Shown here: positions 1 to 64,000 of the stretch, one piece after another
Position numbering within the stretch: position 1 is the first letter of the stretch
Layout of the letters: each line of letters begins with the position of its first letter
DNA from: a virus
DNA: 64,000 nucleotides
Direction: 5' to 3' (one strand)
IMG/VR virus record: IMGVR_UViG_3300046804_004848
Location: 1 to 64,000 of that record
The notes under the pieces: generated by a model
What the model saw: only the letters and a program-made list of their open reading frames with translations
Databases searched by the model: none
What the model was told of the DNA's origin: nothing
Position numbers and translations under genes: made by a program

Positions 1-339
1 ATGACTAAAATGTTCACTACTACAATTAATTACAATATCAGGTGGGTTCGTCCAATCTAGTTCATTAGAGTTAGCAACTATATTCTCTACCATAATTGGG
101 TTGTATATTGTCCATGCATTGCAAATTTTATCAGCAATTTCTTTAGAAGCTTCATCTATATCGTATCCTACAATAGAAGCATAATAATCAGGCTTACGTA
201 TGTGTAACATAAAAGCAAGCAGGTTATACCAACTTCCCAAAATCCATATACGTGAATTATATTTTGCGTATCGTTCTATTTCTTCGCACAACCATAATTT
301 ACTAATGATTTGACCATGACTAAAAGCATCGTAGTTCAT
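1..339 (-). CDS. Putative SAM-dependent methyltransferase-like protein, truncated by window edge
   Basis: Manual translation from ATG at 339: MNYDAFSHGQIISKLWLCEEIERYAKYNSRIWILGSWYNLLAF...VGYDIDE...DIVINCSSEHF; Rossmann-like motif pattern; open to position 1. Confidence 0.6.
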   Translation of the reverse strand, partial: MNYDAFSHGQIISKLWLCEEIERYAKYNSRIWILGSWYNLLAFMLHIRKPDYYASIVGYDIDEASKEIADKICNAWTIYNPIMVENIVANSNELDWTNPPDIVINCSSEHFSH

Positions 340-378
340 AAAACTATTTACAGATAGCCTATTAAAATAAATAATTTT

Positions 379-1233
379 ATGACTACAAAAATTTTAATTA
401 TGGGGTTGCCTGGTTCGGGCAAAACACACTTAGCAGAAAGACTTAAATCATATCTTGAAAAACCAAGAAGTATTACAGAAATACCATTATCTAAATTAGC
501 AAATTATGAGATTGTTCCGCAAGAATGGAAACCATCCGTAAAGTGGTTTAACGCAGATGATGTGCGTAAACGTTATAATGATTGGGATTTCAGCACAGAA
601 GGTCGTATACGACAATCTATACGTATGGCAGATTTTGCTATAAACAGTGGCAGCGATTATGTGATTTGCGATTTTGTCGCACCATTAGTTGAAATGCGTA
701 ATACCTTCAAAGCAGATTGGACAATATGGATGGACACCATTGATGCAGGTCGTTACGAAGATACAAACAAAGCATTTATACCACCTGCACAATATGATTT
801 CCGTGTTACTGAAAAAAATGCTGAATTTTGGGTAAAGTATATTGGTGAACGTATTATCAAAGAACAGCGTAGACCAACATTTGATTGGCGTAAAGAAACA
901 GTACAAATGTTAGGACGTTGGCAACCGTGGCATGCGGGTCATCGTGCATTATTTGAACGATTGTTACAGCGTACAGGACAAGTCGTTATTCAAATACGTG
1001 ATGTTCAAGGATGGCAAGGCAGTAACCCTTTTAATGTTAATCAAGTTAAAGGTTATATTAAACGAGATTTAGACCCATTATATCAAGGACAATATGAAAT
1101 CATGTTAGTGCCTAATATTGTACATATTGGTTGGGGTCGTGGTGTAGGCTATACAAGTGGTGAAGAAACATTTGATGAAACTATCACAAGTATTAGTGCA
1201 ACTAATATTCGTAAGCAAATGGGATTGGAATGA
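379..1233 (+). CDS. APS-kinase-like P-loop kinase fused to HxGH nucleotidyltransferase
   Basis: N-terminal GLPGSGKT Walker A and NADDVR/FVAP motifs typical of CysC; C-terminal GRWQPWHAGH and ISATNIR nucleotidyltransferase motifs. Confidence 0.75.
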   Translation: MTTKILIMGLPGSGKTHLAERLKSYLEKPRSITEIPLSKLANYEIVPQEWKPSVKWFNADDVRKRYNDWDFSTEGRIRQSIRMADFAINSGSDYVICDFVAPLVEMRNTFKADWTIWMDTIDAGRYEDTNKAFIPPAQYDFRVTEKNAEFWVKYIGERIIKEQRRPTFDWRKETVQMLGRWQPWHAGHRALFERLLQRTGQVVIQIRDVQGWQGSNPFNVNQVKGYIKRDLDPLYQGQYEIMLVPNIVHIGWGRGVGYTSGEETFDETITSISATNIRKQMGLE

Positions 1234-1949
1234 CTTTTGATAGAACGTGCATATTATGTACACCACGTTCAGGTAGTCAATTGTGTGAAAAATTACTACA
1301 ACAAGCTCAACTGGAAAAATATATTCATTTTGGTGAATATTTTGAAAAATGGAATCAATCAACTTATATCATTGAAAATAACATTGTAAAACAGCATATC
1401 TACCAAAATAAAAGAAACGATTATGGTATAGATGAATCATTTAAAACACGATTGTCAAGTTTAAAATCACTACAACAACCTATCAGTTTACGTTTGTTTT
1501 GTTTGTATTCTTATGACATAAAGACACTGCAGTATATCATTAATGAATTAAGATCTTTCAATTTTAAGTTTCTAGTGTTAACGAGAAATAATAAAAAAGA
1601 ACAATTGCTTAGTTGGCTTATAGCAAGAAGTTACACAGATACTTTTAAACATAATGTATTTGGTGCGAATTCTAAACTTGATAACAAAGTATACATTGAC
1701 ATACAAAAATATAGAAATACAATAGGTAATTTTGTATTAACTTATCGTTATTGGGAAACCATGATGCAAGAACTATTACCTACGTTAGAAATAAAAAAAG
1801 TCATATATGAATCCATATATCATGATATGAAATTACATTATGGGATTGAATTTACTACTATTGGTGAAAAGACTATAGATAAAGCATACAATGAATATGT
1901 TCAAAACTATGATGAAGTAAACCAACATTTAGATAAGTTTCTTGCTTGA
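1230..1949 (+). CDS. Sulfotransferase-family protein (Stf0-like)
   Basis: TPRSGSQL 5'-PSB-like motif, LTRNNKKEQLLSW 3'-PB-like motif, late YE motif; overlaps upstream stop. Confidence 0.6.
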   Translation: MTFDRTCILCTPRSGSQLCEKLLQQAQLEKYIHFGEYFEKWNQSTYIIENNIVKQHIYQNKRNDYGIDESFKTRLSSLKSLQQPISLRLFCLYSYDIKTLQYIINELRSFNFKFLVLTRNNKKEQLLSWLIARSYTDTFKHNVFGANSKLDNKVYIDIQKYRNTIGNFVLTYRYWETMMQELLPTLEIKKVIYESIYHDMKLHYGIEFTTIGEKTIDKAYNEYVQNYDEVNQHLDKFLA

Positions 1950-1986
1950 CACCTAAATAAGTGTCTGCTATATTGCGAAACATGTT

Positions 1987-2065
<79 letters not shown>

Positions 2066-2144
2066 AAATATGCAAAAAATATGGCTTTTTTGTAGGGTTT
2101 TTGCAACAATGTATAAATAACCTTACATTAAGATACAAAAGTAG

Positions 2145-2173
2145 TTGACAAAGAAAATTTTATAAGGTAAAGT
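2145..2173 (+). promoter_or_regulatory. Sigma70-type promoter in front of leader ORF and tRNA array
   Basis: TTGACA-17 nt-TAAAGT; TATAAATA late-type motif also at 2112-2119. Confidence 0.6.
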
Positions 2174-2180
2174 AACAAAC

Positions 2181-2297
2181 ATGAAAAGTCTCAGAAATAC
2201 GATGAGTTTAGCGAAGGGTACACAACCAAGTTGGTGTGCGATCCCCCATGCTCGCTCATATAATTTTGAGGATATTGGGGGCAGGGGTTCAGGCTAA
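2181..2297 (+). CDS. Putative attenuator leader peptide (38 aa)
   Basis: MKSLRNTMSLAKGTQPSWCAIPHARSYNFEDIGGRGSG*; ATG 7 nt after the -10 box (probably leaderless); 3' end complementary to the terminator left arm. Confidence 0.6.
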   Translation: MKSLRNTMSLAKGTQPSWCAIPHARSYNFEDIGGRGSG

Positions 2298-2324
2298 TCA
2301 TAGATAGTACATAAGATTACACTG

Positions 2325-2359
2325 AACCCTAGGAATAAACCCCTAGGGTTTTTTGTTTT
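2325..2359 (+). terminator. Intrinsic terminator with overlapping antiterminator
   Basis: AACCCTAGG/CCTAGGGTT stem plus T tract; alternative pairing GGGTTCAG (2285-2292) with CTGAACCC (2322-2329). Confidence 0.8.
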
Positions 2360-2360
2360 A

Positions 2361-2522
2361 CGTGTGTGAGAAACGAGGTCTCAGTGGTGCACGATAAACA
2401 TGCCACGAACGGTCGGAGTCTCGGTATGAAACTGTGGCGATAACACAGGAGTAAGATGAGCAAGTGGGGGATGGCCCCACTACATTCTTAAGATAATTGA
2501 GTACAGTTGTTTTAAGAATGTA
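2361..2522 (+). ncRNA. Unidentified structured RNA preceding the tRNAs
   Basis: GC-rich non-coding stretch with hairpins CTGTG-GCGATAA-CACAG and GTGGGG/CCCCAC, and long TACATTCTTAAGA/TTTTAAGAATGTA stem. Confidence 0.45.
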
Positions 2523-2529
2523 AAAATAT

Positions 2530-2607
2530 ATCCCCTTAGCTCAGTGAACTTAGAGCGTACCGCTACGGACGGTAAGGACGTGGGTTTGAATGCTACAGGG
2601 GGTGCCA
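2530..2607 (+). tRNA. tRNA-Arg (ACG), degenerate T arm
   Basis: TACCG-CTACGGA-CGGTA anticodon arm; T loop TTTGAAT; CCA end. Confidence 0.8.
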
Positions 2608-2612
2608 AGTTT

Positions 2613-2726
2613 AGGATGCTAACAGCAAGTTATGATGCTTCGGGAGCCGTCTGTTGTAGGTTCAAATCCTACCATGTCTTGTAAAAGGTATGTAGCTCAA
2701 TGGTAGAGCAACGATAATGCATCCTG
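2613..2726 (+). ncRNA. Y-RNA-like (YrlA-like) RNA with circularly permuted tRNA module; scaffold copy 1
   Basis: AGGATGC-TAACAGCAA...AAT-GCATCCTG closing stem enclosing T arm (GTAGG-TTCAAAT-CCTAC), loop-closed acceptor stem, then D arm (TAGCTCAATGGTAGAGC). Confidence 0.75.
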
Positions 2727-2734
2727 TTTTATAT

Positions 2735-2810
2735 GTAAGCGTGACCCGAATGGCTAGGGAACGGATTGCAACCCCGTTTTATGCAGGTTCAACTCCTGTC
2801 GCTTACTCCA
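2735..2810 (+). tRNA. tRNA-Cys (GCA)
   Basis: Anticodon loop TTGCAAC, T arm GGTTCAACTCC, TCCA end. Confidence 0.9.
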
Positions 2811-2816
2811 AACAAT

Positions 2817-2890
2817 TCCGGGGTAGTATAAAGGCATTATAGGGGTCTCCAAAACCCATGATGGGGGTTCGATTCCCTCCCTCGGAGCCA
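2817..2890 (+). tRNA. tRNA-Trp (CCA)
   Basis: Anticodon loop CTCCAAA, GGTTCGATTCC, GCCA end. Confidence 0.9.
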
Positions 2891-2912
2891 TACTATTTTG
2901 AATAAATACAAC

Positions 2913-3407
2913 ATGCTAATTAAAGAATTACTTACAGAATCTACCAATCGTAAAATTGGTAAAGTTATTGGTGGACAAATTTATGTTCACAAAGACTATG
3001 TTGATTCACCATTACTCAAACGTGAAATACCGCTGTCTTGGTACAAATTAGCTGTTTCTAAATTGCCACCTGATTTTGATTACACTGTGGTACGTTATGA
3101 TTTAAAAGATGGTTCAATCGCATTTATTTCATCACCTGACTTTGATTCTGCAGATGAACCTACAGTAGGTACTTCCATTAAAGTCACTAGAGATGGTAAC
3201 GTTAAAGTTACTAAACCATTAGCTGATCCTTGGATATGGCATCATAAGTGGGAATGGGTTGGTGATGATTATAGTGGGTTTGATGTTGAACAAAGTAAAG
3301 CACGATCCGAAAAATGGAAATCCATTGTAGGTGTAGACAAAGCTGTTTCTTCTAGAATAGGTAAGAAAAGCTATTGGGATCGTGAAATCGTACCTAAAAT
3401 AAAATAA
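2913..3407 (+). CDS. Hypothetical protein resembling a domain of DNA phosphorothioation-associated putative methyltransferases
   Basis: GKVIGGQIYVH...FISSPDFD...PWIWHHKWEWV..DY pattern recognised from memory; N-terminus MLIKELLTE. Confidence 0.45.
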   Translation: MLIKELLTESTNRKIGKVIGGQIYVHKDYVDSPLLKREIPLSWYKLAVSKLPPDFDYTVVRYDLKDGSIAFISSPDFDSADEPTVGTSIKVTRDGNVKVTKPLADPWIWHHKWEWVGDDYSGFDVEQSKARSEKWKSIVGVDKAVSSRIGKKSYWDREIVPKIK

Positions 3408-3408
3408 C

Positions 3409-3498
3409 GGAAGCGTGGCAGAGTGGATTAATGTACCTGACTTGAAATCAGACGGTCATGAAAGTGGCCCGTGAGTTCGAATCTCACCGCTTCCACCA
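3409..3498 (+). tRNA. tRNA-Ser (TGA)
   Basis: CTTGAAA loop, long variable arm, CCA end. Confidence 0.92.
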
Positions 3499-3511
3499 TA
3501 TAAATACTGTT

Positions 3512-3646
3512 ATGAAAATGTGGCAATTACATTTGTATCATGGTGCATGGTTAGCATTACTTATAACAGTAGGCATGCTTACTTATTGGTGGGTATCGCT
3601 ATTAATGTTTATAGCAATATTTGTTTATGCCTTTATATTTGCTTAA
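3512..3646 (+). CDS. Small membrane protein
   Basis: Hydrophobic 44-aa ORF after TATAAATA motif. Confidence 0.5.
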   Translation: MKMWQLHLYHGAWLALLITVGMLTYWWVSLLMFIAIFVYAFIFA

Positions 3647-3652
3647 ATAAAG

Positions 3653-3729
3653 CTGACCGTAGTTCAGTTGGATAGAACAACAGCCTTCTAAGCTGTGGGT
3701 CGGAGGTTCAAATCCTCTCGGTCAGGCCA
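3653..3729 (+). tRNA. tRNA-Arg (TCT)
   Basis: ACAGC-CTTCTAA-GCTGT, CCA end. Confidence 0.92.
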
Positions 3730-3741
3730 TTTAGAAATAAC

Positions 3742-3834
3742 GGAGAGTTGACCGAGAGGCTGAAGGTACCTTCCTGCTAAGAAGGCAAGTGGTCAAAAGC
3801 TGCTTCGTGGGTTCGAATCCCACACTCTCCACCA
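3742..3834 (+). tRNA. tRNA-Ser (GCT)
   Basis: CTGCTAA loop, long variable arm, CCA end. Confidence 0.92.
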
Positions 3835-3873
3835 AAATTTTTATAGCTGTTTTTAATATATAAATAAATTTAT

Positions 3874-3949
3874 TCACCAATAGCTCAGTCGGTAGAGCAG
3901 CAGACTGTTAATCTGTTGGTCCGTGGTTCAAGTCCACGTTGGTGAGCCA
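3874..3949 (+). tRNA. tRNA-Asn (GTT)
   Basis: GCAGA-CTGTTAA-TCTGT, CCA end. Confidence 0.93.
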
Positions 3950-3966
3950 GTTTTAAAAGGAAACTA

Positions 3967-4323
3967 ATGTCAGAATACTTTGGATATCATCTTTTATTAG
4001 ATTGTAGTGGTTGCGAAAATATTGATAGTCGTGAAAACATTTACAATTGGATAAAATATCTTGTTCCTACCATAGATATGATTGCAGCAGGTGAGCCATG
4101 GATTGAATATTTACTTGAGGATGATCCTAAACAAGGGTATACATTGATGCAAGCTATTACAACAAGCAGTATAACCGCACACTTTATGGAATTAGATAAT
4201 ACTGCTTACATTGACATTTTTAGTTGTAAACCATTTGACATAAATTTAGCACAGTATATTGTCCAAACTTATTTCAATCCAAAGAAAATTCGTGTAAACT
4301 ATCTTACACGCCATGCTGATTAA
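3967..4323 (+). CDS. speD: S-adenosylmethionine decarboxylase proenzyme-like
   Basis: GYHLLLDCSGC, ITTSSITAHF (self-cleavage serine region), YIDIFSCKPFD. Confidence 0.75.
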   Translation: MSEYFGYHLLLDCSGCENIDSRENIYNWIKYLVPTIDMIAAGEPWIEYLLEDDPKQGYTLMQAITTSSITAHFMELDNTAYIDIFSCKPFDINLAQYIVQTYFNPKKIRVNYLTRHAD

Positions 4324-4334
4324 ACGTTTTTAAT

Positions 4335-4408
4335 TCCTCCTTAGTTAAGTGGTATAACATCGGCTTTGTAACCCGAAATCATCTGTTCAATTCAGATAGG
4401 GGGAACCA
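4335..4408 (+). tRNA. tRNA-Thr (TGT)
   Basis: TTTGTAA loop, cloverleaf, ACCA end. Confidence 0.85.
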
Positions 4409-4424
4409 ACCTAACTTATAACTT

Positions 4425-4946
4425 ATGAACATTGAACAAAAACGTGGTATGAGTGGTAATCTCAAACCATTTGACCGTAACGACCATGCTCAATACGATA
4501 GTAAAGGCAAACAAGCTTTTATAAAATATTTAGATGGTTTTTTACCAAAGCATTTAAAGACTATTGAAAATCCTAATGAACATGGTATTGATTTATTAAC
4601 CATAGATCAAAACACAAACAAAGTTGTTCAAACATGGGAAATTGAAGTGCGTCATGGCAATTGGCGAGATGATACACCATTTCCATTTAATGACATTAAT
4701 TGTATTGAACGTAAAGATCATCAGTGGCGTAAAAGCAACGAATATTTAAAAAAGATTCCACATCCTATTGAGCATAATCATCAAGTATGTTATGTACAAC
4801 TTAATGCACCATGCACAAGAGCAGTATTAATTGACGGTGCAATTATATTAAATTATCCATTAAAACCATGGGCAAATCGTAAGGGTGATGGTGAGTATGT
4901 TAGACAAGTACCTGTTGCAAAAACCATACAAATAAAAATTGCTTGA
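4425..4946 (+). CDS. PD-(D/E)xK-like nuclease-fold protein
   Basis: GIDLL...WEIEVR motif. Confidence 0.45.
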   Translation: MNIEQKRGMSGNLKPFDRNDHAQYDSKGKQAFIKYLDGFLPKHLKTIENPNEHGIDLLTIDQNTNKVVQTWEIEVRHGNWRDDTPFPFNDINCIERKDHQWRKSNEYLKKIPHPIEHNHQVCYVQLNAPCTRAVLIDGAIILNYPLKPWANRKGDGEYVRQVPVAKTIQIKIA

Positions 4947-4971
4947 CAACATATCTAAATTTAGTTAATAT
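4943..4971 (+). promoter_or_regulatory. Early sigma70 promoter
   Basis: TTGACA-17-TAATAT with ATATCTAAATT spacer motif. Confidence 0.7.
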
Positions 4972-5001
4972 ATCTCTATTGACAACGAAACGGAGATTGA
5001 A

Positions 5002-5313
5002 ATGAGTTTAGTGACTATCAAGTTAGCTCCCCAAGAAGTTTCAACCGAGTTTTATTTCTCAAAAAATCGTATTGGTTTAGTAAGGTCAGTACTTGATCTT
5101 TACACAGCAGCAAAACCTTTTTTCACTGATCTTGAAGGTACAAAAGCTGCTGAAGAAGCATTTGACCTAACTAACAATCCTTATCGTCAAAGTGAACGTG
5201 TAGAACTTTACGGTAGAGGACGTTCGCTTAGTATCGGTGATATTGTTGAAGTGTGTGCGAATGGTGAGACCACCGAGTTTTTATGTGATAGTTTTGGTTG
5301 GATTAAACTGTAA
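5002..5313 (+). CDS. Hypothetical early protein (YodL-like RSLSIGD motif)
   Basis: RSLSIGDIV...FLCDSFGW; GGAG RBS. Confidence 0.6.
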   Translation: MSLVTIKLAPQEVSTEFYFSKNRIGLVRSVLDLYTAAKPFFTDLEGTKAAEEAFDLTNNPYRQSERVELYGRGRSLSIGDIVEVCANGETTEFLCDSFGWIKL

Positions 5314-5323
5314 GGAGTTGGAA

Positions 5324-5569
5324 ATGATACCGCAAGCTACTAAAGATTCACTTGACAGATATGTTAACGAAGGCATTATGCCAGGTAGTTTTCTCCGAGC
5401 AGTACTTACTAATGATTTAGCAAGTGCTGTATTCCAAGCTGATTCTAAAAATTTAGCCGCATTAAAAGATATTATGTTGTATGTTTACAACGAAATACCT
5501 GCTAATGCTTGGGGTAGCACTGCTACTGTTGTAGATTATGCACAACGAACATTTAAGCAGGTTGCATAA
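5324..5569 (+). CDS. Hypothetical phage protein
   Basis: AAGGAG RBS, ATG 5324; PGSFLRAVLTNDL motif. Confidence 0.65.
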   Translation: MIPQATKDSLDRYVNEGIMPGSFLRAVLTNDLASAVFQADSKNLAALKDIMLYVYNEIPANAWGSTATVVDYAQRTFKQVA

Positions 5570-5614
5570 TATCTAAATTTAACGTATAATTCTCTTATTG
5601 ATTAGGAGATTGAT

Positions 5615-6085
5615 ATGCGATTGAATGTTAATTATTACAATGGTTCAGTAACAGTGATCAGTCTAGAAAAAGAAGCATGTTCATATGTTCAAACAGATGG
5701 TGGACGTGCTTCAGATGGATTTAAAGGTACAAAAAAACGTGATTGTGTAACACGTTCAATTTCAATTATTTTAGGTTTGCCCTATCATCAAGTATGGTGG
5801 GAGTTGAATGAGATGCAATATGAAGCAGGATATGATTTTAATCCTGACAAAGGTGTTATTACCTCGGTATGGAAACAATATTTGGAAGAACGTGGTTACA
5901 AGTATGTATCAGTAAAAAAGTCACGTAAGTATGTAACGAAAAAAGATATTCCTACAGGTAAAGTAATTCTGCATACTAGGGGACACTTGTCTGCGTGTAT
6001 TGATCATGTGGTGCATGATGCTTTTGATAGCAGATACAAGGCTAACAAGCCACGTAAATTGTGGGGATATGTTGTTGTAGCATAA
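5615..6085 (+). CDS. Hypothetical phage protein (DCVTR...H motif)
   Basis: ORF with RBS and own promoter TTGCAT-17-TATAAT. Confidence 0.65.
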   Translation: MRLNVNYYNGSVTVISLEKEACSYVQTDGGRASDGFKGTKKRDCVTRSISIILGLPYHQVWWELNEMQYEAGYDFNPDKGVITSVWKQYLEERGYKYVSVKKSRKYVTKKDIPTGKVILHTRGHLSACIDHVVHDAFDSRYKANKPRKLWGYVVVA

Positions 6086-6140
6086 TTAAGTTCCATTCAC
6101 AAACAGATACATGGTGTGGCAAAAATAAAAAAAGTTAATT

Positions 6141-6229
6141 GGGTGGTGCCCCCTACGGCGGTCTGTAAAATCGTTGGCTTTGTAAAGTAGGGAAGTTGCC
6201 TCGTGGAGCGTTACCATCACCACCCACCA
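6141..6229 (+). tRNA. Atypical tRNA-Tyr-like RNA (GTA) lacking a D arm
   Basis: 8-bp acceptor GGGTGGTG/CACCACCC+ACCA; GCGGT-CTGTAAA-ATCGT anticodon arm; T loop AGCGTTA. Confidence 0.6.
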
Positions 6230-6297
6230 TATTGAAGCACATTTTATCAGGGCAGTATTGTTCAGCGGTTTATAGCCGTAAGTGTGTTTCAATATGG
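6227..6297 (+). repeat. Inter-tRNA long-stem element copy 1
   Basis: CCATATTGAAGCACA...TGTGTTTCAATATGG inverted repeat. Confidence 0.8.
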
Positions 6298-6413
6298 TTC
6301 TCCGAGAAGGTACATCAACCAAGCTCTCAGTTCCCTGCTAGGTAGTGATGGATACAGTACACTAGTAAAGCTCTTGGTTTGATCAGTGTGGTGCGAGTCC
6401 ACAAGAACCGCCA
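6296..6413 (+). ncRNA. tRNA-like RNA with large insertion in the anticodon arm
   Basis: GGTTCT/AGAACC-GCCA acceptor, GTGG-TGCGAGT-CCAC T arm, ACCAAG/CTTGGT stem enclosing about 50 nt. Confidence 0.55.
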
Positions 6414-6506
6414 TATTGAAGCACATTACATACCTTGTAACTAGCGGTGGTAGCCTAGTGAAGGATGCGTCTCCTACCAAGACGTTGATAGTGTGTTTCA
6501 ATATGG
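6411..6506 (+). repeat. Inter-tRNA long-stem element copy 2
   Basis: Same arms as copy 1 with a different structured interior. Confidence 0.8.
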
Positions 6507-6575
6507 TGTAGCTTAACGTTGAAGAGCAGCAAGATCAGATCTTGTCAGCACAGGTTCGGGAGCCTGTCACCATAA
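6502..6575 (+). pseudogene. Degenerate tRNA-like sequence (CAG at anticodon position, no CCA)
   Basis: TATGGTG/CACCATA acceptor, GCAAG-ATCAGAT-CTTGT, ACAGG-TTCGGGAG-CCTGT. Confidence 0.5.
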
Positions 6576-6580
6576 TAAAT

Positions 6581-6778
6581 TTTAGAACCTCGGATTACAC
6601 TTTGACCGTTAGCGAAAGTGGGCGATTGTCGCTGCCATACAGACAGGGTGCTAAGATCTACCCCAAAGCTCGCCTTACATGAGTGATAGAAATATCTTAG
6701 GTGGACGCAGCCTACCATAAGGGTAACGTGGACAGTGTAACTACTCAGTTTAGGGCTAATGAGGATTAGTGGCTAAAC
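6581..6778 (+). ncRNA. Unidentified ~200-nt multi-stem RNA
   Basis: Non-coding and GC-rich; stems CACTTT/AAAGTG, CTAAGAT/ATCTTAG, GGTGG/CTACC, GCTAAT/ATTAGT, TTACACT/AGTGTAA. Confidence 0.55.
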
Positions 6779-6792
6779 ACGAATTATTTTTT

Positions 6793-6852
6793 AGGATGCT
6801 AACAGCCATTTAAAACATCAAACTGATAAATTGAACCGTTAAATGCATCCTG
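6793..6852 (+). ncRNA. Y-like scaffold RNA copy 2 carrying an Ile(GAU) anticodon-loop mimic
   Basis: AGGATGC-TAACAGCCA...TCAAA-CTGATAA-ATTGA...AAAT-GCATCCTG. Confidence 0.65.
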
Positions 6853-6859
6853 TATTATT

Positions 6860-6933
6860 GGGGGATTAGTTAAATGGGATAACATCGGCTTTGCAAGTCG
6901 AGATTGAGAGTTCGATTCTCTCATCCTCCACCA
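6860..6933 (+). tRNA. tRNA-Ala (TGC)
   Basis: TTTGCAA loop, G3:U70 pair, CCA end. Confidence 0.9.
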
Positions 6934-7113
6934 TTAAATAGGATGCTCAAAATCTAGTATAAATTCAAATGCTGCTTTATAATCTGTAAAATATCGCATT
7001 TGAAAATTTTGATCGTATAAATCATGTAACATAACTAAACAAACACCTTGTTCACTACGACACAAATATATGTGTAGTCCACTTGGTGTTAAGGTTTGGT
7101 ATACATCGTTCAT
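6934..7113 (-). CDS. Hypothetical protein
   Basis: MNDVYQTLTPSGLHIY... preceded by TAAATA motif. Confidence 0.5.
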   Translation of the reverse strand: MNDVYQTLTPSGLHIYLCRSEQGVCLVMLHDLYDQNFQMRYFTDYKAAFEFILDFEHPI

Positions 7114-7138
7114 AACCATATTTAGTATAGGAAATATA

Positions 7139-7567
7139 ATGAAAGTTGACAAAAAAGAAAATCCATTCTTTAGTATTACTGCCAAAGATTGTGAATGGTC
7201 ATATACTAAAGGTACAGGAGCAGGTGGACAAAAACGTAATAAAACAAGTTCAGCAGTACATTGTACACATCGTGCAAGTGGTGCACATGGGTATAGCGAA
7301 TCTAGTCGTAGTCAACTAGATAATCGTAAAGATGCATTTGAAAAAATGGCTAATAGTGATAAATTTAAAAAGTGGATTAAATTAGAATATATGAAACGCA
7401 CAGGTGAATTAGTAGAAGCTGAACGTGCGTTGGAACGTGAATTAAAGAAAGTTAAAGTAGAAGTAAAGATTGATGGTAAATGGGTTCAAGTCAGTGAGAA
7501 TCAGTTGGTTGATGATCCTGATACATTTGATACAAGTTTTTTAAAGGAGAGTCCAAATGGACAGTGA
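7139..7567 (+). CDS. Class I release-factor-like peptidyl-tRNA hydrolase (ArfB/PrfH-like)
   Basis: GTGAGGQKRNKTSSAV and RSQLDNRKDA motifs; stand-alone GGQ domain. Confidence 0.85.
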   Translation: MKVDKKENPFFSITAKDCEWSYTKGTGAGGQKRNKTSSAVHCTHRASGAHGYSESSRSQLDNRKDAFEKMANSDKFKKWIKLEYMKRTGELVEAERALERELKKVKVEVKIDGKWVQVSENQLVDDPDTFDTSFLKESPNGQ

Positions 7568-7585
7568 CAAGGTACGAAAGATTAT

Positions 7586-7659
7586 GGGGGTATAACTTAA
7601 TGATAAAGTAATTGGCTTTTAACCAATAAATCAGAGTTTGATTCTCTGTGCCCCTACCA
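7586..7659 (+). tRNA. tRNA-Lys (TTT)
   Basis: ATTGG-CTTTTAA-CCAAT, CCA end. Confidence 0.85.
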
Positions 7660-7702
7660 TTATAATTAAGCATATTAAACATAGTGTTCTTAATTATAAT
7701 AG
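7657..7702 (+). repeat. Inter-tRNA long-stem element, divergent copy 3
   Basis: CCATTATAATTAAGCATATT...TAGTGTTCTTAATTATAATAG begins at the tRNA CCA. Confidence 0.6.
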
Positions 7703-7713
7703 TTTAAAGAATA

Positions 7714-7786
7714 CTCTCTGTGGCGTAATCTGGCAGCGTACTGCGTTTGGGGCGCAGCGGTCTTGGTTCAAATCCAAGCAGAGAGA
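7714..7786 (+). tRNA. tRNA-Pro (TGG), CCA not encoded
   Basis: CTGCG-TTTGGGG-CGCAG; GGTTCAAATCC. Confidence 0.85.
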
Positions 7787-7794
7787 CAATTAAT

Positions 7795-7872
7795 AGGACA
7801 TTGAAGGGAATAGGTATACCTTTTTCGCTTAGAACGAAAAGTTTCTCGGTTCGACTCCGAGGTGTCCTACCA
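7795..7872 (+). tRNA. tRNA-Leu (TAG) without long variable arm
   Basis: TTTCG-CTTAGAA-CGAAA; short variable loop; ACCA end. Confidence 0.8.
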
Positions 7873-7875
7873 AAT

Positions 7876-8439
7876 TTACTTCATTCCTGCCATGCTTTTT
7901 AACTGATCAAGTTTGGCATCATACTTAGCACCCCAACTCATTACCCAATTTTTTAGTTTAGTAATATATTGAGATAGCTTACCCTCATCTAGTTGAGGCT
8001 TGTCTTTTGGTTCAATTTTTAATGATGGTGCTTTTTGTGTTACTGTAACCATCGTTTTCTTTAAACCTTCTAATACTGATATAAGTTCAGGAGTAAGTTG
8101 TTTTTCTAAAACCTCTAATATATCCTTATATTTTGGTGATACCGTAGCTTTGGGATCTTTTGAAAGTGTTATAATAAATGATACTGTGTCAATAACACGT
8201 GTTTTTACAGCGTCTTCAATATCAAATAAATCAGATACATTTTCACGTGAAGATTGTTTTACTTCATCTTCAAGTGCTTTAAGTTCGGTTTTAAGTTCAT
8301 TAATACGTTTAACTTTTTTAGCTAAGTTAGTATAGATTTGACTTTGATGGCTTTTTAAAGAAACTGTGGTCTTATCAGGCTCATCCATATATGGAAAGTC
8401 GCCAAGACGTGCTTCATTAATGATTTCAGTATATTTCAT
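7876..8439 (-). CDS. Hypothetical coiled-coil protein with internal-protein-like N-terminus
   Basis: MKYTEIINEA start; upstream ATAAATA motif. Confidence 0.7.
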   Translation of the reverse strand: MKYTEIINEARLGDFPYMDEPDKTTVSLKSHQSQIYTNLAKKVKRINELKTELKALEDEVKQSSRENVSDLFDIEDAVKTRVIDTVSFIITLSKDPKATVSPKYKDILEVLEKQLTPELISVLEGLKKTMVTVTQKAPSLKIEPKDKPQLDEGKLSQYITKLKNWVMSWGAKYDAKLDQLKSMAGMK

Positions 8440-8477
8440 AAAAGTATTTATCCTAGTTTATCTATATAAATATTGGT

Positions 8478-8792
8478 GTGAAAGATATTTACGATTATAT
8501 TAAACTCACGAAAAAGGAACGTCAAGAACATTTGGATCTTGATGACTATTGTATAGAACGTGGTGGTGGCTCAACAATTTGCAAAGGATTACTTGCACAT
8601 TTACTTGAAACTACCATACCTAAAGGGCATCAGATACATGTTTGTCACGCTTGCAATAATGGCAAGTGCAGTAATCCAAAACACTTATATTGGGGTACCG
8701 CTTCAGAAAACCGTATGGATCGTGTTAGGTATGAAAATAGATCCATTAGCGAAATGCTAGAAGACAGGTATCGTAGACGAAAACCTACATGA
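8478..8792 (+). CDS. HNH/His-Me finger endonuclease
   Basis: VCHACNNGKCSNPKHLYWGTASENRMD. Confidence 0.8.
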   Translation: MKDIYDYIKLTKKERQEHLDLDDYCIERGGGSTICKGLLAHLLETTIPKGHQIHVCHACNNGKCSNPKHLYWGTASENRMDRVRYENRSISEMLEDRYRRRKPT

Positions 8793-9484
8793 TTGATGAT
8801 AAATCACATATAATTTTAAATAAAGCAAATTTAGAACTATATTTAAAATATGTTTGTGGCAAACTAAATGCTGACTTTAGTGCAGAAAGTACAACTAATG
8901 CACAATTATTGAACTTATTAGAAGTAAGTTTAACTGATAAAAATGGTTCTAGTGCTAGAGAACAAGTTATAGCACATATGCTTGATTATCAATGGCAAAG
9001 TAAAAAACTAGGTATTGATGCTATAGATTTAAAACACAATAGATACAAAGAGATTAAACCCACATCTAATTCTAAAATGGGTAAAGCTAGTTCGTTAAGG
9101 TTTAATTTTAATGACGTGACACGAGAATCAATTCATAAATATGAACATACAGATATTGTCGTTGCATTGTTTCAAAATTGTAGATTAATTATAGTTCTTG
9201 AGTTTCCGTTTAGTGTGATTGAACAATATTTCAATAGTAGAATAGAAAAAATGTTTACTGATATTAAACATCAAAATAAACGTAAGACGATGAATATTGG
9301 AGCAAAAGAATATATTAGCAGTCCTCATTTGAAAGTACACTATATTGACAAAGAACTTATCCTTGCTTATAATTCAATTACTAAAAAAAATTTAGCTATA
9401 ATAGAAAACGCCACTAACCATGTTAACATCCATACTACCGAATTACTTGAACATAAGATACAGTTTGAGGAATCTATCGGATGA
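8789..9484 (+). CDS. Putative restriction-endonuclease-like PD-(D/E)xK protein
   Basis: GIDAID...YKEIK...FNFND; overlaps methyltransferase start. Confidence 0.5.
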   Translation: MIDDKSHIILNKANLELYLKYVCGKLNADFSAESTTNAQLLNLLEVSLTDKNGSSAREQVIAHMLDYQWQSKKLGIDAIDLKHNRYKEIKPTSNSKMGKASSLRFNFNDVTRESIHKYEHTDIVVALFQNCRLIIVLEFPFSVIEQYFNSRIEKMFTDIKHQNKRKTMNIGAKEYISSPHLKVHYIDKELILAYNSITKKNLAIIENATNHVNIHTTELLEHKIQFEESIG

Positions 9485-10442
9485 ATATTTTCTATCTATT
9501 ATAGACCAACTTGCAGAAGAATTAGAAAATCATCCTTACACCATACAATATCCAATCAAAAAGTTAGAACAAGATTGGAAAAATCTTATTGCTTTTAAAG
9601 AACAAACCAACACTATTAATTCTACATCAAGATTAGGTATGAAATTATGTGAACATTTTTTCCCTAATTTTTTTGATATTGAAAATAACAAAGGTGAAAG
9701 CTTTTCTAAACTGTGGAAAAAAGACAATATTAAAAAAATATTAATTTGGAATAGAAAAAGTCATTCTACTCCATATATGTCAGAACTTAGACGTGGTGTA
9801 TATTTTTGCTTGGGTTTAACTAAAAACACAATGTTTCGCCCACAATTAGCCAAACTTATTTGTAACAAATATAAACCTGATATTGTGCTTGATCCTTGTG
9901 CAGGATGGGGAGGAAGATTATTAGGCACAGTAGCGCATGGTGCAAAATATATAGCTTTTGAACCAAACACAACAACTTATGATGGTTTACAGGCATTAGT
10001 AAAGTTTTGTAATATACAAGATAGAGTGCAATTAATTTGTGATGATGCACGAAATATGCATCAATATGATTTCCCACAAGTAGATATGGTATTAACAAGT
10101 CCACCTTATTTTGATGTGGAAATTTATACAAAACAAACAACACAATCAATCACTAATTGTAACACTTATGATGAATGGGCAACGGGGTTTTTGAAAAATA
10201 TAATAGACCAATCCTTAAGCAGATTAAATAAACATGGTGTAAGTTGTTGGAATGTGGGTAAAGTAGGTTCACGTTTTATGCAAGATGATGTAGCGCATTA
10301 TCACCAACAAAATATGTTTACTAACGTAAATGAATTTAGTGTGATAAGCAGTAAACGACAAGCATTACAAACAACTGATAGCAAAAAAAGTGCTGATGTA
10401 ACGGTTGTATATCAAACATGCGGGTATGGTGCTAACGGTTAA
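9420..10442 (+). CDS. DNA amino-methyltransferase (N4C/N6A type)
   Basis: VLDPCAGWGGR (motif I) and LTSPPYF (motif IV). Confidence 0.85.
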   Translation: MLTSILPNYLNIRYSLRNLSDEYFLSIIDQLAEELENHPYTIQYPIKKLEQDWKNLIAFKEQTNTINSTSRLGMKLCEHFFPNFFDIENNKGESFSKLWKKDNIKKILIWNRKSHSTPYMSELRRGVYFCLGLTKNTMFRPQLAKLICNKYKPDIVLDPCAGWGGRLLGTVAHGAKYIAFEPNTTTYDGLQALVKFCNIQDRVQLICDDARNMHQYDFPQVDMVLTSPPYFDVEIYTKQTTQSITNCNTYDEWATGFLKNIIDQSLSRLNKHGVSCWNVGKVGSRFMQDDVAHYHQQNMFTNVNEFSVISSKRQALQTTDSKKSADVTVVYQTCGYGANG

Positions 10443-10495
10443 CACGAGACCTTGCCAAGGTTTAGTTGAGGGTTCGATTCCCTCTACCCGCTCCA
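10420..10495 (+). tRNA. tRNA-Gly (GCC)
   Basis: TTGCCAA loop, TCCA end; overlaps methyltransferase 3' end. Confidence 0.9.
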
Positions 10496-10502
10496 ATAAT
10501 TA

Positions 10503-10577
10503 GGTGATATGGCGTAGAAGGATGCGCACAGGTTTCATAAGCCTAGGAGGTTGGGTCGGTACCAACTATCACCACCA
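10503..10577 (+). tRNA. tRNA-Met (CAT) with non-canonical T loop
   Basis: TTCATAA loop; T loop GTCGGTA; ACCA end. Confidence 0.75.
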
Positions 10578-11165
10578 TTATTCATTTGGTGTAGATGCAA
10601 GTAATTCCATCAATTCATTTTCATTATAATAATAATTACCAAGAATAAGCAATATAAAGTCAAATACTTGTATTCTACGTGTTAAACCCATTATATTGAT
10701 GTTAATGTTATATATTCTCTCCTCAAGTGAATCATAAAGAATATCCTCAGTTCGTTGTTTCATTTTGAGTTTTTTCTTTACTTTTTCAAATTTTTCTAAA
10801 TCTTTTTTGTTATCCTTGATTTGATCCTTCATTTGTGATTGAGATTGTTCTACTTCTCTACGCATGTTAAAAATTAAATCATTAATTTCAGGATTATGCA
10901 CAGATAATTGATTCCAAAAAACACGCAGCATCATTTGTTTAGCCTCTTGATACATAGTGTTATCAATATAGGCAGAATTATCATTGTCAAATGATTTACG
11001 TCTAAAAGGATCACTTAAAATTTGATAAGCATTATTGATTTCCTGAAATTTAGCTATATTTCCACCTTTGTCAGGATGATTTTCATTAGCTAACTGACGG
11101 TATTTTTGTTTAATTTCATCAAAGGTTGCGTTCTTATTTACACCTAAAATATCATATGGGTTCAT
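10578..11165 (-). CDS. J-domain (DnaJ-like) protein
   Basis: PYDILGV...HPDKGG...FQEINNAYQILSDP. Confidence 0.9.
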   Translation of the reverse strand: MNPYDILGVNKNATFDEIKQKYRQLANENHPDKGGNIAKFQEINNAYQILSDPFRRKSFDNDNSAYIDNTMYQEAKQMMLRVFWNQLSVHNPEINDLIFNMRREVEQSQSQMKDQIKDNKKDLEKFEKVKKKLKMKQRTEDILYDSLEERIYNININIMGLTRRIQVFDFILLILGNYYYNENELMELLASTPNE

Positions 11166-11207
11166 GTAAATATTTAGTTAGGTGGTTTGGCTAGTTAAAT
11201 ATGTTGC

Positions 11208-11783
11208 ATGAAACGTATTAACGATTTGATTTTTGTTGTCAACAATTTTGTTACTAAACATACCTGTCATCAAATGTACGAATACTTAACCAATACTGTA
11301 ACTCATAATATTGCAGATGAGCATGACATGCCTTGGGAGTTAGGTAATAATATTTTTTATTCTGATATTAAAGATACGTATATAAAAGAAAAAGTTTATA
11401 ATATAAAATTTGGTGTCGCTAATTTGCTAAGTTATTTGCATAATACCAAAGTATATCCACATTTTACAGATATGGTTTTATGGCAAAAGCATCAACAAAT
11501 GAATAGGCATGTGGATAATGGAAGCAATCAAGTAGGGCGAGATGATTTAGCCATGAGAAAATATTCTGCAATTATCTATTTAAATGATAATTACAAAGGT
11601 GGCAAGACATTTGTTAGTTTGGATGAAGAAAATGATTATATTTCTAAACCTAAGACAGGTACATTGTTAATGTTTACAAGTGACCAACGTACTACGCATG
11701 GAGTAAAAAAAGTAAAAGTAGGGTATCGTGGCACGTTAGCCATGTGGTTTGCAACAGAAAAGAAGTATCAAGAGAAAGACTAA
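11208..11783 (+). CDS. 2OG-Fe(II) oxygenase (prolyl-4-hydroxylase-like)
   Basis: HVD, YLNDNYKGG, HGV...R motifs. Confidence 0.85.
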   Translation: MKRINDLIFVVNNFVTKHTCHQMYEYLTNTVTHNIADEHDMPWELGNNIFYSDIKDTYIKEKVYNIKFGVANLLSYLHNTKVYPHFTDMVLWQKHQQMNRHVDNGSNQVGRDDLAMRKYSAIIYLNDNYKGGKTFVSLDEENDYISKPKTGTLLMFTSDQRTTHGVKKVKVGYRGTLAMWFATEKKYQEKD

Positions 11784-11784
11784 A

Positions 11785-11860
11785 GGACGGTTAGCTCAGT
11801 TGGTAGAGCGGCACGTTTACACCGTGTAGGTCGGGAGTTCAAACCTCTCACCGTCCACCA
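11785..11860 (+). tRNA. tRNA-Val (TAC)
   Basis: GCACG-TTTACAC-CGTGT, CCA end. Confidence 0.92.
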
Positions 11861-11886
11861 TTATAAAACGGTTAAATACAGTTATT

Positions 11887-12450
11887 ATGACTGTCTCATC
11901 AAAATATTTTATAGATATACCAAATTTAGGTTTTCAATTTTTACAACCTAATTTAAACGCAACTGACTACTTACCTGAAGTTGTTACACATAATTGGGTT
12001 GAGACACAAACTAACAATTTTTTTACAGATCAAGCGATATCATGGTTTAATCATATTGGCTTTGATATTAAACATACATTGTATTTGTTTTGTGCAAACT
12101 CTCAGGTGATAGGTCCGATCCATAGTGATTTAACCAATTATGCTTTTAATTTTGTTGTAAGTGGTTATGGTAAGATGGAATGGATTAAACCGCACAATAA
12201 ACCTTATACACATGAAAAAATATATGGCAATCGTGTGTCAAAGTATTTACGATTTGAACCACATATTGAAGATATGGTCATTGATTCATGGGTTGGTACT
12301 CAAGCTTTGGTACAAGTGTTTACACCACATCGTATTGTTACTAGTCATGAAAAACGCTATACTGTTTCTTTACGTACGCATGGTAAAAAAATACAATCAT
12401 GGGAACAAGCTGTTAGTAATTTACAACAGTATATAAATTCGCCTCTTTAG
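11887..12450 (+). CDS. Hypothetical cupin/2OG-like protein
   Basis: IHSD...PHRI...RYTVSLR pattern. Confidence 0.5.
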   Translation: MTVSSKYFIDIPNLGFQFLQPNLNATDYLPEVVTHNWVETQTNNFFTDQAISWFNHIGFDIKHTLYLFCANSQVIGPIHSDLTNYAFNFVVSGYGKMEWIKPHNKPYTHEKIYGNRVSKYLRFEPHIEDMVIDSWVGTQALVQVFTPHRIVTSHEKRYTVSLRTHGKKIQSWEQAVSNLQQYINSPL

Positions 12451-12515
12451 CTCAGTGGTAGAGACCCATCTTGATAAGGTGGGGGTCCTTGGATCGTTCC
12501 CAAGAAGAGGCACCA
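12441..12515 (+). tRNA. tRNA-Ile (GAT)
   Basis: CCATC-TTGATAA-GGTGG; T loop ATCGTTC; ACCA end. Confidence 0.8.
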
Positions 12516-12532
12516 ATTTTATTAAGGAGAAA

Positions 12533-13138
12533 ATGATGCCTGCAGTTTGGATAGTAAGTGACACACATTTCGGTCACGAAAAAACTTGCACTGTTTTTAA
12601 ACGTGAAGATGGGTCACCACTTAGACCGTTTAGCAGTGCTGAAGAAATGGATGAGTTTATGGTCAAAGCATGGAATGAACGTGTTAGACCAAATGATAAG
12701 GTATACCATTTAGGCGATGTTGTAATCAATAGAAAAGCCTTAAATACCCTACGCAGACTAAATGGCGATAAGGTGCTTATACGTGGTAATCATGATATTT
12801 TTAAATTACAAAATTACTTAGAGCATTTTAGAGATATTCGTGGATACCATGTGATGAATGGACTTATTTTAAGTCATGTGCCCGTACATCCAAAAAGTCT
12901 TGGACGCTTTGGTTGTAATATACACGGGCACTTACACGCCAATAAAGTTATGAAAGCGAGAGGTTTCGATGCTAAAACAGAAGAAATCTTATATTCAGAT
13001 GAGATTGATCCAAGATATTGGTGTGCCTGTGTTGAACAAACTGACTTCGCACCTATCTTGTTTGAACATGCTTTAAAAAAGATTGTTGAGCAAGGAGGAC
13101 GAGTTGGCTTCCAAAATGGAAACGGTCCTACCATGTAA
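12533..13138 (+). CDS. Calcineurin-like metallophosphoesterase
   Basis: SDTHFGH, HLGD, GNHD, HGHLH; AAGGAG RBS. Confidence 0.9.
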   Translation: MMPAVWIVSDTHFGHEKTCTVFKREDGSPLRPFSSAEEMDEFMVKAWNERVRPNDKVYHLGDVVINRKALNTLRRLNGDKVLIRGNHDIFKLQNYLEHFRDIRGYHVMNGLILSHVPVHPKSLGRFGCNIHGHLHANKVMKARGFDAKTEEILYSDEIDPRYWCACVEQTDFAPILFEHALKKIVEQGGRVGFQNGNGPTM

Positions 13139-13739
13139 TAGATTTACATTTAGGGCCATGCCAACGAGTGTAGTTTGATTTGGATATATTGACAATACCA
13201 CAATGCTCACAGCTTTTTAAGTGGGCATTGTTTTTTGTCCAATGATTCTCTCCGCTTATTTTTGCTAATGCCACAGGATCATACATTGGATTGTTCTCCA
13301 AGAGTTGTTTAGAAGCACGAGCACGATTCTCGGTAAAAGATCCTGGATTGTTGATACGCATACGCTCACGATTCTTCGGAGTATTAAAATGATGTTTACT
13401 GCCTAAAGATTTTTGGCGAATAGAATGTTTCAGTCTATTCTCCGGCTTTTTCATATGGTGTGCGTCACCGCAGGGAAATCCTGTAGCCTGATTACTTTGA
13501 TTCATACATCCGATCTTACCAAAATGTAAATCCAAATAGTATTGTTCTCGCTCGATATAATGCTGTTCATTTTGGCAAACTTCCAAAATAGTTTTGGTAA
13601 CATTGTTTAAATTTTTTATGCTTTTGGACCAAGTGCCGCTACCAATATATTCATCATTAAGATTATTTGTAGCGTGTCGTCCAATATAGTAGTGTCCGTT
13701 TTTATGTTGGACATGATAAATGATATAATGTAAATACAT
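13128..13739 (-). CDS. GIY-YIG (Seg-like) homing endonuclease
   Basis: YIIY...YYIGRH...YIGSG, EREQ, NPM repeats, C-terminal CxxC...RWHGPKCK. Confidence 0.85.
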   Translation of the reverse strand: MYLHYIIYHVQHKNGHYYIGRHATNNLNDEYIGSGTWSKSIKNLNNVTKTILEVCQNEQHYIEREQYYLDLHFGKIGCMNQSNQATGFPCGDAHHMKKPENRLKHSIRQKSLGSKHHFNTPKNRERMRINNPGSFTENRARASKQLLENNPMYDPVALAKISGENHWTKNNAHLKSCEHCGIVNISKSNYTRWHGPKCKSITW

Positions 13740-13810
13740 TTGCTGGTGCTCCTCTAAAGCATTAGAGCGGGTGGATGTTGGTAGCATCGTGATCCGCACC
13801 TTTATTTATC
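13740..13810 (-). promoter_or_regulatory. Structured 5' leader of GIY-YIG gene
   Basis: ATAAATA followed by GCGGAT..GATG-CTACCAA-CATC..ACCCGC stem and TGCT-TTAGAGG-AGCA hairpin over the RBS. Confidence 0.55.
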
Positions 13811-13989
13811 TTTTAACAGGATAAAAATTAGCATTAACAATGAAGGGGGTACTGTTGGTTTTCGCAATGGCAACGCCCCTATTATGTAGGGGTTGTTGCC
13901 AACCTACATTGTCATCATGACAACGCACTTGACTATAATTTGTACTTGTCGTATAATTGGATGGTGGTAATTGATTTAGGAGATTTGAT

Positions 13990-16900
13990 ATGACGTTGAT
14001 TTCTCGTACTAGTTTGATTACAGGGTGTTTAAACACTATGGACTTGCCAATTACTGAAGATATGATTAGTGATTGGATAGAAAGTGACGCATTAATACAA
14101 CACGCTTTTCCTAACCTCAGTGCTGATGAGCGTGAGTTTTTATTGACAGGAGCAACACCTACTGAATTTAATGAATTATTTGCTGAAGAAGAGCTTGACA
14201 ACATATCCTAATTAATGTACAATTGATTCTGTTGAGTTAATAAGGAACTAATCATGAAAACCGTAGCTCTCTATTCTCTAGTTGGTACTTCAAAAGCCAA
14301 GACTGCCAAAGCAATCTTGTTCCATGATACCCGTACCAACAAGGAAGCATGGATTCCTACCTCTATTGCTTCAGTCAAGTTTATCGGACCTGACTACGCT
14401 GTAAAAGTCACTGTGCCCGATTGGTTCTTCAACAAAATTTCTTGGAAAGAACCTACCACTTTTGTCAAAAAAACAACAAACCCATACATCGGTGCTGATA
14501 TCGGTAACATGATGGAAGAGCGTATGGTTCTTACAGAGATGTACGATAGTCTTGATGAGACTAATTCTGATGATTTTAAACAACAAGAAGAAATTCAAAA
14601 ACGACTACATTGGATTGATGAAGCAGTAAATATTGCTTGACAAGAAATTAATTTAGATATACAATACTTAAATGGTAAACAAAACGGAGCAAATGATGGA
14701 AAAAGTTCTTTACAATAGCCCAATGTTTAACAAAGTATTCTTGATCCCAACTGATGCTGTAAAAACTTATAAAAAGCGTGATGCCGCATTACTTGCTTTG
14801 AAAGATCTTGGTGGTATTAATGCTCCACATACTAAAGAAGTTACGAAACTTCGCCAAACCATGCTCAACGCTAAACGCAAGATTGAGCGTGAAGGTTGGT
14901 TTTGTGTTCCTGTCTAATTGACAAGAAATTTATTTAGATATATAATTCTTCTATAGTAAACAACAAGGAGCACAAAATGAGCAAGTTGGATAGAGTGTTA
15001 GATGAATTGTTTTGGTTAGCCATTTGGTCAATCCCCGCAGTGTTCGTCGTAACCTGTGTGTTTGGTATTGTATACGGTGTGTTGTTTTAAAACAACAGGT
15101 TTACAGCACACAAGATCTGTGCTATTATACACTTACACTGAACAACAAGGAGTTTTAAATGGACTTTGAAAAAACCGTGTTAAAAAAGGTTACTGAAGTA
15201 ACGGATGATTGCTTTTTTTACTCAAGTGGAGTTTTGTCTGTAATTTGTACTCCATATCAAGCCAAAAAAATCTTTAAGAAGTTGACCACCGAATTAAATT
15301 TAAAAACTAAGCTTGGAAAAGACGGTTCTTACGGTTTTACCTTTTACTTTGATTAATAAGGAGTAATAGATGGAAATCTCTACTGCAATTAAAGTCCTAC
15401 ATAAAGAATGTGACTTTTTAGGTAAAGGTATGTTAGACCTGATTGATGATATACAAAAACACGGTCATGCAGTATATTCTAATCAAGTGGTGGTAGCTTG
15501 TAATGTTTATATTGCATCACGCCGAAAAGTTACTTTTACTGTTTAAGCGAGGTTGAGATGGAAGAAATGATTGCAGAACTTAAGCAATTTGCGCTAGATC
15601 ATTATGAAGCAGGTGGTCATTGGGTAGTTGAAACATATAGTAAAGAAGATTATATTGAAGTACTTACAAAAGCAAAAACAGTAACTAAAGCTAAAAAAGA
15701 ACTGAAAAAATATTGGAAGTTTATAAATGAAAGACAAGCTGAGTGTAGGTACGAATAAAATAGTTGACAATTTATCCTAATTGATTTACAATAGATTCTG
15801 TTGAGTTAATAAGGAGCGCAGAAATGACAACTTATACTGTTCACATGATTAATTTCGGTATCAACAAGGGTACGTTTCCTACTGCTGAAGAAGCGATTGC
15901 CCAAGCTAAAGCAATAGGGTTTGAGTGTGCAATATGGGTAAACGAACCTAACAAAGATCCGTTGCATTTGTGCAATGTTAAGCCCTACTAGGAGTATGTA
16001 GATGGACTCACGCTCAGTATCAGCCTTTGATTTTCTACAGCGAGCAGAACGGTATGCTGAAGCTCGTGGTGATGATAATTTCTTTAAGAATTTTTACGTC
16101 AATTATCGTGAGTATAACTCAGTAACGGATTCAGTTTGGAAAACTTTAAGTTACCTTTACGGTGACGATGTTGCAAATATGCTAGAGTTTCAATAGCCTA
16201 TTGACAATAAATCCAAATTTATATATAATTGTTTCTGTACTGATTAATAAGGAACTGAAATGACTACTGCTCTTGATACTAGCGAATTCATCGGAACCAC
16301 TTCCTATCACAAATTGTTTCTTGGTGACTTGCTCACTGACGGTGCTATGCACGTTGCAGAAACTTGCGGTGCATTTTGGTTGATGGATGAAATTACTTTT
16401 GCGCTACGCAATGCACGTAATGCCAAAAAAATTAACTTCAGCACGTTTGTTGTAGTTACCCTAAAGAAAACAAGAACGGGTAGTGCTACGATTACCTTTA
16501 GTGATGGTAATGACCTTAGCTTTACCAAGCGTATTGAGTACACAGATTTTCCTTACGATACTTGCAAACTTTATGCAATATTAACTGAAGTTCAAGGTCG
16601 CAATCGTTGGGTTGTAATGGTTCCAAGTGAGTACTAATAAATGAAAATTGAAGATAGATATTTAGAAGCAAATCAAAAAGCATTTGACAATCCCCGAATA
16701 GGGGATTATTGGAGTGAACATTTTTGTCCATACTTTATTATCGTTGATATCAATGATGACAATTACACGGTATTAAGTTGTTTAGGTGGTCCTCACAGTT
16801 TTACCCGTAAGGATGAACTCAATGCTAAAATTGAAGTAGATAGTGGACATTGGACTTTTGATTTAAGTAAATCTATGGTTGTCAACCGTCAATGGATAAC

Positions 16901-17547
16901 TAAGGCTGTAAAGTATGAAAGTATAGATCGCTTTGTAGCTGATGTAGTAAACACTGAAAAGACTCAAAATATAGTATCTGAATGGAGAGAGTTTAAAGGT
17001 AAACAAATTCTTAAACAAATTGAAAACTTGCAGAATGAATACTTACAATTTACTGAGTGGAATACATTAAAGAAAGAATCATTGTGAAAGTGATTCAATC
17101 ATGTTTGACACTATCCTAAAAAATTGTTATGATTCTCTTGTAATGACAAAGGAGAAATTAATGAAGCCAACTTCTGAAATGTACACGACTTTGACTCTTA
17201 CAGAAAAAGCTGAAATCAAGCAATATGGAATGACTGTAAAAGCAATGGTTGATGCAATTGAAATTACAATGATTGAGGGTGATCGTAGCCCTGAACAAAT
17301 TGCAAGAACTATGCTTGTTGATGTAGGTAATATGGTTGGTAATGATCCTGATGATATGTTTGAAGCAAGAAAAGATATTAATCGTGTGATTTATATCTTG
17401 CAGAATTTCTGTGTCAAGCAAGAAACTACAATTACATTGTTGTCAACAAAAGCAGATCTTGCTATAATTGATGGTGATGTTGAAATGTTGGTTGATGTTC
17501 TTAAACAAGCTAAAAATCTTATTGAAGCACAAAAGGAAACTGTATGA
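13990..17547 (+). other. Cluster of short hypothetical early genes (13990-14211, 14254-14640, 14672-14917, 15159-15356, 15558-15758, 16002-16196, 16260-16637, 16641-17087, 17101-17547 and smaller)
   Basis: Co-oriented short ORFs with AGGAG RBS, many preceded by TTGACA-17-TAcAAT/TATAAT promoters (14195, 14638, 14918, 15764, 16201). Confidence 0.7.
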
Positions 17548-17722
17548 AAACCGTGGATCAATTGTTCAAGACTAAACGTGCTGTTGCTACTGCGATGGGT
17601 GGTAAGAATAAAGTACGTAAGTTTAAATTGAAGCGTGATTTTGAAGATGGATACAAATTTAATTATCGTAAAAATGTTTACAAAAGTTTTGAATTAGAGG
17701 TATAATATATAAGTAGTAATAT

Positions 17723-18008
17723 GCGAGTGTGGTGAAATAGGTAGACACAAGGGACTTGAGTTAAATTTGAGTGCCCTGTTGGAAACAGCAGGAGTAGAAC
17801 CCGTCAAATTCGGTGAAGGCTGTAAGATGCTAATACCGAGCGAAGCCCGAAAGGGAACGTGTAGAGACTAGACGATGGGGACCTAAAGTAGAAATACCAT
17901 GGTTAAGGTATAGTCCAGACCACAAACCAAAAGGGTAGTGAAAACTATAGTGGTAAGAAAATCCCTCGCTCACAAGGCGTGTCGGTTCGACTCCGACCAT
18001 TCGCACCA
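17723..18008 (+). tRNA. tRNA-Leu (TAA) interrupted by a group I intron (exons 17723-17757 and 17958-18008)
   Basis: Exon joining gives GGGA-CT-TAA-AA-TCCC, long variable arm, CCA end. Confidence 0.9.
17758..17957 (+). mobile_element. Group I intron (IC3-like), 200 nt, no ORF
   Basis: Follows exon U and ends in G; core elements AAATTCGGTGAA, AATACCGAGC, GTAGAGACTAGACG, AAGGTATAGTCC. Confidence 0.9.
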
Positions 18009-18022
18009 AATTGAAGAACAAT

Positions 18023-18097
18023 TGCGGGATAGAGAAGTAGAAACTCGTCAGTCTCATAAGCTGAAGATCGGTGGTGCAATTCCATCTCCCGCTACCA
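18023..18097 (+). tRNA. tRNA-fMet-like (CAT)
   Basis: Unpaired 1:72, GCGGGA acceptor, CTCATAA loop. Confidence 0.8.
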
Positions 18098-18104
18098 ATA
18101 AAGT

Positions 18105-18179
18105 GCCTGGTAAGTGTTGGTGATTACATATCTGACTTCCAATCAGACGTATCGGGTTTGACTCCCGAACCAGGCTCCA
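18105..18179 (+). tRNA. tRNA-Gly (TCC)
   Basis: TCTGA-CTTCCAA-TCAGA, TCCA end. Confidence 0.85.
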
Positions 18180-18199
18180 ATAAATAAAAGGAAAACAAT

Positions 18200-18472
18200 A
18201 TGAACACAGATATACAAAAAATTTATAGTAGAACAGGCAATTTATTTGAAGCTGCTTTGATTGCTGCACAGCGTGTACGTGAACTTAGCGCAGAGCGTAA
18301 AGCATCAGAAGAGATAGCAGCACGTGATGCAGTGCAAGCTAACAGAGCAGTGTTTAGTCGCAAGGTTGAGACTAAAACTAGTCAAGCATTGCGTGAAATT
18401 GAAGAAGGAATTATTGACAAAACTTATTTGATGAAAATTAAATCAAGGGTAAAAAAGACTAAATTAAGGTGA
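18200..18472 (+). CDS. rpoZ: RNA polymerase omega subunit-like protein
   Basis: GNLFEAALIAAQRVREL and KTSQALREIEEG match omega conserved regions. Confidence 0.75.
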   Translation: MNTDIQKIYSRTGNLFEAALIAAQRVRELSAERKASEEIAARDAVQANRAVFSRKVETKTSQALREIEEGIIDKTYLMKIKSRVKKTKLR

Positions 18473-18476
18473 TGAC

Positions 18477-18959
18477 ATGAAAAAAGAAATCAATGTATTA
18501 GAAGTACTAGAATATCTTGAAAAATGTGGCACTAATACTAAAATATACATTGGTTGTGATAGTGAGCGCATGAGAATAGAAAATGTTTGGTACGCTGACT
18601 ATATTTTAGCAGTAGTAGTACATATTGATGGTAAACATGGATGTAAGATTTTTGGAGCAGTACAACGTGAACGTGACTTTGACCAAAAAGCAAATAAGCC
18701 ACGTATGCGTTTAGTTAATGAAGCATACAAAGTTGCGGATTTATATCTAAAACTTGCACCCTATGTTGAATTTGATATTGAAGTACATTTGGATATAAAT
18801 CCTGATGAAAAGCATAACAGTAGTATTGCAATACAAGAAGCAGTAGGTTATATTCGGGGTACATGTAATGTTATACCTATGGTAAAACCACATGCTTTTG
18901 CAGCATCAACTGCGGCTGACCGTTACAAGGAAATTGTCGGTCATCGTAGAGTAGCATAG
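18477..18959 (+). CDS. RNase H-like YkuK family protein
   Basis: IYIGCDS, EVHLDINPD, KPHAFAASTAAD. Confidence 0.8.
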   Translation: MKKEINVLEVLEYLEKCGTNTKIYIGCDSERMRIENVWYADYILAVVVHIDGKHGCKIFGAVQRERDFDQKANKPRMRLVNEAYKVADLYLKLAPYVEFDIEVHLDINPDEKHNSSIAIQEAVGYIRGTCNVIPMVKPHAFAASTAADRYKEIVGHRRVA

Positions 18960-18994
18960 GAGAGGGTTTCCTCTCCTTATTTTTGGAGAGGAAC

Positions 18995-19183
18995 ATGAGT
19001 AAAAAATCTAAATCGTTAAAACTTGTAAATCGCAGAACTAAGGAAGAGTGGCTTTGTGAAGATTTTACCAATCAAAAAAATATTGATGGTACAATGTTCG
19101 TTGAAGTGTATAAACCTGAAAACGGAAGAAAAGTATGGATGAACGTAACAAATTTAGATAAGAAACGTGTTGACAGTAAATAA
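18995..19183 (+). CDS. Hypothetical protein
   Basis: MSKKSKSLKL... with GGAGAGG RBS. Confidence 0.6.
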   Translation: MSKKSKSLKLVNRRTKEEWLCEDFTNQKNIDGTMFVEVYKPENGRKVWMNVTNLDKKRVDSK

Positions 19184-19198
19184 AGAATTATATACTAT
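19170..19198 (+). promoter_or_regulatory. Sigma70 promoter for ncRNA-ncRNA-DUF2828 unit
   Basis: TTGACA-17-TACTAT. Confidence 0.65.
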
Positions 19199-19208
19199 AC
19201 ACACATTA

Positions 19209-19373
19209 AGGATGGATACAGCAACTTTTTTACATGACTAAGGATTGAGTAATCGATCAGCCTGTTGGGGTTAGCCAACTTTGGGCATAGACGAGATCTA
19301 TGATAGGCTTGTGATACAAAGTCCCTTGTGGTAGTGGGCAAGCAGAAAATAAATTACCGTATCAACCATCCTG
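19209..19373 (+). ncRNA. Y-like scaffold RNA copy 3 with multi-hairpin cargo
   Basis: AGGATGG-ATACAGCAA...CCATCCTG; internal hairpins GTTGG/CCAAC and CATAGA/TCTATG. Confidence 0.65.
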
Positions 19374-19381
19374 TTAGTTTA

Positions 19382-19438
19382 AGAATGCTAACAGCAACTT
19401 AAAAAATCAAACTTGAAAATTGAAATAAATGCATTCTG
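19382..19438 (+). ncRNA. Y-like scaffold RNA copy 4 carrying a Ser(UGA) anticodon-loop mimic
   Basis: AGAATGC-TAACAGCAA...TCAAA-CTTGAAA-ATTGA...AAAT-GCATTCTG. Confidence 0.65.
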
Positions 19439-19453
19439 TTAAGGAAAATTAAA

Positions 19454-20836
19454 ATGGAATTTAAAACAGCAGTAGAACAAACTGAAGTTACAATTACCAC
19501 TAATGGTATGGCTGCGTTTAATGGAACAGGTGATGCGCTTGTAGACTTGTTCTTTAAAATTGGAGCATCACGTGGTAAAGATATTACCGCATTATTTGAA
19601 AAAGCATTTCAAGAAAGTCCTGAAATTGCAACCAAAATTTTGCTATGGGCACGTGATGTTCGTGGTGGAGCAGGTGAACGTCAATTAATACGTGATCTAC
19701 TCTTATACATGGAGATTAATCATCCAAGTATGCTAATACGTGTAATCCCACATATCCCTACTTTTGGACGATGGGATGATATGCTAATATTTGCATCACG
19801 CACCATGAAAAACTTTGCATACACCTCAATACGTGATGCACTGATGAACGGTGATGGATTGTGTGCAAAGTGGATGCCACGTAAAGGACAAATTGCAGCA
19901 GAATTACGCAATTTTATGGGTTTGTCTCCTAAGACATATCGTAAATTATTAGTCAATGCAACTAAAGTTGTTGAAACTCATATGTGCGCTAAAGAATGGG
20001 ATAAGATCAACTACTCGCATGTGCCATCAATTGCCGCCTCTATTTACAAGAAAGCATTTGATCGTAATGACCATGATCGCTATAAAGAGTATCGTGATGG
20101 GTTAGTTAGTGGAACCACTAAAATTAATGCTTCAGCAATATACCCACATGACGTAATTAAGTCATTATCAAGTGGAATCATTGATGTAAGTATTGCACAG
20201 TGGGAAGCACTACCTAACTACATGAGTGACGCTAATGTGTTACCTATGGTTGATGTAAGTGGGTCAATGGGCTGTCCTGTAGGTGGAGCTAAAAACTTAA
20301 CTTGCTTGAATGTTGCAGTAGCATTAGGGTTATATTGTGCTGATAAAAATCGTGGTGCGTTTAAGGATATGTTTTTAACATTTTCTACCAACACCAAGAT
20401 TGAAATATTAAAAGGTAATATTGTTGATAAAATGAATCAAATGAATCGTGCTGATTGGTCATTGTCAACTAATCTCATCGGAGCATTTGATGCTATATTA
20501 AATGTAGCAGTAAACAACAAAGTACCTGAAGCAGATATGCCTAAGTTTTTATTGATTCTTTCTGATATGCAGTTTAATCAAGCAGTACGTGCTGATGATA
20601 CCGCATACAAAGCAATTGGTAAGAAGTATGCTGATGCAGGATATGATGTACCTAAGATTGTTTTTTGGAACTTAAACTCACATGACAATGTGCCTGTGCA
20701 GTTTGATACACGTGGTACAGCATTGGTAAGTGGTTTTTCACCTGCGATCATGAAGTCTATCTTAGGTGCAAAAGATTTCACACCATTGAGCATTATGCTT
20801 GATACTGTGAACGTTGAGCGATACAACGTGCTGTAA
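19454..20836 (+). CDS. DUF2828-family Ro/TROVE-like protein with C-terminal vWA domain
   Basis: TTNG, LVDLFF, WARDVRGGAGER, GRWDD, AKWMPR; vWA MIDAS DVSGSM, STN, ILSDMQF, IVFWNL. Confidence 0.85.
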   Translation: MEFKTAVEQTEVTITTNGMAAFNGTGDALVDLFFKIGASRGKDITALFEKAFQESPEIATKILLWARDVRGGAGERQLIRDLLLYMEINHPSMLIRVIPHIPTFGRWDDMLIFASRTMKNFAYTSIRDALMNGDGLCAKWMPRKGQIAAELRNFMGLSPKTYRKLLVNATKVVETHMCAKEWDKINYSHVPSIAASIYKKAFDRNDHDRYKEYRDGLVSGTTKINASAIYPHDVIKSLSSGIIDVSIAQWEALPNYMSDANVLPMVDVSGSMGCPVGGAKNLTCLNVAVALGLYCADKNRGAFKDMFLTFSTNTKIEILKGNIVDKMNQMNRADWSLSTNLIGAFDAILNVAVNNKVPEADMPKFLLILSDMQFNQAVRADDTAYKAIGKKYADAGYDVPKIVFWNLNSHDNVPVQFDTRGTALVSGFSPAIMKSILGAKDFTPLSIMLDTVNVERYNVL

Positions 20837-20866
20837 CTGTCGCAAATATTATTAAACCTTCTATTT

Positions 20867-20898
20867 GCAAGTACTAGTAATAGTACTTGCTTTTTTTT
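20867..20898 (+). terminator. Intrinsic terminator
   Basis: GCAAGTACTA-GTAA-TAGTACTTGC plus T8. Confidence 0.85.
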
Positions 20899-20936
20899 CG
20901 TCTAAAAAGTATACTTTTTTACACACAATTATAAAT

Positions 20937-21380
20937 ATGGATATTATGATGCGTTTTATTACCGATTTAACTGATACTTTACTAAGTTTTATTAAAGATG
21001 ATCCTGTACGTCCTGAGATACCTGTAGCGTATCGTGTAGCACCAAACAGATTAGTTGCTGCTACAATGGATAATGAGCAACCATCAGCTATTGTGTGCAT
21101 ATCATTACATGACTTTGTACCTGCTAATGTGCAAGATTTAGATGTAACTAGTTCTAATCCTACTACCGCAGTGTTTTATACTATATGGAGTTACAAAGCA
21201 GGTAGTGGTGCAAACTTATTACGCAAAGCTGTTCCACAATTAAGAGAACAATTTCCTACAGTAAATCGTTTTGTAACACTTAGCCCCAAGACTGAAATGG
21301 CACGTAAGTTTCACTTAAAAAATGGTGCTATTGTATTACGTGAAAATTCTGAAACTATCAACTACGAATATACTTCCTAA
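20937..21380 (+). CDS. Conserved phage protein (GNAT-like)
   Basis: DDPVRP, FYTIWSY, FVTLSP, FHLKNGA. Confidence 0.6.
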   Translation: MDIMMRFITDLTDTLLSFIKDDPVRPEIPVAYRVAPNRLVAATMDNEQPSAIVCISLHDFVPANVQDLDVTSSNPTTAVFYTIWSYKAGSGANLLRKAVPQLREQFPTVNRFVTLSPKTEMARKFHLKNGAIVLRENSETINYEYTS

Positions 21381-21435
21381 TAACTTGATAATATTTCCTC
21401 TTTAATATAACATAAATATTATTAAGGAGATTGTC

Positions 21436-21720
21436 ATGGAAAAGCAAGATATCAATTACGAAGATTTACCTGAAGAATCACAACAAGCAATAGACAACTC
21501 CACTAATATATCATATGAGTTTGTTGAGTATGATTTATTACCGCAATTAGATGATTTTGAACATCACAATGATGACGATGATTATGTTACAGGTTGTGCA
21601 TCTTTTATATTGTTTACTAAACTAATTGGTAATTTAAATGAACTTGGTTATAGTATTGAACAACTACACGAATTTGTTGACCAATATTACGACATGTCTA
21701 GTAATGATACCATTCATTAA
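21436..21720 (+). CDS. Acidic hypothetical protein
   Basis: ORF with AAGGAG RBS. Confidence 0.6.
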   Translation: MEKQDINYEDLPEESQQAIDNSTNISYEFVEYDLLPQLDDFEHHNDDDDYVTGCASFILFTKLIGNLNELGYSIEQLHEFVDQYYDMSSNDTIH

Positions 21721-22160
21721 TGCAAGTAAATTTTTATTATAAAAACAAACCATCTTCTACAGTCTACGAAATTATTATTGCAGAAATTTGCAATCGTGCT
21801 GCGCTTTTAATTCCTTTACCACATGAAATTGATGTAATTTTTGCAAGGTTACATCATTCAACCTATGGTGGTATAGACACAAGTAAATCAAATTGTTTAG
21901 TGCTTAGTACAAATTTAAATTTAAAAAGCATTCCTACTATTTTAGTGCATGAACTAATTCATATAAGTCAAAGGCATACAAAGATGTTGCAAATTTACAA
22001 CGATGGTTCGTATACTTGGATGGGCAAATTTTATTTAAGACAAAATCCTGAAACTTTACCAAGAGAAGAATATCTTAATTTACCGTGGGAAGTAGATGTA
22101 AGCACACGCTTACCTATATTACTTGAAAAAATCCTTGACACAGATACAGTAGTGTGTTAA
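21720..22160 (+). CDS. HExxH metallopeptidase-like protein
   Basis: LVHELIHISQ, YLNLPWE. Confidence 0.65.
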   Translation: MQVNFYYKNKPSSTVYEIIIAEICNRAALLIPLPHEIDVIFARLHHSTYGGIDTSKSNCLVLSTNLNLKSIPTILVHELIHISQRHTKMLQIYNDGSYTWMGKFYLRQNPETLPREEYLNLPWEVDVSTRLPILLEKILDTDTVVC

Positions 22161-22196
22161 GATACACTTACCTTAACTTAACAACAAGGAAATCAG

Positions 22197-23117
22197 ATGG
22201 ATGAGCCTGATTATAATTTTCCACGTACTTACAGTGATTTTTTAGAATTACGTGAATATTTAAATTTTTTGAAAAGTAGTTTGGACGATGTTGATCCGAA
22301 AAAATTTAATGATGAATTAGCTGAAAGTTATAGTAATATATTAAATGGTATTGAGGCAGCTTTGACGTTAGCTGAGCTTGATTTTTCTGACGATGTATTA
22401 CATGTTCGTGATGCAAAAGATGTACTATCAAAAATTTATGGTAAACCTGTATTATAAAGGAAATTAATATGAGTAAAGAAATTCGTAGTGAACGTATGAA
22501 AACTGTTGTAGGCATCACTGTGCATAGTGACCCTGAAACGGGATGCACTTATCAATCTGTTCGTGTAGGTGAAGATATAGTCAAGCGTATTAAAACATCA
22601 AGACAAAAAGGTTACGTATTACGCAAGGGTATTTCTGTTATTGAAGAAACTTCAGAATGGCAAAATCTCCCACATCCAATGAAAAAAATTGACGCTTTTA
22701 AATTTGCTGCACGTGATCCACAATCGCAATTCATCAATAACCAAAGTTATGTTGATGCGTTTGAGGAAAAAATTGCAAATATTGAAGGTCGTTTACATCG
22801 TGAGGCTACACGTAAACCACGCTTAAAAGTCAATAGCGCAGAAGAATTACTAGCTATGATAAAAGCTAGCCCATCAGAATCTGTTGAGGAACCGATGCAT
22901 GTCAACATGGGACAGTAATAGTAAAACACGGTCGCAAGTTAAAGACCGTGTAAAATTTGATCCTAAGAACGATGACCACATAAACCAAGTTATCTATTTT
23001 AAAAAACATTCAAAATGGGAAAAGGGGTGTCCATTTGAAAATGAGTGGCCTTGGAGTGATATCCCACGTATGATTGACGATAGAATAACAAGACATTACC
23101 TATCACAATTGTCATAA
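22197..23117 (+). other. Three hypothetical genes (22197-22457, 22469-22918, ~22899-23117)
   Basis: Co-oriented ORFs with RBS. Confidence 0.55.
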
Positions 23118-23123
23118 AAATTG

Positions 23124-23147
23124 AAGCCACCGTTTGGTGGCTTTTTT
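23124..23147. terminator. Terminator between convergent gene blocks
   Basis: AAGCCACC-GTTT-GGTGGCTT plus T tract. Confidence 0.8.
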
Positions 23148-23148
23148 A

Positions 23149-26100
23149 TTAGAACGTGCTTAATGCTATGCGTTTCCATAACCCACTTGTTATACAAACA
23201 TACAAGTAAGATGAATCAAAAGCAAGTTGACCTGCAACGCCTGGGTCGGTGTTGGCGGGAGAACCACCTGCTGAAATAACATTACCACTAACATACAATC
23301 CGCTTACATTACCTGTAGCTGCTACAAATCCTGAGATTACAGCATTGCCACCCGCATAAACATTACCTTGTGTGCTTATACCACCGTTTACTCGTAGCGC
23401 ACCTGATGTAGTGCTTGTGGCAGGTGATGTTCCTGTTACATTAGCTACTGATGATATGTTTACAGTACCCGCATTGATGGTTGTAATATTACCTACTGTA
23501 GCAATTGCAGTAGATGTACCAATGTTTCCTGTGTTTGCATTGCCTGTTACGCTTAGTGTACCACTCGTGGCTAAATTTCCACCTGTTACAGTGCCTGTTG
23601 CTATGACTACTCCACTTAAACCTAAATTACCAATATTTGAGTTACCTGTTACACTGAGCGTACCACCTGTAGATACATTACCACCTGTTACAGTCCCTGA
23701 TGCTGTAATTACACCACTTGCACCAAGATTACCTATGTTAGAATTAGCTGTGACACTTAACGTGCCATCTGTATAAAGATTGCCACCTGTTACAGTGCCA
23801 TTGGCAGTTATAATACCGCTTACTGCGATATTACCTGCATTAATATTACCTGTGATATTTGCAAAATTGTTTGAAACTAAATTGCCTACTGTTAATGTTT
23901 GAGCAAGATTACCACCACCTGTAGATTCAAAACTACCACCCGTGATAGAACCACTTACAATAACTAAACCGTTGGAACTAAGGTTACTAATATTAGCATT
24001 GCCTGTTACACTAAGCACACCACCTGTAATAATGTTTCCACCTGTGATAGTCCCTGTTGCAGATACTGCCCCTGCTGTTGTTAGATTGCCACCGCTAACG
24101 TTGCCTGTAGCACTCACCAATCCACCTGTAGTTACATTGCCACCTGTGACATTACCTGTAGCAACAACTCGTCCACCTGTGTTAATATTACCACCTGTGA
24201 TATTACCTGTTGCTAATATTAAACCACTTGTACCTATATTACCTATATTGGCATTACCTGTAACACTTAATACGCCACCTGTACTAATATTACCACCATC
24301 AAGATTACCTGTAGCACTCATAATACCGTTGCTACTGATATTTCCCACATTAGCGTTACCTGCTAACAATGAACCTGATGTTGACAAATTACCCGCTGTT
24401 ACTGTTGCTGATACAGTAAGAGAAGTTAAATTTCCAATGGATGTAATATTTGGTTGTGCAGCAGTCGTTAATGTTCCTGTTAATAAGTTACCACGTACAG
24501 TACCGCTATTGGCAAAAATATTAGAAGTTGATATTAAATTACCGTTTAGATAAGTTGTACCATTTGAAAATAAGTTATTAGTTACTACCAAATTACTTGT
24601 ATTTGCAAAAGCAATTACTGTAACATTGCCAACACTTGTTATGTTGCCAATGGTTAGTGAGTTGCCAAGTGAAGTAATATTTGGTTGTGAACTAGAATTA
24701 GTTGTTAAAGCACCTAATAATAAATTACCACCTACTGTACCACTATTTGCAAAAATATTACCATTGGCAATAATATTGCCAATGGTTGCTGTACCTGTAA
24801 TTCCTGCACTTCCACCATTGACATTTCCTACAGCAACGACATTTCCTGCAGTTGTAAGATTTCCACCACTTACATTACCTATAGCATTTACAACACCTGA
24901 TGGATTGATATTGACTACGTTAAGATTACCTGTAAAATTGCTTGTTCCTGTAACAATTAGTGTGGCTATATTGGCATTACCTGATATGGTAGCATTACTT
25001 GATAAGGTAAGATTAGCACCACTTATATTACCGTTAACGTTTACACCATTACCTAACCAAAACGAACCACGTAAATTACCAAAAGTGTTAAAAGCATAAA
25101 CACCACTATTTGCGCTTGTTTCTGATACATTACTACCTACGGCAAATTCACCGTTTCCTGTATCCCATCCCATAAAGGCATCAATAGGAGTGCCATTATA
25201 ATAATGTAATACCATACCACGATCTTTACCATCATTAGTCGTAAGCGGGGCACCATTCGGTCCACCCCCTAACTCAATCGTTGGGTCAGTAAGATATATA
25301 ACATTACTATTAATATAATTTAAGTTTCCTGTAACTGTTAAATTACCACCAATAGCAGCATTTCCACTTACAGTTAAGTTTGACAATGTTCCAAGTGATG
25401 TAACATTTGGTAATGCACTAGCGATTCTAAAGTATATAGTACCTGCGGTAGTAATTTGTGCGCTTGTTGCCCCATCTGATACGGGATAGGTAGTAGACAT
25501 GAGCAAATCACCATTACTGCGTGTTTCTATAAGGGTAACTGTACCACCACCCCCACCACCTCCACCTGTTAAGGTAAGGATAACATCGCCTGTTAATGAA
25601 TTTGCTACACCAATAGGTGATGTTGCGTTAGCAATTGCAAACCCTGCACCCACGGTTAATCGTGTTACACCTGTGTTGGTAATCGTGACATTACCTGCGC
25701 TTGTGACAGGACCGCCTGTAACGCTAATGCCATTACCATTGACAAACCCTACGCTTGTAACGGTTCCTGCGTTTCCATTTGCTATGCTTGTAATACGTCC
25801 ATATTGGTCAACCACTACGTTAGGAAATCTATAAGTTCCTGCAGTAACTCCGCTATTAGATAAACCAATCGTAAAGTTAGCATTACCACCTGCCTGTAAT
25901 ACTACGTTAGGATTGACTGCTACGCCTGTTGCACCTGTTATACTAACACCTGTAATAGTGCCACCACCGTTACCGTTTCCACCTCCACCAACTGAAGTAA
26001 TTTGTACAACACCTGAGCCTAAATTGCTAATTGAAATATTATCCCCAGGTATAATCTGCCTTATACCTTGGTTTTCAATACGTAACGTTGTATTACTATC

Positions 26101-26280
26101 AGCGTATACACCGATTCCATTTCCTGCATCAATAGTTTTCCATTGACTTGCAGTATTTGACAAAATGCTAAAATTATTTTGTGCTTTATTAAAAGCCAAC
26201 CACAAACTGTCACTATTAGCAGTTTGATTTGGTTGTCCAATATTAATATTAGATAAATTGATATTCGCTGAACTTGGCAT
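23149..26280 (-). CDS. Virion structural protein, tail-fibre-like with GN-rich repeats
   Basis: 1043 aa; repeated TGNxxGGNxxTxG units; N-terminal DSLWLAFNKAQNNF; C-terminal WKRIAL. Confidence 0.75.
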   Translation of the reverse strand: MPSSANINLSNINIGQPNQTANSDSLWLAFNKAQNNFSILSNTASQWKTIDAGNGIGVYADSNTTLRIENQGIRQIIPGDNISISNLGSGVVQITSVGGGGNGNGGGTITGVSITGATGVAVNPNVVLQAGGNANFTIGLSNSGVTAGTYRFPNVVVDQYGRITSIANGNAGTVTSVGFVNGNGISVTGGPVTSAGNVTITNTGVTRLTVGAGFAIANATSPIGVANSLTGDVILTLTGGGGGGGGTVTLIETRSNGDLLMSTTYPVSDGATSAQITTAGTIYFRIASALPNVTSLGTLSNLTVSGNAAIGGNLTVTGNLNYINSNVIYLTDPTIELGGGPNGAPLTTNDGKDRGMVLHYYNGTPIDAFMGWDTGNGEFAVGSNVSETSANSGVYAFNTFGNLRGSFWLGNGVNVNGNISGANLTLSSNATISGNANIATLIVTGTSNFTGNLNVVNINPSGVVNAIGNVSGGNLTTAGNVVAVGNVNGGSAGITGTATIGNIIANGNIFANSGTVGGNLLLGALTTNSSSQPNITSLGNSLTIGNITSVGNVTVIAFANTSNLVVTNNLFSNGTTYLNGNLISTSNIFANSGTVRGNLLTGTLTTAAQPNITSIGNLTSLTVSATVTAGNLSTSGSLLAGNANVGNISSNGIMSATGNLDGGNISTGGVLSVTGNANIGNIGTSGLILATGNITGGNINTGGRVVATGNVTGGNVTTGGLVSATGNVSGGNLTTAGAVSATGTITGGNIITGGVLSVTGNANISNLSSNGLVIVSGSITGGSFESTGGGNLAQTLTVGNLVSNNFANITGNINAGNIAVSGIITANGTVTGGNLYTDGTLSVTANSNIGNLGASGVITASGTVTGGNVSTGGTLSVTGNSNIGNLGLSGVVIATGTVTGGNLATSGTLSVTGNANTGNIGTSTAIATVGNITTINAGTVNISSVANVTGTSPATSTTSGALRVNGGISTQGNVYAGGNAVISGFVAATGNVSGLYVSGNVISAGGSPANTDPGVAGQLAFDSSYLYVCITSGLWKRIALSTF

Positions 26281-26318
26281 TATTCTTACCCTCTATAGGG
26301 TATTTATCCATACAAAGA

Positions 26319-26645
26319 TTAGTATGGACTGAAACTACTTCCACATCCACAAGTTGTCACAGCATTAGGATTTTTTATAACAAATTGACTACCTTCTAGT
26401 GATTCTTTATAGTCAATTTCAGAACCTTCTAAATATTGTGCAGACATAGCATCTACCACAACATCTACACCATCAAATGTCATCGTAAGGTCATCTTCAT
26501 TGGTAGGTGTATCTTCAATCATAAACCCATATGAAAATCCACTACACCCACCACCTTGAACGTATGCTCGTAATTTACTTGGAGTAGTTTCTTCGTTTAA
26601 AATTTCTTTAACTTTAGTTATTGCTGAGCTTGTTAATGTAATCAT
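26319..26645 (-). CDS. erpA: Iron-sulfur cluster insertion protein (HesB/IscA/ErpA)
   Basis: [11 protein letters not shown] and [14 protein letters not shown]. Confidence 0.9.
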
Positions 26646-27466
26646 TTTAATTTATTTAAGTAATCCATAAAATTATCATGTCTATCTTTTAAACCATATA
26701 ATGCAGGATTAATGAATTTAGTTACTGCAGCGGTATCTGAAAAGTTTTTAACATATGGTTTTACTCGTGTTGACCAATACCATAGCGCAACTTTTGCTGA
26801 TAACACCATGTCTGTTTCTAGTTTTTTACGATTTGCTGCTGCTAGTTTTTCAGCTTTTCTATCTTTTGGGTTTGGATTTACAAACATTATACCTAGTGCA
26901 TCACCCGCAGCTTTATAATTGTCACGCCCTGTTAATTGTATAAATCCACGTCCTTTGTATTTTTCGCCATCGCCTGGGGCTTTGTTGCCTAGGATTTTAG
27001 CTGTTTTTGGTGCATGCTTAGGGTCGTATTTTTTAAAATAGTCTTTGCCTTGTGGTACTTCACGTAACTTTTTAAAGTCCCAACTTTCATGTTGCATTTG
27101 TGCTAAAAATTGTGCTAATTCAGTACCATGTAGTCCTGAATTAACTGCGATTGTATAAAGAGCATGTTCATTCGGTGTAAGTGGTTTATATTCTTTTTTA
27201 GGTTGTTTAGGATGTGTTTTAGTGTCTTGTTTTACTTGTGGTGCTACTTGTTTTGCGGGTTCAGTTGGTTGAAATGATTTTACTTGTTGTTTAGGTTGTA
27301 CTTGAATAACTTGTGCTGCAGGTTGTGGTGGTTCTTTATCACCTTTATATAAATTAGCACCATGAAAACCTAAACCTGCAATCGGTATAGCTGCTGCAAC
27401 TACTTCTCTCCAACCTTCATCAATATGAGTGTTGTGCTGCTGCCTGATAAATTCTGATGCTCTCAT
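26642..27466 (-). CDS. Glycoside hydrolase family 19 lysin
   Basis: [30 protein letters not shown]. Confidence 0.85.
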
Positions 27467-27873
27467 TCGCCACCACCATCTCCACCACCATCAGTAGCTA
27501 CTGCTACACCAATTGGATATCCAAAATAACCGTATGCACGTGATTTTTTCTTTTTCTTCTTTTTTACTTCATCTAAATTTTTTTCATCATGTGATTTTAA
27601 ATAGGTAGCTAACGTTTGTAATTGTTTTTGATTCATATCATCTAAGTGCTTTATACCTGTAAGCTGTTTTGAAAGTTCTAAAAATTCAGGGTCATTGTCC
27701 CACTTAATTTTCTTTGCATCAGCTAATTTATGTATATCAGATGGTTCTAATGATTCATTCTTTTTTCTGCCTTGGCAATGAGCACGTTGGCTAAATCCTT
27801 TAGGATTATTACAATTAATAGAGCGTTTGTATTTTGCGCTCCATTTTTCTGTAATAAATTCTGCTGCTCTCAT
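27463..27873 (-). CDS. Hypothetical basic virion-associated protein
   Basis: MRAAEFITE start; KWSAKYKRSINCNNPKGFSQRAHC. Confidence 0.65.
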   Translation of the reverse strand: MRAAEFITEKWSAKYKRSINCNNPKGFSQRAHCQGRKKNESLEPSDIHKLADAKKIKWDNDPEFLELSKQLTGIKHLDDMNQKQLQTLATYLKSHDEKNLDEVKKKKKKKSRAYGYFGYPIGVAVATDGGGDGGGE

Positions 27874-28424
27874 CGGTATGCCTCACCCCAACGTGCATTG
27901 ATTACATTCCAATTAATGATACGCCAAATATTTTCTAGATATTTTTTCTTGTCTGTGCCATAATCAATAATAAAAGCATGCTCCCACATATCAATAAGCA
28001 ATAATATGTCATCACGTACTTCATGATTATGTATAGATTTAATACTACCATCACGTGCAAGGTATATCCAATTACTACCTTGTAGTTTCATAGCTTCTGT
28101 AGCAACTTGGTCTACAAAATTTTCATAGCTTTTGTACTTAGTTTTTATAAATCCACCGATTGGCCCGTTAGGGCGATTATTTGTTCGTGGTTCACGGTAT
28201 TGTGGAAACAAGGTATTATGTAAGAAATATCCTGCATAATTGAACTCAGCATCACCTTCATCGTTGTTATACCTTGTTGTATAACCATGTGCTAATTTTT
28301 GATGCAAGTTCATTGCATCTGATGATATAACAGGTGCAAATTGTGTATTTTTAAAAGCTAAAGGAACAATTTCTATTTGTTCTGCTTTAGCCTTTGTTTC
28401 TAGTAAAGTTATTAAATCCCTCAT
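27870..28424 (-). CDS. Fe/Mn superoxide dismutase-like protein
   Basis: FNYAGYFLHN, QGSNWIYL, IDMWEHAFIIDY, INWNVI. Confidence 0.85.
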   Translation of the reverse strand: MRDLITLLETKAKAEQIEIVPLAFKNTQFAPVISSDAMNLHQKLAHGYTTRYNNDEGDAEFNYAGYFLHNTLFPQYREPRTNNRPNGPIGGFIKTKYKSYENFVDQVATEAMKLQGSNWIYLARDGSIKSIHNHEVRDDILLLIDMWEHAFIIDYGTDKKKYLENIWRIINWNVINARWGEAYR

Positions 28425-28449
28425 CTAATTATTTAGTCAAAAGATGGGG

Positions 28450-28665
28450 TTAGTGTCGCCTTGTTATTCTACCTTTTGTAAAATCGTATGGACTAAATTC
28501 TAGTGTTACACTATCACCAAGTAAAATTTTTATTTCATTCTTGCGCATTTTACCGCTAATGTACCCAATAACAGTTTGTCCATTTTCTACTTTTACTCTG
28601 AACATAGCATTAGGCAATACTTCAGATACGGTGCCCATAAGGGAAATTGTTTCTTCTTTAGCCAT
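28450..28665 (-). CDS. infA: Translation initiation factor IF-1
   Basis: MAKEETI...LPNAMFRV...ISGKMR...GRI. Confidence 0.95.
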
Positions 28666-29252
28666 TAATTCTTTAGTGTTTTAAACATTTCAGATTTTGC
28701 AATAATCTCTGCTTCAAGTTCACGATAGCGATTACCAAGTTCTTTTAATTCTTCCCAACTATTTTCCAACTCTTTATTAGGCTTAAGTAAAGCAAGCCTT
28801 TGTTCAATTGCATCCAAGGTTTCTGACAAGTTTCTACCTTTAATCTTAACTTCACCTTCAAAATTTGCATCACCTGTTACTTCTAAAGAATTCTTCAAAG
28901 TGCCAAGATCACTCCAACCCATATTTGAAGAAATCGTATTAGATGGGTAGTTTATCCCCGTAGAAATCGTATTAGATGGGTAGTTTATCCCCGTACCTAC
29001 ACCTATGGACGATGGGATTATTGTTGAAAGTTGTGCAGTGGTTAATGGTTGAATAGGAGATAATTGTATGGATGATAATTGGTCAGTTGATAGTGGATGC
29101 AATGCCATACTACCCCAATCATAATCACTAAGACAAATTGAGTCTAAACTATTTGCTGAAATGGTTAACGTATCTTGATTTGTTTGAGTTTTTTCAAGTT
29201 CATCTAATAAATTTAGAATATCATTAGTGGTTAAATTTTCTTTAGTATCCAT
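28665..29252 (-). CDS. Hypothetical phage protein
   Basis: [11 protein letters not shown]...LKELGNRY; contains a 33-bp duplication. Confidence 0.65.
28929..28994. repeat. In-frame 33-bp tandem duplication
   Basis: AGAAATCGTATTAGATGGGTAGTTTATCCCCGT x2 ([11 protein letters not shown] x2). Confidence 0.9.
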
Positions 29253-29404
29253 CTTCCTTGTTCGTCTAGGTTAAAGTCAAGAGTATCACCTTCTTTCCAT
29301 CCCATTTCTTGTAACAATTCTTGGGGTAAGGGCAATAATAGATCGCCGTTGTCATCCTCTTGTGTTATGACTTCATACGATGTTTTAGTCGTTTGTTGTG
29401 ACAT
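29231..29404 (-). CDS. AbrB/MazE-like small DNA-binding protein
   Basis: Manual translation ...DDNGDLLLPLPQELLQEMGWKEGDTLDF... Confidence 0.7.
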   Translation of the reverse strand: MSQQTTKTSYEVITQEDDNGDLLLPLPQELLQEMGWKEGDTLDFNLDEQGRWILKKI

Positions 29405-29440
29405 GTGTATACTTAGTTACTTTTGAAGGTAACTAAAAAT

Positions 29441-29740
29441 TTACCTTTTGTTTCTGTTCTCAAGGACTGCCAATTTAATTTCTTGATCATGGACTTCTTC
29501 ATGTATACTCTTTACTGTATATTCTATATCAGAAACTTTATTTTTCAAGTGGTCTAGGTCAATTTTTACACTTGAAAGCATCCTATTTTGTTCAGAATGT
29601 TGTTCGTTAGCCTTTGATAAACTATAGTTTACACGATTAAACCACATTTTACCTTGAATCCATGCTCCTCCTAAGCCGAAAAAGAACAATAGAATCAGCC
29701 AATCTTCCTGAATTGTTTTCAGTATTTGCAAAATATCCAT
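29441..29740 (-). CDS. Membrane/coiled-coil protein
   Basis: N-terminal TM segment plus coiled coil. Confidence 0.6.
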   Translation of the reverse strand: MDILQILKTIQEDWLILLFFFGLGGAWIQGKMWFNRVNYSLSKANEQHSEQNRMLSSVKIDLDHLKNKVSDIEYTVKSIHEEVHDQEIKLAVLENRNKR

Positions 29741-29748
29741 GGTTTATT

Positions 29749-30186
29749 TTACCAAGCACGACAAGACCAATAACGTGCTTTCCAACGTGGGCCTGGGTTT
29801 TCGCAGTGGTGTCTTGCTCTAAATGATTTTCTACGCTTAGGGTTAGATTTTTTAATCTTCATTTTTTTGTCGCCAAAGTTTACTTTGACCACATTGCCTT
29901 TTGGTCCTTTCACATAGACCTTAGATTTTTTGACATCTCCTGCCATAGGTTTACCAAGTGGTACTTCACGTCCTTGATACTTTGCTTCTTCCATATCCTC
30001 AGACTCATGTAAAGATTGTTTGACATACTGCATTATATGCAACAATGTTTGGGCATCAGCATGAATAACGACACCATCTTCAAGCACCTGAGATACGGTA
30101 GTTTCAACTAGAATTTCACCTAATTCAAGGTCAAATGCGTCACCTTCACGTATCTCATCATCTACTGCAATGTCCCAAATTTTCAT
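29749..30186 (-). CDS. Conserved phage protein
   Basis: VKVNFGD...RRKSFRARHHC...ARYWSCRAW. Confidence 0.7.
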   Translation of the reverse strand: MKIWDIAVDDEIREGDAFDLELGEILVETTVSQVLEDGVVIHADAQTLLHIMQYVKQSLHESEDMEEAKYQGREVPLGKPMAGDVKKSKVYVKGPKGNVVKVNFGDKKMKIKKSNPKRRKSFRARHHCENPGPRWKARYWSCRAW

Positions 30187-30218
30187 AGCTAACCTCTTGG
30201 CAATATCTAATATTTATC

Positions 30219-31142
30219 TTATTTTTCAGATTTAGCTTCTTTGTCACGCTGTGCATCTTTTTCTTTTTGAGCAGCATTTGTTGCATTTGCTTGTTGAGCA
30301 CCTGCTAATGCTGCCTCACGTCCTGTTCCTGCTAACATAATACCTGACAATGTACCGCATAAAAAAGTAGCTACAGGAATAATTAATTCAAAAAATTTAT
30401 TATCAATTGGACTGATTGCGTCTAAAGGTTGTGTTACAAACATTATACTATAAAGTACAGTAAACACAATACCAATTAATGTTAATGCTAAACAACTACC
30501 TATGAATACTTTTAAACGAACCATTAGTTCAGTTTCAGTATAACGCTCACCGTTTTTGCTTACTTTTTGTGAATCCATATCGTTCATTTTTTACACTCCA
30601 CAACTTTTTTATTGAAAATTTGTTCGGGGCAATCATGGTTAACTTCACACACAGGTTTAGTACATCTCTCTGTACCCCAATTAGCAGGATCTTGGCAAGG
30701 GTAACGATAACGTGCCTCGCATCCTACTAACCCCAATGAAAATAATAGTATTGTTATTATTTTAGTCATATTTTTTCCATCTTGGTGAATCTTTTTGTTT
30801 TACTTCTAACTCTTGTTCTTTTGTTTCTTTTGAGTTACTTATATACTTATCAATTAATGCGTTTCCAACCCATGCTGCCATATATCCTGCAAAATACCAT
30901 TCACTAAATCTTTCTTCTACGATAAGATAGACAAAACCCCATGTTGATACAATCCATGCACCAAATCTTACAAATTTCTTTTCATCAATTCTATTATTTG
31001 TACATATAAGATCTTTTAAATCAATATTACTTTTACTGTCTCTGTGCCATACATACAAAATAAAAACAAGAAAAAATACAACTAAAGCTAATATGCCATT
31101 CAGCCCTAATTGTACTTTGTTAATTTCTGTCCAATTAATCAT
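30219..31142 (-). other. Three overlapping membrane/lipoprotein genes (30219-30587, 30584-30769, 30762-31142), possible lysis accessories
   Basis: TM helices; lipobox LVGC in 30584-30769. Confidence 0.55.
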
Positions 31143-31178
31143 AATACTATAAATATTTATTAAAATTAGGGATCTCTC

Positions 31179-31610
31179 ATGCCAAGAAAGCTACAACAAC
31201 CACAAATTCAACTGAGTAATACGCAAAAAATTATACTATGGCTTCATTCAAAACCAATCTATACAACGATATTAATACTTTGTTTTGTTGCTGTGTTTTT
31301 ATTAGTTATTTTATCAACTAAGTCATCCCCTAAAGAAACCATTACAGAAAGTATTCCAAAAAATGTTACAGTGAATGAATTAAATGTATTAATTGAACAA
31401 CTTGAAAAGCAAAATATTTCAATACAAAAATTAGAAGCACAAAATAGTAGTCTTGAAAACAGTGTAAAATTACTTGAAAAAAGACTACAAGCAAACACAG
31501 ATGTTTTAAAACGATTTTGTGAGTACATTGTAGTTATTACAGTAGATAAAAAAATTATTCCTAGACAGTGTTTGGTTGATTACAAATGGGTTAAAGAAGA
31601 AGGTCAGTAG
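31179..31610 (+). CDS. Membrane-anchored coiled-coil protein
   Basis: TM segment plus coiled coil. Confidence 0.6.
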   Translation: MPRKLQQPQIQLSNTQKIILWLHSKPIYTTILILCFVAVFLLVILSTKSSPKETITESIPKNVTVNELNVLIEQLEKQNISIQKLEAQNSSLENSVKLLEKRLQANTDVLKRFCEYIVVITVDKKIIPRQCLVDYKWVKEEGQ

Positions 31611-31653
31611 TTAATTATGTTATTTTGGTTAAAAATGACCTGATAAATATGAA

Positions 31654-32883
31654 ATGGATACAAAACTAGCTACTATTATATGCAGTGATGTGATTGGTTA
31701 TAGTTCTCAAATGCAAAAGGATGAAGTGGGAACTTTAGCTAAGCTTGATGCATGTAGAGGAATTATTGATCCGCTAATTACATCTTTTAATGGACGTTTG
31801 TTTAACACAGGTGGTGATAGCATATTACTAGAATTTGCTAGTGCCGTTGATGCAGTAAAATTTTCTATAGAAATGCAAAACCAAATGCAAAAACTTAATA
31901 ATGGTTTAAGATGGCGCATTGGTATGCATATGGGTGAAGTATGGATTTATGGAACCAATCTAATGGGTGATGCAGTAAACTTGGCTGCACGTACGGAAAG
32001 TTTAGCTGACTATTGTGGTGTTACTATGACTGATATAGTTTACAAATTAGTATCACCTAAAATGAAAGATATAAAGTTTATTAGCAGAGGAAAACAAGAA
32101 TTTAAAAATGTTGACCCTATGGAAATATGGAGCGTGGTATTACCATACGCTGAACCTAACCCACATTTAAACAAAGAAACTAAAAAACAAGTTAGTGATA
32201 CAACTAAAAGTCATGCTGATTTAATAAGAGCAATCGTTAACGACCAAGCAGCACGAAACCGTAGTTTACAGGATGCTATGACGTTTAAACATGATGGTAA
32301 ATACTCACCTGCTACTCGCATTTTAATGTGGCGTGTTAGTAAAAATGACCACGTTGCTTTAGATGAACTCATTAATTTGTTACAAAAAAATATTGTACCC
32401 GCTGATTTAAAACCTTATGTACATGCAGTCTTTAGAGAGTTTTGTCAAAAAGTCAATAGTGACATTGCTATAAAAATAGCTCACTTAGTTCAACATGAAG
32501 CACGAAGTTTATCATTACAAATGCTTAAGCAAGCTGCAAAAGTAAGTGATCAAGCTAGTTATGAATTAGCTATGTTGATATTCAATGACCCACATAGTAG
32601 TAATACTGAAATAGAAAATGTTATTGGTGATTTAAAAGAAAGTGCAATGAAACGCAAGGTACCTGCTATGTTAAGCCTAGGTAAGTACTATTTGCAAATA
32701 AATGACAACAAAAATGCTTTTAGATGGTTGTATGCTGCTAGAGCAGAACATGATAAAGAAGCTCAAAAACTATTAGAAGATTTGACAAAAATTATAAGCA
32801 AATCAGATTTTAATAATTATAAAACAGATGGTGATGCATTAGTGGATGAAATTAAATTCATTGATGATAATAGAATGAGATAA
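31654..32883 (+). CDS. Class III adenylate/guanylate cyclase with Sel1/TPR-like C-terminus
   Basis: SDVIGYS, GDS, RIGMHMGEV, GDAVNLAARTES; helical repeats AMLSLGKYY..AFRW. Confidence 0.85.
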   Translation: MDTKLATIICSDVIGYSSQMQKDEVGTLAKLDACRGIIDPLITSFNGRLFNTGGDSILLEFASAVDAVKFSIEMQNQMQKLNNGLRWRIGMHMGEVWIYGTNLMGDAVNLAARTESLADYCGVTMTDIVYKLVSPKMKDIKFISRGKQEFKNVDPMEIWSVVLPYAEPNPHLNKETKKQVSDTTKSHADLIRAIVNDQAARNRSLQDAMTFKHDGKYSPATRILMWRVSKNDHVALDELINLLQKNIVPADLKPYVHAVFREFCQKVNSDIAIKIAHLVQHEARSLSLQMLKQAAKVSDQASYELAMLIFNDPHSSNTEIENVIGDLKESAMKRKVPAMLSLGKYYLQINDNKNAFRWLYAARAEHDKEAQKLLEDLTKIISKSDFNNYKTDGDALVDEIKFIDDNRMR

Positions 32884-32896
32884 TTGTAATAGAAAC

Positions 32897-34392
32897 TTAC
32901 TTAGTTTTATTTTTAATCTTTAAATAAGTTTCTACTTTTTGATTTAAGCGAATAAGGTCATTATCAAGTATTCTAATTCTATCAATAAGTTCAACTAAAG
33001 TTTGATTAGCTTCACTAATAACAGGTTTTACTTCTTTAGTGACCCAATTCCAAACATACCATAATAAACCCATTAACCCAAATGCTGCAACAATTGGAAA
33101 CCCATATTTACTTATAAGTTCAGCGATATCCATAATTTTTCCAATTCAATAAGCATGGGGTGATCATAAGGTATATTTATAGCAGCAGCATGTAAAAGTT
33201 CTATCATTAGTCATTCCTTAAGTCTTTTCTGTCTGCTCTAGCTATTCTGTCATATTCAGGTTCAATTCCTAAAGCTACACTTACTTTTGAGTCTATTTGA
33301 ATGAGTTGATTATTCATAGTATCAATTCTACTATCTAATCTACCAATCATAGATTTCATACTAATGACGCTTGATGTAACTCCTGCTAATATAAACTTAA
33401 AAACTAAAAAAATGAAAAATCCTGCAATACATGCTCCTGCTATAGGAAATCCTAAATCAATAACATGGGTAATCCAATCAAATTCTTTCATTTGTTAGCC
33501 AATGGATTATCTAAAGCTTTTTTAAGATCATCATTAATTTTCTTATCTAATGCTTTTAACTTTGCATCCACCTCTTTATTATTAGCAGCAATTGCTTTGG
33601 TATTTTCCGCAGCCATACGATTAATTTCCTTTGTAGCTGCATTTATACTTGCATCAGCAGCTTTTTGTATATTTCGTACATCAGTCTTAACCTCCGCAAC
33701 TGTTCTATCAACTTCACGTTGTTGTTCTTTATTTCTACGTTCAACATCTTCTACAGTTTTCTCAATACGACGAAGATCATTTTTCAAATCATTCTTAATA
33801 TCTCGTGTATATTCTGCAGTTTTATCACTACCTTCTTGCACAGCTTTTTGAGTTTTATTGGCATTTTCTTCAATTAATGACAATCGTTTATCAAACTCTG
33901 TAAGATCAGGTGCAACATATTCAGCAATCTTTTTCTTCATACCGACATAATCTTTGTATACTTCAAAAGCACCATATAATCCACCTAACAATGATGAAAC
34001 TAAAGTAAATGCAACCATTAGTTTAGCAGGTGTAAATTCATACCCACCAATACTAATAACGGTATCTTTACTAGCATACTTTTTTGCAGCAGCTTCTAAA
34101 TCATCAACCTTTTTGTTTAAATCAACTTTTTCTTCTGACATTTTTACTTCCTTTAATGTTTTGTAGCAAACCTACTTGATAGTAATTCACGCATCAAGTT
34201 TAATTCTTCTTGATTTTGTATTACTATTTCTTCATCTAAATCATCTTCATCTTCCCAAATATACTGTGGAATTCGTAAGAACATATAGATATCTTTCCAT
34301 GTGGTAGTCACACCTTGTTGATAGCATAACTTAATGACATTAAATATTGCATCAGATACATACTCAGCTATACTTCCAAAATGTGTTTTCAT
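32897..34392 (-). other. Small membrane/coiled-coil genes (32897-33133, 33207-33491, 33488-34141, 34153-34392)
   Basis: Paralogous GFPI-containing TM proteins and a coiled-coil protein. Confidence 0.6.
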
Positions 34393-34393
34393 G

Positions 34394-36853
34394 TTATTTC
34401 CTGTACTGTTGGTCAACCATTTCCTGATGTAAACGGTCACTTCCTAGTTGTCGTAGCGCACGTAAGTTGTCAACAGTTTTTTGATTACGATAAATTTCTT
34501 TTGGTGCATAAAATGCTACATCTTTTAAAGCAACACTGTACGCATTAAATCCTACAGGAGTTATAGCAATGTTGTTTATTGATACTCCCCCTGCTGCATC
34601 ATTATCTTGAACGTTTGTTTTAACAGTTTGTGTTGTTGTATTTTGTGTTGTATTTTCAAACGCAGTTGGTCGCTGTTCAACAATTTGATTTATTGGATTA
34701 TTACGGTCTGTTAAAAAATTAGAACTTACTGTAGGATTATCAACTTGTGTAACAGGCATAACTGTCGTCATACCAAAATTTCTTGTTTGTTGTTCTAAAA
34801 CACTTTGCGTATTAGGAGCAAGAACAAAATCATTACTCAATAAGGTTCTTTCTTGTTGCTGAAAAGAATTTTGTTTTGTATCAATTGATGCATTTTGGCT
34901 TGGGGGTTGATACAATGTTGCACTCGTGCTTGATATTTGATTTTGTATGTTTGGTGGTAATATAGGATTAAATGCTTGTATTCCTAAATTATTAACCTGC
35001 ATAGCATTAAATTGAACTATTGCAACAGTTGATGTAGAAGATGATACATTATCTGTTTGTGTATTAGTACTATTAACTGTTCTTTGTTGTATAGCAGCAG
35101 TTACCACGCTTGTATTAGCAGGTTGTGTTCCAAATCCCATCATATTATTTTGTCTTGAGGTATCATTAGCGAAAATTTGATTAGCATTTTCTGACCCATC
35201 AGCACTAGCACTACTTTTTTCTGCAGCATCTTTTGCAATGTTTTCTGCTTGACGTAAACTTGATATTGCTGCAATATTTGCCCCTTCTATAGCACTTTTA
35301 CTTGCTTGATTAGCTATTGTACTTTCACGCTCTTGGTTTTTACTGACTAAGTTTAATGCAAAATTAGTATTTTCATTGCTTGTTGTCATTGGTTTAGATG
35401 TTACTCCACTTAAGTTACTATTTGTTGACTGTGTAGAATTAGAATTAATTGTAACTGTTGGTTTTGCTAATTCTGTATTTTCTGCGGTAGTAACTGTAAC
35501 TGTAGGGGATGTAGTTGTTACATTGTTAACAGTTGTAGTTATATTACTTGTAGGTGTAGAGGTGACACTTGCTACAGTTGTTGCTAACTGTGCATCTTGT
35601 ATCGCCTTTACTTCGGATGCTATTCGTTTAATTTCTGCATTAAAATTTGAACAATTTGGACTATATAATGGCTGCGTATAGCAAGGATCAGGTGTCCATA
35701 TAGGTCTTGTCCATCCCGCAAATGCAAAATTATTCCATACACTATCTGACCACCATTGTACAGAACCCATGTCTAACGTATTTCTTGATTCATTAAATAA
35801 TACTCGGTTATAATAACTTCCACCTGTATTATTACCTTGACGATATTGTTTGTCGGAAATCAATATATTATTATTTTTATCAGTAACTCTAAAGTTAATA
35901 TTTCCCCCACCATCTGTTCTCCAATCTGTACACCAAAATAAAAAACTTGCATAACAAGAACCGTAGTTATACCAATTAAAACCATATTCATAACCATGTA
36001 ATTGCACACCACCACCTATGTGTGGCAATGAAGTTGCTATATTGTAACTATTAAAAAATAATGGACTTTGTGCATTTTGAATGATATTGTTAAAGCCTGG
36101 GCAGTTGGGGTTAAAAGCAGGATTTAATATACATGGGTCTACGCTGTAATTTGCACGAATGTAAGCATCCTTTACTTGTGGTCCATAACACGTGCTGCCT
36201 AAACAAGCCCAACCACCTGCATCTTGCCCTATAATTCCCATATTAACTGAACCTGCTTGGAATAAAGGTTTAGCACCTGCAAAGGTATAAGTTACTGCTA
36301 ATGTTTGCCAATTAGGATTGTATGCAGGATTACCATCTGTCATATTTTTTAATCCTAGTTGATGTACAATAAAATCGTTTTGCCCTGATGCAGGGTAGTA
36401 TCCTATTTCTACTCTAAGATTGTCTTGTACAGGATTAGCAGGAGCAGCATTTTGGCTAGTTCCATCGCAATTTGTTCCTATACTATTTGCACAAGGGAAA
36501 CTATATTTTAAACCATAACTAAATCCTGTTACAAAAACTGCATTGCTATTTAAATAACCATGTGATAAATTGGATAGACTTACACCTGCTACACCTAATT
36601 CTTCCTTTATATAACTAAATGTATATCCATTTGTTGGGTCAAATGAACCTAGTGGTGAAGCATTAGGCACCCAAGCAGGACTTCCCGATGAACTACTCCA
36701 TCCACCACTAGTTTTTAAACTACTATCAAATGGTATTAAATTTCCTGATGTTAAATCAACACTGTATCCACTTGGTGTATTAGGTGATGTTTGCCCATAA
36801 CAAGTGGATATAGTTATAGAAAATAAGAAAAACGATATTATTTTTTTAACCAT
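34394..36853 (-). CDS. Large secreted/structural protein
   Basis: Signal peptide, DPCxxNP...CPG repeats, S/T/N-rich C-terminal half. Confidence 0.65.
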   Translation of the reverse strand: MVKKIISFFLFSITISTCYGQTSPNTPSGYSVDLTSGNLIPFDSSLKTSGGWSSSSGSPAWVPNASPLGSFDPTNGYTFSYIKEELGVAGVSLSNLSHGYLNSNAVFVTGFSYGLKYSFPCANSIGTNCDGTSQNAAPANPVQDNLRVEIGYYPASGQNDFIVHQLGLKNMTDGNPAYNPNWQTLAVTYTFAGAKPLFQAGSVNMGIIGQDAGGWACLGSTCYGPQVKDAYIRANYSVDPCILNPAFNPNCPGFNNIIQNAQSPLFFNSYNIATSLPHIGGGVQLHGYEYGFNWYNYGSCYASFLFWCTDWRTDGGGNINFRVTDKNNNILISDKQYRQGNNTGGSYYNRVLFNESRNTLDMGSVQWWSDSVWNNFAFAGWTRPIWTPDPCYTQPLYSPNCSNFNAEIKRIASEVKAIQDAQLATTVASVTSTPTSNITTTVNNVTTTSPTVTVTTAENTELAKPTVTINSNSTQSTNSNLSGVTSKPMTTSNENTNFALNLVSKNQERESTIANQASKSAIEGANIAAISSLRQAENIAKDAAEKSSASADGSENANQIFANDTSRQNNMMGFGTQPANTSVVTAAIQQRTVNSTNTQTDNVSSSTSTVAIVQFNAMQVNNLGIQAFNPILPPNIQNQISSTSATLYQPPSQNASIDTKQNSFQQQERTLLSNDFVLAPNTQSVLEQQTRNFGMTTVMPVTQVDNPTVSSNFLTDRNNPINQIVEQRPTAFENTTQNTTTQTVKTNVQDNDAAGGVSINNIAITPVGFNAYSVALKDVAFYAPKEIYRNQKTVDNLRALRQLGSDRLHQEMVDQQYRK

Positions 36854-38189
36854 TTTCTTTCACATGTTTTGGCATTTTGTCAGGATTCTTTAACCAAGCT
36901 TCTTTGGCTTGCTCGCCAATCAATCCTTCGTATGGGCATGGTGTACCTGCCATAAGCATTGCATCAAATACTCTACGGTCTTGGCACATGGTAGCAACAG
37001 CAGCTACTTTCATGCCCATGTCATACAATGTTTTGCTTAATTTTAAACGTTCACAATTCATATCACGTTGCGTTCCACCTAGTGACATACCAAACAATTG
37101 TGTTTGTACAGCACCACTTGCTCCTGTAGTACACAAATCAGGAGAACCACCACTCATCATTGATGGAGCAATAGCTGTAGGTGGTGGTTGTATAACTTTT
37201 TGCGTAATTGTTGTGTCATTAATATTACGGTTAGTCATATCACCTGTTTGAATATTTTGATTTACCGCAGTGCTACTGTTTTGATTTACATTAGTATTAG
37301 TTGAGGTAGCAGTGGATTGATTAATATTACGATTAGTCATATCTCCCGTTTGAATATTGTTATTCGTAGTAGTTGCTGTCGTAGTATTAATATTACGATT
37401 GGTCATATCTCCTGTTTGAACATTGTTATTATTATTAGTACTTGTGGATGTACTTGCATTGTTGTTATTGTATGTCATTGTGCCTGTATTAATATTGTTA
37501 TTAGTATTAAGACTTGTAGAATTGTTTACATTTGTGCTTGTGCTTGTAGAAGTATTAATATTACGATTAGTCATGTCTCCTGTTTGAATATTGTTATTAG
37601 TGCTTGTGGATGTGCTTACATTGTTGTTATTGTAGGTAACAGAACCTGACATAATATTTCTATTAGTATTATCAGCGGTAGATGTACTTTGATTAATATT
37701 AGTAATTTGTCCTGATTGTACATTATAATTTGTATTTGTATTTGATGACGTACTTGTACTTGCGTTATTATTATTGTAAGTCATTGTACCACTGTTAACA
37801 TTATTGTTATTATATGTTACTGAACCACTCATAACATTATTGTTATTGTTAGTTACTGTGCCACTTTGAACATTGTTGTTTGTATTAACACTAGTGCTTG
37901 TGCTTGTACTCGTATTTTGATTTACGTTGGTATTAACACTATTACTATTCACAGTGCTATTATTTGTGTTAGTGCTTGTAGATGTACTAACATTATTCGT
38001 AGTTACAGAGCTTGTACTGTTGGATGTTGAATTAGTATCAACTAAACTTTTTGAGTCATATCCTCCTTGGTTAAGTGGAGTGGTAGTGCTTGTAGTTGTA
38101 CCATTGGTGGTGCTTTGTGTGCTAGTATTTTGTGCAAATACCGTAGACATGAATAAAGCTGACCAAAGGATTATTATTATTTTTTTCAT
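36846..38189 (-). CDS. Asn/Thr-rich repeat protein with Cys-containing C-terminal domain
   Basis: Signal peptide; IQTGDMTNRNIN repeats; CERLKLSKTLYDMGMKVAAV...GTPCP. Confidence 0.7.
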   Translation of the reverse strand: MKKIIIILWSALFMSTVFAQNTSTQSTTNGTTTSTTTPLNQGGYDSKSLVDTNSTSNSTSSVTTNNVSTSTSTNTNNSTVNSNSVNTNVNQNTSTSTSTSVNTNNNVQSGTVTNNNNNVMSGSVTYNNNNVNSGTMTYNNNNASTSTSSNTNTNYNVQSGQITNINQSTSTADNTNRNIMSGSVTYNNNNVSTSTSTNNNIQTGDMTNRNINTSTSTSTNVNNSTSLNTNNNINTGTMTYNNNNASTSTSTNNNNNVQTGDMTNRNINTTTATTTNNNIQTGDMTNRNINQSTATSTNTNVNQNSSTAVNQNIQTGDMTNRNINDTTITQKVIQPPPTAIAPSMMSGGSPDLCTTGASGAVQTQLFGMSLGGTQRDMNCERLKLSKTLYDMGMKVAAVATMCQDRRVFDAMLMAGTPCPYEGLIGEQAKEAWLKNPDKMPKHVKENG

Positions 38190-38395
38190 TTGCGATTCCT
38201 TTTGTACGGTCTATAGTATTTAGGTGCTAATATGGACTAAATACTATGGTAGTTTTTAACAAAGGGGGCTAAAAATGCTAGAAATGATTATATGCCTTGC
38301 AATTGGTGCATTTATTGGATGGAATTTTCCACAACCACCTTGGGCTAAAGTAGTTCAAGAAAAAATAATGAATATGTTTAACAAAGGAAAAACAC

Positions 38396-38926
38396 ATGAG
38401 TGAACAAAAAACTGAAGTAAAACCTTTATCTAGAAGTGAAAAAGAAGCTAAAATCAAAGACAAGGCAGGATTTGTTATTGTATTTTTAGCAGCTATTTTA
38501 GCCATTAATACAATGTTAGGTGGTAGTAATAGTAGTAAAATTCAAAACAATACGATACAAGCTAACAATATGTGGGCATGGTATCAAGCTAAAAACGTAC
38601 GTGGTGTATTGTATGAAATCAATGCAGCAGAAACTCAAATTCCTGCTAACAAAGAAAAGTTTTTAGCTGAAGCACAACGTATGACTGATGACAAAAAAGA
38701 GATCATGGAAAAAGCTAAAGCACTAGAAGCAGAGCGTGATGCAGCAAAACAAAAGTCTCCATGGTTTACATGGGGTGGTAGCACATTACAAATTGCGATT
38801 GTGCTATTAACTGCAAGTATTTTAGCAGTAAGTATGCCCATGTTTTGGATTAGTTTAGTAGTTGGTATATTCGGTAGCTTATTTGTAAGTCAAGCTATTT
38901 GGATGTGGATACCATTTTTAGCTTAA
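38396..38926 (+). CDS. DUF4337-like membrane protein
   Basis: ANNMWAWYQAKNVR and LQIAIVL motifs. Confidence 0.65.
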   Translation: MSEQKTEVKPLSRSEKEAKIKDKAGFVIVFLAAILAINTMLGGSNSSKIQNNTIQANNMWAWYQAKNVRGVLYEINAAETQIPANKEKFLAEAQRMTDDKKEIMEKAKALEAERDAAKQKSPWFTWGGSTLQIAIVLLTASILAVSMPMFWISLVVGIFGSLFVSQAIWMWIPFLA

Positions 38927-38930
38927 TAAG

Positions 38931-38955
38931 AAAAGCCTCTTAGGAGGCTTTTTTT
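38931..38955. terminator. Bidirectional terminator
   Basis: AAAAGCCT-CTTAGG-AGGCTTTTTTT. Confidence 0.75.
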
Positions 38956-40321
38956 AAATACTATATTTGCTTCTATCTGCATTAAAATTTTGTAGGACTT
39001 GAGCAGATGTTAAAGCAGCATTATATAATCTAGTTACACCAATCCGTCCGTTAAAGTATTGGCTATATTCACCATTATTATAACTACCTAAGTATAAATT
39101 GCTTGGTGTATTTAAAATACTATTTAATGTATGATTAACGCTGCCTATGCTTACGCCATTGATATAAGTTTGTAGTGTTTTTGTTCCACCACTATTTGTC
39201 CATACATAGACAACTTGTTTCCAAGTATTTAATGGTAAGTTATATGTTGTGCTATTGACATATCCACCCGCTCCATCACCCATTTGAGCATAAAGATTAC
39301 CGTTATAACGAATACTATAACTAACGTCTGCAGAAAGTCCACCTGGATCAAACTTACCTAATATGACCTGTGAACCTCCCTGACCTGTTTGGTATACCCA
39401 TGCTTCCATTGTCCAACTACCACTGCTAGGCTCTAGTAGTACATTATCTGCAACAGCTACTTGGCTTGAACTACCATTATAAGTAAAGTATGGATTAGTA
39501 TAGGTTATATTACTTAAAGTCCCCGCTAAAGAGGTATTAGCAAGATTGGTAATTGTAGACCCACTGCCTGAGTAACTTGTACTAAAACTTGGATCATACC
39601 ATAGAACTAAATTTGATGTTACAATGTTTGGTAATTGAAATCTTGATAGTTGGTTATAATAATTTTGCAATATTTGTTCTTGAGTAAGTTTACTAGTATA
39701 AACTTCCATGTTGGCAACATAACCAAATGATTGAACATTGGGTGTTCCAACACCACCTGTCCAATCGTGACTGTTCCCTGCTATAGTTTGAACTGTAGTT
39801 CCTACTTGTTGTCCGTTAATATAAAATGTTTGACCGCTACTATCGCCTGTAACAGCCCACTGTACCCAAACATTTGCAAGACTGCCTACATCATAACCTG
39901 CTGAATAAAATAGGTTAGTATTGTTATCATACATACCCAATGTATTTGAACCTAATTCTATTATTAAAGGGTGATCGGCGGGACTTGTTCTAAACAATGT
40001 GCGCCATGTTGCTGAACTTGATATCATTCTTGCCCAAGCAATATAAGTAAATCCTGTTGTTGGTAATACAGGCACTGCTGATGCAGCTCGCATAACATAT
40101 GTACCTGAAAAATCAAAACACTTAACGCCATTTAACATAGTATATGCTGAGGCACTACTTAAGTTTTGTGTGCGACTATTACCACTTAAATCTGTAACTG
40201 TAGTACCACTACCATTATAGCTAGTACTATTGTTTGCATCAACCCAAATTGCTAGATTATTTAAAATAATGCTAGCATCAACAACTCTTGTACCATTTAA
40301 CGTTACACCTTGTATAATCAT
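38954..40321 (-). CDS. Two-LamG/concanavalin-A-domain virion protein
   Basis: DA..SY.GSG..DLSGN, YINGQ, YNAALTSAQVLQNF. Confidence 0.8.
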   Translation of the reverse strand: MIIQGVTLNGTRVVDASIILNNLAIWVDANNSTSYNGSGTTVTDLSGNSRTQNLSSASAYTMLNGVKCFDFSGTYVMRAASAVPVLPTTGFTYIAWARMISSSATWRTLFRTSPADHPLIIELGSNTLGMYDNNTNLFYSAGYDVGSLANVWVQWAVTGDSSGQTFYINGQQVGTTVQTIAGNSHDWTGGVGTPNVQSFGYVANMEVYTSKLTQEQILQNYYNQLSRFQLPNIVTSNLVLWYDPSFSTSYSGSGSTITNLANTSLAGTLSNITYTNPYFTYNGSSSQVAVADNVLLEPSSGSWTMEAWVYQTGQGGSQVILGKFDPGGLSADVSYSIRYNGNLYAQMGDGAGGYVNSTTYNLPLNTWKQVVYVWTNSGGTKTLQTYINGVSIGSVNHTLNSILNTPSNLYLGSYNNGEYSQYFNGRIGVTRLYNAALTSAQVLQNFNADRSKYSI

Positions 40322-41997
40322 ATTAATCGTTCAATAGATATCATATTGTTATTGTAACTACCACCAATTAGCATTGTTACACGATAACAAAGACTGTTCG
40401 TTGTGTCACTAATAATATAAGTAGCTAAATCTCCTGCACTAGTGAAATTCCAATTTATAGCAAGAGCAGGTGTAGTTGTAACTGTGACAGAAACTCCACT
40501 CCCGCTAGTGCTACCCGTATATAACGAATATAAACCATTTATATAAGCAGAAAAAGAACCACTGACAGTGGCTATTTGAAGGCTACGATTACCTGCAGTT
40601 GACACAGTGGCCTTTAGATTGTCCATAGTAACATAAGTACCTGCGTTGACATAACCACTTACACGATTGTTTAGCAATGTGCTTACACCTGTACCCGCTT
40701 GACTCAGATCAACGTATGCACCTTTAGTACTGCCATCATAAAATCTTAACTGATTTCGGTACACATCCAAGACCACACGGGTTGATAGTGTAGTATTACT
40801 TGTTGGAATACCAAGATTAATCTCACCCCCCTCATCGCCACCACAAGAAGGTAAGGTGAATACACCTGTATTATCAAATGTCGCTGTGAAATTACTTGCT
40901 ACTAAACTAACATTTGCGCTTGTACCATAATAATTACTTGCTGTAACATTACCATTAACAGTCATTCCTGTGTTACTAATATTTGCCATAATTGCGTTAC
41001 TATTAACACCACCTACAAATATTTTAACGTTTTTACCTGATGTTGATGTACCAATAACTAAATTACCACCACTTTGATTTGTGTTACTTGTATTACCTTG
41101 TGCGTATATGTAGCTATCAGCAGCATAAACAATATTACCTAAACTATTAGTTGGTGTATTAGCATCATAGCCACTATTAATAATACCTAGGTCTAAGTAA
41201 TTTACAGTGTCACTTCCATTATCAGCAGTCACAATAAAGTCTGCTGTAGCATCAGCACCTGTACTTTTATTTTGTAGTGTAACTTGTGTATAATAATTTA
41301 CATTAGAATTAAAACTTGCTATAGTATTTGGTAATGGTGTTGTCGTAACACCTAAATTTATTGCTGAAATTCCTGTTGTTGTATTACCTGATATATTAGC
41401 TGTACCTGCAACAATATTACCTGTAGTTGAGATTGAATTTGAACCAAAACTACTTAGAAGAGTTGTTACGTTACTATCACCGTATGAACCACCACCTGCC
41501 GCTGCAAATACACCATTTCCATATAAAACTTGTGATGAATTACCATTTAAGTTAACTGAAGAAATATTACCAATATTATTGGCAGCTATATTTCCTGTTA
41601 TATTTGCTGTACCACTTACTGAAAGATTTCCAACACTTAATCTATTTGTATCTGTTCTATAAGTTAAATCAACATCCGCTCTTACTGTTTGATTAGTAGT
41701 TCTATTTTCCACAAATGTTGGATAGAAGGTTGTTGTTAAACCATTTGTATTTAAAATATCAACAGTATTCGCCACCACCGTTGAAAAAACACCATTACCG
41801 TATAATACATTACTACTATTTCCATCTAAATTAGTTGACTTTATATTTCCTAAATTTGCTGTTACTGCATTGGAAACACTACTAATTGGTGTTTTATAAC
41901 TTGTAAGTGTACCTGACGTATTACTACTTACTAAAAAGACAGTTGTACTATCTATGTTGCTTAATGATGATAATTGACTTACTTTAGTGTTTGCCAT
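40318..41997 (-). CDS. Tail-fibre-like structural protein
   Basis: N/G/S/T-rich, GDEGGEI motif. Confidence 0.7.
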   Translation of the reverse strand: MANTKVSQLSSLSNIDSTTVFLVSSNTSGTLTSYKTPISSVSNAVTANLGNIKSTNLDGNSSNVLYGNGVFSTVVANTVDILNTNGLTTTFYPTFVENRTTNQTVRADVDLTYRTDTNRLSVGNLSVSGTANITGNIAANNIGNISSVNLNGNSSQVLYGNGVFAAAGGGSYGDSNVTTLLSSFGSNSISTTGNIVAGTANISGNTTTGISAINLGVTTTPLPNTIASFNSNVNYYTQVTLQNKSTGADATADFIVTADNGSDTVNYLDLGIINSGYDANTPTNSLGNIVYAADSYIYAQGNTSNTNQSGGNLVIGTSTSGKNVKIFVGGVNSNAIMANISNTGMTVNGNVTASNYYGTSANVSLVASNFTATFDNTGVFTLPSCGGDEGGEINLGIPTSNTTLSTRVVLDVYRNQLRFYDGSTKGAYVDLSQAGTGVSTLLNNRVSGYVNAGTYVTMDNLKATVSTAGNRSLQIATVSGSFSAYINGLYSLYTGSTSGSGVSVTVTTTPALAINWNFTSAGDLATYIISDTTNSLCYRVTMLIGGSYNNNMISIERLI

Positions 41998-42000
41998 GTT

Positions 42001-42481
42001 TTATTCCGTTGATATGACTAAATTATTTTCTGTTAAAATAAAACCTGCAACACTTTCTTGTATAATGCCTGTTTCTGCAGGTGGGGGTGGAGGTGTAGGT
42101 CTATCTTGATCGCCAACAACACTACCTAATCCTCCTCCTAAACGTCCTAACCCTTTTAATCCAAGATTACCTATAGGCATTCTAGTAACCTGTTAATTCT
42201 GTAATACAGACAATCCCTGCAGATGCAACTTGTAATAAACTAACTATCGTCTGCCCAGGCTCCACCGCTAAAAATTCTGTGCTTCCACCTAAAATAATCA
42301 TACTATTTGCTGTAGCAGTTGGTGCTGTTCCTAATTCAACATAAGTATCTTGTTGACATGTAACTCTAATGATAGCAGTGGTGTTACCTACTGCATTGCT
42401 AGAAACTGCAGAACCTGACGTTGTTATATTTTGTGTTGTCCCAGGTACAAACGCACCATTTCTAATCGTTAAAACTGACAT
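42001..42481 (-). other. Two small structural-region genes (42001-42180, 42182-42481)
   Basis: Manual ORF MPIGNLGLKGLGRLGGG... and listed 99-aa ORF. Confidence 0.55.
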
Positions 42482-42552
42482 AGTATAATCCCTTATAGGG
42501 TATTTATCTTAATATTTAAATTAAGTTTACTGTAATGTTATAAATAAAAGTA

Positions 42553-42651
42553 AGGATCCTAACAGCAAATATTTTTGGCCTTCTTAATCTCTTTGTGCAA
42601 TCCCTCAGATGAGGCTAGCCTCAGCGTGTAGATATCCCAAAATGGATCCTG
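42553..42651 (+). ncRNA. Y-like scaffold RNA copy 5, stand-alone in the structural region
   Basis: AGGATCC-TAACAGCAA...AAAT-GGATCCTG; CTGAGG-type internal hairpin TGAGG-CTAG-CCTCA; upstream TATAAATA. Confidence 0.65.
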
Positions 42652-42652
42652 A

Positions 42653-45600
42653 CTAACCTATATACCAATTAGTACCATCGCTCCATACAGGTACAGTATT
42701 TGCACCACCATTACTTACATTTGCCCCAAAATTACCTGCTGCTACTAAATTAGAATCATTTATAAATGCTCTAGCACCTGAAGTTGCAGTAAGTGTTGCT
42801 AATGGTTGAGGAGTAGTTACAGTTTTTAATGAACTAATTGATGAAAATCCGCTAATAATTGGGGCAGGACTTGCACCACTTGATATTAGATTGCCTGGTA
42901 ATGTTAGATTACCATCAATACCAAATGTCCAAGTAAACACATTGGATGTGATACTTGCGTTACCTATAGCAGTAAGATTAGCATTGGTATTATCTTGTTG
43001 TATGCTTACACTTTGACTGTTACCGTCCCAAAAATATAAACCGCCACCAGTACCGATATAGATACCTCTACCTATACCATTGGCATCTACAGATTGTATA
43101 TTGACAGTATCTTGATTGCTTCTTATATATGATTCGCCAGGTAACTCTAAAACACCATATCCAACATTACCGATACTAGTATTACTAAATGTCCATGTCA
43201 AATTACCACTATGTATTCTTGCTACATTGTTTGCGCCTTGCGTGACTTCAAACGCAGTATACTCACCACCTAAAAATATGTTGGCTGACGGTTCATCAAT
43301 ATTACTAGACGCATATGCTCGTAAGTGAATATGTCCAGGAGCAGTTGGATCAAGTACTAATACTTGGCTGTTGTAGTTAGCATCTGGAGTCAATGTCATT
43401 GTGCTGACATTTGGATTAGTTGGATCTAAACTGCTATTAGCAGTACTGTAGATTACGCTATTTCCATTCGGTAATACTAAGTTGCCATCGTTACTAAATG
43501 TCCAAACATTAGCATTGGACACATTTCCTGTTCTTATTTGTATATCACCTACATTTCCAAATGGTCCATTTACATATACTGCTGACACTAATGATGTATT
43601 AGATATATCATCGCTCCATTGAACAACAGTTGCGCCACTATTACCTTGACTTATCACACCAAATGGTACATTATTTGAAAGTATTGCATCACCGCCGAGA
43701 ACACTGCCTATGGTTACATTGCTACCTGGTAGTGTTAGTAAACCATTACCATCAAATCTCCAAATCTTTGTAGCAAAACCATTACCTAAATCATCTGATA
43801 ATGATATTCTATAAGTTGCGTTGCCTGTTTCTGAACTGAATGCTAACTCGCCTCCGCTGGTATTAGCATTGCCTACTTCCTTAAGATAATTTACTAAGAA
43901 TCCACCGCCACTACCTGTAACATTAAACGCTACTGTTGTATTATTGTTTGCTGTAATATCGCCGGGTACTGTACCGATAACCATATTACCGACATTTATA
44001 GCACCTGGTGCAGTCATGTTGCCATTAGCATAGAATCTCCAAATATGACCTGAGTTAGCATTGTCTGTGAAAATAGCAAAATCTTGTAGTGCATATATTT
44101 CAGCACCGGTGTCATAAAATAATGCACCAGTATATTGTCCTGCATCGCTATAGATAGAAATATTGTTTGCAGAACTTTCAATAGTACCTGTACCACCTGG
44201 AAGATTAAGTACACCTGTATTATCAAATGTCCAAGTGCTTACGCCGCTTACTAATACGATATTACCATAACTTGGTAAACCTGTACCGGCTGATCCTCCT
44301 GTTAATCTAACTTCGCCGCCATTGTTCCCACCATAACCACCTGTAAGTGCTATGTTGCCACCTTGGTCAGCAGAAGTCACGCCACCATTGATGTTTACAG
44401 CACCACCATCACTACCGCCTTGACCTGCGCTGATATTTACTGTGCCACCAGGACCATTTGCGCTATAACCGCCGGTTACGGATATTTGTCCACCACCATC
44501 ATAACCTGAACCACCGTCAAGATTGATGTAACCACCATAGCCAGCAGACACATTATCAGCATCACCTGCATAAATCTTAATATCACCACCATTAGTGTCA
44601 GCATCACCTGCCCAAAAGTAAACATCCCCACCTTCGCCTGTTCCGTTACCACGCTGACCTTGAATGATTAATCGTTGTGCGTTTACATTGGCTGCAGGAG
44701 TAGGACCTGTGATAACTGCTTGTTGCGTATCATCACCAAACTGTAATGTCTGAGCATATTGATTTCCACCGTTATGTAAATCAACTGTTAATGTTGGGAA
44801 TACAACAGTTCCAGTATCAGTAAACATAAAATTGTTAGCACCAACATCAAGTCTTAAATTACCTGGTGAATACACTAATGCGGTGTTACTCATAGCACTT
44901 GCAAAAGGTAAATTCATTACACCAAAACCGTCTAGTGACCAACTATAGTTACCACCATCTGAATAGAATTGTACTGAACCTGCAGGAGGAGTAAAAACAT
45001 TGAAGTTATTACCTGCAGGATAAATGTTAGAATTATTAGGTGCAGTTAATGTACCATCTGTGCCTATTGTCCATGTCTGACCTGCGGATGTTAGTGTTAC
45101 AGGTCCGTTTGCTGTGGCTATATTAAATTGACTATTTCCATTACTTAAAGGCAAAGAAGCGTTACCACCCCCACCCGCTGCGATCCAAGTACCCGCACCT
45201 GATAAAACATTACCACTATTGCCATCTAAATTTACACCTACAATATTACCTAATGTCGTATTAGCATTACCTTGCAATACAACATTACCACCCCCAGGTA
45301 TCGCAAAAGTCACCGCACTTGCATTTGAAGATAATATAGCAGAACCAAGAAATATAGTATTTCCTGTTAAATATAAATTGTTAAAACGATTTGTATTGTT
45401 ACCTAAATTATATGTATTATTAGCACTAGGTATAATATTACCTGTCACAGTAATATTAGCTGCACTTAAATTACCTGTATAATTAGGTAAATATGCTGCT
45501 ACATTGGAATTACCATAACTTCCACCATTACCACCTGTTACCTCATTTAAATTACCTAAAGCATTACCAATATATAATGTAGGTGGATCAACATCTAAGT

Positions 45601-45724
45601 TGACTACTAATTCACCTGCTCTAGCATTACCATCATAATTTGCAAAAGTCTCTTGTGGAGAATCTTTCATTACTGCACGTGAAATACCTGTTACATTAGC
45701 ATATGGTGGGGGAGGACTAGCCAT
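42653..45724 (-). CDS. Large Gly-rich tail-fibre-like protein
   Basis: 1023 aa; WTFxxDGxLTLP repeats; C-terminal VPVWSDGTNWYIG. Confidence 0.75.
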   Translation of the reverse strand: MASPPPPYANVTGISRAVMKDSPQETFANYDGNARAGELVVNLDVDPPTLYIGNALGNLNEVTGGNGGSYGNSNVAAYLPNYTGNLSAANITVTGNIIPSANNTYNLGNNTNRFNNLYLTGNTIFLGSAILSSNASAVTFAIPGGGNVVLQGNANTTLGNIVGVNLDGNSGNVLSGAGTWIAAGGGGNASLPLSNGNSQFNIATANGPVTLTSAGQTWTIGTDGTLTAPNNSNIYPAGNNFNVFTPPAGSVQFYSDGGNYSWSLDGFGVMNLPFASAMSNTALVYSPGNLRLDVGANNFMFTDTGTVVFPTLTVDLHNGGNQYAQTLQFGDDTQQAVITGPTPAANVNAQRLIIQGQRGNGTGEGGDVYFWAGDADTNGGDIKIYAGDADNVSAGYGGYINLDGGSGYDGGGQISVTGGYSANGPGGTVNISAGQGGSDGGAVNINGGVTSADQGGNIALTGGYGGNNGGEVRLTGGSAGTGLPSYGNIVLVSGVSTWTFDNTGVLNLPGGTGTIESSANNISIYSDAGQYTGALFYDTGAEIYALQDFAIFTDNANSGHIWRFYANGNMTAPGAINVGNMVIGTVPGDITANNNTTVAFNVTGSGGGFLVNYLKEVGNANTSGGELAFSSETGNATYRISLSDDLGNGFATKIWRFDGNGLLTLPGSNVTIGSVLGGDAILSNNVPFGVISQGNSGATVVQWSDDISNTSLVSAVYVNGPFGNVGDIQIRTGNVSNANVWTFSNDGNLVLPNGNSVIYSTANSSLDPTNPNVSTMTLTPDANYNSQVLVLDPTAPGHIHLRAYASSNIDEPSANIFLGGEYTAFEVTQGANNVARIHSGNLTWTFSNTSIGNVGYGVLELPGESYIRSNQDTVNIQSVDANGIGRGIYIGTGGGLYFWDGNSQSVSIQQDNTNANLTAIGNASITSNVFTWTFGIDGNLTLPGNLISSGASPAPIISGFSSISSLKTVTTPQPLATLTATSGARAFINDSNLVAAGNFGANVSNGGANTVPVWSDGTNWYIG

Positions 45725-45774
45725 CTTAAAATTCCTTAATTATATTAATATTTATACCTATCCTAATTTTATAA

Positions 45775-45792
45775 TTGTAATAATTCTGTAAT
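45775..45792 (+). promoter_or_regulatory. Pho box-like direct repeat upstream of phoX
   Basis: TTGTAAT-AATT-CTGTAAT (11-bp period) versus consensus CTGTCAT-AAAA-CTGTCAC. Confidence 0.65.
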
Positions 45793-45849
45793 AATAATAT
45801 GCTACTATTATTGTAAATAGTTGTAATAATCATTTAAAAGGAGAAAAAG

Positions 45850-48063
45850 ATGATTAATAATTCAGAGAATTCATCACAAAACCCACATATTAGTGATGTA
45901 ATTAAAGAAATGATGGCAAATCCTACAAGAAGAAATTTTCTTAAAGGAAGTTCAGCATTCATTACTGCTGCATCAGGAGCAACTTTAGCAGGTTGTGCAA
46001 GTGGGGATGATGATGTTTTTACACGTCCAACCGCTTTAAGCTTTGAAGCTGTTCCTAAAAATACCTTAGATAAAGTCACATTACCTGCAGGTTATCAATA
46101 CACTGTGCTTCATGGTACAGGTGACCGTTTAGTAAGTTCAATTCCTGCTTACTCAAACAAAGGAACAGAGACTGATGATTGGAGCCAACGGGTAGGTGAT
46201 CATCACGATGGAATAGAATTATTTCACTTAGATAGTGCAGGAAAATATACAAAAAATATGACTGATCGTGCTTTGTTATGTATGAATCATGAAAGTTCAG
46301 CAGACGCACACTTCTTTCACCAAAATGGACAAACTAGTAATGGTGTAAGTGGTAAAAAATATGATCAATTTGGTCAATGGGATCTTGGCACCCGTCCAGG
46401 CCTTGAGGCACTTAAAGAAATAAATCATCACGGTGTTAGTGTTGTAGAGATTAATAAAGGAAATACAGGTTGGACATATAAACTAGATAGTGCGTTTAAT
46501 CGCAGAATTACACCACAAACTGTCTGTCGTGTAGCAGGTCCTACTGCTGAACTGTCTAATATAAAAGCTTTATTGGCTACCAAGTTTGACACTACAGGAT
46601 CAACTGCTCGTGGAACAATAAACAATTGTGGCACAGGTTATACACCATGGGGTACATTTTTAACATGTGAAGAAAATTGGGCAACTTATTTTGCTATGCC
46701 TAAAGGTAGCGTTGCTCCTGATGCACGTATGGCACAAACTCGTGCTCGTTATGGTGTTCGTAACGCTGCACTTGCTGCAACTGCTACAACAAGTAATACA
46801 CAAGGATGGCACACGGTTACTGACCAACCTGATACAGCATTTAGATTTAGTCGTTGGGATGTAAGCATCAAAGGTGCTACTGATAAAGATGACTTTCGTA
46901 ACGAACCGCAAACCTTCGGTTATATAGTAGAGATAGATCCTACCCAACCTAACAGTCAACCTGTTAAGAGAGTGGCAATGGGAAGGACTGCTCACGAAGC
47001 TTGTGTATTCGGAAAGTTAGAAGCAGGAAAACCTGTTACATTTTATATGGGATGTGATAGTCGCAACGAATATATTTACAAATGGGTAAGTACAAAAACG
47101 TGGGATCCTGCTGATTTTGGTGGTGGTACTGCTGCAGGTGACAAATATCTTAATGATGGTAACCTATATGTAGCTAAATTTAATAGCGATGGAACAGGAC
47201 TTTGGTTAGAATTAAGTATTACTACCCCCGCAATTGCAAATTATGCTACTTTTAAATTTAATAACCAAGCAGAAGTTTACGTATTTACTCGTTTAGCAGC
47301 AGATGCAGTTGGTGCTACTAAAATGGATCGTCCTGAATGGGGTGCTGTTAATCCCGCTAATGGCGAGATTTACTTCTCATTAACAAACAATAGTGCAGCA
47401 AATCGGACTCCTAATACCACTGATGCAGCCAATCCAAGAAGTTATGCTGATCCTGATGGAAAAATGGGATCAGGTAATCCAAATGGACATATTATTCGTT
47501 TTAAGGAAGGTTTAACAGGGCTTACTTTCCAATTTGATATTTTCTTATTTGGTTCAGAAGAAGATAACGCTGTAAGTAATATATCTAAACTTACAACTAA
47601 AAATTCATTTAGTAGTCCTGATGGATTATGGTTTAGTAAAGCAACGGGTTTATGTTGGATTCAAACTGATGATGGTGCATATACGGATGAAGTAAATTGT
47701 ATGTTATTAGTGGCGATTCCTGGTCAGGTTGGGGATGGTAAAGCAGTTACAATTACTAATACATTAAGCGGTGCTACTAAAGATCAAGCTACTTTTGTAG
47801 GTGCGGAATTAGGTGAAACTAAATTACGTAGATTTTTGACAGGCCCTGCAGGATGTGAAATTACAGGAATTGCAGAATCTGCTGATGGTCGTACTATTTT
47901 TGTCAATGTGCAGCATCCAGGTGAAAACACTACCGCAGCCTTTTGGACAGGAACAGCACCTGAGAGTCAGTGGCCTGGTAACGCAGGGTATGGCGTTACA
48001 GGTCGCCCACGTTCTGCAACTTTAGTAATAACAAAAGTTGACGGTGGACTTATAGGAGTTTAA
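45850..48063 (+). CDS. phoX: PhoX-family alkaline phosphatase
   Basis: Tat RRNFLK signal and lipobox LAGC; HHDG, NCG.G.TPWGT.LTCEEN, MDRPE, SPDGL, CEITG, VNVQHPG. Confidence 0.92.
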   Translation: MINNSENSSQNPHISDVIKEMMANPTRRNFLKGSSAFITAASGATLAGCASGDDDVFTRPTALSFEAVPKNTLDKVTLPAGYQYTVLHGTGDRLVSSIPAYSNKGTETDDWSQRVGDHHDGIELFHLDSAGKYTKNMTDRALLCMNHESSADAHFFHQNGQTSNGVSGKKYDQFGQWDLGTRPGLEALKEINHHGVSVVEINKGNTGWTYKLDSAFNRRITPQTVCRVAGPTAELSNIKALLATKFDTTGSTARGTINNCGTGYTPWGTFLTCEENWATYFAMPKGSVAPDARMAQTRARYGVRNAALAATATTSNTQGWHTVTDQPDTAFRFSRWDVSIKGATDKDDFRNEPQTFGYIVEIDPTQPNSQPVKRVAMGRTAHEACVFGKLEAGKPVTFYMGCDSRNEYIYKWVSTKTWDPADFGGGTAAGDKYLNDGNLYVAKFNSDGTGLWLELSITTPAIANYATFKFNNQAEVYVFTRLAADAVGATKMDRPEWGAVNPANGEIYFSLTNNSAANRTPNTTDAANPRSYADPDGKMGSGNPNGHIIRFKEGLTGLTFQFDIFLFGSEEDNAVSNISKLTTKNSFSSPDGLWFSKATGLCWIQTDDGAYTDEVNCMLLVAIPGQVGDGKAVTITNTLSGATKDQATFVGAELGETKLRRFLTGPAGCEITGIAESADGRTIFVNVQHPGENTTAAFWTGTAPESQWPGNAGYGVTGRPRSATLVITKVDGGLIGV

Positions 48064-48111
48064 AATATATAGGGGATAAATTATCCCCTATTTTATATAT
48101 AAGGAAAAAAT

Positions 48112-49119
48112 ATGAAAAAATTTTTATCAGCAATTGCATTATCACTTTTTACTATAACTGCACAAGCAGCAGAAATTACAGGAGCAGGTGCCACCTTCCC
48201 TTACCCAATTTATGCAAAATGGGCAGAGGCTTATCACAAAGCTACAGGTAATACACTAAACTATCAAAGTATTGGTAGTAGTGGAGGTATACGCCAAATT
48301 AATAACAAAACAGTTAGTTTTGGAGCCACTGATGCGCCTGTTAAAGGTGAAGATTTAGATAAGTTAGGTCAAGTTCAATTTCCTGCTATCATCGGTGGTA
48401 CAGTACCTGTTATAAATCTTGAAGGCTTTAACCCAGGTGAACTTCGCATCACAGGACCTATTATGGCAGAGATGTTTATGGGTAGTATAACTAAATGGAA
48501 TGATCCAAAATTTTCAGCCCTTAACCCAGGCAAAAAACTTCCTGATTTAAATATTACTGTGGTTCATCGTGCTGATGGTAGTGGCACTACCTTTAATTGG
48601 ACAGACTATCTTACTGAAGTAAGTCCTGCATGGAAAGAAAAAGTAGGTAAAGGTGCAGCCGTTAAGTGGCCAGCAACTTCTTCCGTTGGTGGAAAAGGTA
48701 ACGAGGGTGTTGCTGCTAATGTAAATAGAGTAAAAGGTGCAATCGGATATGTTGAATATGCTTATGTTAAGAAAAATAACATGAATTATATGAAACTACA
48801 AAACAAGGCAGGTAACTTTGTTGACCCTGATGATACAACATTTGCTGCAGCAGCAGCGGGTGCAGATTGGTTTAGTGTTGCAGGAATGGGACTAAGCATT
48901 GTAAATCAAGGTGGCAAGGATACTTGGCCTGTCACTACAGCAAGCTTTATTATTATGTACAAAGACCCTGCTGACAAAAAAGCAAGTCAAGAAGTAATTA
49001 AGTTTTTTGATTGGTCATTTAAGAATGGTAAGAAACTAAGTGAAGAACTTGATTATGTACATTTACCTGATAAACTACAAAACGACATACGTACAAAAGT
49101 ATGGAGTCAAATCAAGTAA
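48112..49119 (+). CDS. pstS: Phosphate-binding protein PstS
   Basis: GAGATFPYP, YQSIGSSGG, HRADGSGTT, IGYVEYAY. Confidence 0.95.
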   Translation: MKKFLSAIALSLFTITAQAAEITGAGATFPYPIYAKWAEAYHKATGNTLNYQSIGSSGGIRQINNKTVSFGATDAPVKGEDLDKLGQVQFPAIIGGTVPVINLEGFNPGELRITGPIMAEMFMGSITKWNDPKFSALNPGKKLPDLNITVVHRADGSGTTFNWTDYLTEVSPAWKEKVGKGAAVKWPATSSVGGKGNEGVAANVNRVKGAIGYVEYAYVKKNNMNYMKLQNKAGNFVDPDDTTFAAAAAGADWFSVAGMGLSIVNQGGKDTWPVTTASFIIMYKDPADKKASQEVIKFFDWSFKNGKKLSEELDYVHLPDKLQNDIRTKVWSQIK

Positions 49120-49131
49120 TACAACTGTAAT
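49114..49131 (+). promoter_or_regulatory. Second Pho box-like repeat
   Basis: AAGTAAT-ACAA-CTGTAAT. Confidence 0.5.
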
Positions 49132-49194
49132 ATATAAATTAGTTTAAATTTGTAAATAACTATAGGGAGCCGATACTTCCTATAGTTATTTTTT

Positions 49195-49971
49195 ATGAAA
49201 TATAGATCTATATTTATTAGTGATACTCACTTAGGAAGCAAAGGTTGTAAAGCAGATAATTTATCTAGTTTTTTAAAAAATAATTCTGCGGAATATATCT
49301 ATCTTGTTGGTGATATTATAGATGGATGGAAAGTACAACAAAATAAATGGTTTTGGAAACAATCACATACAAATGTAATTCGCAGAATACTAGGCCATGC
49401 TAAACGTGGTTCACAAGTATATTACATAGCAGGTAATCATGATGAATTTTTACGATCACTAATTCCATATGGTTTAAATTTTGGAAGAATTAAAATTTGT
49501 AATCAAATTGAACATAATGGTATTGATGGTAAAAAATACTTGGTTATACATGGTGACTTGTTTGATGGCATAACAAGATTAGCACCATGGATAAGTTTTT
49601 TAGGTGACAAAGCTTATGACATTGTTTTATCTGTTAATACCACATTTAATCGTATTAGGCACCGTTTTGGGTTCGGTTATTGGAGTCTTAGTCAATATCT
49701 TAAACGCAGAATTAAACGAGCAGTGGATTTTATCTTTAGATTTGAGAATAATTTGGCTATTTATTGTGCTAAGCGTGGGTATCACGGAGTTATTTGTGGT
49801 CATATCCATCACGCAGAAATTAAAGACATTAACGGAATAATTTATATGAACGATGGTGATTGGGTAGAAAGTTGTACTGCGCTTGTAGAGCACGAAGATG
49901 GAAAATGGGAAATTATTTTTTGGCCCTATACAAAGGACGATTATGTGGATGTTATTCCTCATAGTAGTTAA
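49195..49971 (+). CDS. PlcP/LpxH-like metallophosphoesterase (phospholipase C type)
   Basis: FISDTHLG, GDIIDGW, GNHDE, HGDLFD, CGHIH, NDGDWVESCTAL. Confidence 0.85.
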   Translation: MKYRSIFISDTHLGSKGCKADNLSSFLKNNSAEYIYLVGDIIDGWKVQQNKWFWKQSHTNVIRRILGHAKRGSQVYYIAGNHDEFLRSLIPYGLNFGRIKICNQIEHNGIDGKKYLVIHGDLFDGITRLAPWISFLGDKAYDIVLSVNTTFNRIRHRFGFGYWSLSQYLKRRIKRAVDFIFRFENNLAIYCAKRGYHGVICGHIHHAEIKDINGIIYMNDGDWVESCTALVEHEDGKWEIIFWPYTKDDYVDVIPHSS

Positions 49972-50099
49972 TATGTATGATCCGACAGATGTACCAGGTC
50001 GCATACAGCTACAATTTAAAGATCAAGCTAGTTGTGAATACGCATTACAAAATATGACACATTGGGTAAAATTTCCATGGTTTAAAGTAGAGGGAAAAT

Positions 50100-51095
50100 G
50101 TGAAAAAAATACTTATAGTAACCGATAATTTACATGATCAAATTAATGGGGTCGTTACCACTTACAAAAATATTGAAACGTATGCGATTCGGGATGGTTA
50201 TCAGTTTGTTTATATTACTCCCAATGAGTTCAGCTACTTTGATTGCCCTGTATATAACGAAGTCAAGATTGCCTTACCAAGGCAGATGGGCGAGAAGATT
50301 GAGGAGATCAATCCGAATCATATCCATATCGCAACAGAGGGTCCTGTGGGTCTGTGGGCTAGAGCATATCTTACAAAACATGATTTTAGGTACAATACTG
50401 CTTATCATACTAAATTCCCTGAAGGACTTAAAACCCTTTTGGGATTACCTGAATCAATTACTTGGAAATACATAAAATGGTTTCATAAACATACAGGAAA
50501 AGTTCTAACTACTACAGAATCAATGGTAACACAACTTAAAGAAAAAGGTTTAAAAAGCGATATTATACCATGGACTAGAGGTGTGGATAGATCTATATTT
50601 AAACCAACTTTAAGAACAAAAACAAACGATCAACTTAATTTAGTGTGTGTCAGTAGAATAAGTAAAGAAAAAAATTTAGATGATTTTTGTTCACTAAACT
50701 ATTTCCATGCAAAAAAAATATTAGTCGGAGATGGTCCATATCGTGAAGAATTAGAACAAAAATATCCCGATGTAGAATTTGTAGGTTTCAAAAAAGGAGC
50801 AGATCTAGCAACATATTATGCTAATGCTGATGTATTTGTATTTCCTAGTCGTTGGGAAACATTCGGTATTGTAATGATTGAAGCCATGGCATGTGGTACA
50901 CCTGTAGCAGCATATCCTTGTCAAGGACCACTAGACGTTGTAAAACATGGTGTTACAGGATACTTACGAGAAAATTTAAAATTATCTATAACAGAATGTT
51001 TGACATTAAATAGACAAAATGTAGAGCTTGAAAGCCTAAGTTGGAGTTGGGAAGAAGCTTGGAATATATTTAAAAATAACTTAACCGAGGTATAA
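50100..51095 (+). CDS. GT4 glycosyltransferase (Agt-like glycolipid synthase)
   Basis: QINGVVTT, HIATEGPVG, YHTKFPE, ETFGIVMIEAMACGTPVAAY. Confidence 0.85.
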   Translation: MKKILIVTDNLHDQINGVVTTYKNIETYAIRDGYQFVYITPNEFSYFDCPVYNEVKIALPRQMGEKIEEINPNHIHIATEGPVGLWARAYLTKHDFRYNTAYHTKFPEGLKTLLGLPESITWKYIKWFHKHTGKVLTTTESMVTQLKEKGLKSDIIPWTRGVDRSIFKPTLRTKTNDQLNLVCVSRISKEKNLDDFCSLNYFHAKKILVGDGPYREELEQKYPDVEFVGFKKGADLATYYANADVFVFPSRWETFGIVMIEAMACGTPVAAYPCQGPLDVVKHGVTGYLRENLKLSITECLTLNRQNVELESLSWSWEEAWNIFKNNLTEV

Positions 51096-51527
51096 ATGGG
51101 TGACGCAACAGGTGGATTTTTAGGGGTTTTTGAACAGCGAGTTAACATGTTGCGTAAACGGTTAAAAGGTGAATTAGAAAAAGATAAACCAATACGTTGT
51201 CGTAGAACATTAAAAGGTATTATACGTGAAATTAAAGAATGGGAAAAAGTATTACAAGAACATATTAAAGAATCTAAAAAATGCCCACACTGTGGTGGTA
51301 AATTAGAATAAATATTAGAATATTATAAGGATTTTACCATGAAATTAGAAATGACAATCAATGGTTTAGAGATAAAAGTTGAATTAAACAGTGGGTCAAT
51401 TGACCAACTTGAAACACTTGAAACTGTTAAAAGCCTAATTTATACACTTTCACAATACGATTTTGTTGATATGCACGTTCAATCAGCAGGTTCAAGTCAT
51501 GACTTTCCTGATGCTGACCCAATGTGA
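51096..51527 (+). other. Two small hypothetical genes (51096-51311, 51339-51527)
   Basis: Short ORFs, first with CPHCGG. Confidence 0.5.
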
Positions 51528-52201
51528 AAAAACGTATAGCATTATTTCAACACGATCCTGAATGCTCAATTTGGTGCTGCAACGGTATGATAAATGCCTT
51601 GCAGCAATCCTACAAAATCACTTGTTGGTCAACTAATGATAATATATATAAAGTACTACTAAAAACTGATATTCTTGCCTTCCCAGGTGGTATCGGTTCA
51701 AGCGATAAATTCTACAAATTCTTCTCACACGAAACTATAACTGCAATACAAAACTTTGTAACCAATGGTGGTTACTATTTGGGTATTTGCATGGGCGCAT
51801 ATTGGGCATCACATTATTACTTTAACATACTTAAAAGTGTAGAGGCTGTGCAATATATTAAGCGACCTGATACAGAAATTAAACGATCATATGCTACAGT
51901 TGCTAATGTACAATGGTTGCATGATGAAGAAGAAATGTTTTTTTATGATGGATGTTCATTGATTGGTAATGAACGTAAGTTTAAAGTAATCTCACGATAT
52001 TCTAATAATGATCCTATGGCAATTATACAAAACAACATAGGTATTATTGGGTGCCACCCTGAAAGTGAGAAGTTTTGGTACAATAAGTACAAATATATAA
52101 AGCAGCATTGGCACCATGGTAGGCACCATATGCTGCTATTAGACTTTGTTAATCGTCTTTCTTCAAACCAAACAACTGTAATAAATTCAAGAAAATATTG
52201 A
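51524..52201 (+). CDS. BPL_N / class I glutamine-amidotransferase-like protein
   Basis: FPGG, YLGICMGAY, GCHPE triad. Confidence 0.75.
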   Translation: MKKRIALFQHDPECSIWCCNGMINALQQSYKITCWSTNDNIYKVLLKTDILAFPGGIGSSDKFYKFFSHETITAIQNFVTNGGYYLGICMGAYWASHYYFNILKSVEAVQYIKRPDTEIKRSYATVANVQWLHDEEEMFFYDGCSLIGNERKFKVISRYSNNDPMAIIQNNIGIIGCHPESEKFWYNKYKYIKQHWHHGRHHMLLLDFVNRLSSNQTTVINSRKY

Positions 52202-52835
52202 TAAAATCAAGATACAGTGTTAACGCACCTAATGATTCTACTCTAGCAGTTGCACCTTCTTCCATAATCATTTCACGAATTTTCTGTGTGTCATACGCAG
52301 TTAAACCAAGAAAAATAATAATAGCAAGTGCACTAATAACCATAGCAGCAACACTGCTACCAATAAAGATATTAATAATAGAGGCGATAACAATAGCAAT
52401 AAGCCCAACAAACAGAAACTTACCAATACTATCAAGATTCTTTTTAGTAAAGTAACCATAAAAACTCATCGTTCCAAATAAAACTGCTGCACCCATAAAT
52501 GCAGTAAAAATACTACCCATTTGGTATACTGCAAAGATTGTAGCAAAACTTAAACCCATTAGTGCAGCAAAACCTAGTAGCATCAATAGTGCAACCTCTT
52601 TAGATTGTACTTGTGATAATCCATAACTTACAGCAAACACTGCAACTAATGGAGCAAAAATAACAATCCATTTAATAAAACCTGTAAAAAAGAACTGTAA
52701 TAACTCAGGGGTAGTTCCAACCCAATAAGAAACAAGCATACTTACAACAACAGCAAGTGACATGTTTTTATACACACCTGCCATTGCTGAATTAATCTCA
52801 CTAGCCGTAGGGTATGTAATTGATTGTGAAAACAT
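52149..52835 (-). CDS. Bax inhibitor-1/YccA family membrane protein
   Basis: 7 TM; AYDTQKI, ALTLYLDFINIF. Confidence 0.9.
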   Translation of the reverse strand: MFSQSITYPTASEINSAMAGVYKNMSLAVVVSMLVSYWVGTTPELLQFFFTGFIKWIVIFAPLVAVFAVSYGLSQVQSKEVALLMLLGFAALMGLSFATIFAVYQMGSIFTAFMGAAVLFGTMSFYGYFTKKNLDSIGKFLFVGLIAIVIASIINIFIGSSVAAMVISALAIIIFLGLTAYDTQKIREMIMEEGATARVESLGALTLYLDFINIFLNLLQLFGLKKDD

Positions 52836-52963
52836 ATATTTCCTCCTATAAGAAAGTTTTCATAGATATTTATATAAATACTATATGGTAAAACCATTAG
52901 ATACTATAGCAAATTTTTGGATTGATGGCTATGTTTTTGGTTTTATTTTGTGGTGGTATATGC

Positions 52964-55900
52964 CTACTTTCGCCGTTGGTCTTTTAGATGCTCAGGAACC
53001 TTTGAACGGTAATCCACTCCATCAATCGGTGTGTAATCTTTAGTCAGTGGTTGTTTTAATAAACTATCACCATACTTCAAACCAATGTAACTAATAACTT
53101 TTTCAACACCTTTTAAAGGTTTAAGTTGAATAAAACAATGTTCTTTCCATGTTAAGACAGTAAGCAAAAATGGTTTGATATTAGTATCTTTAATAATATC
53201 ATCAAACTTATCACTTTCACGCTTAAAAATTATAGTTTCCATATCAATACCTTAAACTAAACCATGTGGCATACTTATCGTCATAAATATATAAAACAAT
53301 TTTATGATAATTTCCATAAAACACCCATGTTTGAGGTGAAGGTTGTCCCATCATTTTCCTACATTGTTTTAAAAAATCACTAATAGGACCTACCTCCCTT
53401 ACGGTGAATTCACGCTGAAAAAGTAGGTTTCTCATGTCAGTATCTTTTAATTACATTGAATGTGTGAATTTGATCAACATAGTCTGCTAACTCGCATGCT
53501 TTGCTGTAATCATCAAGTATGATTGCTTTTAGTGATCCATGGTCTAATAATTTTAAATGAACATCTTCTTCTGTTGTTATCAAAATATCGTTTGATAAAT
53601 TAATTAGCATCCAAGAATTTACAGTGTTTGGGTTATGTTCGTAAAACCCCAATGTAATATAATCTAATTTTAAATTCTTGATACACCAATTTACCATCTT
53701 CACTTTACCATTAGGGTTGGAAATACCTGTAGGGTATTCATCCCAAGTTACTGCATATCGTGATTGAAAAGGTTTTATTCGCATACTATCCCCACATGTT
53801 AGTTCCATCGCATTGCAAAAAAGGTTAGAATAGATTCTTCTTTAAAGTAAAAATCAGACTTATAAAAACCATAAACTACATTCCACTTATTTCTTCTTTC
53901 ACCAAACTTTTCAATTAACCATAGTTCAATATCAATAATTTGAGAATCAGCAGGATAGTTTACTGTAATTTTATAAGGCCAAATTTCTTTTTTAAGTCTT
54001 CTCATCATTATATCATAACATAGTAAAAATGATTATTCTTTATCTTCATTGGCAGCATCCAAAAAATCTAATAACTCTATAGATGGGTGTGGGTAGATAC
54101 CGTATCTGCTGCCAAGTTGTCCTGGGTCATTGCTGTTGGTGCATCCTAATCTATGATCAGTAGCGTGTGGACAACGTTTGTTACCACAGGTATCACATAC
54201 GATAAAGGTACTGATAAACTTGGTAAAATTTGGTTTGAGGCATTCAAAACATTGACACTCCTTAGTATTCAATCTACGTCCACCTCAATATAAACATCAT
54301 ATAATCACTTTCTTTTTCAAATGCAAAAACACCTTCACCTACATATTGAGAATGTGTGGCACCTATCTTTTCATGGCACCACGATATTACATCATACCAA
54401 CCACGTTTACCACCATCAGGAGGACAAATAGATGCAATATACGGATATTTAGGATTCATATTTTAACCGAAATAATGTAGAGTACTGTTCATCGTAAAAT
54501 GTAAAGATAACTTTTTTTGGAGTAATTCTATATTTTTCATAATCATATACTGATGGAATATATTTAAAATCAAAATGTTCTCCTTGATTAAATCCTGAGG
54601 CACGTAGTTCACGCACAATATCCATATATTGTGATAATTCTTTACCTTCAATGACTACATCAATAGCCAATTTATCTCCATCTTAAATTATATAAAAATT
54701 CATGTTCAGGCTCTTTAAAAGTTACTATAAGTGTAGGAGGCAATCCTTGTATTCTAAACTTCCATGTTTCTTTATCCATACTGCGCCATTCTAAAAATTG
54801 AGCCACTGTACTTTTATTAAACGGTCTACCATCATTGGTATAATTTCTTTGTATAGTTTCATCCAACCATTTTAATTGTTCTTCCCATTCTTTTTTAAAA
54901 GGACTATCAAAATTATACATTATGCCCATCTCAAAGTAAACCAAACAGCATCTTGGCTATGCTGAAAACATACTATGATTTTATGACTTTGTTGGCTGTA
55001 ATAGGTATACCAAGTTTCACCGTATCTACCTAAATGTCGCCTACACCATTCATGTATAGCATCTTCATGACTTTTAGTCAATATAGGTTCAATTTCTATA
55101 CGATGTTCAAAATCTTGTGGTCTTACTACGCCCACCTTACGCCCACCTCAATATAAACCAATTTAAGCTATGCTCATCTTCAAATATCACTTTATCGGGG
55201 TCACGAAAGTTTGCGGGAACATATTTTGCTTTATATGGCTTGAGTTTTTGGTTAAGTATTCTTAATGCTATATCATGATCAGGATTATCCTGATTGGCCT
55301 TTACAAAGTTTTGCCAATGTTTGGGACAATTTATAAGCATACTCTCTAAGTAAAAACCAATCATGACCACCTCAAGGCAAACCACATGGCATCTCTGCTA
55401 TCTTCGAATTGAATATACTTTGTATCTGACCAACCAGGATTGTGATAATAGCGTCCCTGACAATGTTCTTCCAACCAACGATCCACATTATAATCTAGTA
55501 GACTGCGAATATGTACTGCTAACTGCCCTTGTTCCAATCTATGATAAACAACTGTATGTAGAGCCATCATGACCACCTCAATATAAACCAATTAGCATCA
55601 CGTTCATTTTCGAACCAAAATATGTTACCAGTCCAAGTATAGTGTTTCCCGCCAAATTCATGCTCACACCATTTACGTACATCATGCAAATCAACTAAAA
55701 GACTTTGACCTGTCAATGGAACACTATAATAGCCACCCTCAGCTAACCTATTGCTCCACCTTGTAATAGTTGGAGCAGAAAGCCCATCATAATGCTTCCA
55801 AGCTGCAATAAAATCTTGGATACAATCTTTCATGACCACCTCAATAAAAACATATTAATATCATCTTCATTGGTAAATCCCCATATTTCACCATCATTAC

Positions 55901-57787
55901 CACGCATGAAACATCGTGTTTTCCCAATCAATAATTTATCTGACCATTCCCAAAAATCACTTTTGTTCCAACGTTGCATCACAGGAATAAACAAAAAATA
56001 TTGACATTGTTCACCTAAACTTACTTCAGGTATCCATAATGGGCTAGTATTATTTGTACCTATCTTAGGCCAATGTTTATTAGCATATTTTATAAATTCT
56101 GTTCTAGTTAATAGCATATTAAGAATAATTTAACATAAACCAAGTATAATGTTCTGCACTTTTAAAAATCATACCTTTTAACGCATGTCCATTATAAACA
56201 AGGTTGATACCATAATTATCATAATACCAATCACAAGCTTGAATCCTAGAATCAATACCCAATTTTGGTACACTTTTTTGTCCTGAACCTTCCCACAAAT
56301 TATATAAAACTTGTATTACTTCACGATTTTTTTCAACAAAATATGCCATTATCGCCACACTAAATTAAACCATACAAAATCACGTTCATGTCTAAATTTC
56401 ACCTCAGTATGCGCATGGAAAAAACGCCAACGACAATGTTTTTCACATCCTTCCACATTAGCGTATAACCAATCAAGGACTTCTTCATAATTACCACTGT
56501 TGACATGTGCTAGATACCACCCATTACAATTAGTATCCCATCCCCATACATGAGCAAGGTATCGTCTATCACTCATGGTTACTTCAATAAATCTAACGCA
56601 GTAGCATACTCCATCACGTAATCAACATCCCACGGTTGTTTCCAAGTAATACGTACTCTACGTTTGTAGCATTTTTTCAACCATAGCATGTTACCTGAAA
56701 TAGTGACTTTAGGCAATAATGCATAAGTTTCTACCCAATCGTAGCAACCTTCTTTATCAACCTCTTTAGTTTCAATCATCAATTCTTGTGTAGTTGAGGA
56801 CATTACCTACTCCATATTGTGCCTCACCAAGCATTTTAGCTTCATAGTCATTATTTGCCCAAATGATGGTGTTAGCAGTTTGATAGTCGTTAAGTCGTAC
56901 CCAAAGTTGATATTTGTACATTTCATTTACATCCATTTTAACATAAAAAACACGTAGTTGTCAAGCGTTTCAAACTTGATATAACGTGCGCCCCATGGTG
57001 CTGAATCATTTTCAGTCATAAATTGTGCCCCATAAGGTTCCAACATAATATTTATTTGATAGATTGGAAAGTAGATTGCATCATTTTGCTTTAAAAAATT
57101 AATCCACCATATAGGTTTTGGCTCAGTCTCAGTTTCTTCAAATAATTTAATAAGCATGATTACATATATTTCAACGCAAATAAGTTGTAACTTGCTTCAT
57201 TATGAAACTCAATATACGCAATACAATTAAATTGTTTAATTCCAACAGATAACACGTAATGGTGTACAAAACAATCATGTCTTTTTTCAAAAGCAGGTAC
57301 AAATTCATTGCTTTCTTGGTCAATACCTAAATCTTTTATTGCGTTTTGGCAATCAAAAGAATCAACAATAATAGACATAATTAACTCCAAGTAAGTAGAA
57401 AAAATGATTGTAGTTCTGCTGTGGTAAATTGTAGAACAATACCTTCTAATTTAAAATTATTTACCCCAATATTTTTTAGTAACCAACTTGTAATTTCTGC
57501 ATCATTTTCTACCCACCATGTAAAATCTATGATAAAACAACAGTGTTCATGAGTAGAAATATTAGGCACCCCTGAAAAAACTAAAAAACGTTGACCTACA
57601 TCCATTTCATTGCAAAAAAAGTACAATCATTTTCATTACTAAAACTTACTACATAGTGTCCTGCTTGTTCACCGCCTACATCTAAATTAGCAAAGTGCCA
57701 TTCGCCTGTGCAATTATGTTGACACCAATCAAAAATATCGCCTAACTTACCAAATGGTATGGTAACTGTTAAGGTATGATTATCCAT
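52964..57787 (-). other. Tandem array of about 16 short paralogous ORFs ending F-x-L-R/K-W/Y, with a few unrelated ORFs interspersed
   Basis: C-termini WFSLRY, FFAMRWN, MFILRWT, LFRLKY, LYNLRWR, WFTLRWA, WFILRWA, WFALRWS, WFILRWS, MFLLRWS, WFMLNYS, WFNLVWR, FFMLKWM, LFALKYM, FFLLTWS, FFAMKWM. Confidence 0.8.
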
Positions 57788-58283
57788 GTGAAATAACTTC
57801 TACTCCACTTTTTTCAAGAAATTTTATCCCTGCATCGTCCCTATAGTGTGTACCAAAATACACACGACGAATACCTGCACTGTATATACTTTTTGCACAT
57901 TCAAGACACGGTGCATGAGTAATAAACATTGTTGCTCCATTCCCACCCTCTGATCCTTTAGCTAGTTTGTCCAAGGCGTTCCGCTCAGCATGCAGTACTT
58001 CAGGTCTAGTTTTTAGTCTGTATCTTCTTTCTACACTGTAACCACTAATCCAAAAATTACCTAACAATGGATAGTCTTGTAATTTAGCACTAGTATCATT
58101 GATAGGCATAAATTCAGTATATTCACAGCCATTGTCCCATCCACTAGGCATACCATTGTAGCCAATACTAATGATACGATCATCTTTTACAATGATCGCA
58201 CCAACTTTTAATCGCACTGCATAACTAAGTTCAGATACTCGTTTTGCTATATCAGCATAAAGTTGTATAAATTTTTCTTTCAT
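57780..58283 (-). CDS. dCMP deaminase
   Basis: KVGAII, GYNGMP, HAERNA, PCLECAK. Confidence 0.9.
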   Translation of the reverse strand: MKEKFIQLYADIAKRVSELSYAVRLKVGAIIVKDDRIISIGYNGMPSGWDNGCEYTEFMPINDTSAKLQDYPLLGNFWISGYSVERRYRLKTRPEVLHAERNALDKLAKGSEGGNGATMFITHAPCLECAKSIYSAGIRRVYFGTHYRDDAGIKFLEKSGVEVISHG

Positions 58284-59014
58284 TTGTAGTTTGATAAAAA
58301 TTCTAGCGTAGTTTTTGTTGCTTGCTCTGTGGCAGTAGCACTGTATTGTGTAACATGACCCCATCTTGCGTTATTGTATGAACGGTCAAAACTATGATAT
58401 GCCCCATCATAAACAAATACTTGCTGTAATTTATTTAAGTCTTTAAATGATTCGCATAAACTACTTGGAGTCCATGTATCAAGTGAACCAATATGTATTT
58501 GTGATGGTACTTTTACATGGTGGTAGGAATAATTGCATTTAGGATAATACGCTATCACACCATCTAATTTTGTATTTGATATAATTCCTGCCTCTAATAC
58601 ACTAGCAGCACCGTGACTAAAACCTATTCCAATTACTGCTCCACGATGCCATGATTGTTGTTTTACCCATGCAGCCATTGCGTTAATATCCTCACCACGT
58701 TGGGCAAATGTCAATTTATTTGAGTTGCATGTTGTTGGTAAATTTCTTGCACCTAAACTATCAGGAATAACGACATTAAATCCTGCCTTAAATAACAAAC
58801 TTACCCATTGATAATCTTCAGTATTAATCCCATTACAACCATGTGCAAGTACTACTGTGGGAGAGGGAACATCTTGCAATTTTTTATCAAACGCTACTTT
58901 AATAGGTACTACAGAACTAAGGTAAGGATCAATCACCTCAATCTTTGTCCACCAAAATGCTGCATGTACGATGTTTGTAAACAATAGTGATAAAAAAATA
59001 AGAATGATTTTCAT
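58280..59014 (-). CDS. Dienelactone hydrolase-family alpha/beta hydrolase
   Basis: Signal peptide; HGCNG, GFSHGA, YYP, D, HSFD. Confidence 0.8.
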   Translation of the reverse strand: MKIILIFLSLLFTNIVHAAFWWTKIEVIDPYLSSVVPIKVAFDKKLQDVPSPTVVLAHGCNGINTEDYQWVSLLFKAGFNVVIPDSLGARNLPTTCNSNKLTFAQRGEDINAMAAWVKQQSWHRGAVIGIGFSHGAASVLEAGIISNTKLDGVIAYYPKCNYSYHHVKVPSQIHIGSLDTWTPSSLCESFKDLNKLQQVFVYDGAYHSFDRSYNNARWGHVTQYSATATEQATKTTLEFLSNYK

Positions 59015-59015
59015 A

Positions 59016-59933
59016 TTAATCCCATAGTGAACGATAATATTTTGCAAACAAATCCAATCCTTCTTGAATACGCTCTTGATATAAGGCGTATCCTTCTGCG
59101 TCAAAATAATGACTAGTAGGATCAGGATCAACCATCTGACTTAATTCTTCAACTTGATTGGTAACAGGATTTAACATGGTTTGACCTGTTTTAACAAATT
59201 TAAACCTAGGTACTTTACCATAATGGAAGGATTCTTCATTATCCCGTATAAGTTGACCAAATGACCATATCATTTTATCAAGAACTACGTCCCACTCTTT
59301 AATTTTTTCATTAAATGCCCAATCATATGATTCTTTGTAAAAATCAAAACATCCTTGGTCGTGCCAATCTTCCCCACCAACATGAGCAAAGTCAGCAGGA
59401 ATACCATGTTTTACCATGCGTAATTCCAACAAAGCAGGATAAATGATATATGCTAATGAAGTATCCAAACTCCATAAATCATGATTATCAATATGTACGG
59501 CAATTTTTCTACCTACTTTTAGGTATTTGGACATTTTAACTTTCATAATTTACTCTTTTACAGGTAAACATTCAAAATCATGGAATACAAACTTTTTACC
59601 GTCAACCACAATCATACCTACAAATTCGTTTTTAGTGTTGGTACAAAAGTTTTTTGCAGACTCATCAAGCGTAGAACCTTGGCAAACAAATTTATCATCT
59701 TCACAATTATAGAATAACATCAGTCCGTCTACGTGTTCAACACGCATGATACAGGCTGGCATGCTGACACGGGTAATTTTTTCTGATGATTCTCCATCTT
59801 GTGTTTTTGCTTTTAATTCTTGTTTAAGTAGTTCGGTAACACGTTTTTGTAGTATTCGCATACCAAACATCGTACCCATAAAAAAACAGACTGCGTATGA
59901 TGCTGCTAATATTAGTAGGTTAATTTCGTTCAT
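59016..59933 (-). other. Two hypothetical genes (59016-59546, 59550-59933)
   Basis: DLWSLD...WDVVLDKMIWSF...GLDLFAKYYRSLWD phage family; TM protein. Confidence 0.65.
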
Positions 59934-60032
59934 GTTGGTATTTATAAAAAGAAAAGAACGGATTTTTAATAGATCCGTTCAAAACTATTTCAGGAGATAG
60001 AAATTGAGGGAGCATTGCACTCCCCATGTTGC

Positions 60033-60257
60033 TTAGACAGGTGCTTTAGTTGAGTAAACTGTAGCACGTCCGCTACGCTGAATTGCGTAGACTTGGAGAC
60101 CACCACGACGAACATCGCTAACGCTAGCACGTGGATTTGCCAATCCAAAACGTTGCTTGATTTGTGCTGCGGTAAAAGTCTTACCTGCACGAAGTTGCTC
60201 ACCCAAGCGAGCGGTTTTGGAAAGAACGGGTTTTGAAGCTTTAACAGTAGTTTTCAT
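60033..60257 (-). CDS. Small basic winged-helix-like protein
   Basis: LRAGKTFTAAQIKQRFGLANPRASVSDVRRGG. Confidence 0.6.
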   Translation of the reverse strand: MKTTVKASKPVLSKTARLGEQLRAGKTFTAAQIKQRFGLANPRASVSDVRRGGLQVYAIQRSGRATVYSTKAPV

Positions 60258-60336
60258 ATTTAAATTTCCTTTTAAAAAATCGTTGTTTAACAACGTATAG
60301 AGATAATAACTTCTTTCGGCTCAATTGTCAATCAAT

Positions 60337-61176
60337 TTAGATAACTTCGTAATACTGAAGTGTCCACTGATCAGCAATTACCTCGTGACCAATGTAGCCA
60401 CGTGGGTTTGAAACTACACGGCAATTTCCTACCATGTAATCATTCTTAGCATGAACATGTCCATGCACCCACAATTTAATTTGTGGATTGTTTAAAATTT
60501 CATTGGATAAATCGCTAGCATATCCTCCATTTGTTAAGGTTTCACCAACATAATCAGGACTAATTGACTGAAAAGTAGGAGCATGGTGTGTTACCATAAT
60601 CACTTTATCATGTTTAAATTTGTCCCACTGCTCACTAAAATACTTCATACTTGCTAAATGCCGCTGTAAAGAATCAGCAATGCTTAATCTACGATACCCC
60701 TCTTTTTCATTTTTAATGATGCGGTAATCATTTAATACAGCTTCTACGTGAATTTTGGTAAGTGGATCTTGTTTATTAGCATCAGTCCACATGGATGCAC
60801 CAACAAACTTATATCCATCAATATCAACTGTGGTATCTTCCATAAAGGTAATATTTGGAAAATATTCTGCTTCATGCTTAAGTATGTCAAGGGTTTCAAA
60901 CCATTTACCATGATAAAACTCATGGTTACCTGCTACCCATAGTACATGTTTAAATTTAGTACTACATTCTTTTAAAAATTTACGATATGCTAGAACACGT
61001 TGATAACGATTAGACCATTGCTGTAGTGGAAGCACTGCATCATCACGTGCAAAATCTTTTAAGTCTTTGGCAACAAGAATATCTCCTGCTAATATCAATA
61101 CGTCTGCGTTTTGATCATTATCAAAGAATAAATCGCCAAACTCTAAGTGTGCATCACTAACTAACGCTATTTTCAT
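60337..61176 (-). CDS. Calcineurin-like metallophosphoesterase
   Basis: SDAHLEF, AGDI, GNHEFY, THHAP, HGHVH, NPRGY. Confidence 0.9.
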   Translation of the reverse strand: MKIALVSDAHLEFGDLFFDNDQNADVLILAGDILVAKDLKDFARDDAVLPLQQWSNRYQRVLAYRKFLKECSTKFKHVLWVAGNHEFYHGKWFETLDILKHEAEYFPNITFMEDTTVDIDGYKFVGASMWTDANKQDPLTKIHVEAVLNDYRIIKNEKEGYRRLSIADSLQRHLASMKYFSEQWDKFKHDKVIMVTHHAPTFQSISPDYVGETLTNGGYASDLSNEILNNPQIKLWVHGHVHAKNDYMVGNCRVVSNPRGYIGHEVIADQWTLQYYEVI

Positions 61177-64000
61177 GTTGTTTTTCCAAAATAGTAACCA
61201 TCCAACCTAAAGAATTTGTTGGACAGCTACTTATTTTAGTATCATTTACGTACCTTTGTACAGGCACAATATATCCAATTTCTTTAAGCAATTGGTAATC
61301 ATCACCTAATGCTACCTGTACTAACTGTTCTAACGCATTCATGCTTCTTCCAAATCAAGTAGGTTCACCTGGACATGCAACGAATGTGGATAAATCTTGT
61401 GACTAACCCAACGTGGTGCATCTGTTACAATACCAACCGCATTAGGATCAGATAATGCAATCTCTTGTAATGCGTTGATAATAGTATCACGATGATCTGC
61501 ATTTTGAATATTGAGCACATCACCAATGGTTGAAATATTACTAAAAGCAAACCGTGTACCATCTTGATGAATGAAGTCAAGACGATAAGAAATACGGTCT
61601 TTATTCTTCATTGAACGGTTATGAAGCTTTTCTTTCTTGATTACTTTATGCATTTTCCAACTCCTGCGTGGATTGTGTAAGTGCTGCATCAATAATTGTA
61701 TAACGTACTTCCATATCATGCAAGTAATTTATATAGTCTGTCTCAGTAATACCACATAATTCTGCACGTTCAGCAGGACTCATTTCATACCAAATTGCGG
61801 TATTGTTTGCGTATCCGATTGGCATATTCATTTACATCTCCTTATTGACTATAGGAGTAGTTTAGCAAATTAGGATAAACTTGTCAAGTAGTTAATTGAA
61901 ATAACCTTTCTGCAGCTTCTTTTGGAAAAGATGATCCCCAATCTGCGATATATTGTTCATCAGCAGTTTTGTTTTCACCAAAACCCAACCCAATAAAGTA
62001 TTTGATACCTTCATAGGGCACATCAACCTTGACAACACCTATACACGCATCTTTATTAGTAAACCATGTTGAATTTAAAATTTTCATCTGTTAGCTTGCT
62101 CCTGTACAGTTTCTTTTACTTTTTCCACACTATTGTCTAGTAATCTTGCTACACCACTAAAACCAACTGTGGCAATAATAATTCCGAAAATAGTACCAAA
62201 TAGGAAGTTTTTCATGATTAATTTCCTGCAGTAAGACGAACTAATTCAGTAGCAAGACTAGGTGTGTAGTGACGATAGCTACGGATTTTGCTATATTTAT
62301 TGGTATGTTTTTCTTTAAACTTAGGAGTGATTCCTACAGCTTTAAGGGCAGTAATATAAGTAGAAAAATCTAAATCTTCTTCAAGATAGGCATGATCGTT
62401 ACGAATGTAACTGTAGGTGGTAATTTTATTAAGAATTCCCAATTTACTAAGACGTGCAAGTGGAACTTTAACCCATCCGTGTCCAGGATCCGTGTAAATC
62501 GTGTCAATCAAAGTAGTCTTCATTTCTATCTCCTGTTAATCACTATAGACATAGTATAGCAAATTAGGATATGTGTGTCAAGTTATTTTTGATTGTTGTG
62601 AAAATGATGATCTAGAATACGTGCAATTTTTTCAATACCATGAATAATACCCAAACCAATCACAGTTAAAACAAGTAATAAAATCCATTCTTGTAGCCAA
62701 CTCATATTATTCTCCTATAATTTACGGTTAGTGTCATATTTTAACATAGAAATTTCCCAATCATAGTACTCATCATCAGAAAGTGTTCGTTCACGAAACT
62801 TTTTACATAATGTTACATAATAAGAATATGTAAACTCGTTACCTGTTTTTTGGCTCACAGTATCGTTGTAATCAAACAACGCTTCTTGATTTATACTATA
62901 ATTATAAACAATCACATTAATCCCAATAAATGTAAATTCTTGTATTAGCGGATTTATTCCATCTTACTTTACATCCACTTTCTTTAATGATTGGAAGGAT
63001 ATCTATAAGATTTTGTAAACCTTTGTCATCACCACTAAAGCAAAATAAACTACCATTTGTTTGTTCAGGTTTGTGACATGGAAAGGTTGAGTAATCATCT
63101 TTGGTCATACCTTCAGGCAAAATATATTCATCTTTTTCTTCGTCATATTCACAGTCCATTGAACAATCTTGCTCATGATTAAATAAGACTTTTGATAAGT
63201 CTATACTTTGTCCCTTGAACACTCCTTCCTCATGTTGATAGGGAATTTCTTGCCATGCACATGTTTGGCAACATGGTAATGCCCAACCAACATACCAACC
63301 TTCTTTTTGTAAATTTTGTTGCAAATTTCTAAATGGATGCATAATATTCACCAACTTGAGTTATAAAAAACTTTTAAACCAATAATAAGTTCAGCTTTGG
63401 CATCAGCAATAAACTGCAAATCTTGGTTACGATAATAATCATCTTTTGGGGTACCAAAGAAAAATCCTTCTATTTCAAGGGATTTTACATATCCGTTCTT
63501 AATGTCTCGTTCTAAATGGTTAAGATCATCCCATGTTAATTCAAGTTCAATCCCATTAAAACTTGAACCCCATGAACGATCAGAATTTGGGTCAGGTGTA
63601 CCACCTTTTTGTAACCAAAGTTTTTCCATCCACCCTTGTAAATTAGGGTGTTTACGCCAATAAGCTAATTCACGTGGTTTAGCAACATTTTTGTTTTCAT
63701 AGTATGCGTCATAATCACCTTGATTGGCAGACACGTATGCGTACTGATCTAATCCCATGTTTTGCTCCGAATTGTAACGTTTAAACTTCATTCTTTAATT
63801 GTTTTTTACTGCAATCATACATCATACTACGTATGACTATGTTTTTATTTAAATCACATTCTAACATAAATTTTTGCTGTGCGTACATTGAACCAAGTAC
63901 ACTACCAAAAATAAATCCGATACCTGCTACAAGTGTTTTACTCATGTTGTTTTTAATATTTCAAAAGTTTTACGTGCACCATAGTTAATATGATAATCAG
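61157..64000 (-). other. Cluster of short hypothetical early genes (e.g. 61884-62087, 62218-62523, 62917-63354, 63348-63758)
   Basis: Short ORFs with RBS; promoters TTGACA..TATCCTAATT..TAAACT (61859-61887) and TATACT (62553-62581). Confidence 0.65.

What the first reader, a model, noticed from the sequence alone, without database searches (positions are those of the whole stretch)
2145..2359. Pan-codon leader-peptide attenuator controlling the phage tRNA array (candidate sensor of tRNA damage)
Seen: a TTGACA/TAAAGT promoter is followed 7 nt later by a 38-codon ORF (2181-2297) using 19 of 20 amino acids (no Val) and 30 different codons. Many are G/C-ending codons that look disfavoured in this AT-rich genome (CTC, ACG, GCG, ATC, CCC, CGC, GAG, GGG, GGC, AGG). 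Its last codons (GGGTTCAG, 2285-2292) are complementary to CTGAACCC (2322-2329), which overlaps the left arm of the terminator AACCCTAGG/CCTAGGGTT-T tract, so the two structures are mutually exclusive. A further CCCCCA/TGGGGG hairpin lies inside the ORF. The tRNA/ncRNA array starts right after the terminator. Known: trp/his attenuators use this logic but with runs of one amino acid. Inference: a ribosome reaching the stop codon masks the antiterminator and transcription stops, whereas stalling at any codon (cleaved or uncharged tRNA, e.g. from anticodon-nuclease defences such as PrrC, PARIS or VapC) frees it and switches on the phage replacement tRNAs.
Basis: partly seen in the sequence, partly recalled or inferred. 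Interest (0 to 1): 0.92.

Follow-up and report, generated by a model that had tools for sequence, protein, structure and literature searches.

The report
Leader-peptide switch before phage tRNA genes
A tiny gene that uses nearly every amino acid ends inside an RNA stop/go switch in front of this uncultured giant phage's tRNA genes, so the phage probably transcribes more tRNA when ribosomes decode slowly.

Summary
A promoter-like site, a 38-codon ORF (2181-2297; 19 amino-acid types, 30 codons), an antiterminator (2284-2292 with 2322-2330) and an overlapping intrinsic terminator (2324-2351) sit directly before a structured RNA and the tRNA array.

The architecture recurs in three deeply diverged phage lineages. 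Antiterminator and terminator each carry two compensatory pair changes. Only the leader frame stays open in all six DNA-level lineages. In the closest clade, 7 of 8 variable ORF sites are synonymous third positions. RNA-library contigs from two studies run across the terminator.

The best reading is a ribosome-mediated transcription attenuator. A ribosome at the stop codon hides the antiterminator arm, so transcription stops. A slow or absent ribosome lets it run on.

The "pan-codon" part is only weakly supported. All 23 distinct family peptides have 19 or 20 amino-acid types, but 30 codons is what chance gives. In one clade the stall-sensitive part of the ORF is no more diverse than chance. 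The ORF has no proper Shine-Dalgarno site. Sensing of tRNA damage is untested.

The closest known system is the whiB7 uORF attenuator of mycobacteria. I found no published case for phage tRNA genes. This scan has already noted the same element on other DNA, including close relatives.

The parts
2112..2119 (+). TATAAATA motif, which I recall (from no call) as the consensus of T4-type late promoters. It lies in a block that is invariant in 5 of 5 aligned relatives and may be a second, upstream start for the leader transcript.
   Evidence: Sequence; invariant columns. Function not tested. RNA-library contigs that start at 2155 and 2162 are compatible with it; those that start at 2100 and 2108 are not.
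2145..2173 (+). Sigma-70-like promoter: TTGACA, 17 nt, TAAAGT.
   Evidence: Matches 10 of 12 positions. TTGACA is invariant in 6 of 6 window-clade sequences; the -10 is TAAGGT in L005. The L008 and L020 clades have TTGACA-17-TATAAT about 16 nt further from the ATG.
2181..2297 (+). Leader ORF: 38 codons plus TAA, 19 amino-acid types.
   Evidence: It is the only frame of six that is open in all six DNA-level lineages, and its ATG is the first after the promoter. In the close clade, 7 of 8 variable sites are synonymous third positions.
2218..2239 (+). Hairpin 1 inside the ORF.
   Evidence: Present in the folds. In L005 an A-to-G change at 2222 keeps the pair as G-U.
2243..2281 (+). Hairpin 2 inside the ORF (CCCCCA with TGGGGG).
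   Evidence: Folds. In L005 the pair 2247/2277 changes from C-G to U-A. Both changes alter the peptide (H23Y, G33R), and 2243 becomes U opposite G.
2284..2292 (+). 5' arm of the antiterminator, covering the last codons of the ORF. The stop codon follows 2 nt later.
   Evidence: Nine pairs, 95.8% of cells paired, two pairs with compensatory change. It forms in the nascent-RNA fold of 6 of 6 lineages.
2322..2330 (+). 3' arm of the antiterminator. It overlaps the left arm of the terminator.
2324..2359 (+). Intrinsic terminator (stem 2324-2351) with its T tract.
   Evidence: Ten pairs, 100% of cells paired, two pairs with compensatory change. It is 100% identical between the window and L005, while the ORF differs at 26 of 117 sites.
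2361..2522 (+). First product of read-through: a conserved structured RNA of unknown class, followed by tRNA-Arg at 2530.
   Evidence: 96-100% identical across the window clade. Of 34 predicted pairs, 12 have compensatory changes across 6 lineages. No Rfam family matches it.

Best explanation
This is a ribosome-mediated (leader-peptide) transcription attenuator at the head of the phage's first tRNA/ncRNA operon.

**Proposed mechanism**
1. RNA polymerase transcribes the 38-codon leader.
2. If a ribosome keeps pace and reaches the stop codon (2295-2297), it covers 2284-2292. The terminator 2324-2351 then folds and transcription ends.
3. If the ribosome is absent, late, or stalled in roughly the first 30 codons, 2284-2292 pairs with 2322-2330. 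The terminator cannot form, and transcription runs on into the structured RNA and the tRNA genes.

The switch therefore works as a gauge of decoding speed, with a broad and possibly near-complete set of amino acids as its input.

**Shown versus inferred**
- Shown by sequence comparison: the ORF, both helices, their mutual exclusion and their conservation.
- Inferred: that the ORF is translated, and the direction of control.
For: 1. **Same layout in three deep lineages.** The window clade (6 sequences), the L008 type and the L020 type all have promoter, first-ATG ORF of 38-42 codons (where DNA is held), a stop codon from 1 nt inside to 3 nt after the 5' arm, a terminator, then an RNA/tRNA operon.
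2. **Covariation.** The antiterminator has 2 of 9 pairs with changes on both sides, the terminator 2 of 10. Slid controls give 0 for the antiterminator and 0 in five of six slides (1 at slide -2) for the terminator.
3. **The ORF is maintained.** Its frame has no stop in 6 of 6 lineages, while the other five frames have 1-7 stops (one exception in the window). Composition-matched shuffles are open in only 3-10% of cases. The antisense ORF seen in the window is not kept in L005.
4. **Coding signal.** In the close clade, 8 ORF sites vary; 7 are third positions and synonymous, and 1 is K-to-R. L054 against L057 shows 4 synonymous and 2 non-synonymous differences.
5. **The frame can shift but the stop stays put.** L057 reads the arm in a different frame from L054, and its stop codon overlaps the arm's last base.
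6. **Nascent RNA folds into the antiterminator.** RNA ending before the terminator's 3' arm forms the antiterminator in 6 of 6 lineages.
7. **Read-through is needed downstream.** In the L008 and L020 clades a gene with a Shine-Dalgarno site starts 15-25 nt after the T tract. In the window, no promoter-like site with 10 or more of 12 matches lies between 2174 and 4234.
8. **RNA evidence.** Contigs from RNA libraries run across the terminator in 3 of 4 runs laid (two studies): 2162-2451, 2100-2455 and 2211-2413.
9. **Precedent.** In the whiB7 uORF attenuator, uORF composition decides which amino-acid starvations are sensed, and loss of the start codon raises expression (PMC10274678; I read the abstract and section 7).
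Against: - **No proper Shine-Dalgarno site.** AAGG ends 12 nt before the ATG. In this phage 58 of 129 long ORFs have a core, mostly 5-9 nt upstream. The L008 and L020 clades also lack one.
- **Atypical codon use.** The leader sits in the lowest 1-3% of gene windows. A non-coding stretch would look the same.
- **No codon-position bias over longer distances.** Window against L005 shows 8/10/8 differences by codon position (pS 0.30, pN 0.21). In the L020 clade only 6 of 14 variable sites are third positions.
- **Transcript starts.** RNA-library contigs begin at 2100, 2108, 2155 and 2162, all upstream of the start site this promoter predicts. Contigs cannot exclude DNA carry-over or show 3' ends at the terminator.
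- **Equilibrium energies differ between lineages.** The antiterminator state is favoured in the window (-52.9 against -48.3 kcal/mol). The terminator state is favoured in L008 (-47.1 against -38.6).
- **No experiment exists.**
Confidence: 0.6

Rival explanations
1. An ordinary small protein gene (38-45 residues) with a function of its own, followed by a leaky terminator. On this view the pairing of its last codons with the terminator's left arm has no regulatory role.
For: - The peptide is conserved within clades: 23 invariant columns in 6 L008-type peptides and 30 in 4 L020-type peptides.
- Some residues (Q, P, W, S, G) are shared by all three clades.
- Replacements are often conservative: L/I, R/K, T/S, A/V.
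Against: - Compensatory changes keep the antiterminator helix.
- L057 changes frame over the last codons, so the C-terminal residues change while the RNA arm is kept.
- In L005, hairpin pairs are kept at the cost of two amino-acid changes.
- Pfam was scanned only for neighbouring proteins, not for the leader peptide, so this rival has had no family test.
- The downstream genes depend on read-through.
Confidence: 0.15
2. The same RNA switch, but driven by a specific signal rather than by general decoding speed. Either the nascent peptide (conserved W-x-P-x-G-F core) arrests the ribosome in response to some ligand or state, or a protein or small molecule binds the structured ORF region.
For: - The mid-peptide motif is conserved across the L008 and L020 types, with synonymous differences at conserved P, G and S codons.
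- The ORF region is highly structured, with hairpins that covary.
- The 5' UTR block is invariant in 6 of 6 sequences of the L008 and L020 clades.
- Known arrest peptides such as TnaC and SecM rely on W, P and G residues (recalled, not from a call).
Against: - The ORF region is almost unalignable between clades at the DNA level. That is unlike a ligand-binding aptamer.
- The W and P codons are complementary (TGG and CCA) and lie in hairpin arms, so their conservation may be an RNA-level effect.
- The window-clade peptide fits the motif poorly.
- No Rfam riboswitch or T-box hit was found.
Confidence: 0.15
3. A stand-alone small RNA of about 175 nt that ends at the terminator. On this view the ORF is a by-product of a G+C-richer structured RNA, and the tRNAs are transcribed from phage-specific promoters that I cannot recognise.
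For: - The fold is stable (z -2.9).
- G+C is 0.37-0.46 against 0.35 for the genome.
- Codon use is atypical and there is no Shine-Dalgarno site.
- Phage tRNA regions are known to hold stable small RNAs (recalled for T4, not from a call).
Against: - The frame is open in 6 of 6 lineages despite indels and heavy divergence.
- The close clade shows a third-position bias.
- RNA-library contigs continue past the terminator.
- In the other clades a gene with a Shine-Dalgarno site follows the T tract directly.
Confidence: 0.07

Closest known systems
whiB7 (wblC) uORF transcription attenuator of mycobacteria and other Actinobacteria (PMC10274678; abstract and section 7 read)
   Same: - A short upstream ORF is followed by an antiterminator/terminator choice.
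- Stalling in the uORF gives read-through.
- The uORF composition decides which amino-acid shortages are sensed. [quoted passage not shown]
- A loss-of-start mutation raises basal expression. The same is predicted here, because untranslated nascent RNA folds into the antiterminator.
   Different: - whiB7 is a cellular system controlling a transcription factor; this one sits on a phage and controls tRNA and ncRNA genes.
- The whiB7 uORF is enriched for alanine; no such enrichment is seen here.
- There is no sequence relationship, so this is a likeness of mechanism and not membership.
Leader-peptide attenuators of enterobacterial amino-acid operons (trpL, hisL, pheL, leuL; multivalent thrL and ilv leaders). 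Textbook knowledge, recalled; pheL seen only in the search listing.
   Same: - Short leader ORF, mutually exclusive antiterminator and terminator.
- A ribosome at or near the stop codon masks the 5' arm of the antiterminator.
- The distance from stop codon to U tract is about 55 nt here, of the same order as in trp (recalled).
   Different: - There is no run of one regulatory codon.
- No clear anti-antiterminator (1:2) helix exists in the window clade, so no translation should mean read-through here and not super-attenuation.
- No Shine-Dalgarno site.
- The controlled genes are tRNAs, not biosynthetic enzymes.
Stress-induced long tRNA gene array of Anabaena (PMC8421152 and PMC10272220; only the search listing and the start of the abstracts were seen)
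   Same: An extra tRNA array is kept silent and switched on when translation is impaired.
   Different: Per the title and abstract start of PMC10272220, control there is by a transcriptional repressor (TrcR), not by a leader peptide. It is a cellular megaplasmid, not a phage.
T-box riboswitches
   Same: A terminator/antiterminator choice that reports on tRNA charging.
   Different: T-box leaders bind uncharged tRNA directly and need no ORF. No T-box hit was found in Rfam at E up to 10.

Membership tests
Ribosome-mediated (leader-peptide) transcription attenuators | A short ORF in the 5' leader, upstream of the regulated genes | tested here: met
   38-codon ORF at 2181-2297 starting at the first ATG after the promoter. 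It is kept in 6 of 6 DNA-level lineages.
Ribosome-mediated (leader-peptide) transcription attenuators | An intrinsic terminator between the leader ORF and the regulated genes | tested here: met
   Terminator 2324-2351 plus T tract. Pairs are conserved, two of them with compensatory change.
Ribosome-mediated (leader-peptide) transcription attenuators | An alternative antiterminator helix that excludes the terminator | tested here: met
   2284-2292 pairs with 2322-2330 and shares 2324-2330 with the terminator. Two compensatory pairs. It forms in nascent-RNA folds of 6 of 6 lineages.
Ribosome-mediated (leader-peptide) transcription attenuators | The position of the ribosome on the ORF can decide which helix forms | tested here: met
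   Geometry only. The stop codon lies from 1 nt inside to 3 nt after the 5' arm in the six lineages with DNA. A terminating ribosome would cover the arm; this is inferred from known footprint sizes.
Ribosome-mediated (leader-peptide) transcription attenuators | The leader ORF is translated | tested here: inconclusive
   For: the open frame is kept and 7 of 8 variable sites are synonymous in the close clade. Against: no Shine-Dalgarno site, no codon-position bias between window and L005, and no ribosome data.
Ribosome-mediated (leader-peptide) transcription attenuators | Read-through responds to the supply of charged tRNA | not testable with these tools
   This needs reporter, starvation or in vitro assays.
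Amino-acid-specific attenuators (trpL/hisL type) | A run or cluster of codons for the regulating amino acid | tested here: not met
   There are 19 amino-acid types in 38 codons, and none dominates.
whiB7/wblC uORF attenuator | Lies upstream of a whiB7-family gene in Actinobacteria, with an alanine-rich uORF | tested here: not met
   The downstream genes are an ncRNA and tRNAs. The record is a viral contig. The leader has 3 Ala in 38 residues. This is a likeness of mechanism only.
T-box riboswitch and other Rfam cis-regulatory leaders | A match to the family's covariance model | tested here: not met
   No leader or riboswitch family scores at or near its gathering score on 2130-2740. The best is His_leader at 16.1 bits against a threshold of 49 (E=4.6), covering only the terminator.

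The most novel reading that the evidence does not exclude
The leader is kept stocked with (nearly) all 20 amino acids by selection. Shortage or cleavage of any tRNA, including by host anticodon-nuclease defences, would then slow the pioneer ribosome and switch on the phage's own replacement tRNAs and an unknown structured RNA. That would make it a phage-borne, whiB7-like gauge of decoding capacity.

- **For:** 23 of 23 distinct family peptides have 19-20 types. L005 reached 20 types despite 26 nucleotide changes, which random changes achieve in about 1% of trials. In the clade that mostly lacks histidine, histidine appears at four different positions.
- **Against:** In the L008-type clade the stall-sensitive part of the ORF has only 15-18 types, as chance gives.
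Probability: 0.3. Interest if true: 0.85.

Novelty: new variant of a known kind. Interest (0 to 1): 0.7.

Why it matters
**Why phage tRNA control is an open question.** Phage tRNA genes are usually explained by codon-usage matching or, more recently, as replacements for host tRNAs destroyed by defence nucleases (recalled, not from a call). How a phage decides when to make them is largely unknown.

**What this element would add.**
- A translation-coupled switch at the head of the tRNA operon would give a simple feedback: make tRNA when decoding falters.
- It would extend leader-peptide attenuation from amino-acid and stress-regulator genes to the translation machinery of a virus.
- It also places an unknown, strongly conserved structured RNA under the same control.

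**Why it is testable.** The element is about 215 nt long and can be tested with standard reporter constructs.

**State of the literature.** Three full-text searches found no published account for phage tRNA genes.

Tried and rejected
- **Known phage genomes.** BLAST of 1900-2560 and of 1-8000 against 50,697 phage records found only tRNA-sized matches. No record covered 80% of either query (0 of 208 and 0 of 1004).
- **Neighbouring proteins as anchors.** The upstream 239-residue protein gave no related locus. The AhpC-like protein upstream in L008 returned only its own contig.
- **Metagenome motif scan.** The ncRNA motif gave 34 stretches. Only 4 (L020, L042, L046, L048) resembled the ncRNA by BLAST, and L046 and L048 share their contig lengths with two viral-contig loci (L003/L016 and L005/L015) and are probably the same records. 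The other 30 look like chance matches, as expected for a 19-base pattern in that collection, and were dropped.
- **Representative-protein search.** One of its six hits (P0011; 398 residues, repetitive) was dropped as unrelated.
- **Rfam.** Nothing matched the leader beyond a terminator-only likeness to His_leader and to small-RNA terminators.
- **A trp-like anti-antiterminator.** Full-length folds of the L008 and L020 types pair the start of the ORF with the region just after the stop codon. I found no equivalent in the window clade and did not pursue it.
- **A pairing of the conserved 5' UTR with the terminator loop.** RNAalifold proposed it, but it is broken in L054. Rejected.
- **Codons matched to the phage's tRNAs.** By my own hand count, about 30 of 38 leader codons can be read by tRNAs of the island. 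That is close to the share of those amino acids in the proteome, so I make no claim.
- **RNA-library contigs.** They cannot show starts, ends or levels. Uncovered stretches (for example 2488-2655) are not evidence of anything.
- **Supplements.** The supplementary files of PMC10274678 (uORF tables) were not seen.
Full report
**Where the window comes from.** The window is the first 64 kb of a 137,959-base viral contig, judged about 39% complete. The phage is therefore probably a large one. G+C is 34.7%. All 19 tRNA genes that ARAGORN finds on the contig lie between 1987 and 18179. No close relative exists among 50,697 deposited phage genomes; only tRNA-sized matches were found.

**The observation.**
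- TTGACA-17-TAAAGT at 2145-2173.
- ATG at 2181, opening a 38-codon ORF with 19 amino-acid types and 30 codons.
- GGGTTCAG at 2285-2292, complementary to CTGAACCC at 2322-2329.
- A strong terminator at 2324-2351 that shares bases with that second arm.
- An internal CCCCCA/TGGGGG hairpin.
- The ten G/C-ending codons named are each rare in the phage's own long ORFs.

Some of this is no more than chance. Promoter-like matches are as common in shuffled sequence (84 found, 86 expected). Thirty codons is ordinary for an open frame of this composition (P=0.27). Nineteen amino-acid types is only modestly unusual (P=0.04-0.07). The leader does fold better than its shuffles (z -2.9), and the minimum-energy fold contains the antiterminator, not the terminator.

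**Relatives.**
- The neighbouring 169-residue protein led to nine viral loci. Four of them (L002-L005) hold the leader.
- A motif of the conserved RNA just downstream led to L011, L020 and L042.
- Profile searches with the leader peptides found 16 further small proteins of 40-45 residues, after dropping P0011.
- Back-translated patterns found seven more viral loci.
- In all there are 23 distinct peptides. DNA is available for twelve distinct leaders.
- They fall into three deep clades: the window type (including L005 at about 83% DNA identity), the L008 type and the L020 type. Between clades the peptides share only 10-15 identical residues, and the first half of the ORF is barely alignable as DNA.

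**The RNA switch is conserved.**
- On the 8-sequence alignment, the 9-pair antiterminator is paired in 95.8% of cells. Two pairs change on both sides: U-A to C-G in L008, and C-G to U-A in L008 and L020.
- The 10-pair terminator is paired in 100% of cells, also with two compensatory pairs.
- Sliding the partners by 1-3 columns removes the antiterminator signal and all but one terminator pair (at slide -2).
- In the L020 clade the antiterminator is 10 pairs long.
- Nascent RNA that ends before the terminator's 3' arm folds with the antiterminator in 6 of 6 lineages. Untranslated RNA should therefore read through.
- Full-length energies vary. The antiterminator state is favoured in the window (-52.9 against -48.3 kcal/mol) and in L005. 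The two states are about equal in L020 and L057. The terminator state is favoured in L054 and L008.

**Is the ORF translated?**

*For:*
- The leader frame has no stop in 6 of 6 lineages, while the other five frames carry 1-7 stops. The window's antisense frame is the exception, and it is not kept in L005.
- The leader ATG is the first after the promoter in all six.
- Composition-matched shuffles are open in only 3-10% of cases.
- In the close clade (window, L002, L003, L004, L042), 8 ORF sites vary. Seven are third positions and synonymous; one is K-to-R. By my own binomial arithmetic this has P of about 0.003 for third positions.
- L057 carries a 2-base deletion that shifts the frame across the arm, yet its stop codon overlaps the arm's last base.

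*Against:*
- Window against L005 shows no codon-position bias (8/10/8; pS 0.30, pN 0.21).
- The L020 clade shows 6 of 14 variable sites at third positions.
- There is no proper Shine-Dalgarno site in any clade, although 58 of 129 long ORFs of this phage have one, mostly 5-9 nt upstream.
- Codon adaptation is in the lowest 1-3% of gene windows.
- In L005, hairpin pairs inside the ORF are kept by changes that alter the peptide (2247/2277). RNA structure and coding are therefore entangled.

I judge translation likely but not shown.

**Dependence of downstream genes.**
- In the L008 and L020 clades, a gene of about 50 residues with a Shine-Dalgarno site begins 15-25 nt after the T tract. It is followed by the conserved RNA, an HNH-domain gene and the tRNAs. 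There is no room for a promoter.
- In the window, no promoter-like site with 10 or more of 12 matches lies between 2174 and 4234. One 9-of-12 site lies at 3512, and 24 weaker sites were not listed.
- In four metatranscriptome runs from three studies, contigs cover the leader. In three runs (from two studies) they bridge the terminator with more than 31 bases on each side: 2162-2451, 2100-2455 and 2211-2413. The fourth stops at 2377.
- Those contigs begin upstream of the start site the sigma-70-like promoter predicts. Either another start is used (a conserved TATAAATA lies at 2112-2119; tRNA-Met has its own promoter at 1946), or DNA is present in the libraries. Contigs cannot decide.

**The pan-amino-acid idea.**
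- All 23 distinct peptides have 19 types (10 peptides) or 20 types (13 peptides).
- For windows of real proteins of this phage, P(19 or more) is 0.04-0.08 and P(20) is 0.005-0.012. For composition-matched open shuffles the values are 0.074 (window), 0.0095 (L005), 0.10 (L008) and 0.022 (L020).
- Starting from the window ORF, 26 random substitutions give 20 types in 1.0% of trials.
- Histidine, absent from five of the ten L008-type peptides, appears at four different positions in the other five.
- The peptides are not independent. There are three deep clades, and within clades much is inherited through a conserved core.
- A stall in roughly the last 8 codons should mask the arm rather than free it. 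I therefore counted types in the remaining codons:
  - Window clade: 18-19 types in 30 codons (P=0.035 to 0.004).
  - L020 type: 19 types in 32-34 codons in 10 of 10 peptides (P about 0.01-0.02).
  - L008 type: only 15-18 types (P=0.06-0.68).

The near-complete alphabet is a real and recurrent feature. Selection for it is suggested, not shown.

**Mechanism proposed.**
1. A ribosome that keeps up with RNA polymerase reaches the stop codon at 2295-2297. It covers 2284-2292 while the polymerase transcribes 2330-2357. The terminator forms and transcription ends.
2. A ribosome that is absent, late, or stalled in about the first 30 codons leaves the arm free. The antiterminator forms first, and transcription continues into the structured RNA, tRNA-Arg, a Y-RNA-like module, tRNA-Cys, tRNA-Trp and onward.

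*Shown:* the elements, their mutual exclusion, their conservation and covariation. *Inferred:* translation, the direction of control, and the physiological trigger.

**Comparison with what is known.**
- The element meets the structural definition of a leader-peptide attenuator. It lacks the codon run of the trp/his type.
- In logic it is closest to the whiB7 uORF attenuator. The paper reports that:
  - uORF composition sets which starvations are sensed.
  - The M. smegmatis uORF encodes every amino acid but cysteine.
  - Genes related to 18 of 20 amino acids scored as activators.
  - A loss-of-start mutation raises expression.
- It is not a member of that family.
- The Anabaena tRNA array is also induced by translational stress, but through a repressor protein (listing only).
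- Three literature searches found no leader-peptide control of phage tRNA genes.

**Earlier notes of this scan.** Other agents have reported the same kind of element on other DNA, including close relatives of this very leader. One of those notes pointed me to the whiB7 paper, which I then read. These notes are leads and I do not count them as evidence.

**Verdict.**
- This is a real, conserved terminator/antiterminator switch coupled to a maintained short ORF at the head of a phage tRNA operon.
- It is most likely a translation-sensing attenuator (0.6).
- The all-amino-acid design is plausible but only weakly supported (about 0.3).
- The tRNA-damage trigger is untested.
- It is a new variant of a known kind.

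Noticed in passing
window 2361-2522; also L005 3647-3830, L008 about 1606-1830, L053 about 2663-2940, L054 and L057 about 3357-3650: A strongly conserved structured RNA directly after the attenuator. It is 96-100% identical across the window clade while the leader differs by 17%. Its sequence core is shared by all three clades, and 12 of 34 predicted pairs have compensatory changes. No Rfam family matches it.
   Followed up: partly
window 2648-2714: Partial match to the Y-RNA-like family YrlA (36.1 bits; gathering score 69; E=3e-6 on the short search). It lies between tRNA-Arg and tRNA-Cys and looks like a tRNA-like module.
   Followed up: no
window 19454-20836 (+): A 460-residue protein that matches phrog_850, labelled 'RNA-binding protein' (E=1.5e-146), and Pfam DUF2828 plus DUF7788. 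It lies at the far end of the tRNA island.
   Followed up: partly
window 7070-7567 (+): An RF-1-domain protein (peptidyl-tRNA hydrolase / release-factor-like; Pfam E=2.4e-14) inside the tRNA island.
   Followed up: no
window 17748-17938 and 10503-10574: A group I intron match below threshold (40.9 bits against 50) just upstream of tRNA-Met at 18023. Separately, a tRNA found by Rfam (41.9 bits) that ARAGORN did not call.
   Followed up: no
L008 1455-1601 and 1834-2394; L020 359-523; L053, L054, L057 equivalents: In the two other clades the attenuator is followed by a conserved gene of about 50 residues with a Shine-Dalgarno site, then the structured RNA, then a conserved 186-residue HNH-domain protein, and only then the tRNAs.
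   Followed up: partly
L008 1231-1252 and the aligned positions in L020, L053, L054, L057, L058: The 5' UTR block just before the leader ATG is invariant in 6 of 6 sequences although the ORF bodies differ. It has no Shine-Dalgarno site at a usual distance and may be an unusual ribosome-loading or pairing element.
   Followed up: no
window 379-1233 (+), 3967-4323 (+), 48112-49119 (+): Three accessory genes:
- A P-loop kinase-like protein with weak KTI12 and APS-kinase hits, and an H-x-G-H motif in its second half that I recall (from no call) as typical of nucleotidyltransferases.
- An S-adenosylmethionine decarboxylase homologue (E=4.6e-14).
- A phosphate-transporter-subunit homologue (phrog_5385, E=2.4e-67).
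   Followed up: no
window 2293-2294 in run X19; 2185, 2192, 2273, 2294 in runs X15 and X17: Natural variants of the leader seen in metatranscriptome contigs. One pattern equals L004 (K2R plus three synonymous changes). Another changes the last codon from Gly to Asn. Neither changes the set of amino-acid types.
   Followed up: no

Follow-up and report, generated by a model that had tools for sequence, protein, structure and literature searches.

Five short elements scattered over a genome fragment of a large phage share the same ends around different interiors, and two of them lie directly before a gene for a DUF2828 protein. What are these elements, and do they act together with the protein encoded beside them? 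We examined a 64,000-nt window (positions 1 to 64,000 of IMGVR_UViG_3300046804_004848, a record of 137,959 bp that is 39% complete). We think it probable that the elements form a modular family of small non-coding RNAs, in which a conserved handle would dock a Ro60-shaped protein and an exchangeable cargo would serve as adaptor or decoy.

Five elements share a closing stem and a motif

A first-pass annotation of the window had listed five elements with matching closing stems, and reading the sequence bore out their positions and stems, all on the + strand. Each (5/5) opens with the 5' strand of a 7-bp closing stem and NN-ACAGC(A/C)A; the interior varies, and the 3' strand of the stem is followed directly by a G. 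E1 (2613..2726, 114 nt) has its stem at 2613-2619 / 2719-2725, the motif TAACAGCAA at 2620-2628 and the G at 2726. E2 (6793..6852, 60 nt), a minimal element, carries the same stem, AGGATGC/GCATCCT, at 6793-6799 / 6845-6851, with TAACAGCCA and G 6852. The stem of E3 (19209..19373, 165 nt) is AGGATGG/CCATCCT (19209-19215 / 19366-19372; ATACAGCAA; G 19373), and that of E4 (19382..19438, 57 nt, also minimal) is AGAATGC/GCATTCT (19382-19388 / 19431-19437; G 19438). E5 (42553..42651, 99 nt) is closed by AGGATCC/GGATCCT (42553-42559 / 42644-42650; G 42651), and both E4 and E5 have the motif of E1.

The pattern AGRATSSWWACAGCMA had five exact matches in the window. With up to two mismatches there were six, against 1.64 +/- 1.35 expected, a number reached by 1 of 100 shuffles. 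The whole record held five forward and no reverse matches, and a reversed-pattern control gave none. R1, a covariance model built mostly from elements of other phages but with E2 and E4 in its seed, recovered all five (E2 62.8, E4 61.7, E1 29.6, E3 23.1 and E5 21.4 bits) and found no other match at E<=1 in the record. In E3 it found the 5' half and mis-paired the 3' partner, and the true stem was read directly from the sequence; E5 was the weakest member (E 0.05-0.11). Minimum-energy folds formed the terminal stem in 5/5 elements. Whole-element fold z-scores were modest (-1.46, -3.87, -1.07, -1.39 and -1.07 for E1 to E5), best in E2, and the unremarkable values of the other four count against our preferred explanation.

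The handle defines a covarying family

A covariance search returned 52 matches at E<=0.01 in 32 sources, all on the + strand. The stem was 99.7% paired in the 52-row alignment of these matches, which is fitted to the model's own structure and so favours pairing; slid-stem controls gave 30-45%. Compensatory changes occurred at 7/7 pairs, and 123 stem cells were double changes, compared with 31.9 +/- 5.1 in shuffles (0/500 reached 123), as expected from the covariation that the first-pass annotation had read from five stems. G-U pairs occupied one of 364 cells. Core positions were conserved in 52 (C), 49 (A), 52 (G), 52 (C), 50 (A) and 47 (A) rows, and the 3' G in 52/52. The handle is a 7-bp terminal helix; a single-stranded N-N-(A/U)-CAGCAA lies just 3' of its 5' strand, and its 3' strand is followed by a G, in most cases GU. 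Minimal forms of the family measure 55-73 nt.

Element interiors resemble tRNA modules

The interiors, described in the first pass as tRNA-mimic cargo, are tRNA-derived in E1, E2 and E4. E1 contains a permuted, YrlA-type tRNA-like body (2648-2714, + strand) made of a T-arm, a closed acceptor-like hairpin and a D-arm. It aligned with positions 23-86 of 114 of the Rfam YrlA model RF02553 at 36.1 bits (E 6.7e-7), below the gathering score of 69, and the element is flanked by tRNA-Arg (2530-2607) on one side and tRNA-Cys (2735-2810) on the other. The interior hairpin of E2 has the loop core CUGAUAA, resembling an Ile(GAU) anticodon loop, and tRNA-Ala (6860-6933) starts 7 nt past the element's end. 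The interior of E4 contains CUUGAAA, the very sequence that forms the anticodon loop in the phage's tRNA-Ser(UGA). In minimum-energy folds the anticodon-like loop was 9 nt in E2 and unformed in E4. E3 carries a large multi-hairpin insert and E5 another of the larger inserts, both with weakly supported folds.

Among related elements, unpermuted tRNA bodies (aligned to tRNA model positions 5-66 at 52.8 bits) and YrlA-like cores both occurred, and a hairpin with a 7-nt N-U-NNN-R-N loop occurred in 19/48 short elements, compared with 0.46% of shuffles. The canonical Ro-binding (Y-RNA/Rsr) motif GNCGAA/CGAA is absent from E1-E5, in agreement with the earlier reading.

The gene behind E3 and E4 encodes a predicted Ro60-like protein

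The gene at 19454..20836 (+ strand; its ATG lies 15 nt past the end of E4) encodes a 460-aa DUF2828 and DUF7788 protein (Pfam matches PF25043, 8.2e-51, and PF11443, 1.2e-32) that also matches phrog_850 'RNA-binding protein' (1.5e-146). An AF2 model (pLDDT 81.6, pTM 0.75) matched Ro60 over its full length, and the best 12 Foldseek matches listed were all Ro60, Rsr or phage Ro60 (top 9kop, E 1.5e-7, TM 0.59). The protein is therefore predicted to have a Ro60-like fold, a HEAT-repeat ring with a vWA domain, whose MIDAS motif DxSxS (D267-x-S269-x-S271) was invariant across 40 sequences; the Ro-like character suspected in the first pass extends over the whole protein. Its identity to solved Ro60s is 12-15%, and it matched no TROVE model in Pfam at E<=0.01.

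Elements and DUF2828 genes are linked in both directions

The first-pass annotation had proposed a test of co-occurrence, and this revealed that E1-E5 are members of a large family whose occurrence is linked to that of DUF2828/DUF7788 genes. From protein to RNA, the search covered both strands in 52 of 80 fetched DUF2828 loci (355,560 bases). All 104 covariance matches at E<=1 had the orientation of the gene and clustered close to it, on its upstream or its downstream side. A strict scanner found 0.68 elements/kb in the 800 nt upstream of the gene, compared with 0.10 elsewhere on the forward strand; the reverse complement gave 0.04 and reversed sequence 0.018. In the other direction, from the RNA to the protein, scanning IMG/VR for the handle pattern yielded 85 distinct sites, 68 with the closing stem and 17 without it. 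A DUF2828 homologue lay within +/-6 kb of 39 of the 68 complete elements, on the same strand in 39/39 cases, and of 0/17 sites lacking the stem.

Among 16 named complete phages with the gene, 13 carried elements: VpaE1, Listeria LP-124, Mycobacterium Lumos, Ralstonia RSP15, KVP40, XbC2, 7t3, Klebsiella FBKp34, Campylobacter F374, Thrax1, PEF1, phiM19 and Bas63. Several accepted matches score only 8-22 bits and were taken on stem, motif and position, and those of XbC2 and 7t3 lie 160-205 kb away from the gene. None was found in AsFcp_1, even by a sensitive local search, or in FNU3 and Lak-C1, for which the negative result rests on strict filters.

The association could also arise if the handle were a processing or stability signal of phage tRNA arrays, read by a host RNase or another phage factor, with the DUF2828 protein a mere co-resident that does not bind it. 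E1 and E2 do sit inside a tRNA array, 12-17 kb from the gene, 29/68 complete elements have no DUF2828 gene inside 6 kb, which counts against the linkage, and every annotated DUF2828 gene examined is located within or next to a tRNA array, so that shared location could account for part of the linkage. However, tRNA-rich phages without the gene do not carry the handle: T4, Bxz1, phiKZ and SPO1 had no match and T5, alone among these five, one weak match. Elements also hug the gene, standing in tandem directly upstream or downstream of it, in many cases in the gap from the last tRNA to the start codon. In the window, E3 and E4 have a candidate promoter and terminator in common with the gene, whose product has the predicted fold of a known small-RNA-binding ring. 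We consider this explanation unlikely.

E3, E4 and the gene form an apparent transcription unit

The first-pass annotation had set E3 and E4 between a promoter and the DUF2828 gene, and a consensus scan confirmed the order promoter-E3-E4-gene-terminator. A sigma-70-like candidate promoter, TTGACA-17-TACTAT (19170..19198, + strand; 10/12 matches), lies 10 nt upstream of E3 in a region not enriched for promoter-like sites, and is preceded by a terminator-like hairpin at 18958-18977. Another terminator-like hairpin (20867..20890, + strand), a 10-pair stem followed by T8, closes the unit. In related phages, as with E3 here, large elements (148-260 nt) stand directly upstream of the gene. Metatranscriptome contigs from 3 runs in 2 studies bridge 18677-20857, with a word depth of 10-18 compared with 0-3 in most neighbouring bins; such contigs show that the stretch is present in RNA libraries and cannot show RNA ends or levels. 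E5 is on the + strand between two minus-strand ORFs, antisense to its neighbours, and the consensus scan found no promoter- or terminator-like site in its vicinity.

With E3 and E4 between promoter and start codon, and RNA-library contigs continuous from the elements into the gene, the pair might instead be a cis-acting leader that regulates translation or transcription of DUF2828, for instance by autoregulation; they would then not be free RNAs, and the dispersed copies would be relics. Yet other phages carry elements downstream of the gene or between tRNAs, E1, E2 and E5 keep a perfect handle far from any DUF2828 gene, and a leader has no need of diverse tRNA-like cargo. We regard this account as improbable, even less likely than a processing signal. 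A leader role and release as RNA are not mutually exclusive.

That the elements act as DNA, either as a recombination site or as the short inverted repeats at the ends of a miniature mobile element, would suit a 7-bp inverted repeat around dispersed copies with differing interiors and almost no G-U pairs, but is very hard to reconcile with the strict strand bias (0/104 matches on the opposite strand in the 52 loci), the asymmetry of CAGCAA and the 3' G, the lack of any transposase or target duplication seen, interiors that fit tRNA and YrlA structure models and the presence of the region in RNA libraries.

A model for handle and cargo

In the explanation that we favour, E1-E5 would be genes for small non-coding RNAs, each released as a discrete mature RNA in which the handle frames an exchangeable, usually tRNA-derived insert. 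The handle would dock on the DUF2828/DUF7788 protein, whose gene directly follows E3 and E4, in the way that Y RNAs dock on Ro60 through their conserved stem. The insert may then offer a tRNA body or an anticodon stem-loop, as adaptor or decoy, to tRNA-recognising enzymes, possibly anticodon nucleases, and the outcome might be a protected supply for phage translation or a blunted host defence. A point against this explanation is that the 138-kb record, at 39% completeness, has no RtcB or RNA ligase gene.

A phenotype has been described for bas63_0130, which is homologous to the DUF2828 gene of the window. The portion of the PhageMaP preprint on this gene reports g130 of Bas63 as a counter-defence gene, its deletion giving severely smaller plaques on hosts with the Ppl defence and complementation reversing the effect (PMC11482910). 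At the DNA level the Bas63 and VpaE1 loci share 95% identity, the match overlying bas63_0130, and VpaE1 ORF045 has 41% identity with the window protein. The same portion of the preprint proposes that Ppl degrades DNA (PMC11482910), so a tRNA mimic is not obviously called for.

Comparison with known systems

True TROVE proteins have small RNA genes beside the protein gene, according to the relevant sections of two reports (Chen et al. 2014, PMC4201824; phiLo paper, PMC12135203), the latter describing Ro60 with Yrl1/Yrl2 in Thermus phage phiLo. The present system is similar in pairing a gene for a predicted ring-shaped HEAT and vWA protein with one to several same-strand small RNA genes, and its elements, like YrlA, have a terminal 5'/3' helix and a tRNA-like module, to which E1 aligns. 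Unlike Ro60/Rsr, the window protein belongs to DUF2828/DUF7788 rather than TROVE. Unlike YrlA, the elements lack the Rsr-binding motif, do not align at the YrlA stem positions, and have as handle a plain 7-bp helix with single-stranded CAGCAA; their cargo also extends to unpermuted tRNA bodies and bare anticodon-loop-like hairpins. R1 had no match in phage Bxz1, which belongs to the kind of mycobacteriophage that those two reports treat.

For Bas63 gp130 (Felixounavirus), the passages of PMC11482910 on this locus note a Ro60-like structure, place the gene upstream of the tRNA array and raise the speculation that Y RNAs might be among the annotated tRNAs. Those passages do not identify the RNAs; here we located handle elements in gaps between annotated tRNAs, at about 82069-82142 and 82236-82300 of MZ501086.1, which are not themselves annotated tRNAs.

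Phage tRNA arrays and variant tRNAs have been proposed to evade tRNA-targeting defences. The elements are similar in being embedded in or beside such arrays and in copying anticodon-loop sequences. Unlike phage tRNAs, they have a protein-type handle and no acceptor stem or complete cloverleaf, and therefore cannot be charged.

The handle also resembles an RNA family from outside phages. The first-pass annotation had offered the family as novel pending a comparison with Rfam. No match reached a gathering score, but the caveat on novelty needs refining, as the Dictyostelium Class I RNA model RF01414 recurred below its gathering score of 41.5 in three scans. Four elements had it as their top or near-top Rfam match, each aligned over the full length (24.4, 29.4, 23.9 and 17.8 bits), E4 aligning over 1-56 with 24.4 bits and E 0.018; E5 had no meaningful Rfam match. 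As set out in the sections of Kjellin et al. 2021 (PMC7919456) on their structure, Class I RNAs start with (A)AG; their terminal stem is short and covaries, its 5' G being invariant, and its 5' strand runs straight into an 11-nt motif that ends in UUACAGCAA and in which C6, C9, A10 and A11 are nearly invariant; the interior is variable, the end CUGU and the length 42-65 nt. The phage elements show the same architecture and a near-identical consensus (the corresponding C, C, A and A in 52, 52, 50 and 47 of 52 rows), and their minimal forms are of similar size. They differ in being borne by phages and not amoebae, in lacking the DUSE promoter and in the long tRNA-like inserts of many members. 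In the sections of that paper on binding and distribution, the only direct binder shown for a Class I RNA is the RRM protein Rnp1A/CIBP, and a search of other organisms led to the conclusion that the class is unique to Dictyostelia (PMC7919456). One dictyostelid encodes a DUF2828 protein. Since RF01414 is by definition a family of social amoebae and no match reaches its gathering score, the finding is broadened by the match and keeps its novelty: as judged from sequence, the phage handle is closely similar to the Class I RNAs of these amoebae, which are themselves unexplained.

Five elements share a stem-and-motif handle

The first-pass annotation had claimed five related elements, and reading the sequence we found each of them in its place on the plus strand: E1 (2613-2726), E2 (6793-6852), E3 (19209-19373), E4 (19382-19438) and E5 (42553-42651). 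They share what we call the handle, a 7-bp closing stem followed after its 5' strand by two bases and ACAGCAA (ACAGCCA in E2) and after its 3' strand by G. The 5' strands are AGGATGC, AGGATGC, AGGATGG, AGAATGC and AGGATCC in E1 to E5, and the 3' strands are their exact complements, while the interior between the two halves varies and spans 34-142 nt. The pattern AGRATSSWWACAGCMA has five exact matches in the window and, over the whole record, five forward, none in reverse and none with the reversed-pattern control. With up to two mismatches there were 6 matches in the window versus 1.64 +/- 1.35 expected. The closing stem is present in the minimum-energy folds of all five elements, and the fold z-scores of the whole elements are modest (-1.07 to -3.87).

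The window covers the first 64 kb of an IMG/VR virus record, which is 137,959 bp long at a CheckV completeness of 39%, so it probably belongs to a jumbo phage. ARAGORN reports 19 tRNA genes and Rfam one more, all on the plus strand between 1987 and 18179. The extra Rfam tRNA (10503-10574, 41.9 bits), unreported by ARAGORN, lies right behind tRNA-Gly(GCC). Two further tRNAs, tRNA-Leu(CAG) at 6502-6575 with the odd anticodon loop AUCAGAU and tRNA-Pro(UGG) at 7714-7787 with the loop UUUGGGG, end without the terminal CCA that is encoded in most other tRNAs of the window. At Rfam gathering thresholds tRNA alone passes in the window. E5 gave chance-level Rfam matches at most, and a consensus scan found no sigma-70-like promoter or terminator near it. 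Megablast of 18900-21000 against named phages returned no match. An integron attC-like site was dropped as a candidate, because the paired strands differ from the AAC/GTT cores and the strand specificity of the elements is strict.

The closing stem is under selection for pairing

To describe the family we used a covariance model, R1, seeded with ten short aligned elements, of which the window supplied two and loci of other phages eight, and with the 7-bp stem as its sole structure. Searching the 138-kb record at E<=1, R1 returned the five window elements and nothing more, with the long E3 mis-paired. Over 32 sources it gave 52 matches at E<=0.01, every one on the plus strand. In the resulting 52-row alignment, which was fitted to R1's own structure, stem pairing reached 99.7%, compared with 30-45% in slid-register controls. 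Compensatory changes occurred at all seven pairs, and the 123 double-change cells observed, versus 31.9 +/- 5.1 after shuffling, were reached by none of 500 shuffles. The stem had been described as covarying from the five copies alone, and these data indicate that it is under selection for pairing. The core columns are nearly invariant (C 52, A 49, G 52, C 52, A 50 and A 47 of 52 rows); the base 3' of the closing stem is G in 52/52, and the next base is U in 37/52.

The DUF2828 protein has a predicted Ro60 fold

The gene at 19454-20836 (+) encodes a 460-aa protein matching Pfam DUF7788 (8.2e-51) and DUF2828 (1.2e-32). This is one of the more common phage gene families without an explanation, usually annotated just as 'RNA-binding' or 'Ro-like': we found DUF2828/DUF7788 in 711 of 50,697 phage records and at least 8,000 relatives in metagenomes, and the DUF2828 clusters returned from the ESM Atlas were all viral. 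No Pfam TROVE match at E<=0.01 was obtained for the window protein, and a sequence profile run against PDB sequences reached E 0.061 over just 42 residues of the vWA part. We then turned to structure. An AlphaFold2 model built from a 40-sequence alignment (pLDDT 81.6, pTM 0.75) was searched against the PDB, and all 12 matches listed at ranks 1-12 belonged to the Ro60 family (phage phiLo Ro60, Xenopus and human Ro60, Deinococcus Rsr). The matches 9kop, 9l5y, 1yvr, 2nvo, 9nen and 1yvp covered 491-569 alignment columns, essentially full length, at TM 0.40-0.59 and E 1.5e-7 to 1.8e-4. As in Ro60/TROVE, the overall fold of the model is a HEAT-repeat ring followed by a vWA domain. The DxSxS residues of the MIDAS (D267, S269, S271) are invariant in the 40 aligned homologues, as are T339 and D371. 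Because of the Ro60 structural matches and the invariant MIDAS, the proposed label 'Ro-like' holds for the modelled protein at fold level. Binding of a small RNA through the conserved helix is a putative activity of this protein, suggested by the linkage of the two.

Handle elements are linked to the DUF2828 gene

Linkage was examined from both sides. The protein-first set consisted of 80 loci from 165 confirmed IMG/VR relatives. Across the 68 distinct loci among them, element density by a strict scanner was 0.68 per kb within 800 nt upstream of the DUF2828 gene, versus 0.10 elsewhere on the forward strand, 0.04 on the reverse complement and 0.018 in reversed sequence. When R1 was applied to 52 of the 80 loci, evident duplicates being omitted, all 104 matches at E<=1 lay on the strand of the DUF2828 gene, clustered immediately upstream or downstream of it. 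From the RNA side, an 18-nt handle pattern retrieved at least 136 stretches from IMG/VR, and 79 loci were analysed. Among the matches listed there were 85 distinct sites, 68 of which had the closing stem and the G. A DUF2828 homologue lay within +/-6 kb of 39 of these 68 complete sites, co-oriented in 39/39, versus 0 of the 17 sites without the closing stem, again among the matches listed. The co-occurrence that the first-pass annotation had put forward as a check was therefore found in both directions.

Complete genomes of named phages were also searched. In whole-record scans of VpaE1 (Felixounavirus), Listeria LP-124, Mycobacterium phage Lumos and Ralstonia RSP15, every match was on the same strand as the gene and ~4 kb from it at most. 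The VpaE1 elements lie at 25653-25726 and 25820-25886 of KM657822.1 and the single Lumos element at 42497-42558 of KT372003.1, with ORF045 and gp56 as the respective candidate partners. In a blind set of four further phages (KVP40, Bxz1, phiKZ and SPO1), DUF7788 and an R1 match were both confined to KVP40 (30.8 bits, same strand, ~8 kb from the gene); Bxz1, phiKZ and SPO1 had neither. Phage T4 likewise had neither the gene nor an R1 match. Phage T5 (NC_005859.1), which has no DUF7788, gave a single weak R1 match at 96992-97049 (23.2 bits, E 0.04) that may be due to chance. Among ten more DUF2828 phages, scanned with stricter filters, matches were found in four. Those of Klebsiella FBKp34 and Campylobacter F374 adjoin the DUF2828 gene, and those of XbC2 (OP292654.1, 309874-311582) and 7t3 (MK773491.1, 4845-4910 and 12742-12802) lie on the same strand 160-205 kb from it. 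In large (jumbo) genomes the RNAs can sit far from the protein gene, as E5 does in the window.

Four of the six strict-filter negatives were rescanned locally with higher sensitivity. This revealed three tandem elements immediately upstream of the DUF2828 gene in Thrax1, one element in PEF1 and one of 42 nt in phiM19; several of these elements score just 15-22 bits and were accepted on full stem, CAGCAA, 3' G and position. Aeromonas phage AsFcp_1 had no element within +/-3 kb of the gene with filters off, and FNU3 and Lak-C1 had none over the whole record under strict filters alone. In total, 13 of 16 phages with the gene gave elements, versus 1 of 5 without it, the latter being the weak T5 match. 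In phiM19 (L243, KR052481.1), the DUF2828 gene also has an Appr-1-p processing (macro-domain) enzyme gene ~0.7 kb upstream (1654-2217) and, ~2.2 kb downstream, a tRNA labelled 'tRNA-TERM' (6593-6668). For DUF2828, these data provide likely RNA partners, a searchable signature and exact positions in cultured phages, making binding and function directly testable.

E3, E4 and the DUF2828 gene form a predicted transcription unit

In the window, a terminator-like hairpin (18958-18977, +) precedes a sigma-70-like promoter, TTGACA-17-TACTAT (19170-19198, +), which is followed by E3, E4 and the DUF2828 gene in that order on the plus strand and then by a hairpin with T8 (20867-20890, +). These predicted sites reproduce the unit originally proposed and supply its downstream end. 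Metatranscriptome contigs from three runs of two studies, representing a strain ~95% identical, span 18677-20857 at a word depth of 10-18, and neighbouring bins mostly have a word depth of 0-3. The contig depth agrees with transcription of the E3-E4-gene unit. DNA carry-over may also be the source of the spanning contigs. The input consisted of contigs alone, which show neither RNA ends, strand nor levels. Depth peaks at 2168-2834 and 10172-10838, together with joints 2710>10468, were rejected as expression of E1: the very high depth there arises because tRNA contigs of other organisms match D-arm-like sequence. Such cross-mapping calls for caution when expression of tRNA-like elements is read from these libraries.

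The cargo resembles tRNA in several arrangements

The interior of E1 had been described as a permuted tRNA. We found that E1 2648-2714 aligns with the tRNA-like core of Rfam YrlA (RF02553) at model positions 23-86 of 114 (E 6.7e-7), with the best YrlA score of 36.1 bits lying below the gathering score of 69. Its order of T-arm, closed acceptor-like hairpin and D-arm is the 'permuted tRNA' of bacterial Y RNAs, and the description is upheld by this alignment. The same handle frames YrlA-like cores at two of the numbered relative loci from other phages, L027 and L009; in E2-E5 the YrlA tRNA-like domain did not align. At L075 (tRNA model positions 5-66, 52.8 bits) and L012, the handle surrounds unpermuted tRNA bodies that want just the acceptor stem. 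A third arrangement is found at L058 (4565-4677 and 4739-4858), where the RNAs are tRNA-shaped, have acceptor, D and T arms (49 and 45 bits with the tRNA model) and carry a closed hairpin and then (U)AACAGCAA or GGACAGCAA in place of the anticodon arm. Compared with E1, the handle is circularly permuted in this arrangement.

Short elements (<=80 nt) carry a different cargo. Nineteen of 48 fold to a hairpin with a 7-nt N-U-NNN-R-N loop, versus 0.46% of shuffles, and their loops include CUUGUAA, CUGUUAA, CUCUUAA, CUGCUAA and CUUUUAA. The first-pass annotation had proposed anticodon-loop mimics in two window elements. In sequence this stood, as E4 holds CUUGAAA, the loop of the phage's own tRNA-Ser(UGA), and E2 holds CUGAUAA, whose tRNA-Ile counterpart is UUGAUAA. 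Their minimum-energy folds have a 9-nt loop in E2 and no hairpin in E4. Large elements (~150-260 nt) lie immediately upstream of the DUF2828 gene at L094, L096, L118, L126, L139, L148, L153, L162 and L167; they have in common an A-rich 3' tract and, in the interior, a UGGAG-hairpin-U(U/G)GAAGG motif, and no Rfam family match was seen for them. E3 fits this motif loosely at best. Taken together, the cargo appears to be modular tRNA mimicry, comprising whole tRNA bodies arranged in three topologies as well as bare anticodon-loop-like hairpins. It points to an unexplored phage way of handling tRNA-directed host activities.

A possible role in counter-defence

An analogy with Ro60 and Y RNA is supported by the YrlA-type core together with the Ro60 fold and the layout of the operon. 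By this analogy, the handle would dock on the DUF2828 ring, and tRNA-recognising enzymes would meet a tRNA body or an anticodon stem-loop in the insert. We infer that the handle RNP may act as an adaptor or decoy in counter-defence. This role gains weight from phage Bas63, in which, according to a preprint (PMC11482910), deletion of g130 caused a severe loss of plaque size on a host with Ppl defence that was reversed by complementation. The gene, bas63_0130, is a homologue of the DUF2828 gene of the window. The authors of that preprint remarked on its Ro60-like structure and speculated that some annotated tRNAs may be Y RNAs (PMC11482910). In Bas63 we found the handle elements in gaps between annotated tRNAs, not inside tRNAs, at ~82069-82142 and ~82236-82300 of MZ501086.1. 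The tRNA mimicry of the cargo offers a mechanistic lead for the reported anti-Ppl phenotype of g130.

Neighbouring genes were considered as well. In Listeria LP-124 (L087, NC_047745.1), the DUF2828 gene is preceded by three handle elements, and 1.3 kb downstream of it, at 5330-6482, lies a gene for an RtcB-like 'tRNA-splicing ligase'. Bacteria have an rsr-yrlA-rtcB gene arrangement, and the LP-124 layout recalls such rsr-Y RNA-rtcB operons by analogy. Neither RtcB nor an Rnl2-type RNA ligase was found in the 138-kb record, which says little as the record is just 39% complete. The tRNA region of the window also contains genes for a P-loop kinase (phrog_10255, 379-1233), an RF-1-domain protein of ArfB/peptidyl-tRNA-hydrolase type (7070-7567), a phosphoesterase (phrog_547, 12455-13138) and an RNase H-like protein (PF04308, 18477-18959). 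Together, these genes could function in RNA end-healing or in the rescue of ribosomes.

Comparison with Y RNAs and dictyostelid Class I RNAs

The systems described by Chen et al. 2014 (PMC4201824) and in the phiLo study (PMC12135203) consist of true TROVE proteins and CGAA-type Y RNAs, and the Rsr-binding helix of YrlA is reported to carry a GNCGAA(N0-1)G motif (PMC4201824). Neither GNCGAA nor CGAA occurs in any of the five window elements, in agreement with the earlier remark that the canonical Y motif is absent. The suggested comparison with Rfam YrlA gave a divided picture: E1 shares the tRNA-like core but leaves the YrlA stem (model positions 1-22 and 87-114) unmatched. For a YrlA RNA, a TROVE orthologue is expected on the same strand within ~4 kb. 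E3 and E4 adjoin a Ro60-fold gene that has no Pfam TROVE match at E<=0.01, and E1, E2 and E5 lie 12-22 kb from that gene. Iyer et al. 2021 mention that in some jumbo phages ROT/TROVE proteins have a partner resembling tRNA. In the literature on DUF2828 and on TROVE/Ro60/Y RNA in phages, we found no account of DUF2828-associated RNAs, the nearest being the speculation in the PhageMaP study (PMC11482910). Collectively, the interpretation given in the first-pass annotation is borne out in its testable parts (family, covariation, linkage, Ro fold and cargo). The family belongs to the Ro/Y-RNA kind but differs in both its protein family and its handle, and it is widespread in cultured phages and tractable in E. 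coli.

A second comparison came from a permissive Rfam search, in which the best match of E4 was Dicty_Class_I_RNA (RF01414; full length, 24.4 bits, E 0.018). RF01414 was matched again by the L056 element (29.4 bits) and the L071 elements (23.9 and 17.8 bits), all scores being below the gathering score of 41.5. According to Kjellin et al. 2021 (PMC7919456), Class I RNAs are 42-65 nt long, start with AAG, end with CUGU and possess a short terminal stem that covaries and contains an invariant G. An 11-nt motif beside the 5' strand has U3, C6, C9, A10 and A11 nearly invariant, and these RNAs were judged unique to Dictyostelia from the authors' searches (PMC7919456).

The covarying terminal stem is common to both families. 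The phage columns matching C6, C9, A10 and A11 are C 52, C 52, A 50 and A 47 of 52, E2 differing at the A10 position with C. At the place of the Class I 5' G, the second stem base of the phage family is G in 36/52 and A in 16/52, and G in all five window copies. With transcript ends predicted, E3, E4 and E5 start with AAG but E1 and E2 with UAG, and E1-E4 end with CUGU but E5 with CUGA. E2 (60 nt) and E4 (57 nt) fall within the Class I size range, whereas E1, E3 and E5 measure 99-165 nt. The settings also differ: Class I genes have a DUSE promoter ~60 nt upstream in a dictyostelid genome, whereas the elements described here are in a phage whose tRNAs are of bacterial type and whose predicted promoter is sigma-70-like. 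The DUSE belongs to eukaryotes.

We next looked for the protein in Amoebozoa. On a 1.2-Mb contig of Tieghemostelium (Dictyostelium) lacteum we found the gene for DLAC_02580, a DUF2828+DUF7788 protein of 504 aa that shows 32% identity with the phage protein across 488 aa (E 8e-76). Cavostelium, Nematostelium and Flabellula, all amoebozoans, and a chytrid also have homologues. No D. discoideum DUF2828 protein was among the matches, which does not equal absence, as in one search the query words came mostly from a non-homologous N-terminal extension and in another the listing was by 50%-cluster representatives without names. In a quick tree (36 rows, SH-aLRT, midpoint root, thorough search incomplete), 13 phage and 23 eukaryote-type proteins formed two fully supported groups, with T. 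lacteum among the Amoebozoa; such separate clades argue against recent transfer. In the preprint version of Kjellin et al., a pull-down with DdR-21, a Class I RNA, recovered GuaB, NdkC, CIBP/Rnp1A and DDB_G0281243, the last being of unknown function with orthologues in all well-annotated Dictyostelia genomes that the authors searched. The sole direct Class I RNA binder reported there so far is an RRM protein.

The tie of the phage handle family to the dictyostelid Class I RNAs, drawn from sequence likeness, is plausible but unproven. The near-identical consensus and architecture, the T. lacteum DUF2828 protein, the other amoebozoan homologues, the separate clades and the DdR-21 pull-down including DDB_G0281243 lead us to put forward, tentatively and with somewhat more doubt than belief, that the two are one kind of molecule and serve as ligands of DUF2828/DUF7788 proteins with the Ro60 fold. 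They would then represent a second, ancient branch of Ro/Y-RNA RNPs shared by phages and Amoebozoa and perhaps by further eukaryotes that have retained DUF2828. If this is true, the Class I stem and UUACAGCAA motif, whose role has been a question since 2004, would be the DUF2828-docking site. What the abundant, developmentally regulated Class I RNAs bind and do is a long-standing question, and the near-identity of handle and Class I RNAs, together with a dictyostelid DUF2828 gene, makes it tractable.

Follow-up and report, generated by a model that had tools for sequence, protein, structure and literature searches.

Within the window, a 64,000-nt stretch of viral DNA (positions 1 to 64,000 of IMG/VR record IMGVR_UViG_3300046804_004848), we found five copies of a conserved RNA scaffold that are probably small non-coding RNA genes of a modular, Y-RNA-like family. 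These RNAs would partner a Ro60-fold protein of the phage and carry a part of a tRNA as cargo, acting as adaptor or decoy. The constant part of the scaffold consists of a 7-bp terminal stem, a 5' C[AC]GCAA motif positioned 3 nt after that stem and a 3' ...CCUGUUG tail, and is a putative protein-binding module. In the shortest copies the cargo resembles an anticodon arm whose triplet can vary, and the phage might use it against proteins that read or cut the anticodon arms of tRNAs.

Scaffold copies and their cargoes

The initial annotation had numbered the scaffold to four, one short of the count found here. The copies and their neighboring features are as follows.

2609..2730, + strand: copy 1, long form; stem AGGAUGC/GCAUCCU, CAGCAA motif; 23.6 bits with the R1 model
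6789..6856, + strand: copy 2, mini form, triplet GAU; 53.4 bits with the R1 model
6818-6834, + strand: mini-arm of copy 2, UCAA(A) CUGAUAA (A)UUGA; loop CTGATAA; class ASL9 (4 bp, A·A at the closing position)
19170..19198, + strand: promoter-like site TTGACA-17-TACTAT before copy 3; 10/12 consensus matches, a consensus match only
19205..19377, + strand: copy 3, long form; stem AGGAUGG/CCAUCCU, CAGCAA motif; cargo of ~140 nt
19378..19442, + strand: copy 4, mini form, triplet UGA; stem AGAAUGC/GCAUUCU; 61.6 bits with the R1 model
19407-19423, + strand: mini-arm of copy 4, UCAA(A) CUUGAAA (A)UUGA; loop CTTGAAA
19454..20836, + strand: gene for a 460-aa protein with a predicted Ro60 fold; Pfam DUF2828 and DUF7788; PHROG 850 'RNA-binding protein'
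20867..20890, + strand: terminator-like hairpin and U tract, 3' of the Ro60-fold gene
42549..42655, + strand: copy 5, long form; stem AGGAUCC/GGAUCCU (perfect, from a regex scan), CAGCAA motif; in an intergenic gap; 19.0 bits and E 0.039 with the R1 model

To train the R1 scaffold model, we chose 36 copies by eye among regex matches, a choice that tilts toward loop-bearing matches. Across 108 distinct matches, the terminal helix was 99.3% paired, with both sides changed in 5/7 pairs, and the hairpin helix was 85.3% paired, with both sides changed in 5/5. Overall, 94.9% of cells were paired as compared with 65.6% in shuffles and at most 46% in slid controls, and the covariation was also present in the 36-sequence set. 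Within the window, the stem of copy 4 represents a compensatory change as compared with copies 1 and 2; copy 4 is kept in relatives L001-L003. For copy 3, a regex scan located a perfect 7-bp partner at 19366-19372; the model scored its 5' part at 22.4 bits, and its fold was not better than that of shuffles (z -0.84).

The variable part of the scaffold appears to be a piece of tRNA that differs between copies. In copy 1 it is a permuted tRNA-like module comprising a T arm, a closed acceptor and a D arm, and the interior of this copy (2648-2714) matches positions 23-86 of the Rfam YrlA model RF02553 with 36.1 bits. The gathering score of that model, 69, was reached by no copy; a sub-threshold YrlA match occurred inside scaffold matches in 3/10 of the relative loci searched. 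Since copy 1 has this YrlA-type module, we interpret the family as Y-RNA-like partners whose tRNA-part cargo can be exchanged. Some relatives have a whole tRNA body as cargo, and at the other extreme stands the anticodon arm alone; an example of a large cargo is L045:885-1006, which folds into the scaffold, a D arm, an anticodon arm (loop CUUGUAA) and a T arm (z -3.5). In mini forms such as copies 2 and 4, the cargo would be an anticodon-arm look-alike, with a 4-5 bp stem, a YU-NNN-AA loop and a triplet differing between phages.

The phage carries at least 19 tRNA genes. The 138-kb record (estimated 39% complete) yielded neither an RNA ligase nor RtcB, and a search for a promoter-like site at copy 5 found none.

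Linkage to a Ro60-fold protein gene

Copy 4 had been placed just before the DUF2828 start, and indeed its 3' stem strand ends at 19437-19438, with the ATG at 19454. The product of this gene has the layout of Ro60/TROVE proteins, in which a ring of helical repeats is joined to a MIDAS-bearing vWA domain: it combines a helical-repeat domain and a vWA domain bearing an invariant DVSGSM MIDAS-like motif (D267-V-S-G-S-M; DxSxS-type). When its AF2 model (pLDDT 79.9) was compared with the PDB by Foldseek, the best 12 matches were all Ro60/TROVE structures, among them that of Thermus phage phiLo (E 1.4e-8, TM 0.62) and those of human, Deinococcus and Xenopus Ro60, with full-length matches to 9kop, 9l5y, 9nen, 2nvo and 1yvr. 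By its predicted structure, the DUF2828/DUF7788 product thus has a Ro60 fold. At the sequence level, the Pfam search returned only DUF2828 and DUF7788 and no TROVE match, and similarity to solved Ro60 structures was not significant in a profile search against the PDB (phiLo TROVE protein, E 0.21).

We examined the linkage between scaffold and gene in 80 viral loci and the window, accepting model matches at E<=0.01. All 145 matches were on the strand of the gene and 0 on the other, and within the 6-kb flanks 141 matches were upstream of the gene and 0 downstream. Upstream matches occurred in 69/76 loci encoding gene homologs with at least 250 nt upstream, and in 54/76 a match ended no more than 60 nt before the start codon (33 of these 54 being minis), counts that are not independent because several loci are near-duplicates. 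All five scaffold matches of G003, a complete genome of 168 kb, lie inside ~6 kb. The cultured Vibrio phage BUCT194, which is outside the training set, has tandem scaffold-like units before its DUF2828 gene (~6 by eye, 2 of which score with the model). In Pseudomonas phage Milchi and Serratia phage BF the gene is present and the scaffold was not detected. Judged from sequence, the scaffold would be a conserved partner element of the Ro60-fold gene, which the reading of the minis as free-standing decoys had missed.

This arrangement is akin to that of known Y RNAs, which are described as adjoining Ro60 genes (PMC4201824); the Ro60 gene of phage phiLo is reported to have two Y-like RNAs (Yrl1/Yrl2) upstream (PMC12135203). 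Like YrlA-type Y RNAs (RF02553), the elements are small RNAs just upstream of a Ro60-fold gene on the same strand, often in tandem, whose 5' and 3' ends pair into a terminal stem and whose cargo appears to mimic tRNA. They differ in that the protein belongs to the DUF2828/DUF7788 branch and not to Pfam TROVE, and in that the scaffold has C[AC]GCAA, whereas the GNCGAAN0-1G motif, given as defining the YrlA Ro60 site (Chen et al. 2014, PMC4201824), does not occur in it. In addition, the minis are without the T-arm/acceptor/D-arm module and carry an anticodon-arm look-alike, exactly the part absent from YrlA. In this they recall the small second Y RNAs YrlB and Yrn2, which, in the literature covered, are likewise short companions beside a tRNA-like Y RNA in the same locus and are proposed, as the minis are here, to widen the partner range of the ribonucleoprotein. 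However, the minis follow an anticodon-loop rule (Y32 U33 ... A37 A38) in which the triplet varies from phage to phage, and that literature gives no comparable rule for YrlB or Yrn2.

In the window, the order of the gene unit is promoter-like site, copy 3, copy 4, RBS, gene and terminator, and metatranscriptome contigs of a ~95% relative cover the gene together with copies 3 and 4, an observation of presence and not of processing, in a library where DNA is possible. We propose that copies 3 and 4 would be made from the leader of the gene itself and copies 1 and 2 from tRNA gene arrays, with tRNA-processing enzymes presumably releasing the RNAs, and that the Ro60-fold protein would hold and stabilize them. 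The displayed tRNA part could then engage host or phage proteins that recognize anticodon arms, the most attractive target being tRNA-cutting defence nucleases, and the RBS-adjacent copy may also allow autoregulation by the protein.

Alternatively, the gene-proximal copy could be a cis-acting operator for translational self-repression, its loop being a tRNA leftover with no function in mimicry. We regard this as possible but unlikely. The close spacing between a copy and the start codon in most loci, directly before the RBS, accords with it, as do the order of the gene unit, a series of cargoes that looks like stepwise reduction from a whole tRNA body to an anticodon arm, and the weakness of the hairpins. 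However, minis are also found distant from the gene inside tRNA arrays, at 12.6 kb for copy 2 and at ~2.5 kb for those of L037. A relic would moreover be expected to decay, yet the C-U...A-A loop flanks stay while the triplet varies and the stem changes with compensation, and the close relative G001 has a mini with the window stem AGGAUGC but a different, intact arm (perfect 5 bp, loop CUGCUAA).

The anticodon-like loop of the mini forms

The two short elements with a common scaffold and mini-arm that the initial annotation had reported are present at ~65 nt each (6789-6856 and 19378-19442), and the arm pattern TCAAA-N7-ATTGA occurs exactly twice in the 64 kb, both times on the + strand. The bare pattern is not significant alone, with 0.58 matches expected and two or more found in 11/100 shuffles. 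A 47-nt direct repeat (family D18, 83% identity) encloses both arms, and its 5' part has a third copy at 2610 (family D19). The arm as originally drawn held for the sequence pattern in both copies but not for its pairing: only four positions form Watson-Crick pairs (UCAA/UUGA), and because the fifth, closing position is A·A, the loop formally measures 9 nt and encloses the anticodon-like heptamer. Against a canonical 5-bp stem and 7-nt loop with Y32, U33 and purine 37, only the inner 7 nt of this 9-nt loop fit in copies 2 and 4. The proposed identity between CTTGAAA and the anticodon loop of tRNA-Ser(UGA) at 3409 was confirmed. This anticodon-arm-like hairpin is the only tRNA resemblance of the two elements, neither of which received an ARAGORN or Rfam (RF00005) tRNA call. 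The mini-arm is absent from the RNAfold minimum free energy (MFE) structure of both copies, and shuffles of copy 4 fold as well as copy 4 itself.

Across phages, hairpins with a YU-NNN-RN loop were present in 38/60 distinct short copies, as compared with a mean of 3.2 and a maximum of 9 in 200 dinucleotide shuffles. These fits comprised 28 clean 7-nt loops and 10 loops of 9 nt that fit in their inner 7 nt, 4 of the 38 being doubtful by eye; the other 22/60 copies have other hairpins, with loops such as AUUGGA or [AC]GCAAAA. The stricter CU-NNN-AA form was found in 23/65 possible 7-nt-loop hairpins, against ~0.9% expected from base composition. The triplets were of at least 13 different kinds (UGU, UGA, CAU, GCA, GAU, GUU, UCU, CUU, UUU, CGA, GUA, GAA and others), with UGU the commonest (10/38). 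The expectation that homologs would keep CU-NNN-AA while the triplet varies was therefore borne out, also in G001 and in the two minis of BUCT194 (loops CUGCUAA and CUUCUAA). The anticodon-like hairpins are A/U-rich and thermodynamically marginal: when the terminal stem was enforced, only 10/60 short copies (manual count) had one in their MFE structure.

Anticodon-like hairpins outside tRNAs have precedents. The operator in the E. coli thrS mRNA is an anticodon-arm mimic bound by a tRNA-recognizing protein. Domain V of the poliovirus IRES is likewise described as binding GlyRS as an anticodon-arm mimic (PMC3384309). In both, as described, the hairpin is a handle for a protein that reads anticodon arms, and each is a lone cis-acting mRNA element directed at one synthetase, whereas the elements here would be multi-copy stand-alone or leader RNAs with a common putative protein-binding scaffold and many triplets.

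A further parallel is the escape of T5, also a tRNA-rich phage, from PARIS, whose AriB nuclease is reported to cut at U36-A-A-U-C in tRNA-Lys(UUU), Thr(UGU) and Asn(GUU); there, cleaved tRNAs are replaced by resistant functional ones (PMC12409363). The reported AriB targets overlap the commonest mini triplets (UGU, also GUU and UUU) and the UAAUC string. Minis, in contrast with the resistant tRNAs of T5, cannot decode and could only bind, titrate or signal.

The initial annotation's own proposal makes the minis programmable, stand-alone RNAs that act on anticodon nucleases or modification enzymes as decoys or sensors, with cleavage of copy 4 controlling DUF2828; we consider it improbable. The variable-triplet loop pattern, the frequency of UGU, the tRNA richness of the phage and the continuation of 7/15 U36-A-A loops into the string reported at the AriB cut site (PMC12409363) would all fit it, but this string is simply common to many natural tRNAs, and the layout of the gene unit fits co-transcription, possibly with autoregulation, as well as it fits control by cleavage. 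That the scaffold is so strictly linked to the Ro60-fold gene argues for ribonucleoproteins over free RNAs; because the scaffold partners this gene and copy 1 has the YrlA-type module, we place the elements with Y-RNA-like ribonucleoproteins.

Position within tRNA arrays

Scaffold copies are packed into tRNA arrays with spacings of 1-5 nt: copy 1 sits between tRNA-Arg (2530-2607) and tRNA-Cys (2735-2810), and copy 2 ends 3 nt 5' of tRNA-Ala (6860-6933). This tight packing, together with a 7-bp terminal stem and single-stranded 3' tail resembling an acceptor stem, would suit processing or punctuation elements, substrates of RNase P, Z or E that release the adjacent tRNAs and are unrelated to the Ro60-like protein. 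We hold this to be very unlikely, given the exclusively upstream position of matches in the 6-kb flanks, their clustering in G003, a C[AC]GCAA motif unnecessary for tRNA processing, and the BUCT194 units, read by eye, which lie in the gap before the gene with no tRNA in between.

That the elements are A/T-rich hairpins arisen by chance in intergenic repeats and are without function as RNA, as the recurrence of the bare pattern in shuffles and the unremarkable fold of copy 4 might suggest, is scarcely credible and is contradicted by the comparative data, in which both helices covary, strand and position are biased 145:0 and 141:0, the loops are enriched (38 vs 3.2) and the elements recur in an independent cultured phage, BUCT194.

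A covarying RNA scaffold upstream of a Ro60-fold gene

The analysis established a conserved and covarying RNA scaffold, its strict positional linkage to a gene encoding a Ro60-fold protein, a cargo composed of tRNA parts, and an anticodon-loop rule in which the triplet varies. Every scaffold copy is built in the same order, with UUUAGG- before the 5' strand of a 7-bp stem, then three nucleotides, the motif C[AC]GCAA, the variable cargo, the 3' stem strand and GU(U)(G). They were sought with a regular expression requiring the stem, followed by a covariance model (R1) built from an alignment (A2) of 36 short copies picked by eye. The regular-expression scan and R1 yielded the five copies listed here and detected no further one in the rest of the 137,959-nt virus record.

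Scaffold copies in the window, with the elements of the local gene unit
2609-2730, scaffold copy 1, long form
6789-6856, scaffold copy 2, short form ("mini")
18958-18977, terminator at the upstream end of the local unit
19170-19198, promoter-like TTGACA-17-TACTAT, a consensus match before copy 3
19205-19377, scaffold copy 3, long form
19378-19442, scaffold copy 4, mini
19454-20836 (+), DUF2828 gene
20867-20890, terminator-like hairpin with U tract after the DUF2828 gene
42549-42655, scaffold copy 5, long form

The stem of copies 1 and 2 is AGGAUGC/GCAUCCU and that of copy 4 is AGAAUGC/GCAUUCU, a compensated change. Among 108 distinct matches the terminal helix was 99.3% paired, a value that is partly by construction because the alignment of these matches (A3) follows the model and the copies of A2 came from a regular expression demanding that stem; 5 of its 7 pairs were changed on both sides and two (G-C and U-A) were invariant. 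The hairpin helix of the cargo was 85.3% paired, with all five pairs changed on both sides, and an earlier check of this helix, which was never selected for, gave 84.5% pairing and 5/5 changed pairs. Overall, 94.9% of the cells were paired in the 108 matches; shuffles reached 65.6%, and sliding the partners never gave more than 46%. Covariation was used as the evidence for structure because thermodynamic folding is uninformative for the A/U-rich arms. A candidate pseudoknot, in which CAGC following the 5' stem strand would pair with GUUG following the 3' one, is not supported, being 78.5% pairable with no two-sided change and with departures that all break pairing. At its gathering scores Rfam returned tRNAs only, and for copy 4 at a permissive E-value it returned a single chance-level match, to a Dictyostelium RNA (E = 1).

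The scaffold was linked to the DUF2828 gene across phages. In the window and a comparison set of 80 viral loci coding for homologs at 49-95% identity, R1 (E <= 0.01) gave 145 matches, all of them on the gene strand (145/145), with 141 upstream of the gene and none downstream. A match was present in 69 of the 76 loci having at least 250 nt upstream and ended at most 60 nt from the inferred start codon in 54 loci, in 33 of which it was a mini; these locus counts are not independent, because several loci are near-duplicates. In Pseudomonas phage Milchi and Serratia phage BF the DUF2828 gene was present and the scaffold was undetected with the model.

In the window, the local unit runs in the order terminator, promoter-like site, copy 3, copy 4, ribosome-binding site, gene and terminator, and copy 4 ends ~15 nt from the ATG at 19454, just as the initial annotation had placed it. 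Copies 1 and 2 lie in tRNA arrays: copy 1 between tRNA-Arg (ending at 2607) and tRNA-Cys (starting at 2735), and copy 2 with tRNA-Ala starting 3 nt past its end. Scaffold copies are equally tight among the tRNAs of relatives. Metatranscriptome contigs of ~95% identity run unbroken over copies 3 and 4 and into the gene (e.g., 18677-20442 and 19074-20607); they were assembled from three RNA runs belonging to two studies and attest presence in RNA libraries alone, possibly as DNA, with strand, ends and processing not readable and with uncovered stretches carrying no information. Just upstream of this unit lie two further reading frames, a 90-aa protein with an Rpb6/omega-like RNA polymerase domain (18200-18472) and a 160-aa RNaseH_like protein (PF04308; 18477-18959).

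The 460-aa product of 19454-20836 carries Pfam DUF2828 and DUF7788 and matches PHROG 850, "RNA-binding protein". An AlphaFold2 model built with 32 homologs (pLDDT 79.9, pTM 0.73) was compared with the PDB, and the best 12 matches were all Ro60/TROVE proteins over the full length, among them the Ro60 of Thermus phage phiLo (9l5y and 9kop, the latter with E 1.4e-8 and TM 0.62), the human protein (9nen), Rsr of Deinococcus (2nvo) and Ro of Xenopus (1yvr and further entries). The matches ranked below these were isolated vWA/MIDAS domains alone. A phmmer search of the PDB with the protein returned nothing relevant, and a profile search reached the phiLo TROVE at E 0.21. The fold search with the predicted model is thus what decides the kinship with Ro60, which sequence methods alone do not reveal, and this places the protein as a Ro60 fold outside Pfam TROVE. 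The motif D-V-S-G-S-M is invariant across the family, and GenBank labels some of the homologs "Ro sixty-related" or "RNA-binding protein".

Anticodon-like loops in the short copies

The initial annotation had described a mini-arm shared by copies 2 and 4 that displays the loops CTGATAA and CTTGAAA. The window indeed has two instances of TCAAA-N7-ATTGA on its + strand, one at 6818-6834 with CTGATAA and one at 19407-19423 with CTTGAAA; with 0.58 occurrences expected and at least two found in 11 of 100 shuffles, this pair taken alone is a weak signal. Both mini-arms lie within a 47-nt direct repeat (D18, 83% identity), the 5' part of which is found again at 2610 (D19). As a correction, only four pairs of the arm are Watson-Crick and the position closing the loop is A·A, placing the anticodon-like heptamer inside a 9-nt loop; in the minimum free energy (MFE) structures from RNAfold, the mini-arm is absent from both copies. 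The annotated identity between the copy 4 loop and the anticodon loop of tRNA-Ser(UGA) at 3409 (CTTGAAA) was confirmed. A cognate phage tRNA exists for both triplets (GAU and UGA), an agreement that is unremarkable because the phage has ~20 tRNAs. Matching of mini triplets to a phage's own tRNAs was accordingly set aside as a signal, and the relatives' loci, at 7 kb, are too short for such a comparison.

The comparison across phages was made on 60 distinct matches of at most 80 nt. In 28/60, a stem of 4 bp or more closed a 7-nt loop of the form Y-U-NNN-R-N, and the inner seven nucleotides of a 9-nt loop fit in 10 further minis, including both window copies. This total of 38/60, of which four fits were doubtful by eye, compares with a mean of 3.2 (sd 1.6, maximum 9) in 200 dinucleotide shuffles, bearing out the expectation that homologs would keep a CU-NNN-AA-like loop while the triplet varies. 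Among all possible 7-nt-loop hairpins of any sequence, C-U-NNN-A-A accounted for 23/65, with ~0.9% predicted from the nucleotide frequencies (A.50, T.24, C.15, G.11). The triplets were UGU (10), UGA (6), CAU (4), GCA (3), GAU (3) and GUU (2), with UCU, CUU, UUU, CGA, GUA and GAA among those seen once; position 36 was U or A in 36/38 loops, and the triplet of the gene-proximal mini differed from phage to phage.

Two genomes from outside the training set show the same pattern. The cultured Vibrio phage BUCT194 (MZ447858), whose DUF2828 protein has 41% identity to the family profile, carries ~690 nt of non-coding sequence before the gene, containing about six tandem scaffold-like units by reading; the two that score with the model are minis with perfect arms and the loops CUGCUAA and CUUCUAA. 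In a relative with a 95% identical protein (G001), a mini has the stem and flanks of the window's own copies and a different arm, with a perfect 5 bp (UUAGA-CUGCUAA-UCUAA).

With the terminal stem enforced, the MFE structure held the anticodon-like hairpin in only 10/60 minis (hand count), the arms being A/U-rich. Other hairpins were present in 22/60 minis, including an AUUGGA-loop class and [AC]GCAAAA loops. The AUUGGA loop is a second recurrent cargo, on covarying stems (CUUUUU/AAAAAG, GUUUUU/AAAAAC, AACAU/AUGUU), and possibly represents a D-loop-like display of GG.

Minis with an AUUGGA loop (L numbers, viral loci coding for DUF2828 homologs; G003, genome of a relative)
L008:2372-2438
L023:289-352
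L030:763-823
L033:1257-1323
L039:2709-2773
L100 (G003:125680-125741)

tRNA-like cargo and the proposed function

Some long copies carry larger parts of tRNA. The interior of copy 1 (2648-2714) resembles the tRNA-like module of the Rfam family YrlA, with a T arm, a closed acceptor and a D arm; the match, which had an E-value of 9e-5 when 18 kb was searched, scored 36.1 bits and so fell short of the gathering score (69). Sub-threshold YrlA matches of 36.8-42 bits were found inside the scaffold in 3 of 10 relative loci searched, and a canonical T arm (strict pattern) in 15 of 48 distinct long copies. In one relative, the copy at L045:885-1006 folds (z -3.5) into scaffold, D arm, anticodon arm (UCUGU-CUUGUAA-ACAGA) and T arm, and is a tRNA body with the scaffold in place of the acceptor stem. 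The cargo of window copies 3 and 5 folded no better than shuffles. Related phages also encode tRNAs that read stop codons (CUA or UCA anticodons, labeled Pyl or SeC by ARAGORN), one of which, L033:2383-2454, sits within a scaffold copy; they may serve stop-codon suppression or recoding in these phages.

Stop-reading tRNAs in related phages (ARAGORN)
L030:123-199
L033:1328-1402
L033:2383-2454
L037:1800-1875
L047:1421-1496
L080:307-383

According to PMC4201824 and PMC12135203, the terminal stem of Y RNAs is the part that binds Ro60, a second module tethers other proteins (PNPase, for example, in bacteria), YrlA mimics the tRNA elbow, and phage phiLo carries two Y-like RNAs upstream of its Ro60 gene that are bound by Ro60. 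The present RNAs would work like Y RNAs, yet they depart from YrlA in two features, the Rfam threshold and the motif, which is C[AC]GCAA here and GNCGAAN0-1G in YrlA as given in PMC4201824. The scaffold would be bound by the DUF2828-type protein, which would stabilize the RNAs, and the cargo would show tRNA parts to proteins that recognize them, the minis putting forward an anticodon arm; a proximal copy placed at the ribosome-binding site also leaves room for autoregulation.

As to the target, PMC12409363 describes that the PARIS nuclease AriB cuts the tRNAs for lysine (UUU), threonine (UGU) and asparagine (GUU) in the anticodon stem by a shared U36-A-A-U-C string. Among the minis, U-C follows in 7 of 15 loops with U36-A-A, and UGU is the commonest triplet; this overlap is a lead and not evidence, because natural tRNAs have the same string. 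We regard as speculative, and on balance unlikely, a specific role in which the Ro60-like protein is a phage chassis for programmable decoys of tRNA parts (the elbow module, the entire body or the anticodon arm by itself), with triplets tuned to the hosts' tRNA-cutting defense nucleases (for example, PARIS-type Toprim or other anticodon-arm nucleases). If true, such decoys would be an RNP counter-defense unlike the supply of replacement tRNAs. RtcB, RNA_ligase and T4 Rnl1 were not found in the 138-kb record, which is ~39% complete, the Rnl1 search being blank in control genomes too. In Serratia phage BF, an annotated RNA ligase gene (L088:2108-3367) precedes the DUF2828 homolog at 3790-5316 by ~400 nt, an arrangement that fits a link between this family and RNA repair.

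No description of these RNAs was found in the literature searched, which excluded most subscription journals and all supplements. Through them, a very large uncharacterized protein family (more than 8000 DUF2828/DUF7788 relatives scored, the phage members under PHROG 850) would gain a partner RNA together with a working hypothesis, and the biology of Ro60 and Y RNAs would widen to another branch of proteins that has an RNA-recognition motif of its own. They would also show that Y-like scaffolds can carry an anticodon arm, the tRNA half absent from known Y RNAs, with a triplet that changes between phages. This makes testable the idea of phage RNPs that titrate, sense or recruit readers of anticodon arms in a tRNA-centered arms race, for which BUCT194 is a possible experimental system.

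Other features of the window

A group I intron-like match (Rfam RF00028, 17748-17938) stayed under the gathering score (40.9 against 50 bits) and is followed by a T arm and acceptor 3' strand at 17982-18012. In two relatives, L001 and L002, the tRNA-Leu(UAA) that precedes tRNA-Met and tRNA-Gly at the corresponding position is uninterrupted, so the tRNA-Leu of the window may be split by an intron. Rfam also reported a tRNA at 10503-10574 (41.9 bits) that is missing from the ARAGORN list. Within the tRNA cluster, a 165-aa protein with an RF-1 domain (peptidyl-tRNA hydrolase, ArfB-like) is encoded at 7070-7567, and two non-coding stretches, 2070-2529 (~460 nt) and 6576-6788 (~210 nt), have a G+C content above their surroundings and matched no Rfam family; the former includes both a terminator-like hairpin and, at 2234-2266, a segment resembling a T arm. 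Finally, a repeat with a period of 51 nt (17 codons) and 60-80% identity (families D1-D3) forms long arrays over 23288-25415, probably a gene for a repetitive fiber or beta-helix protein.
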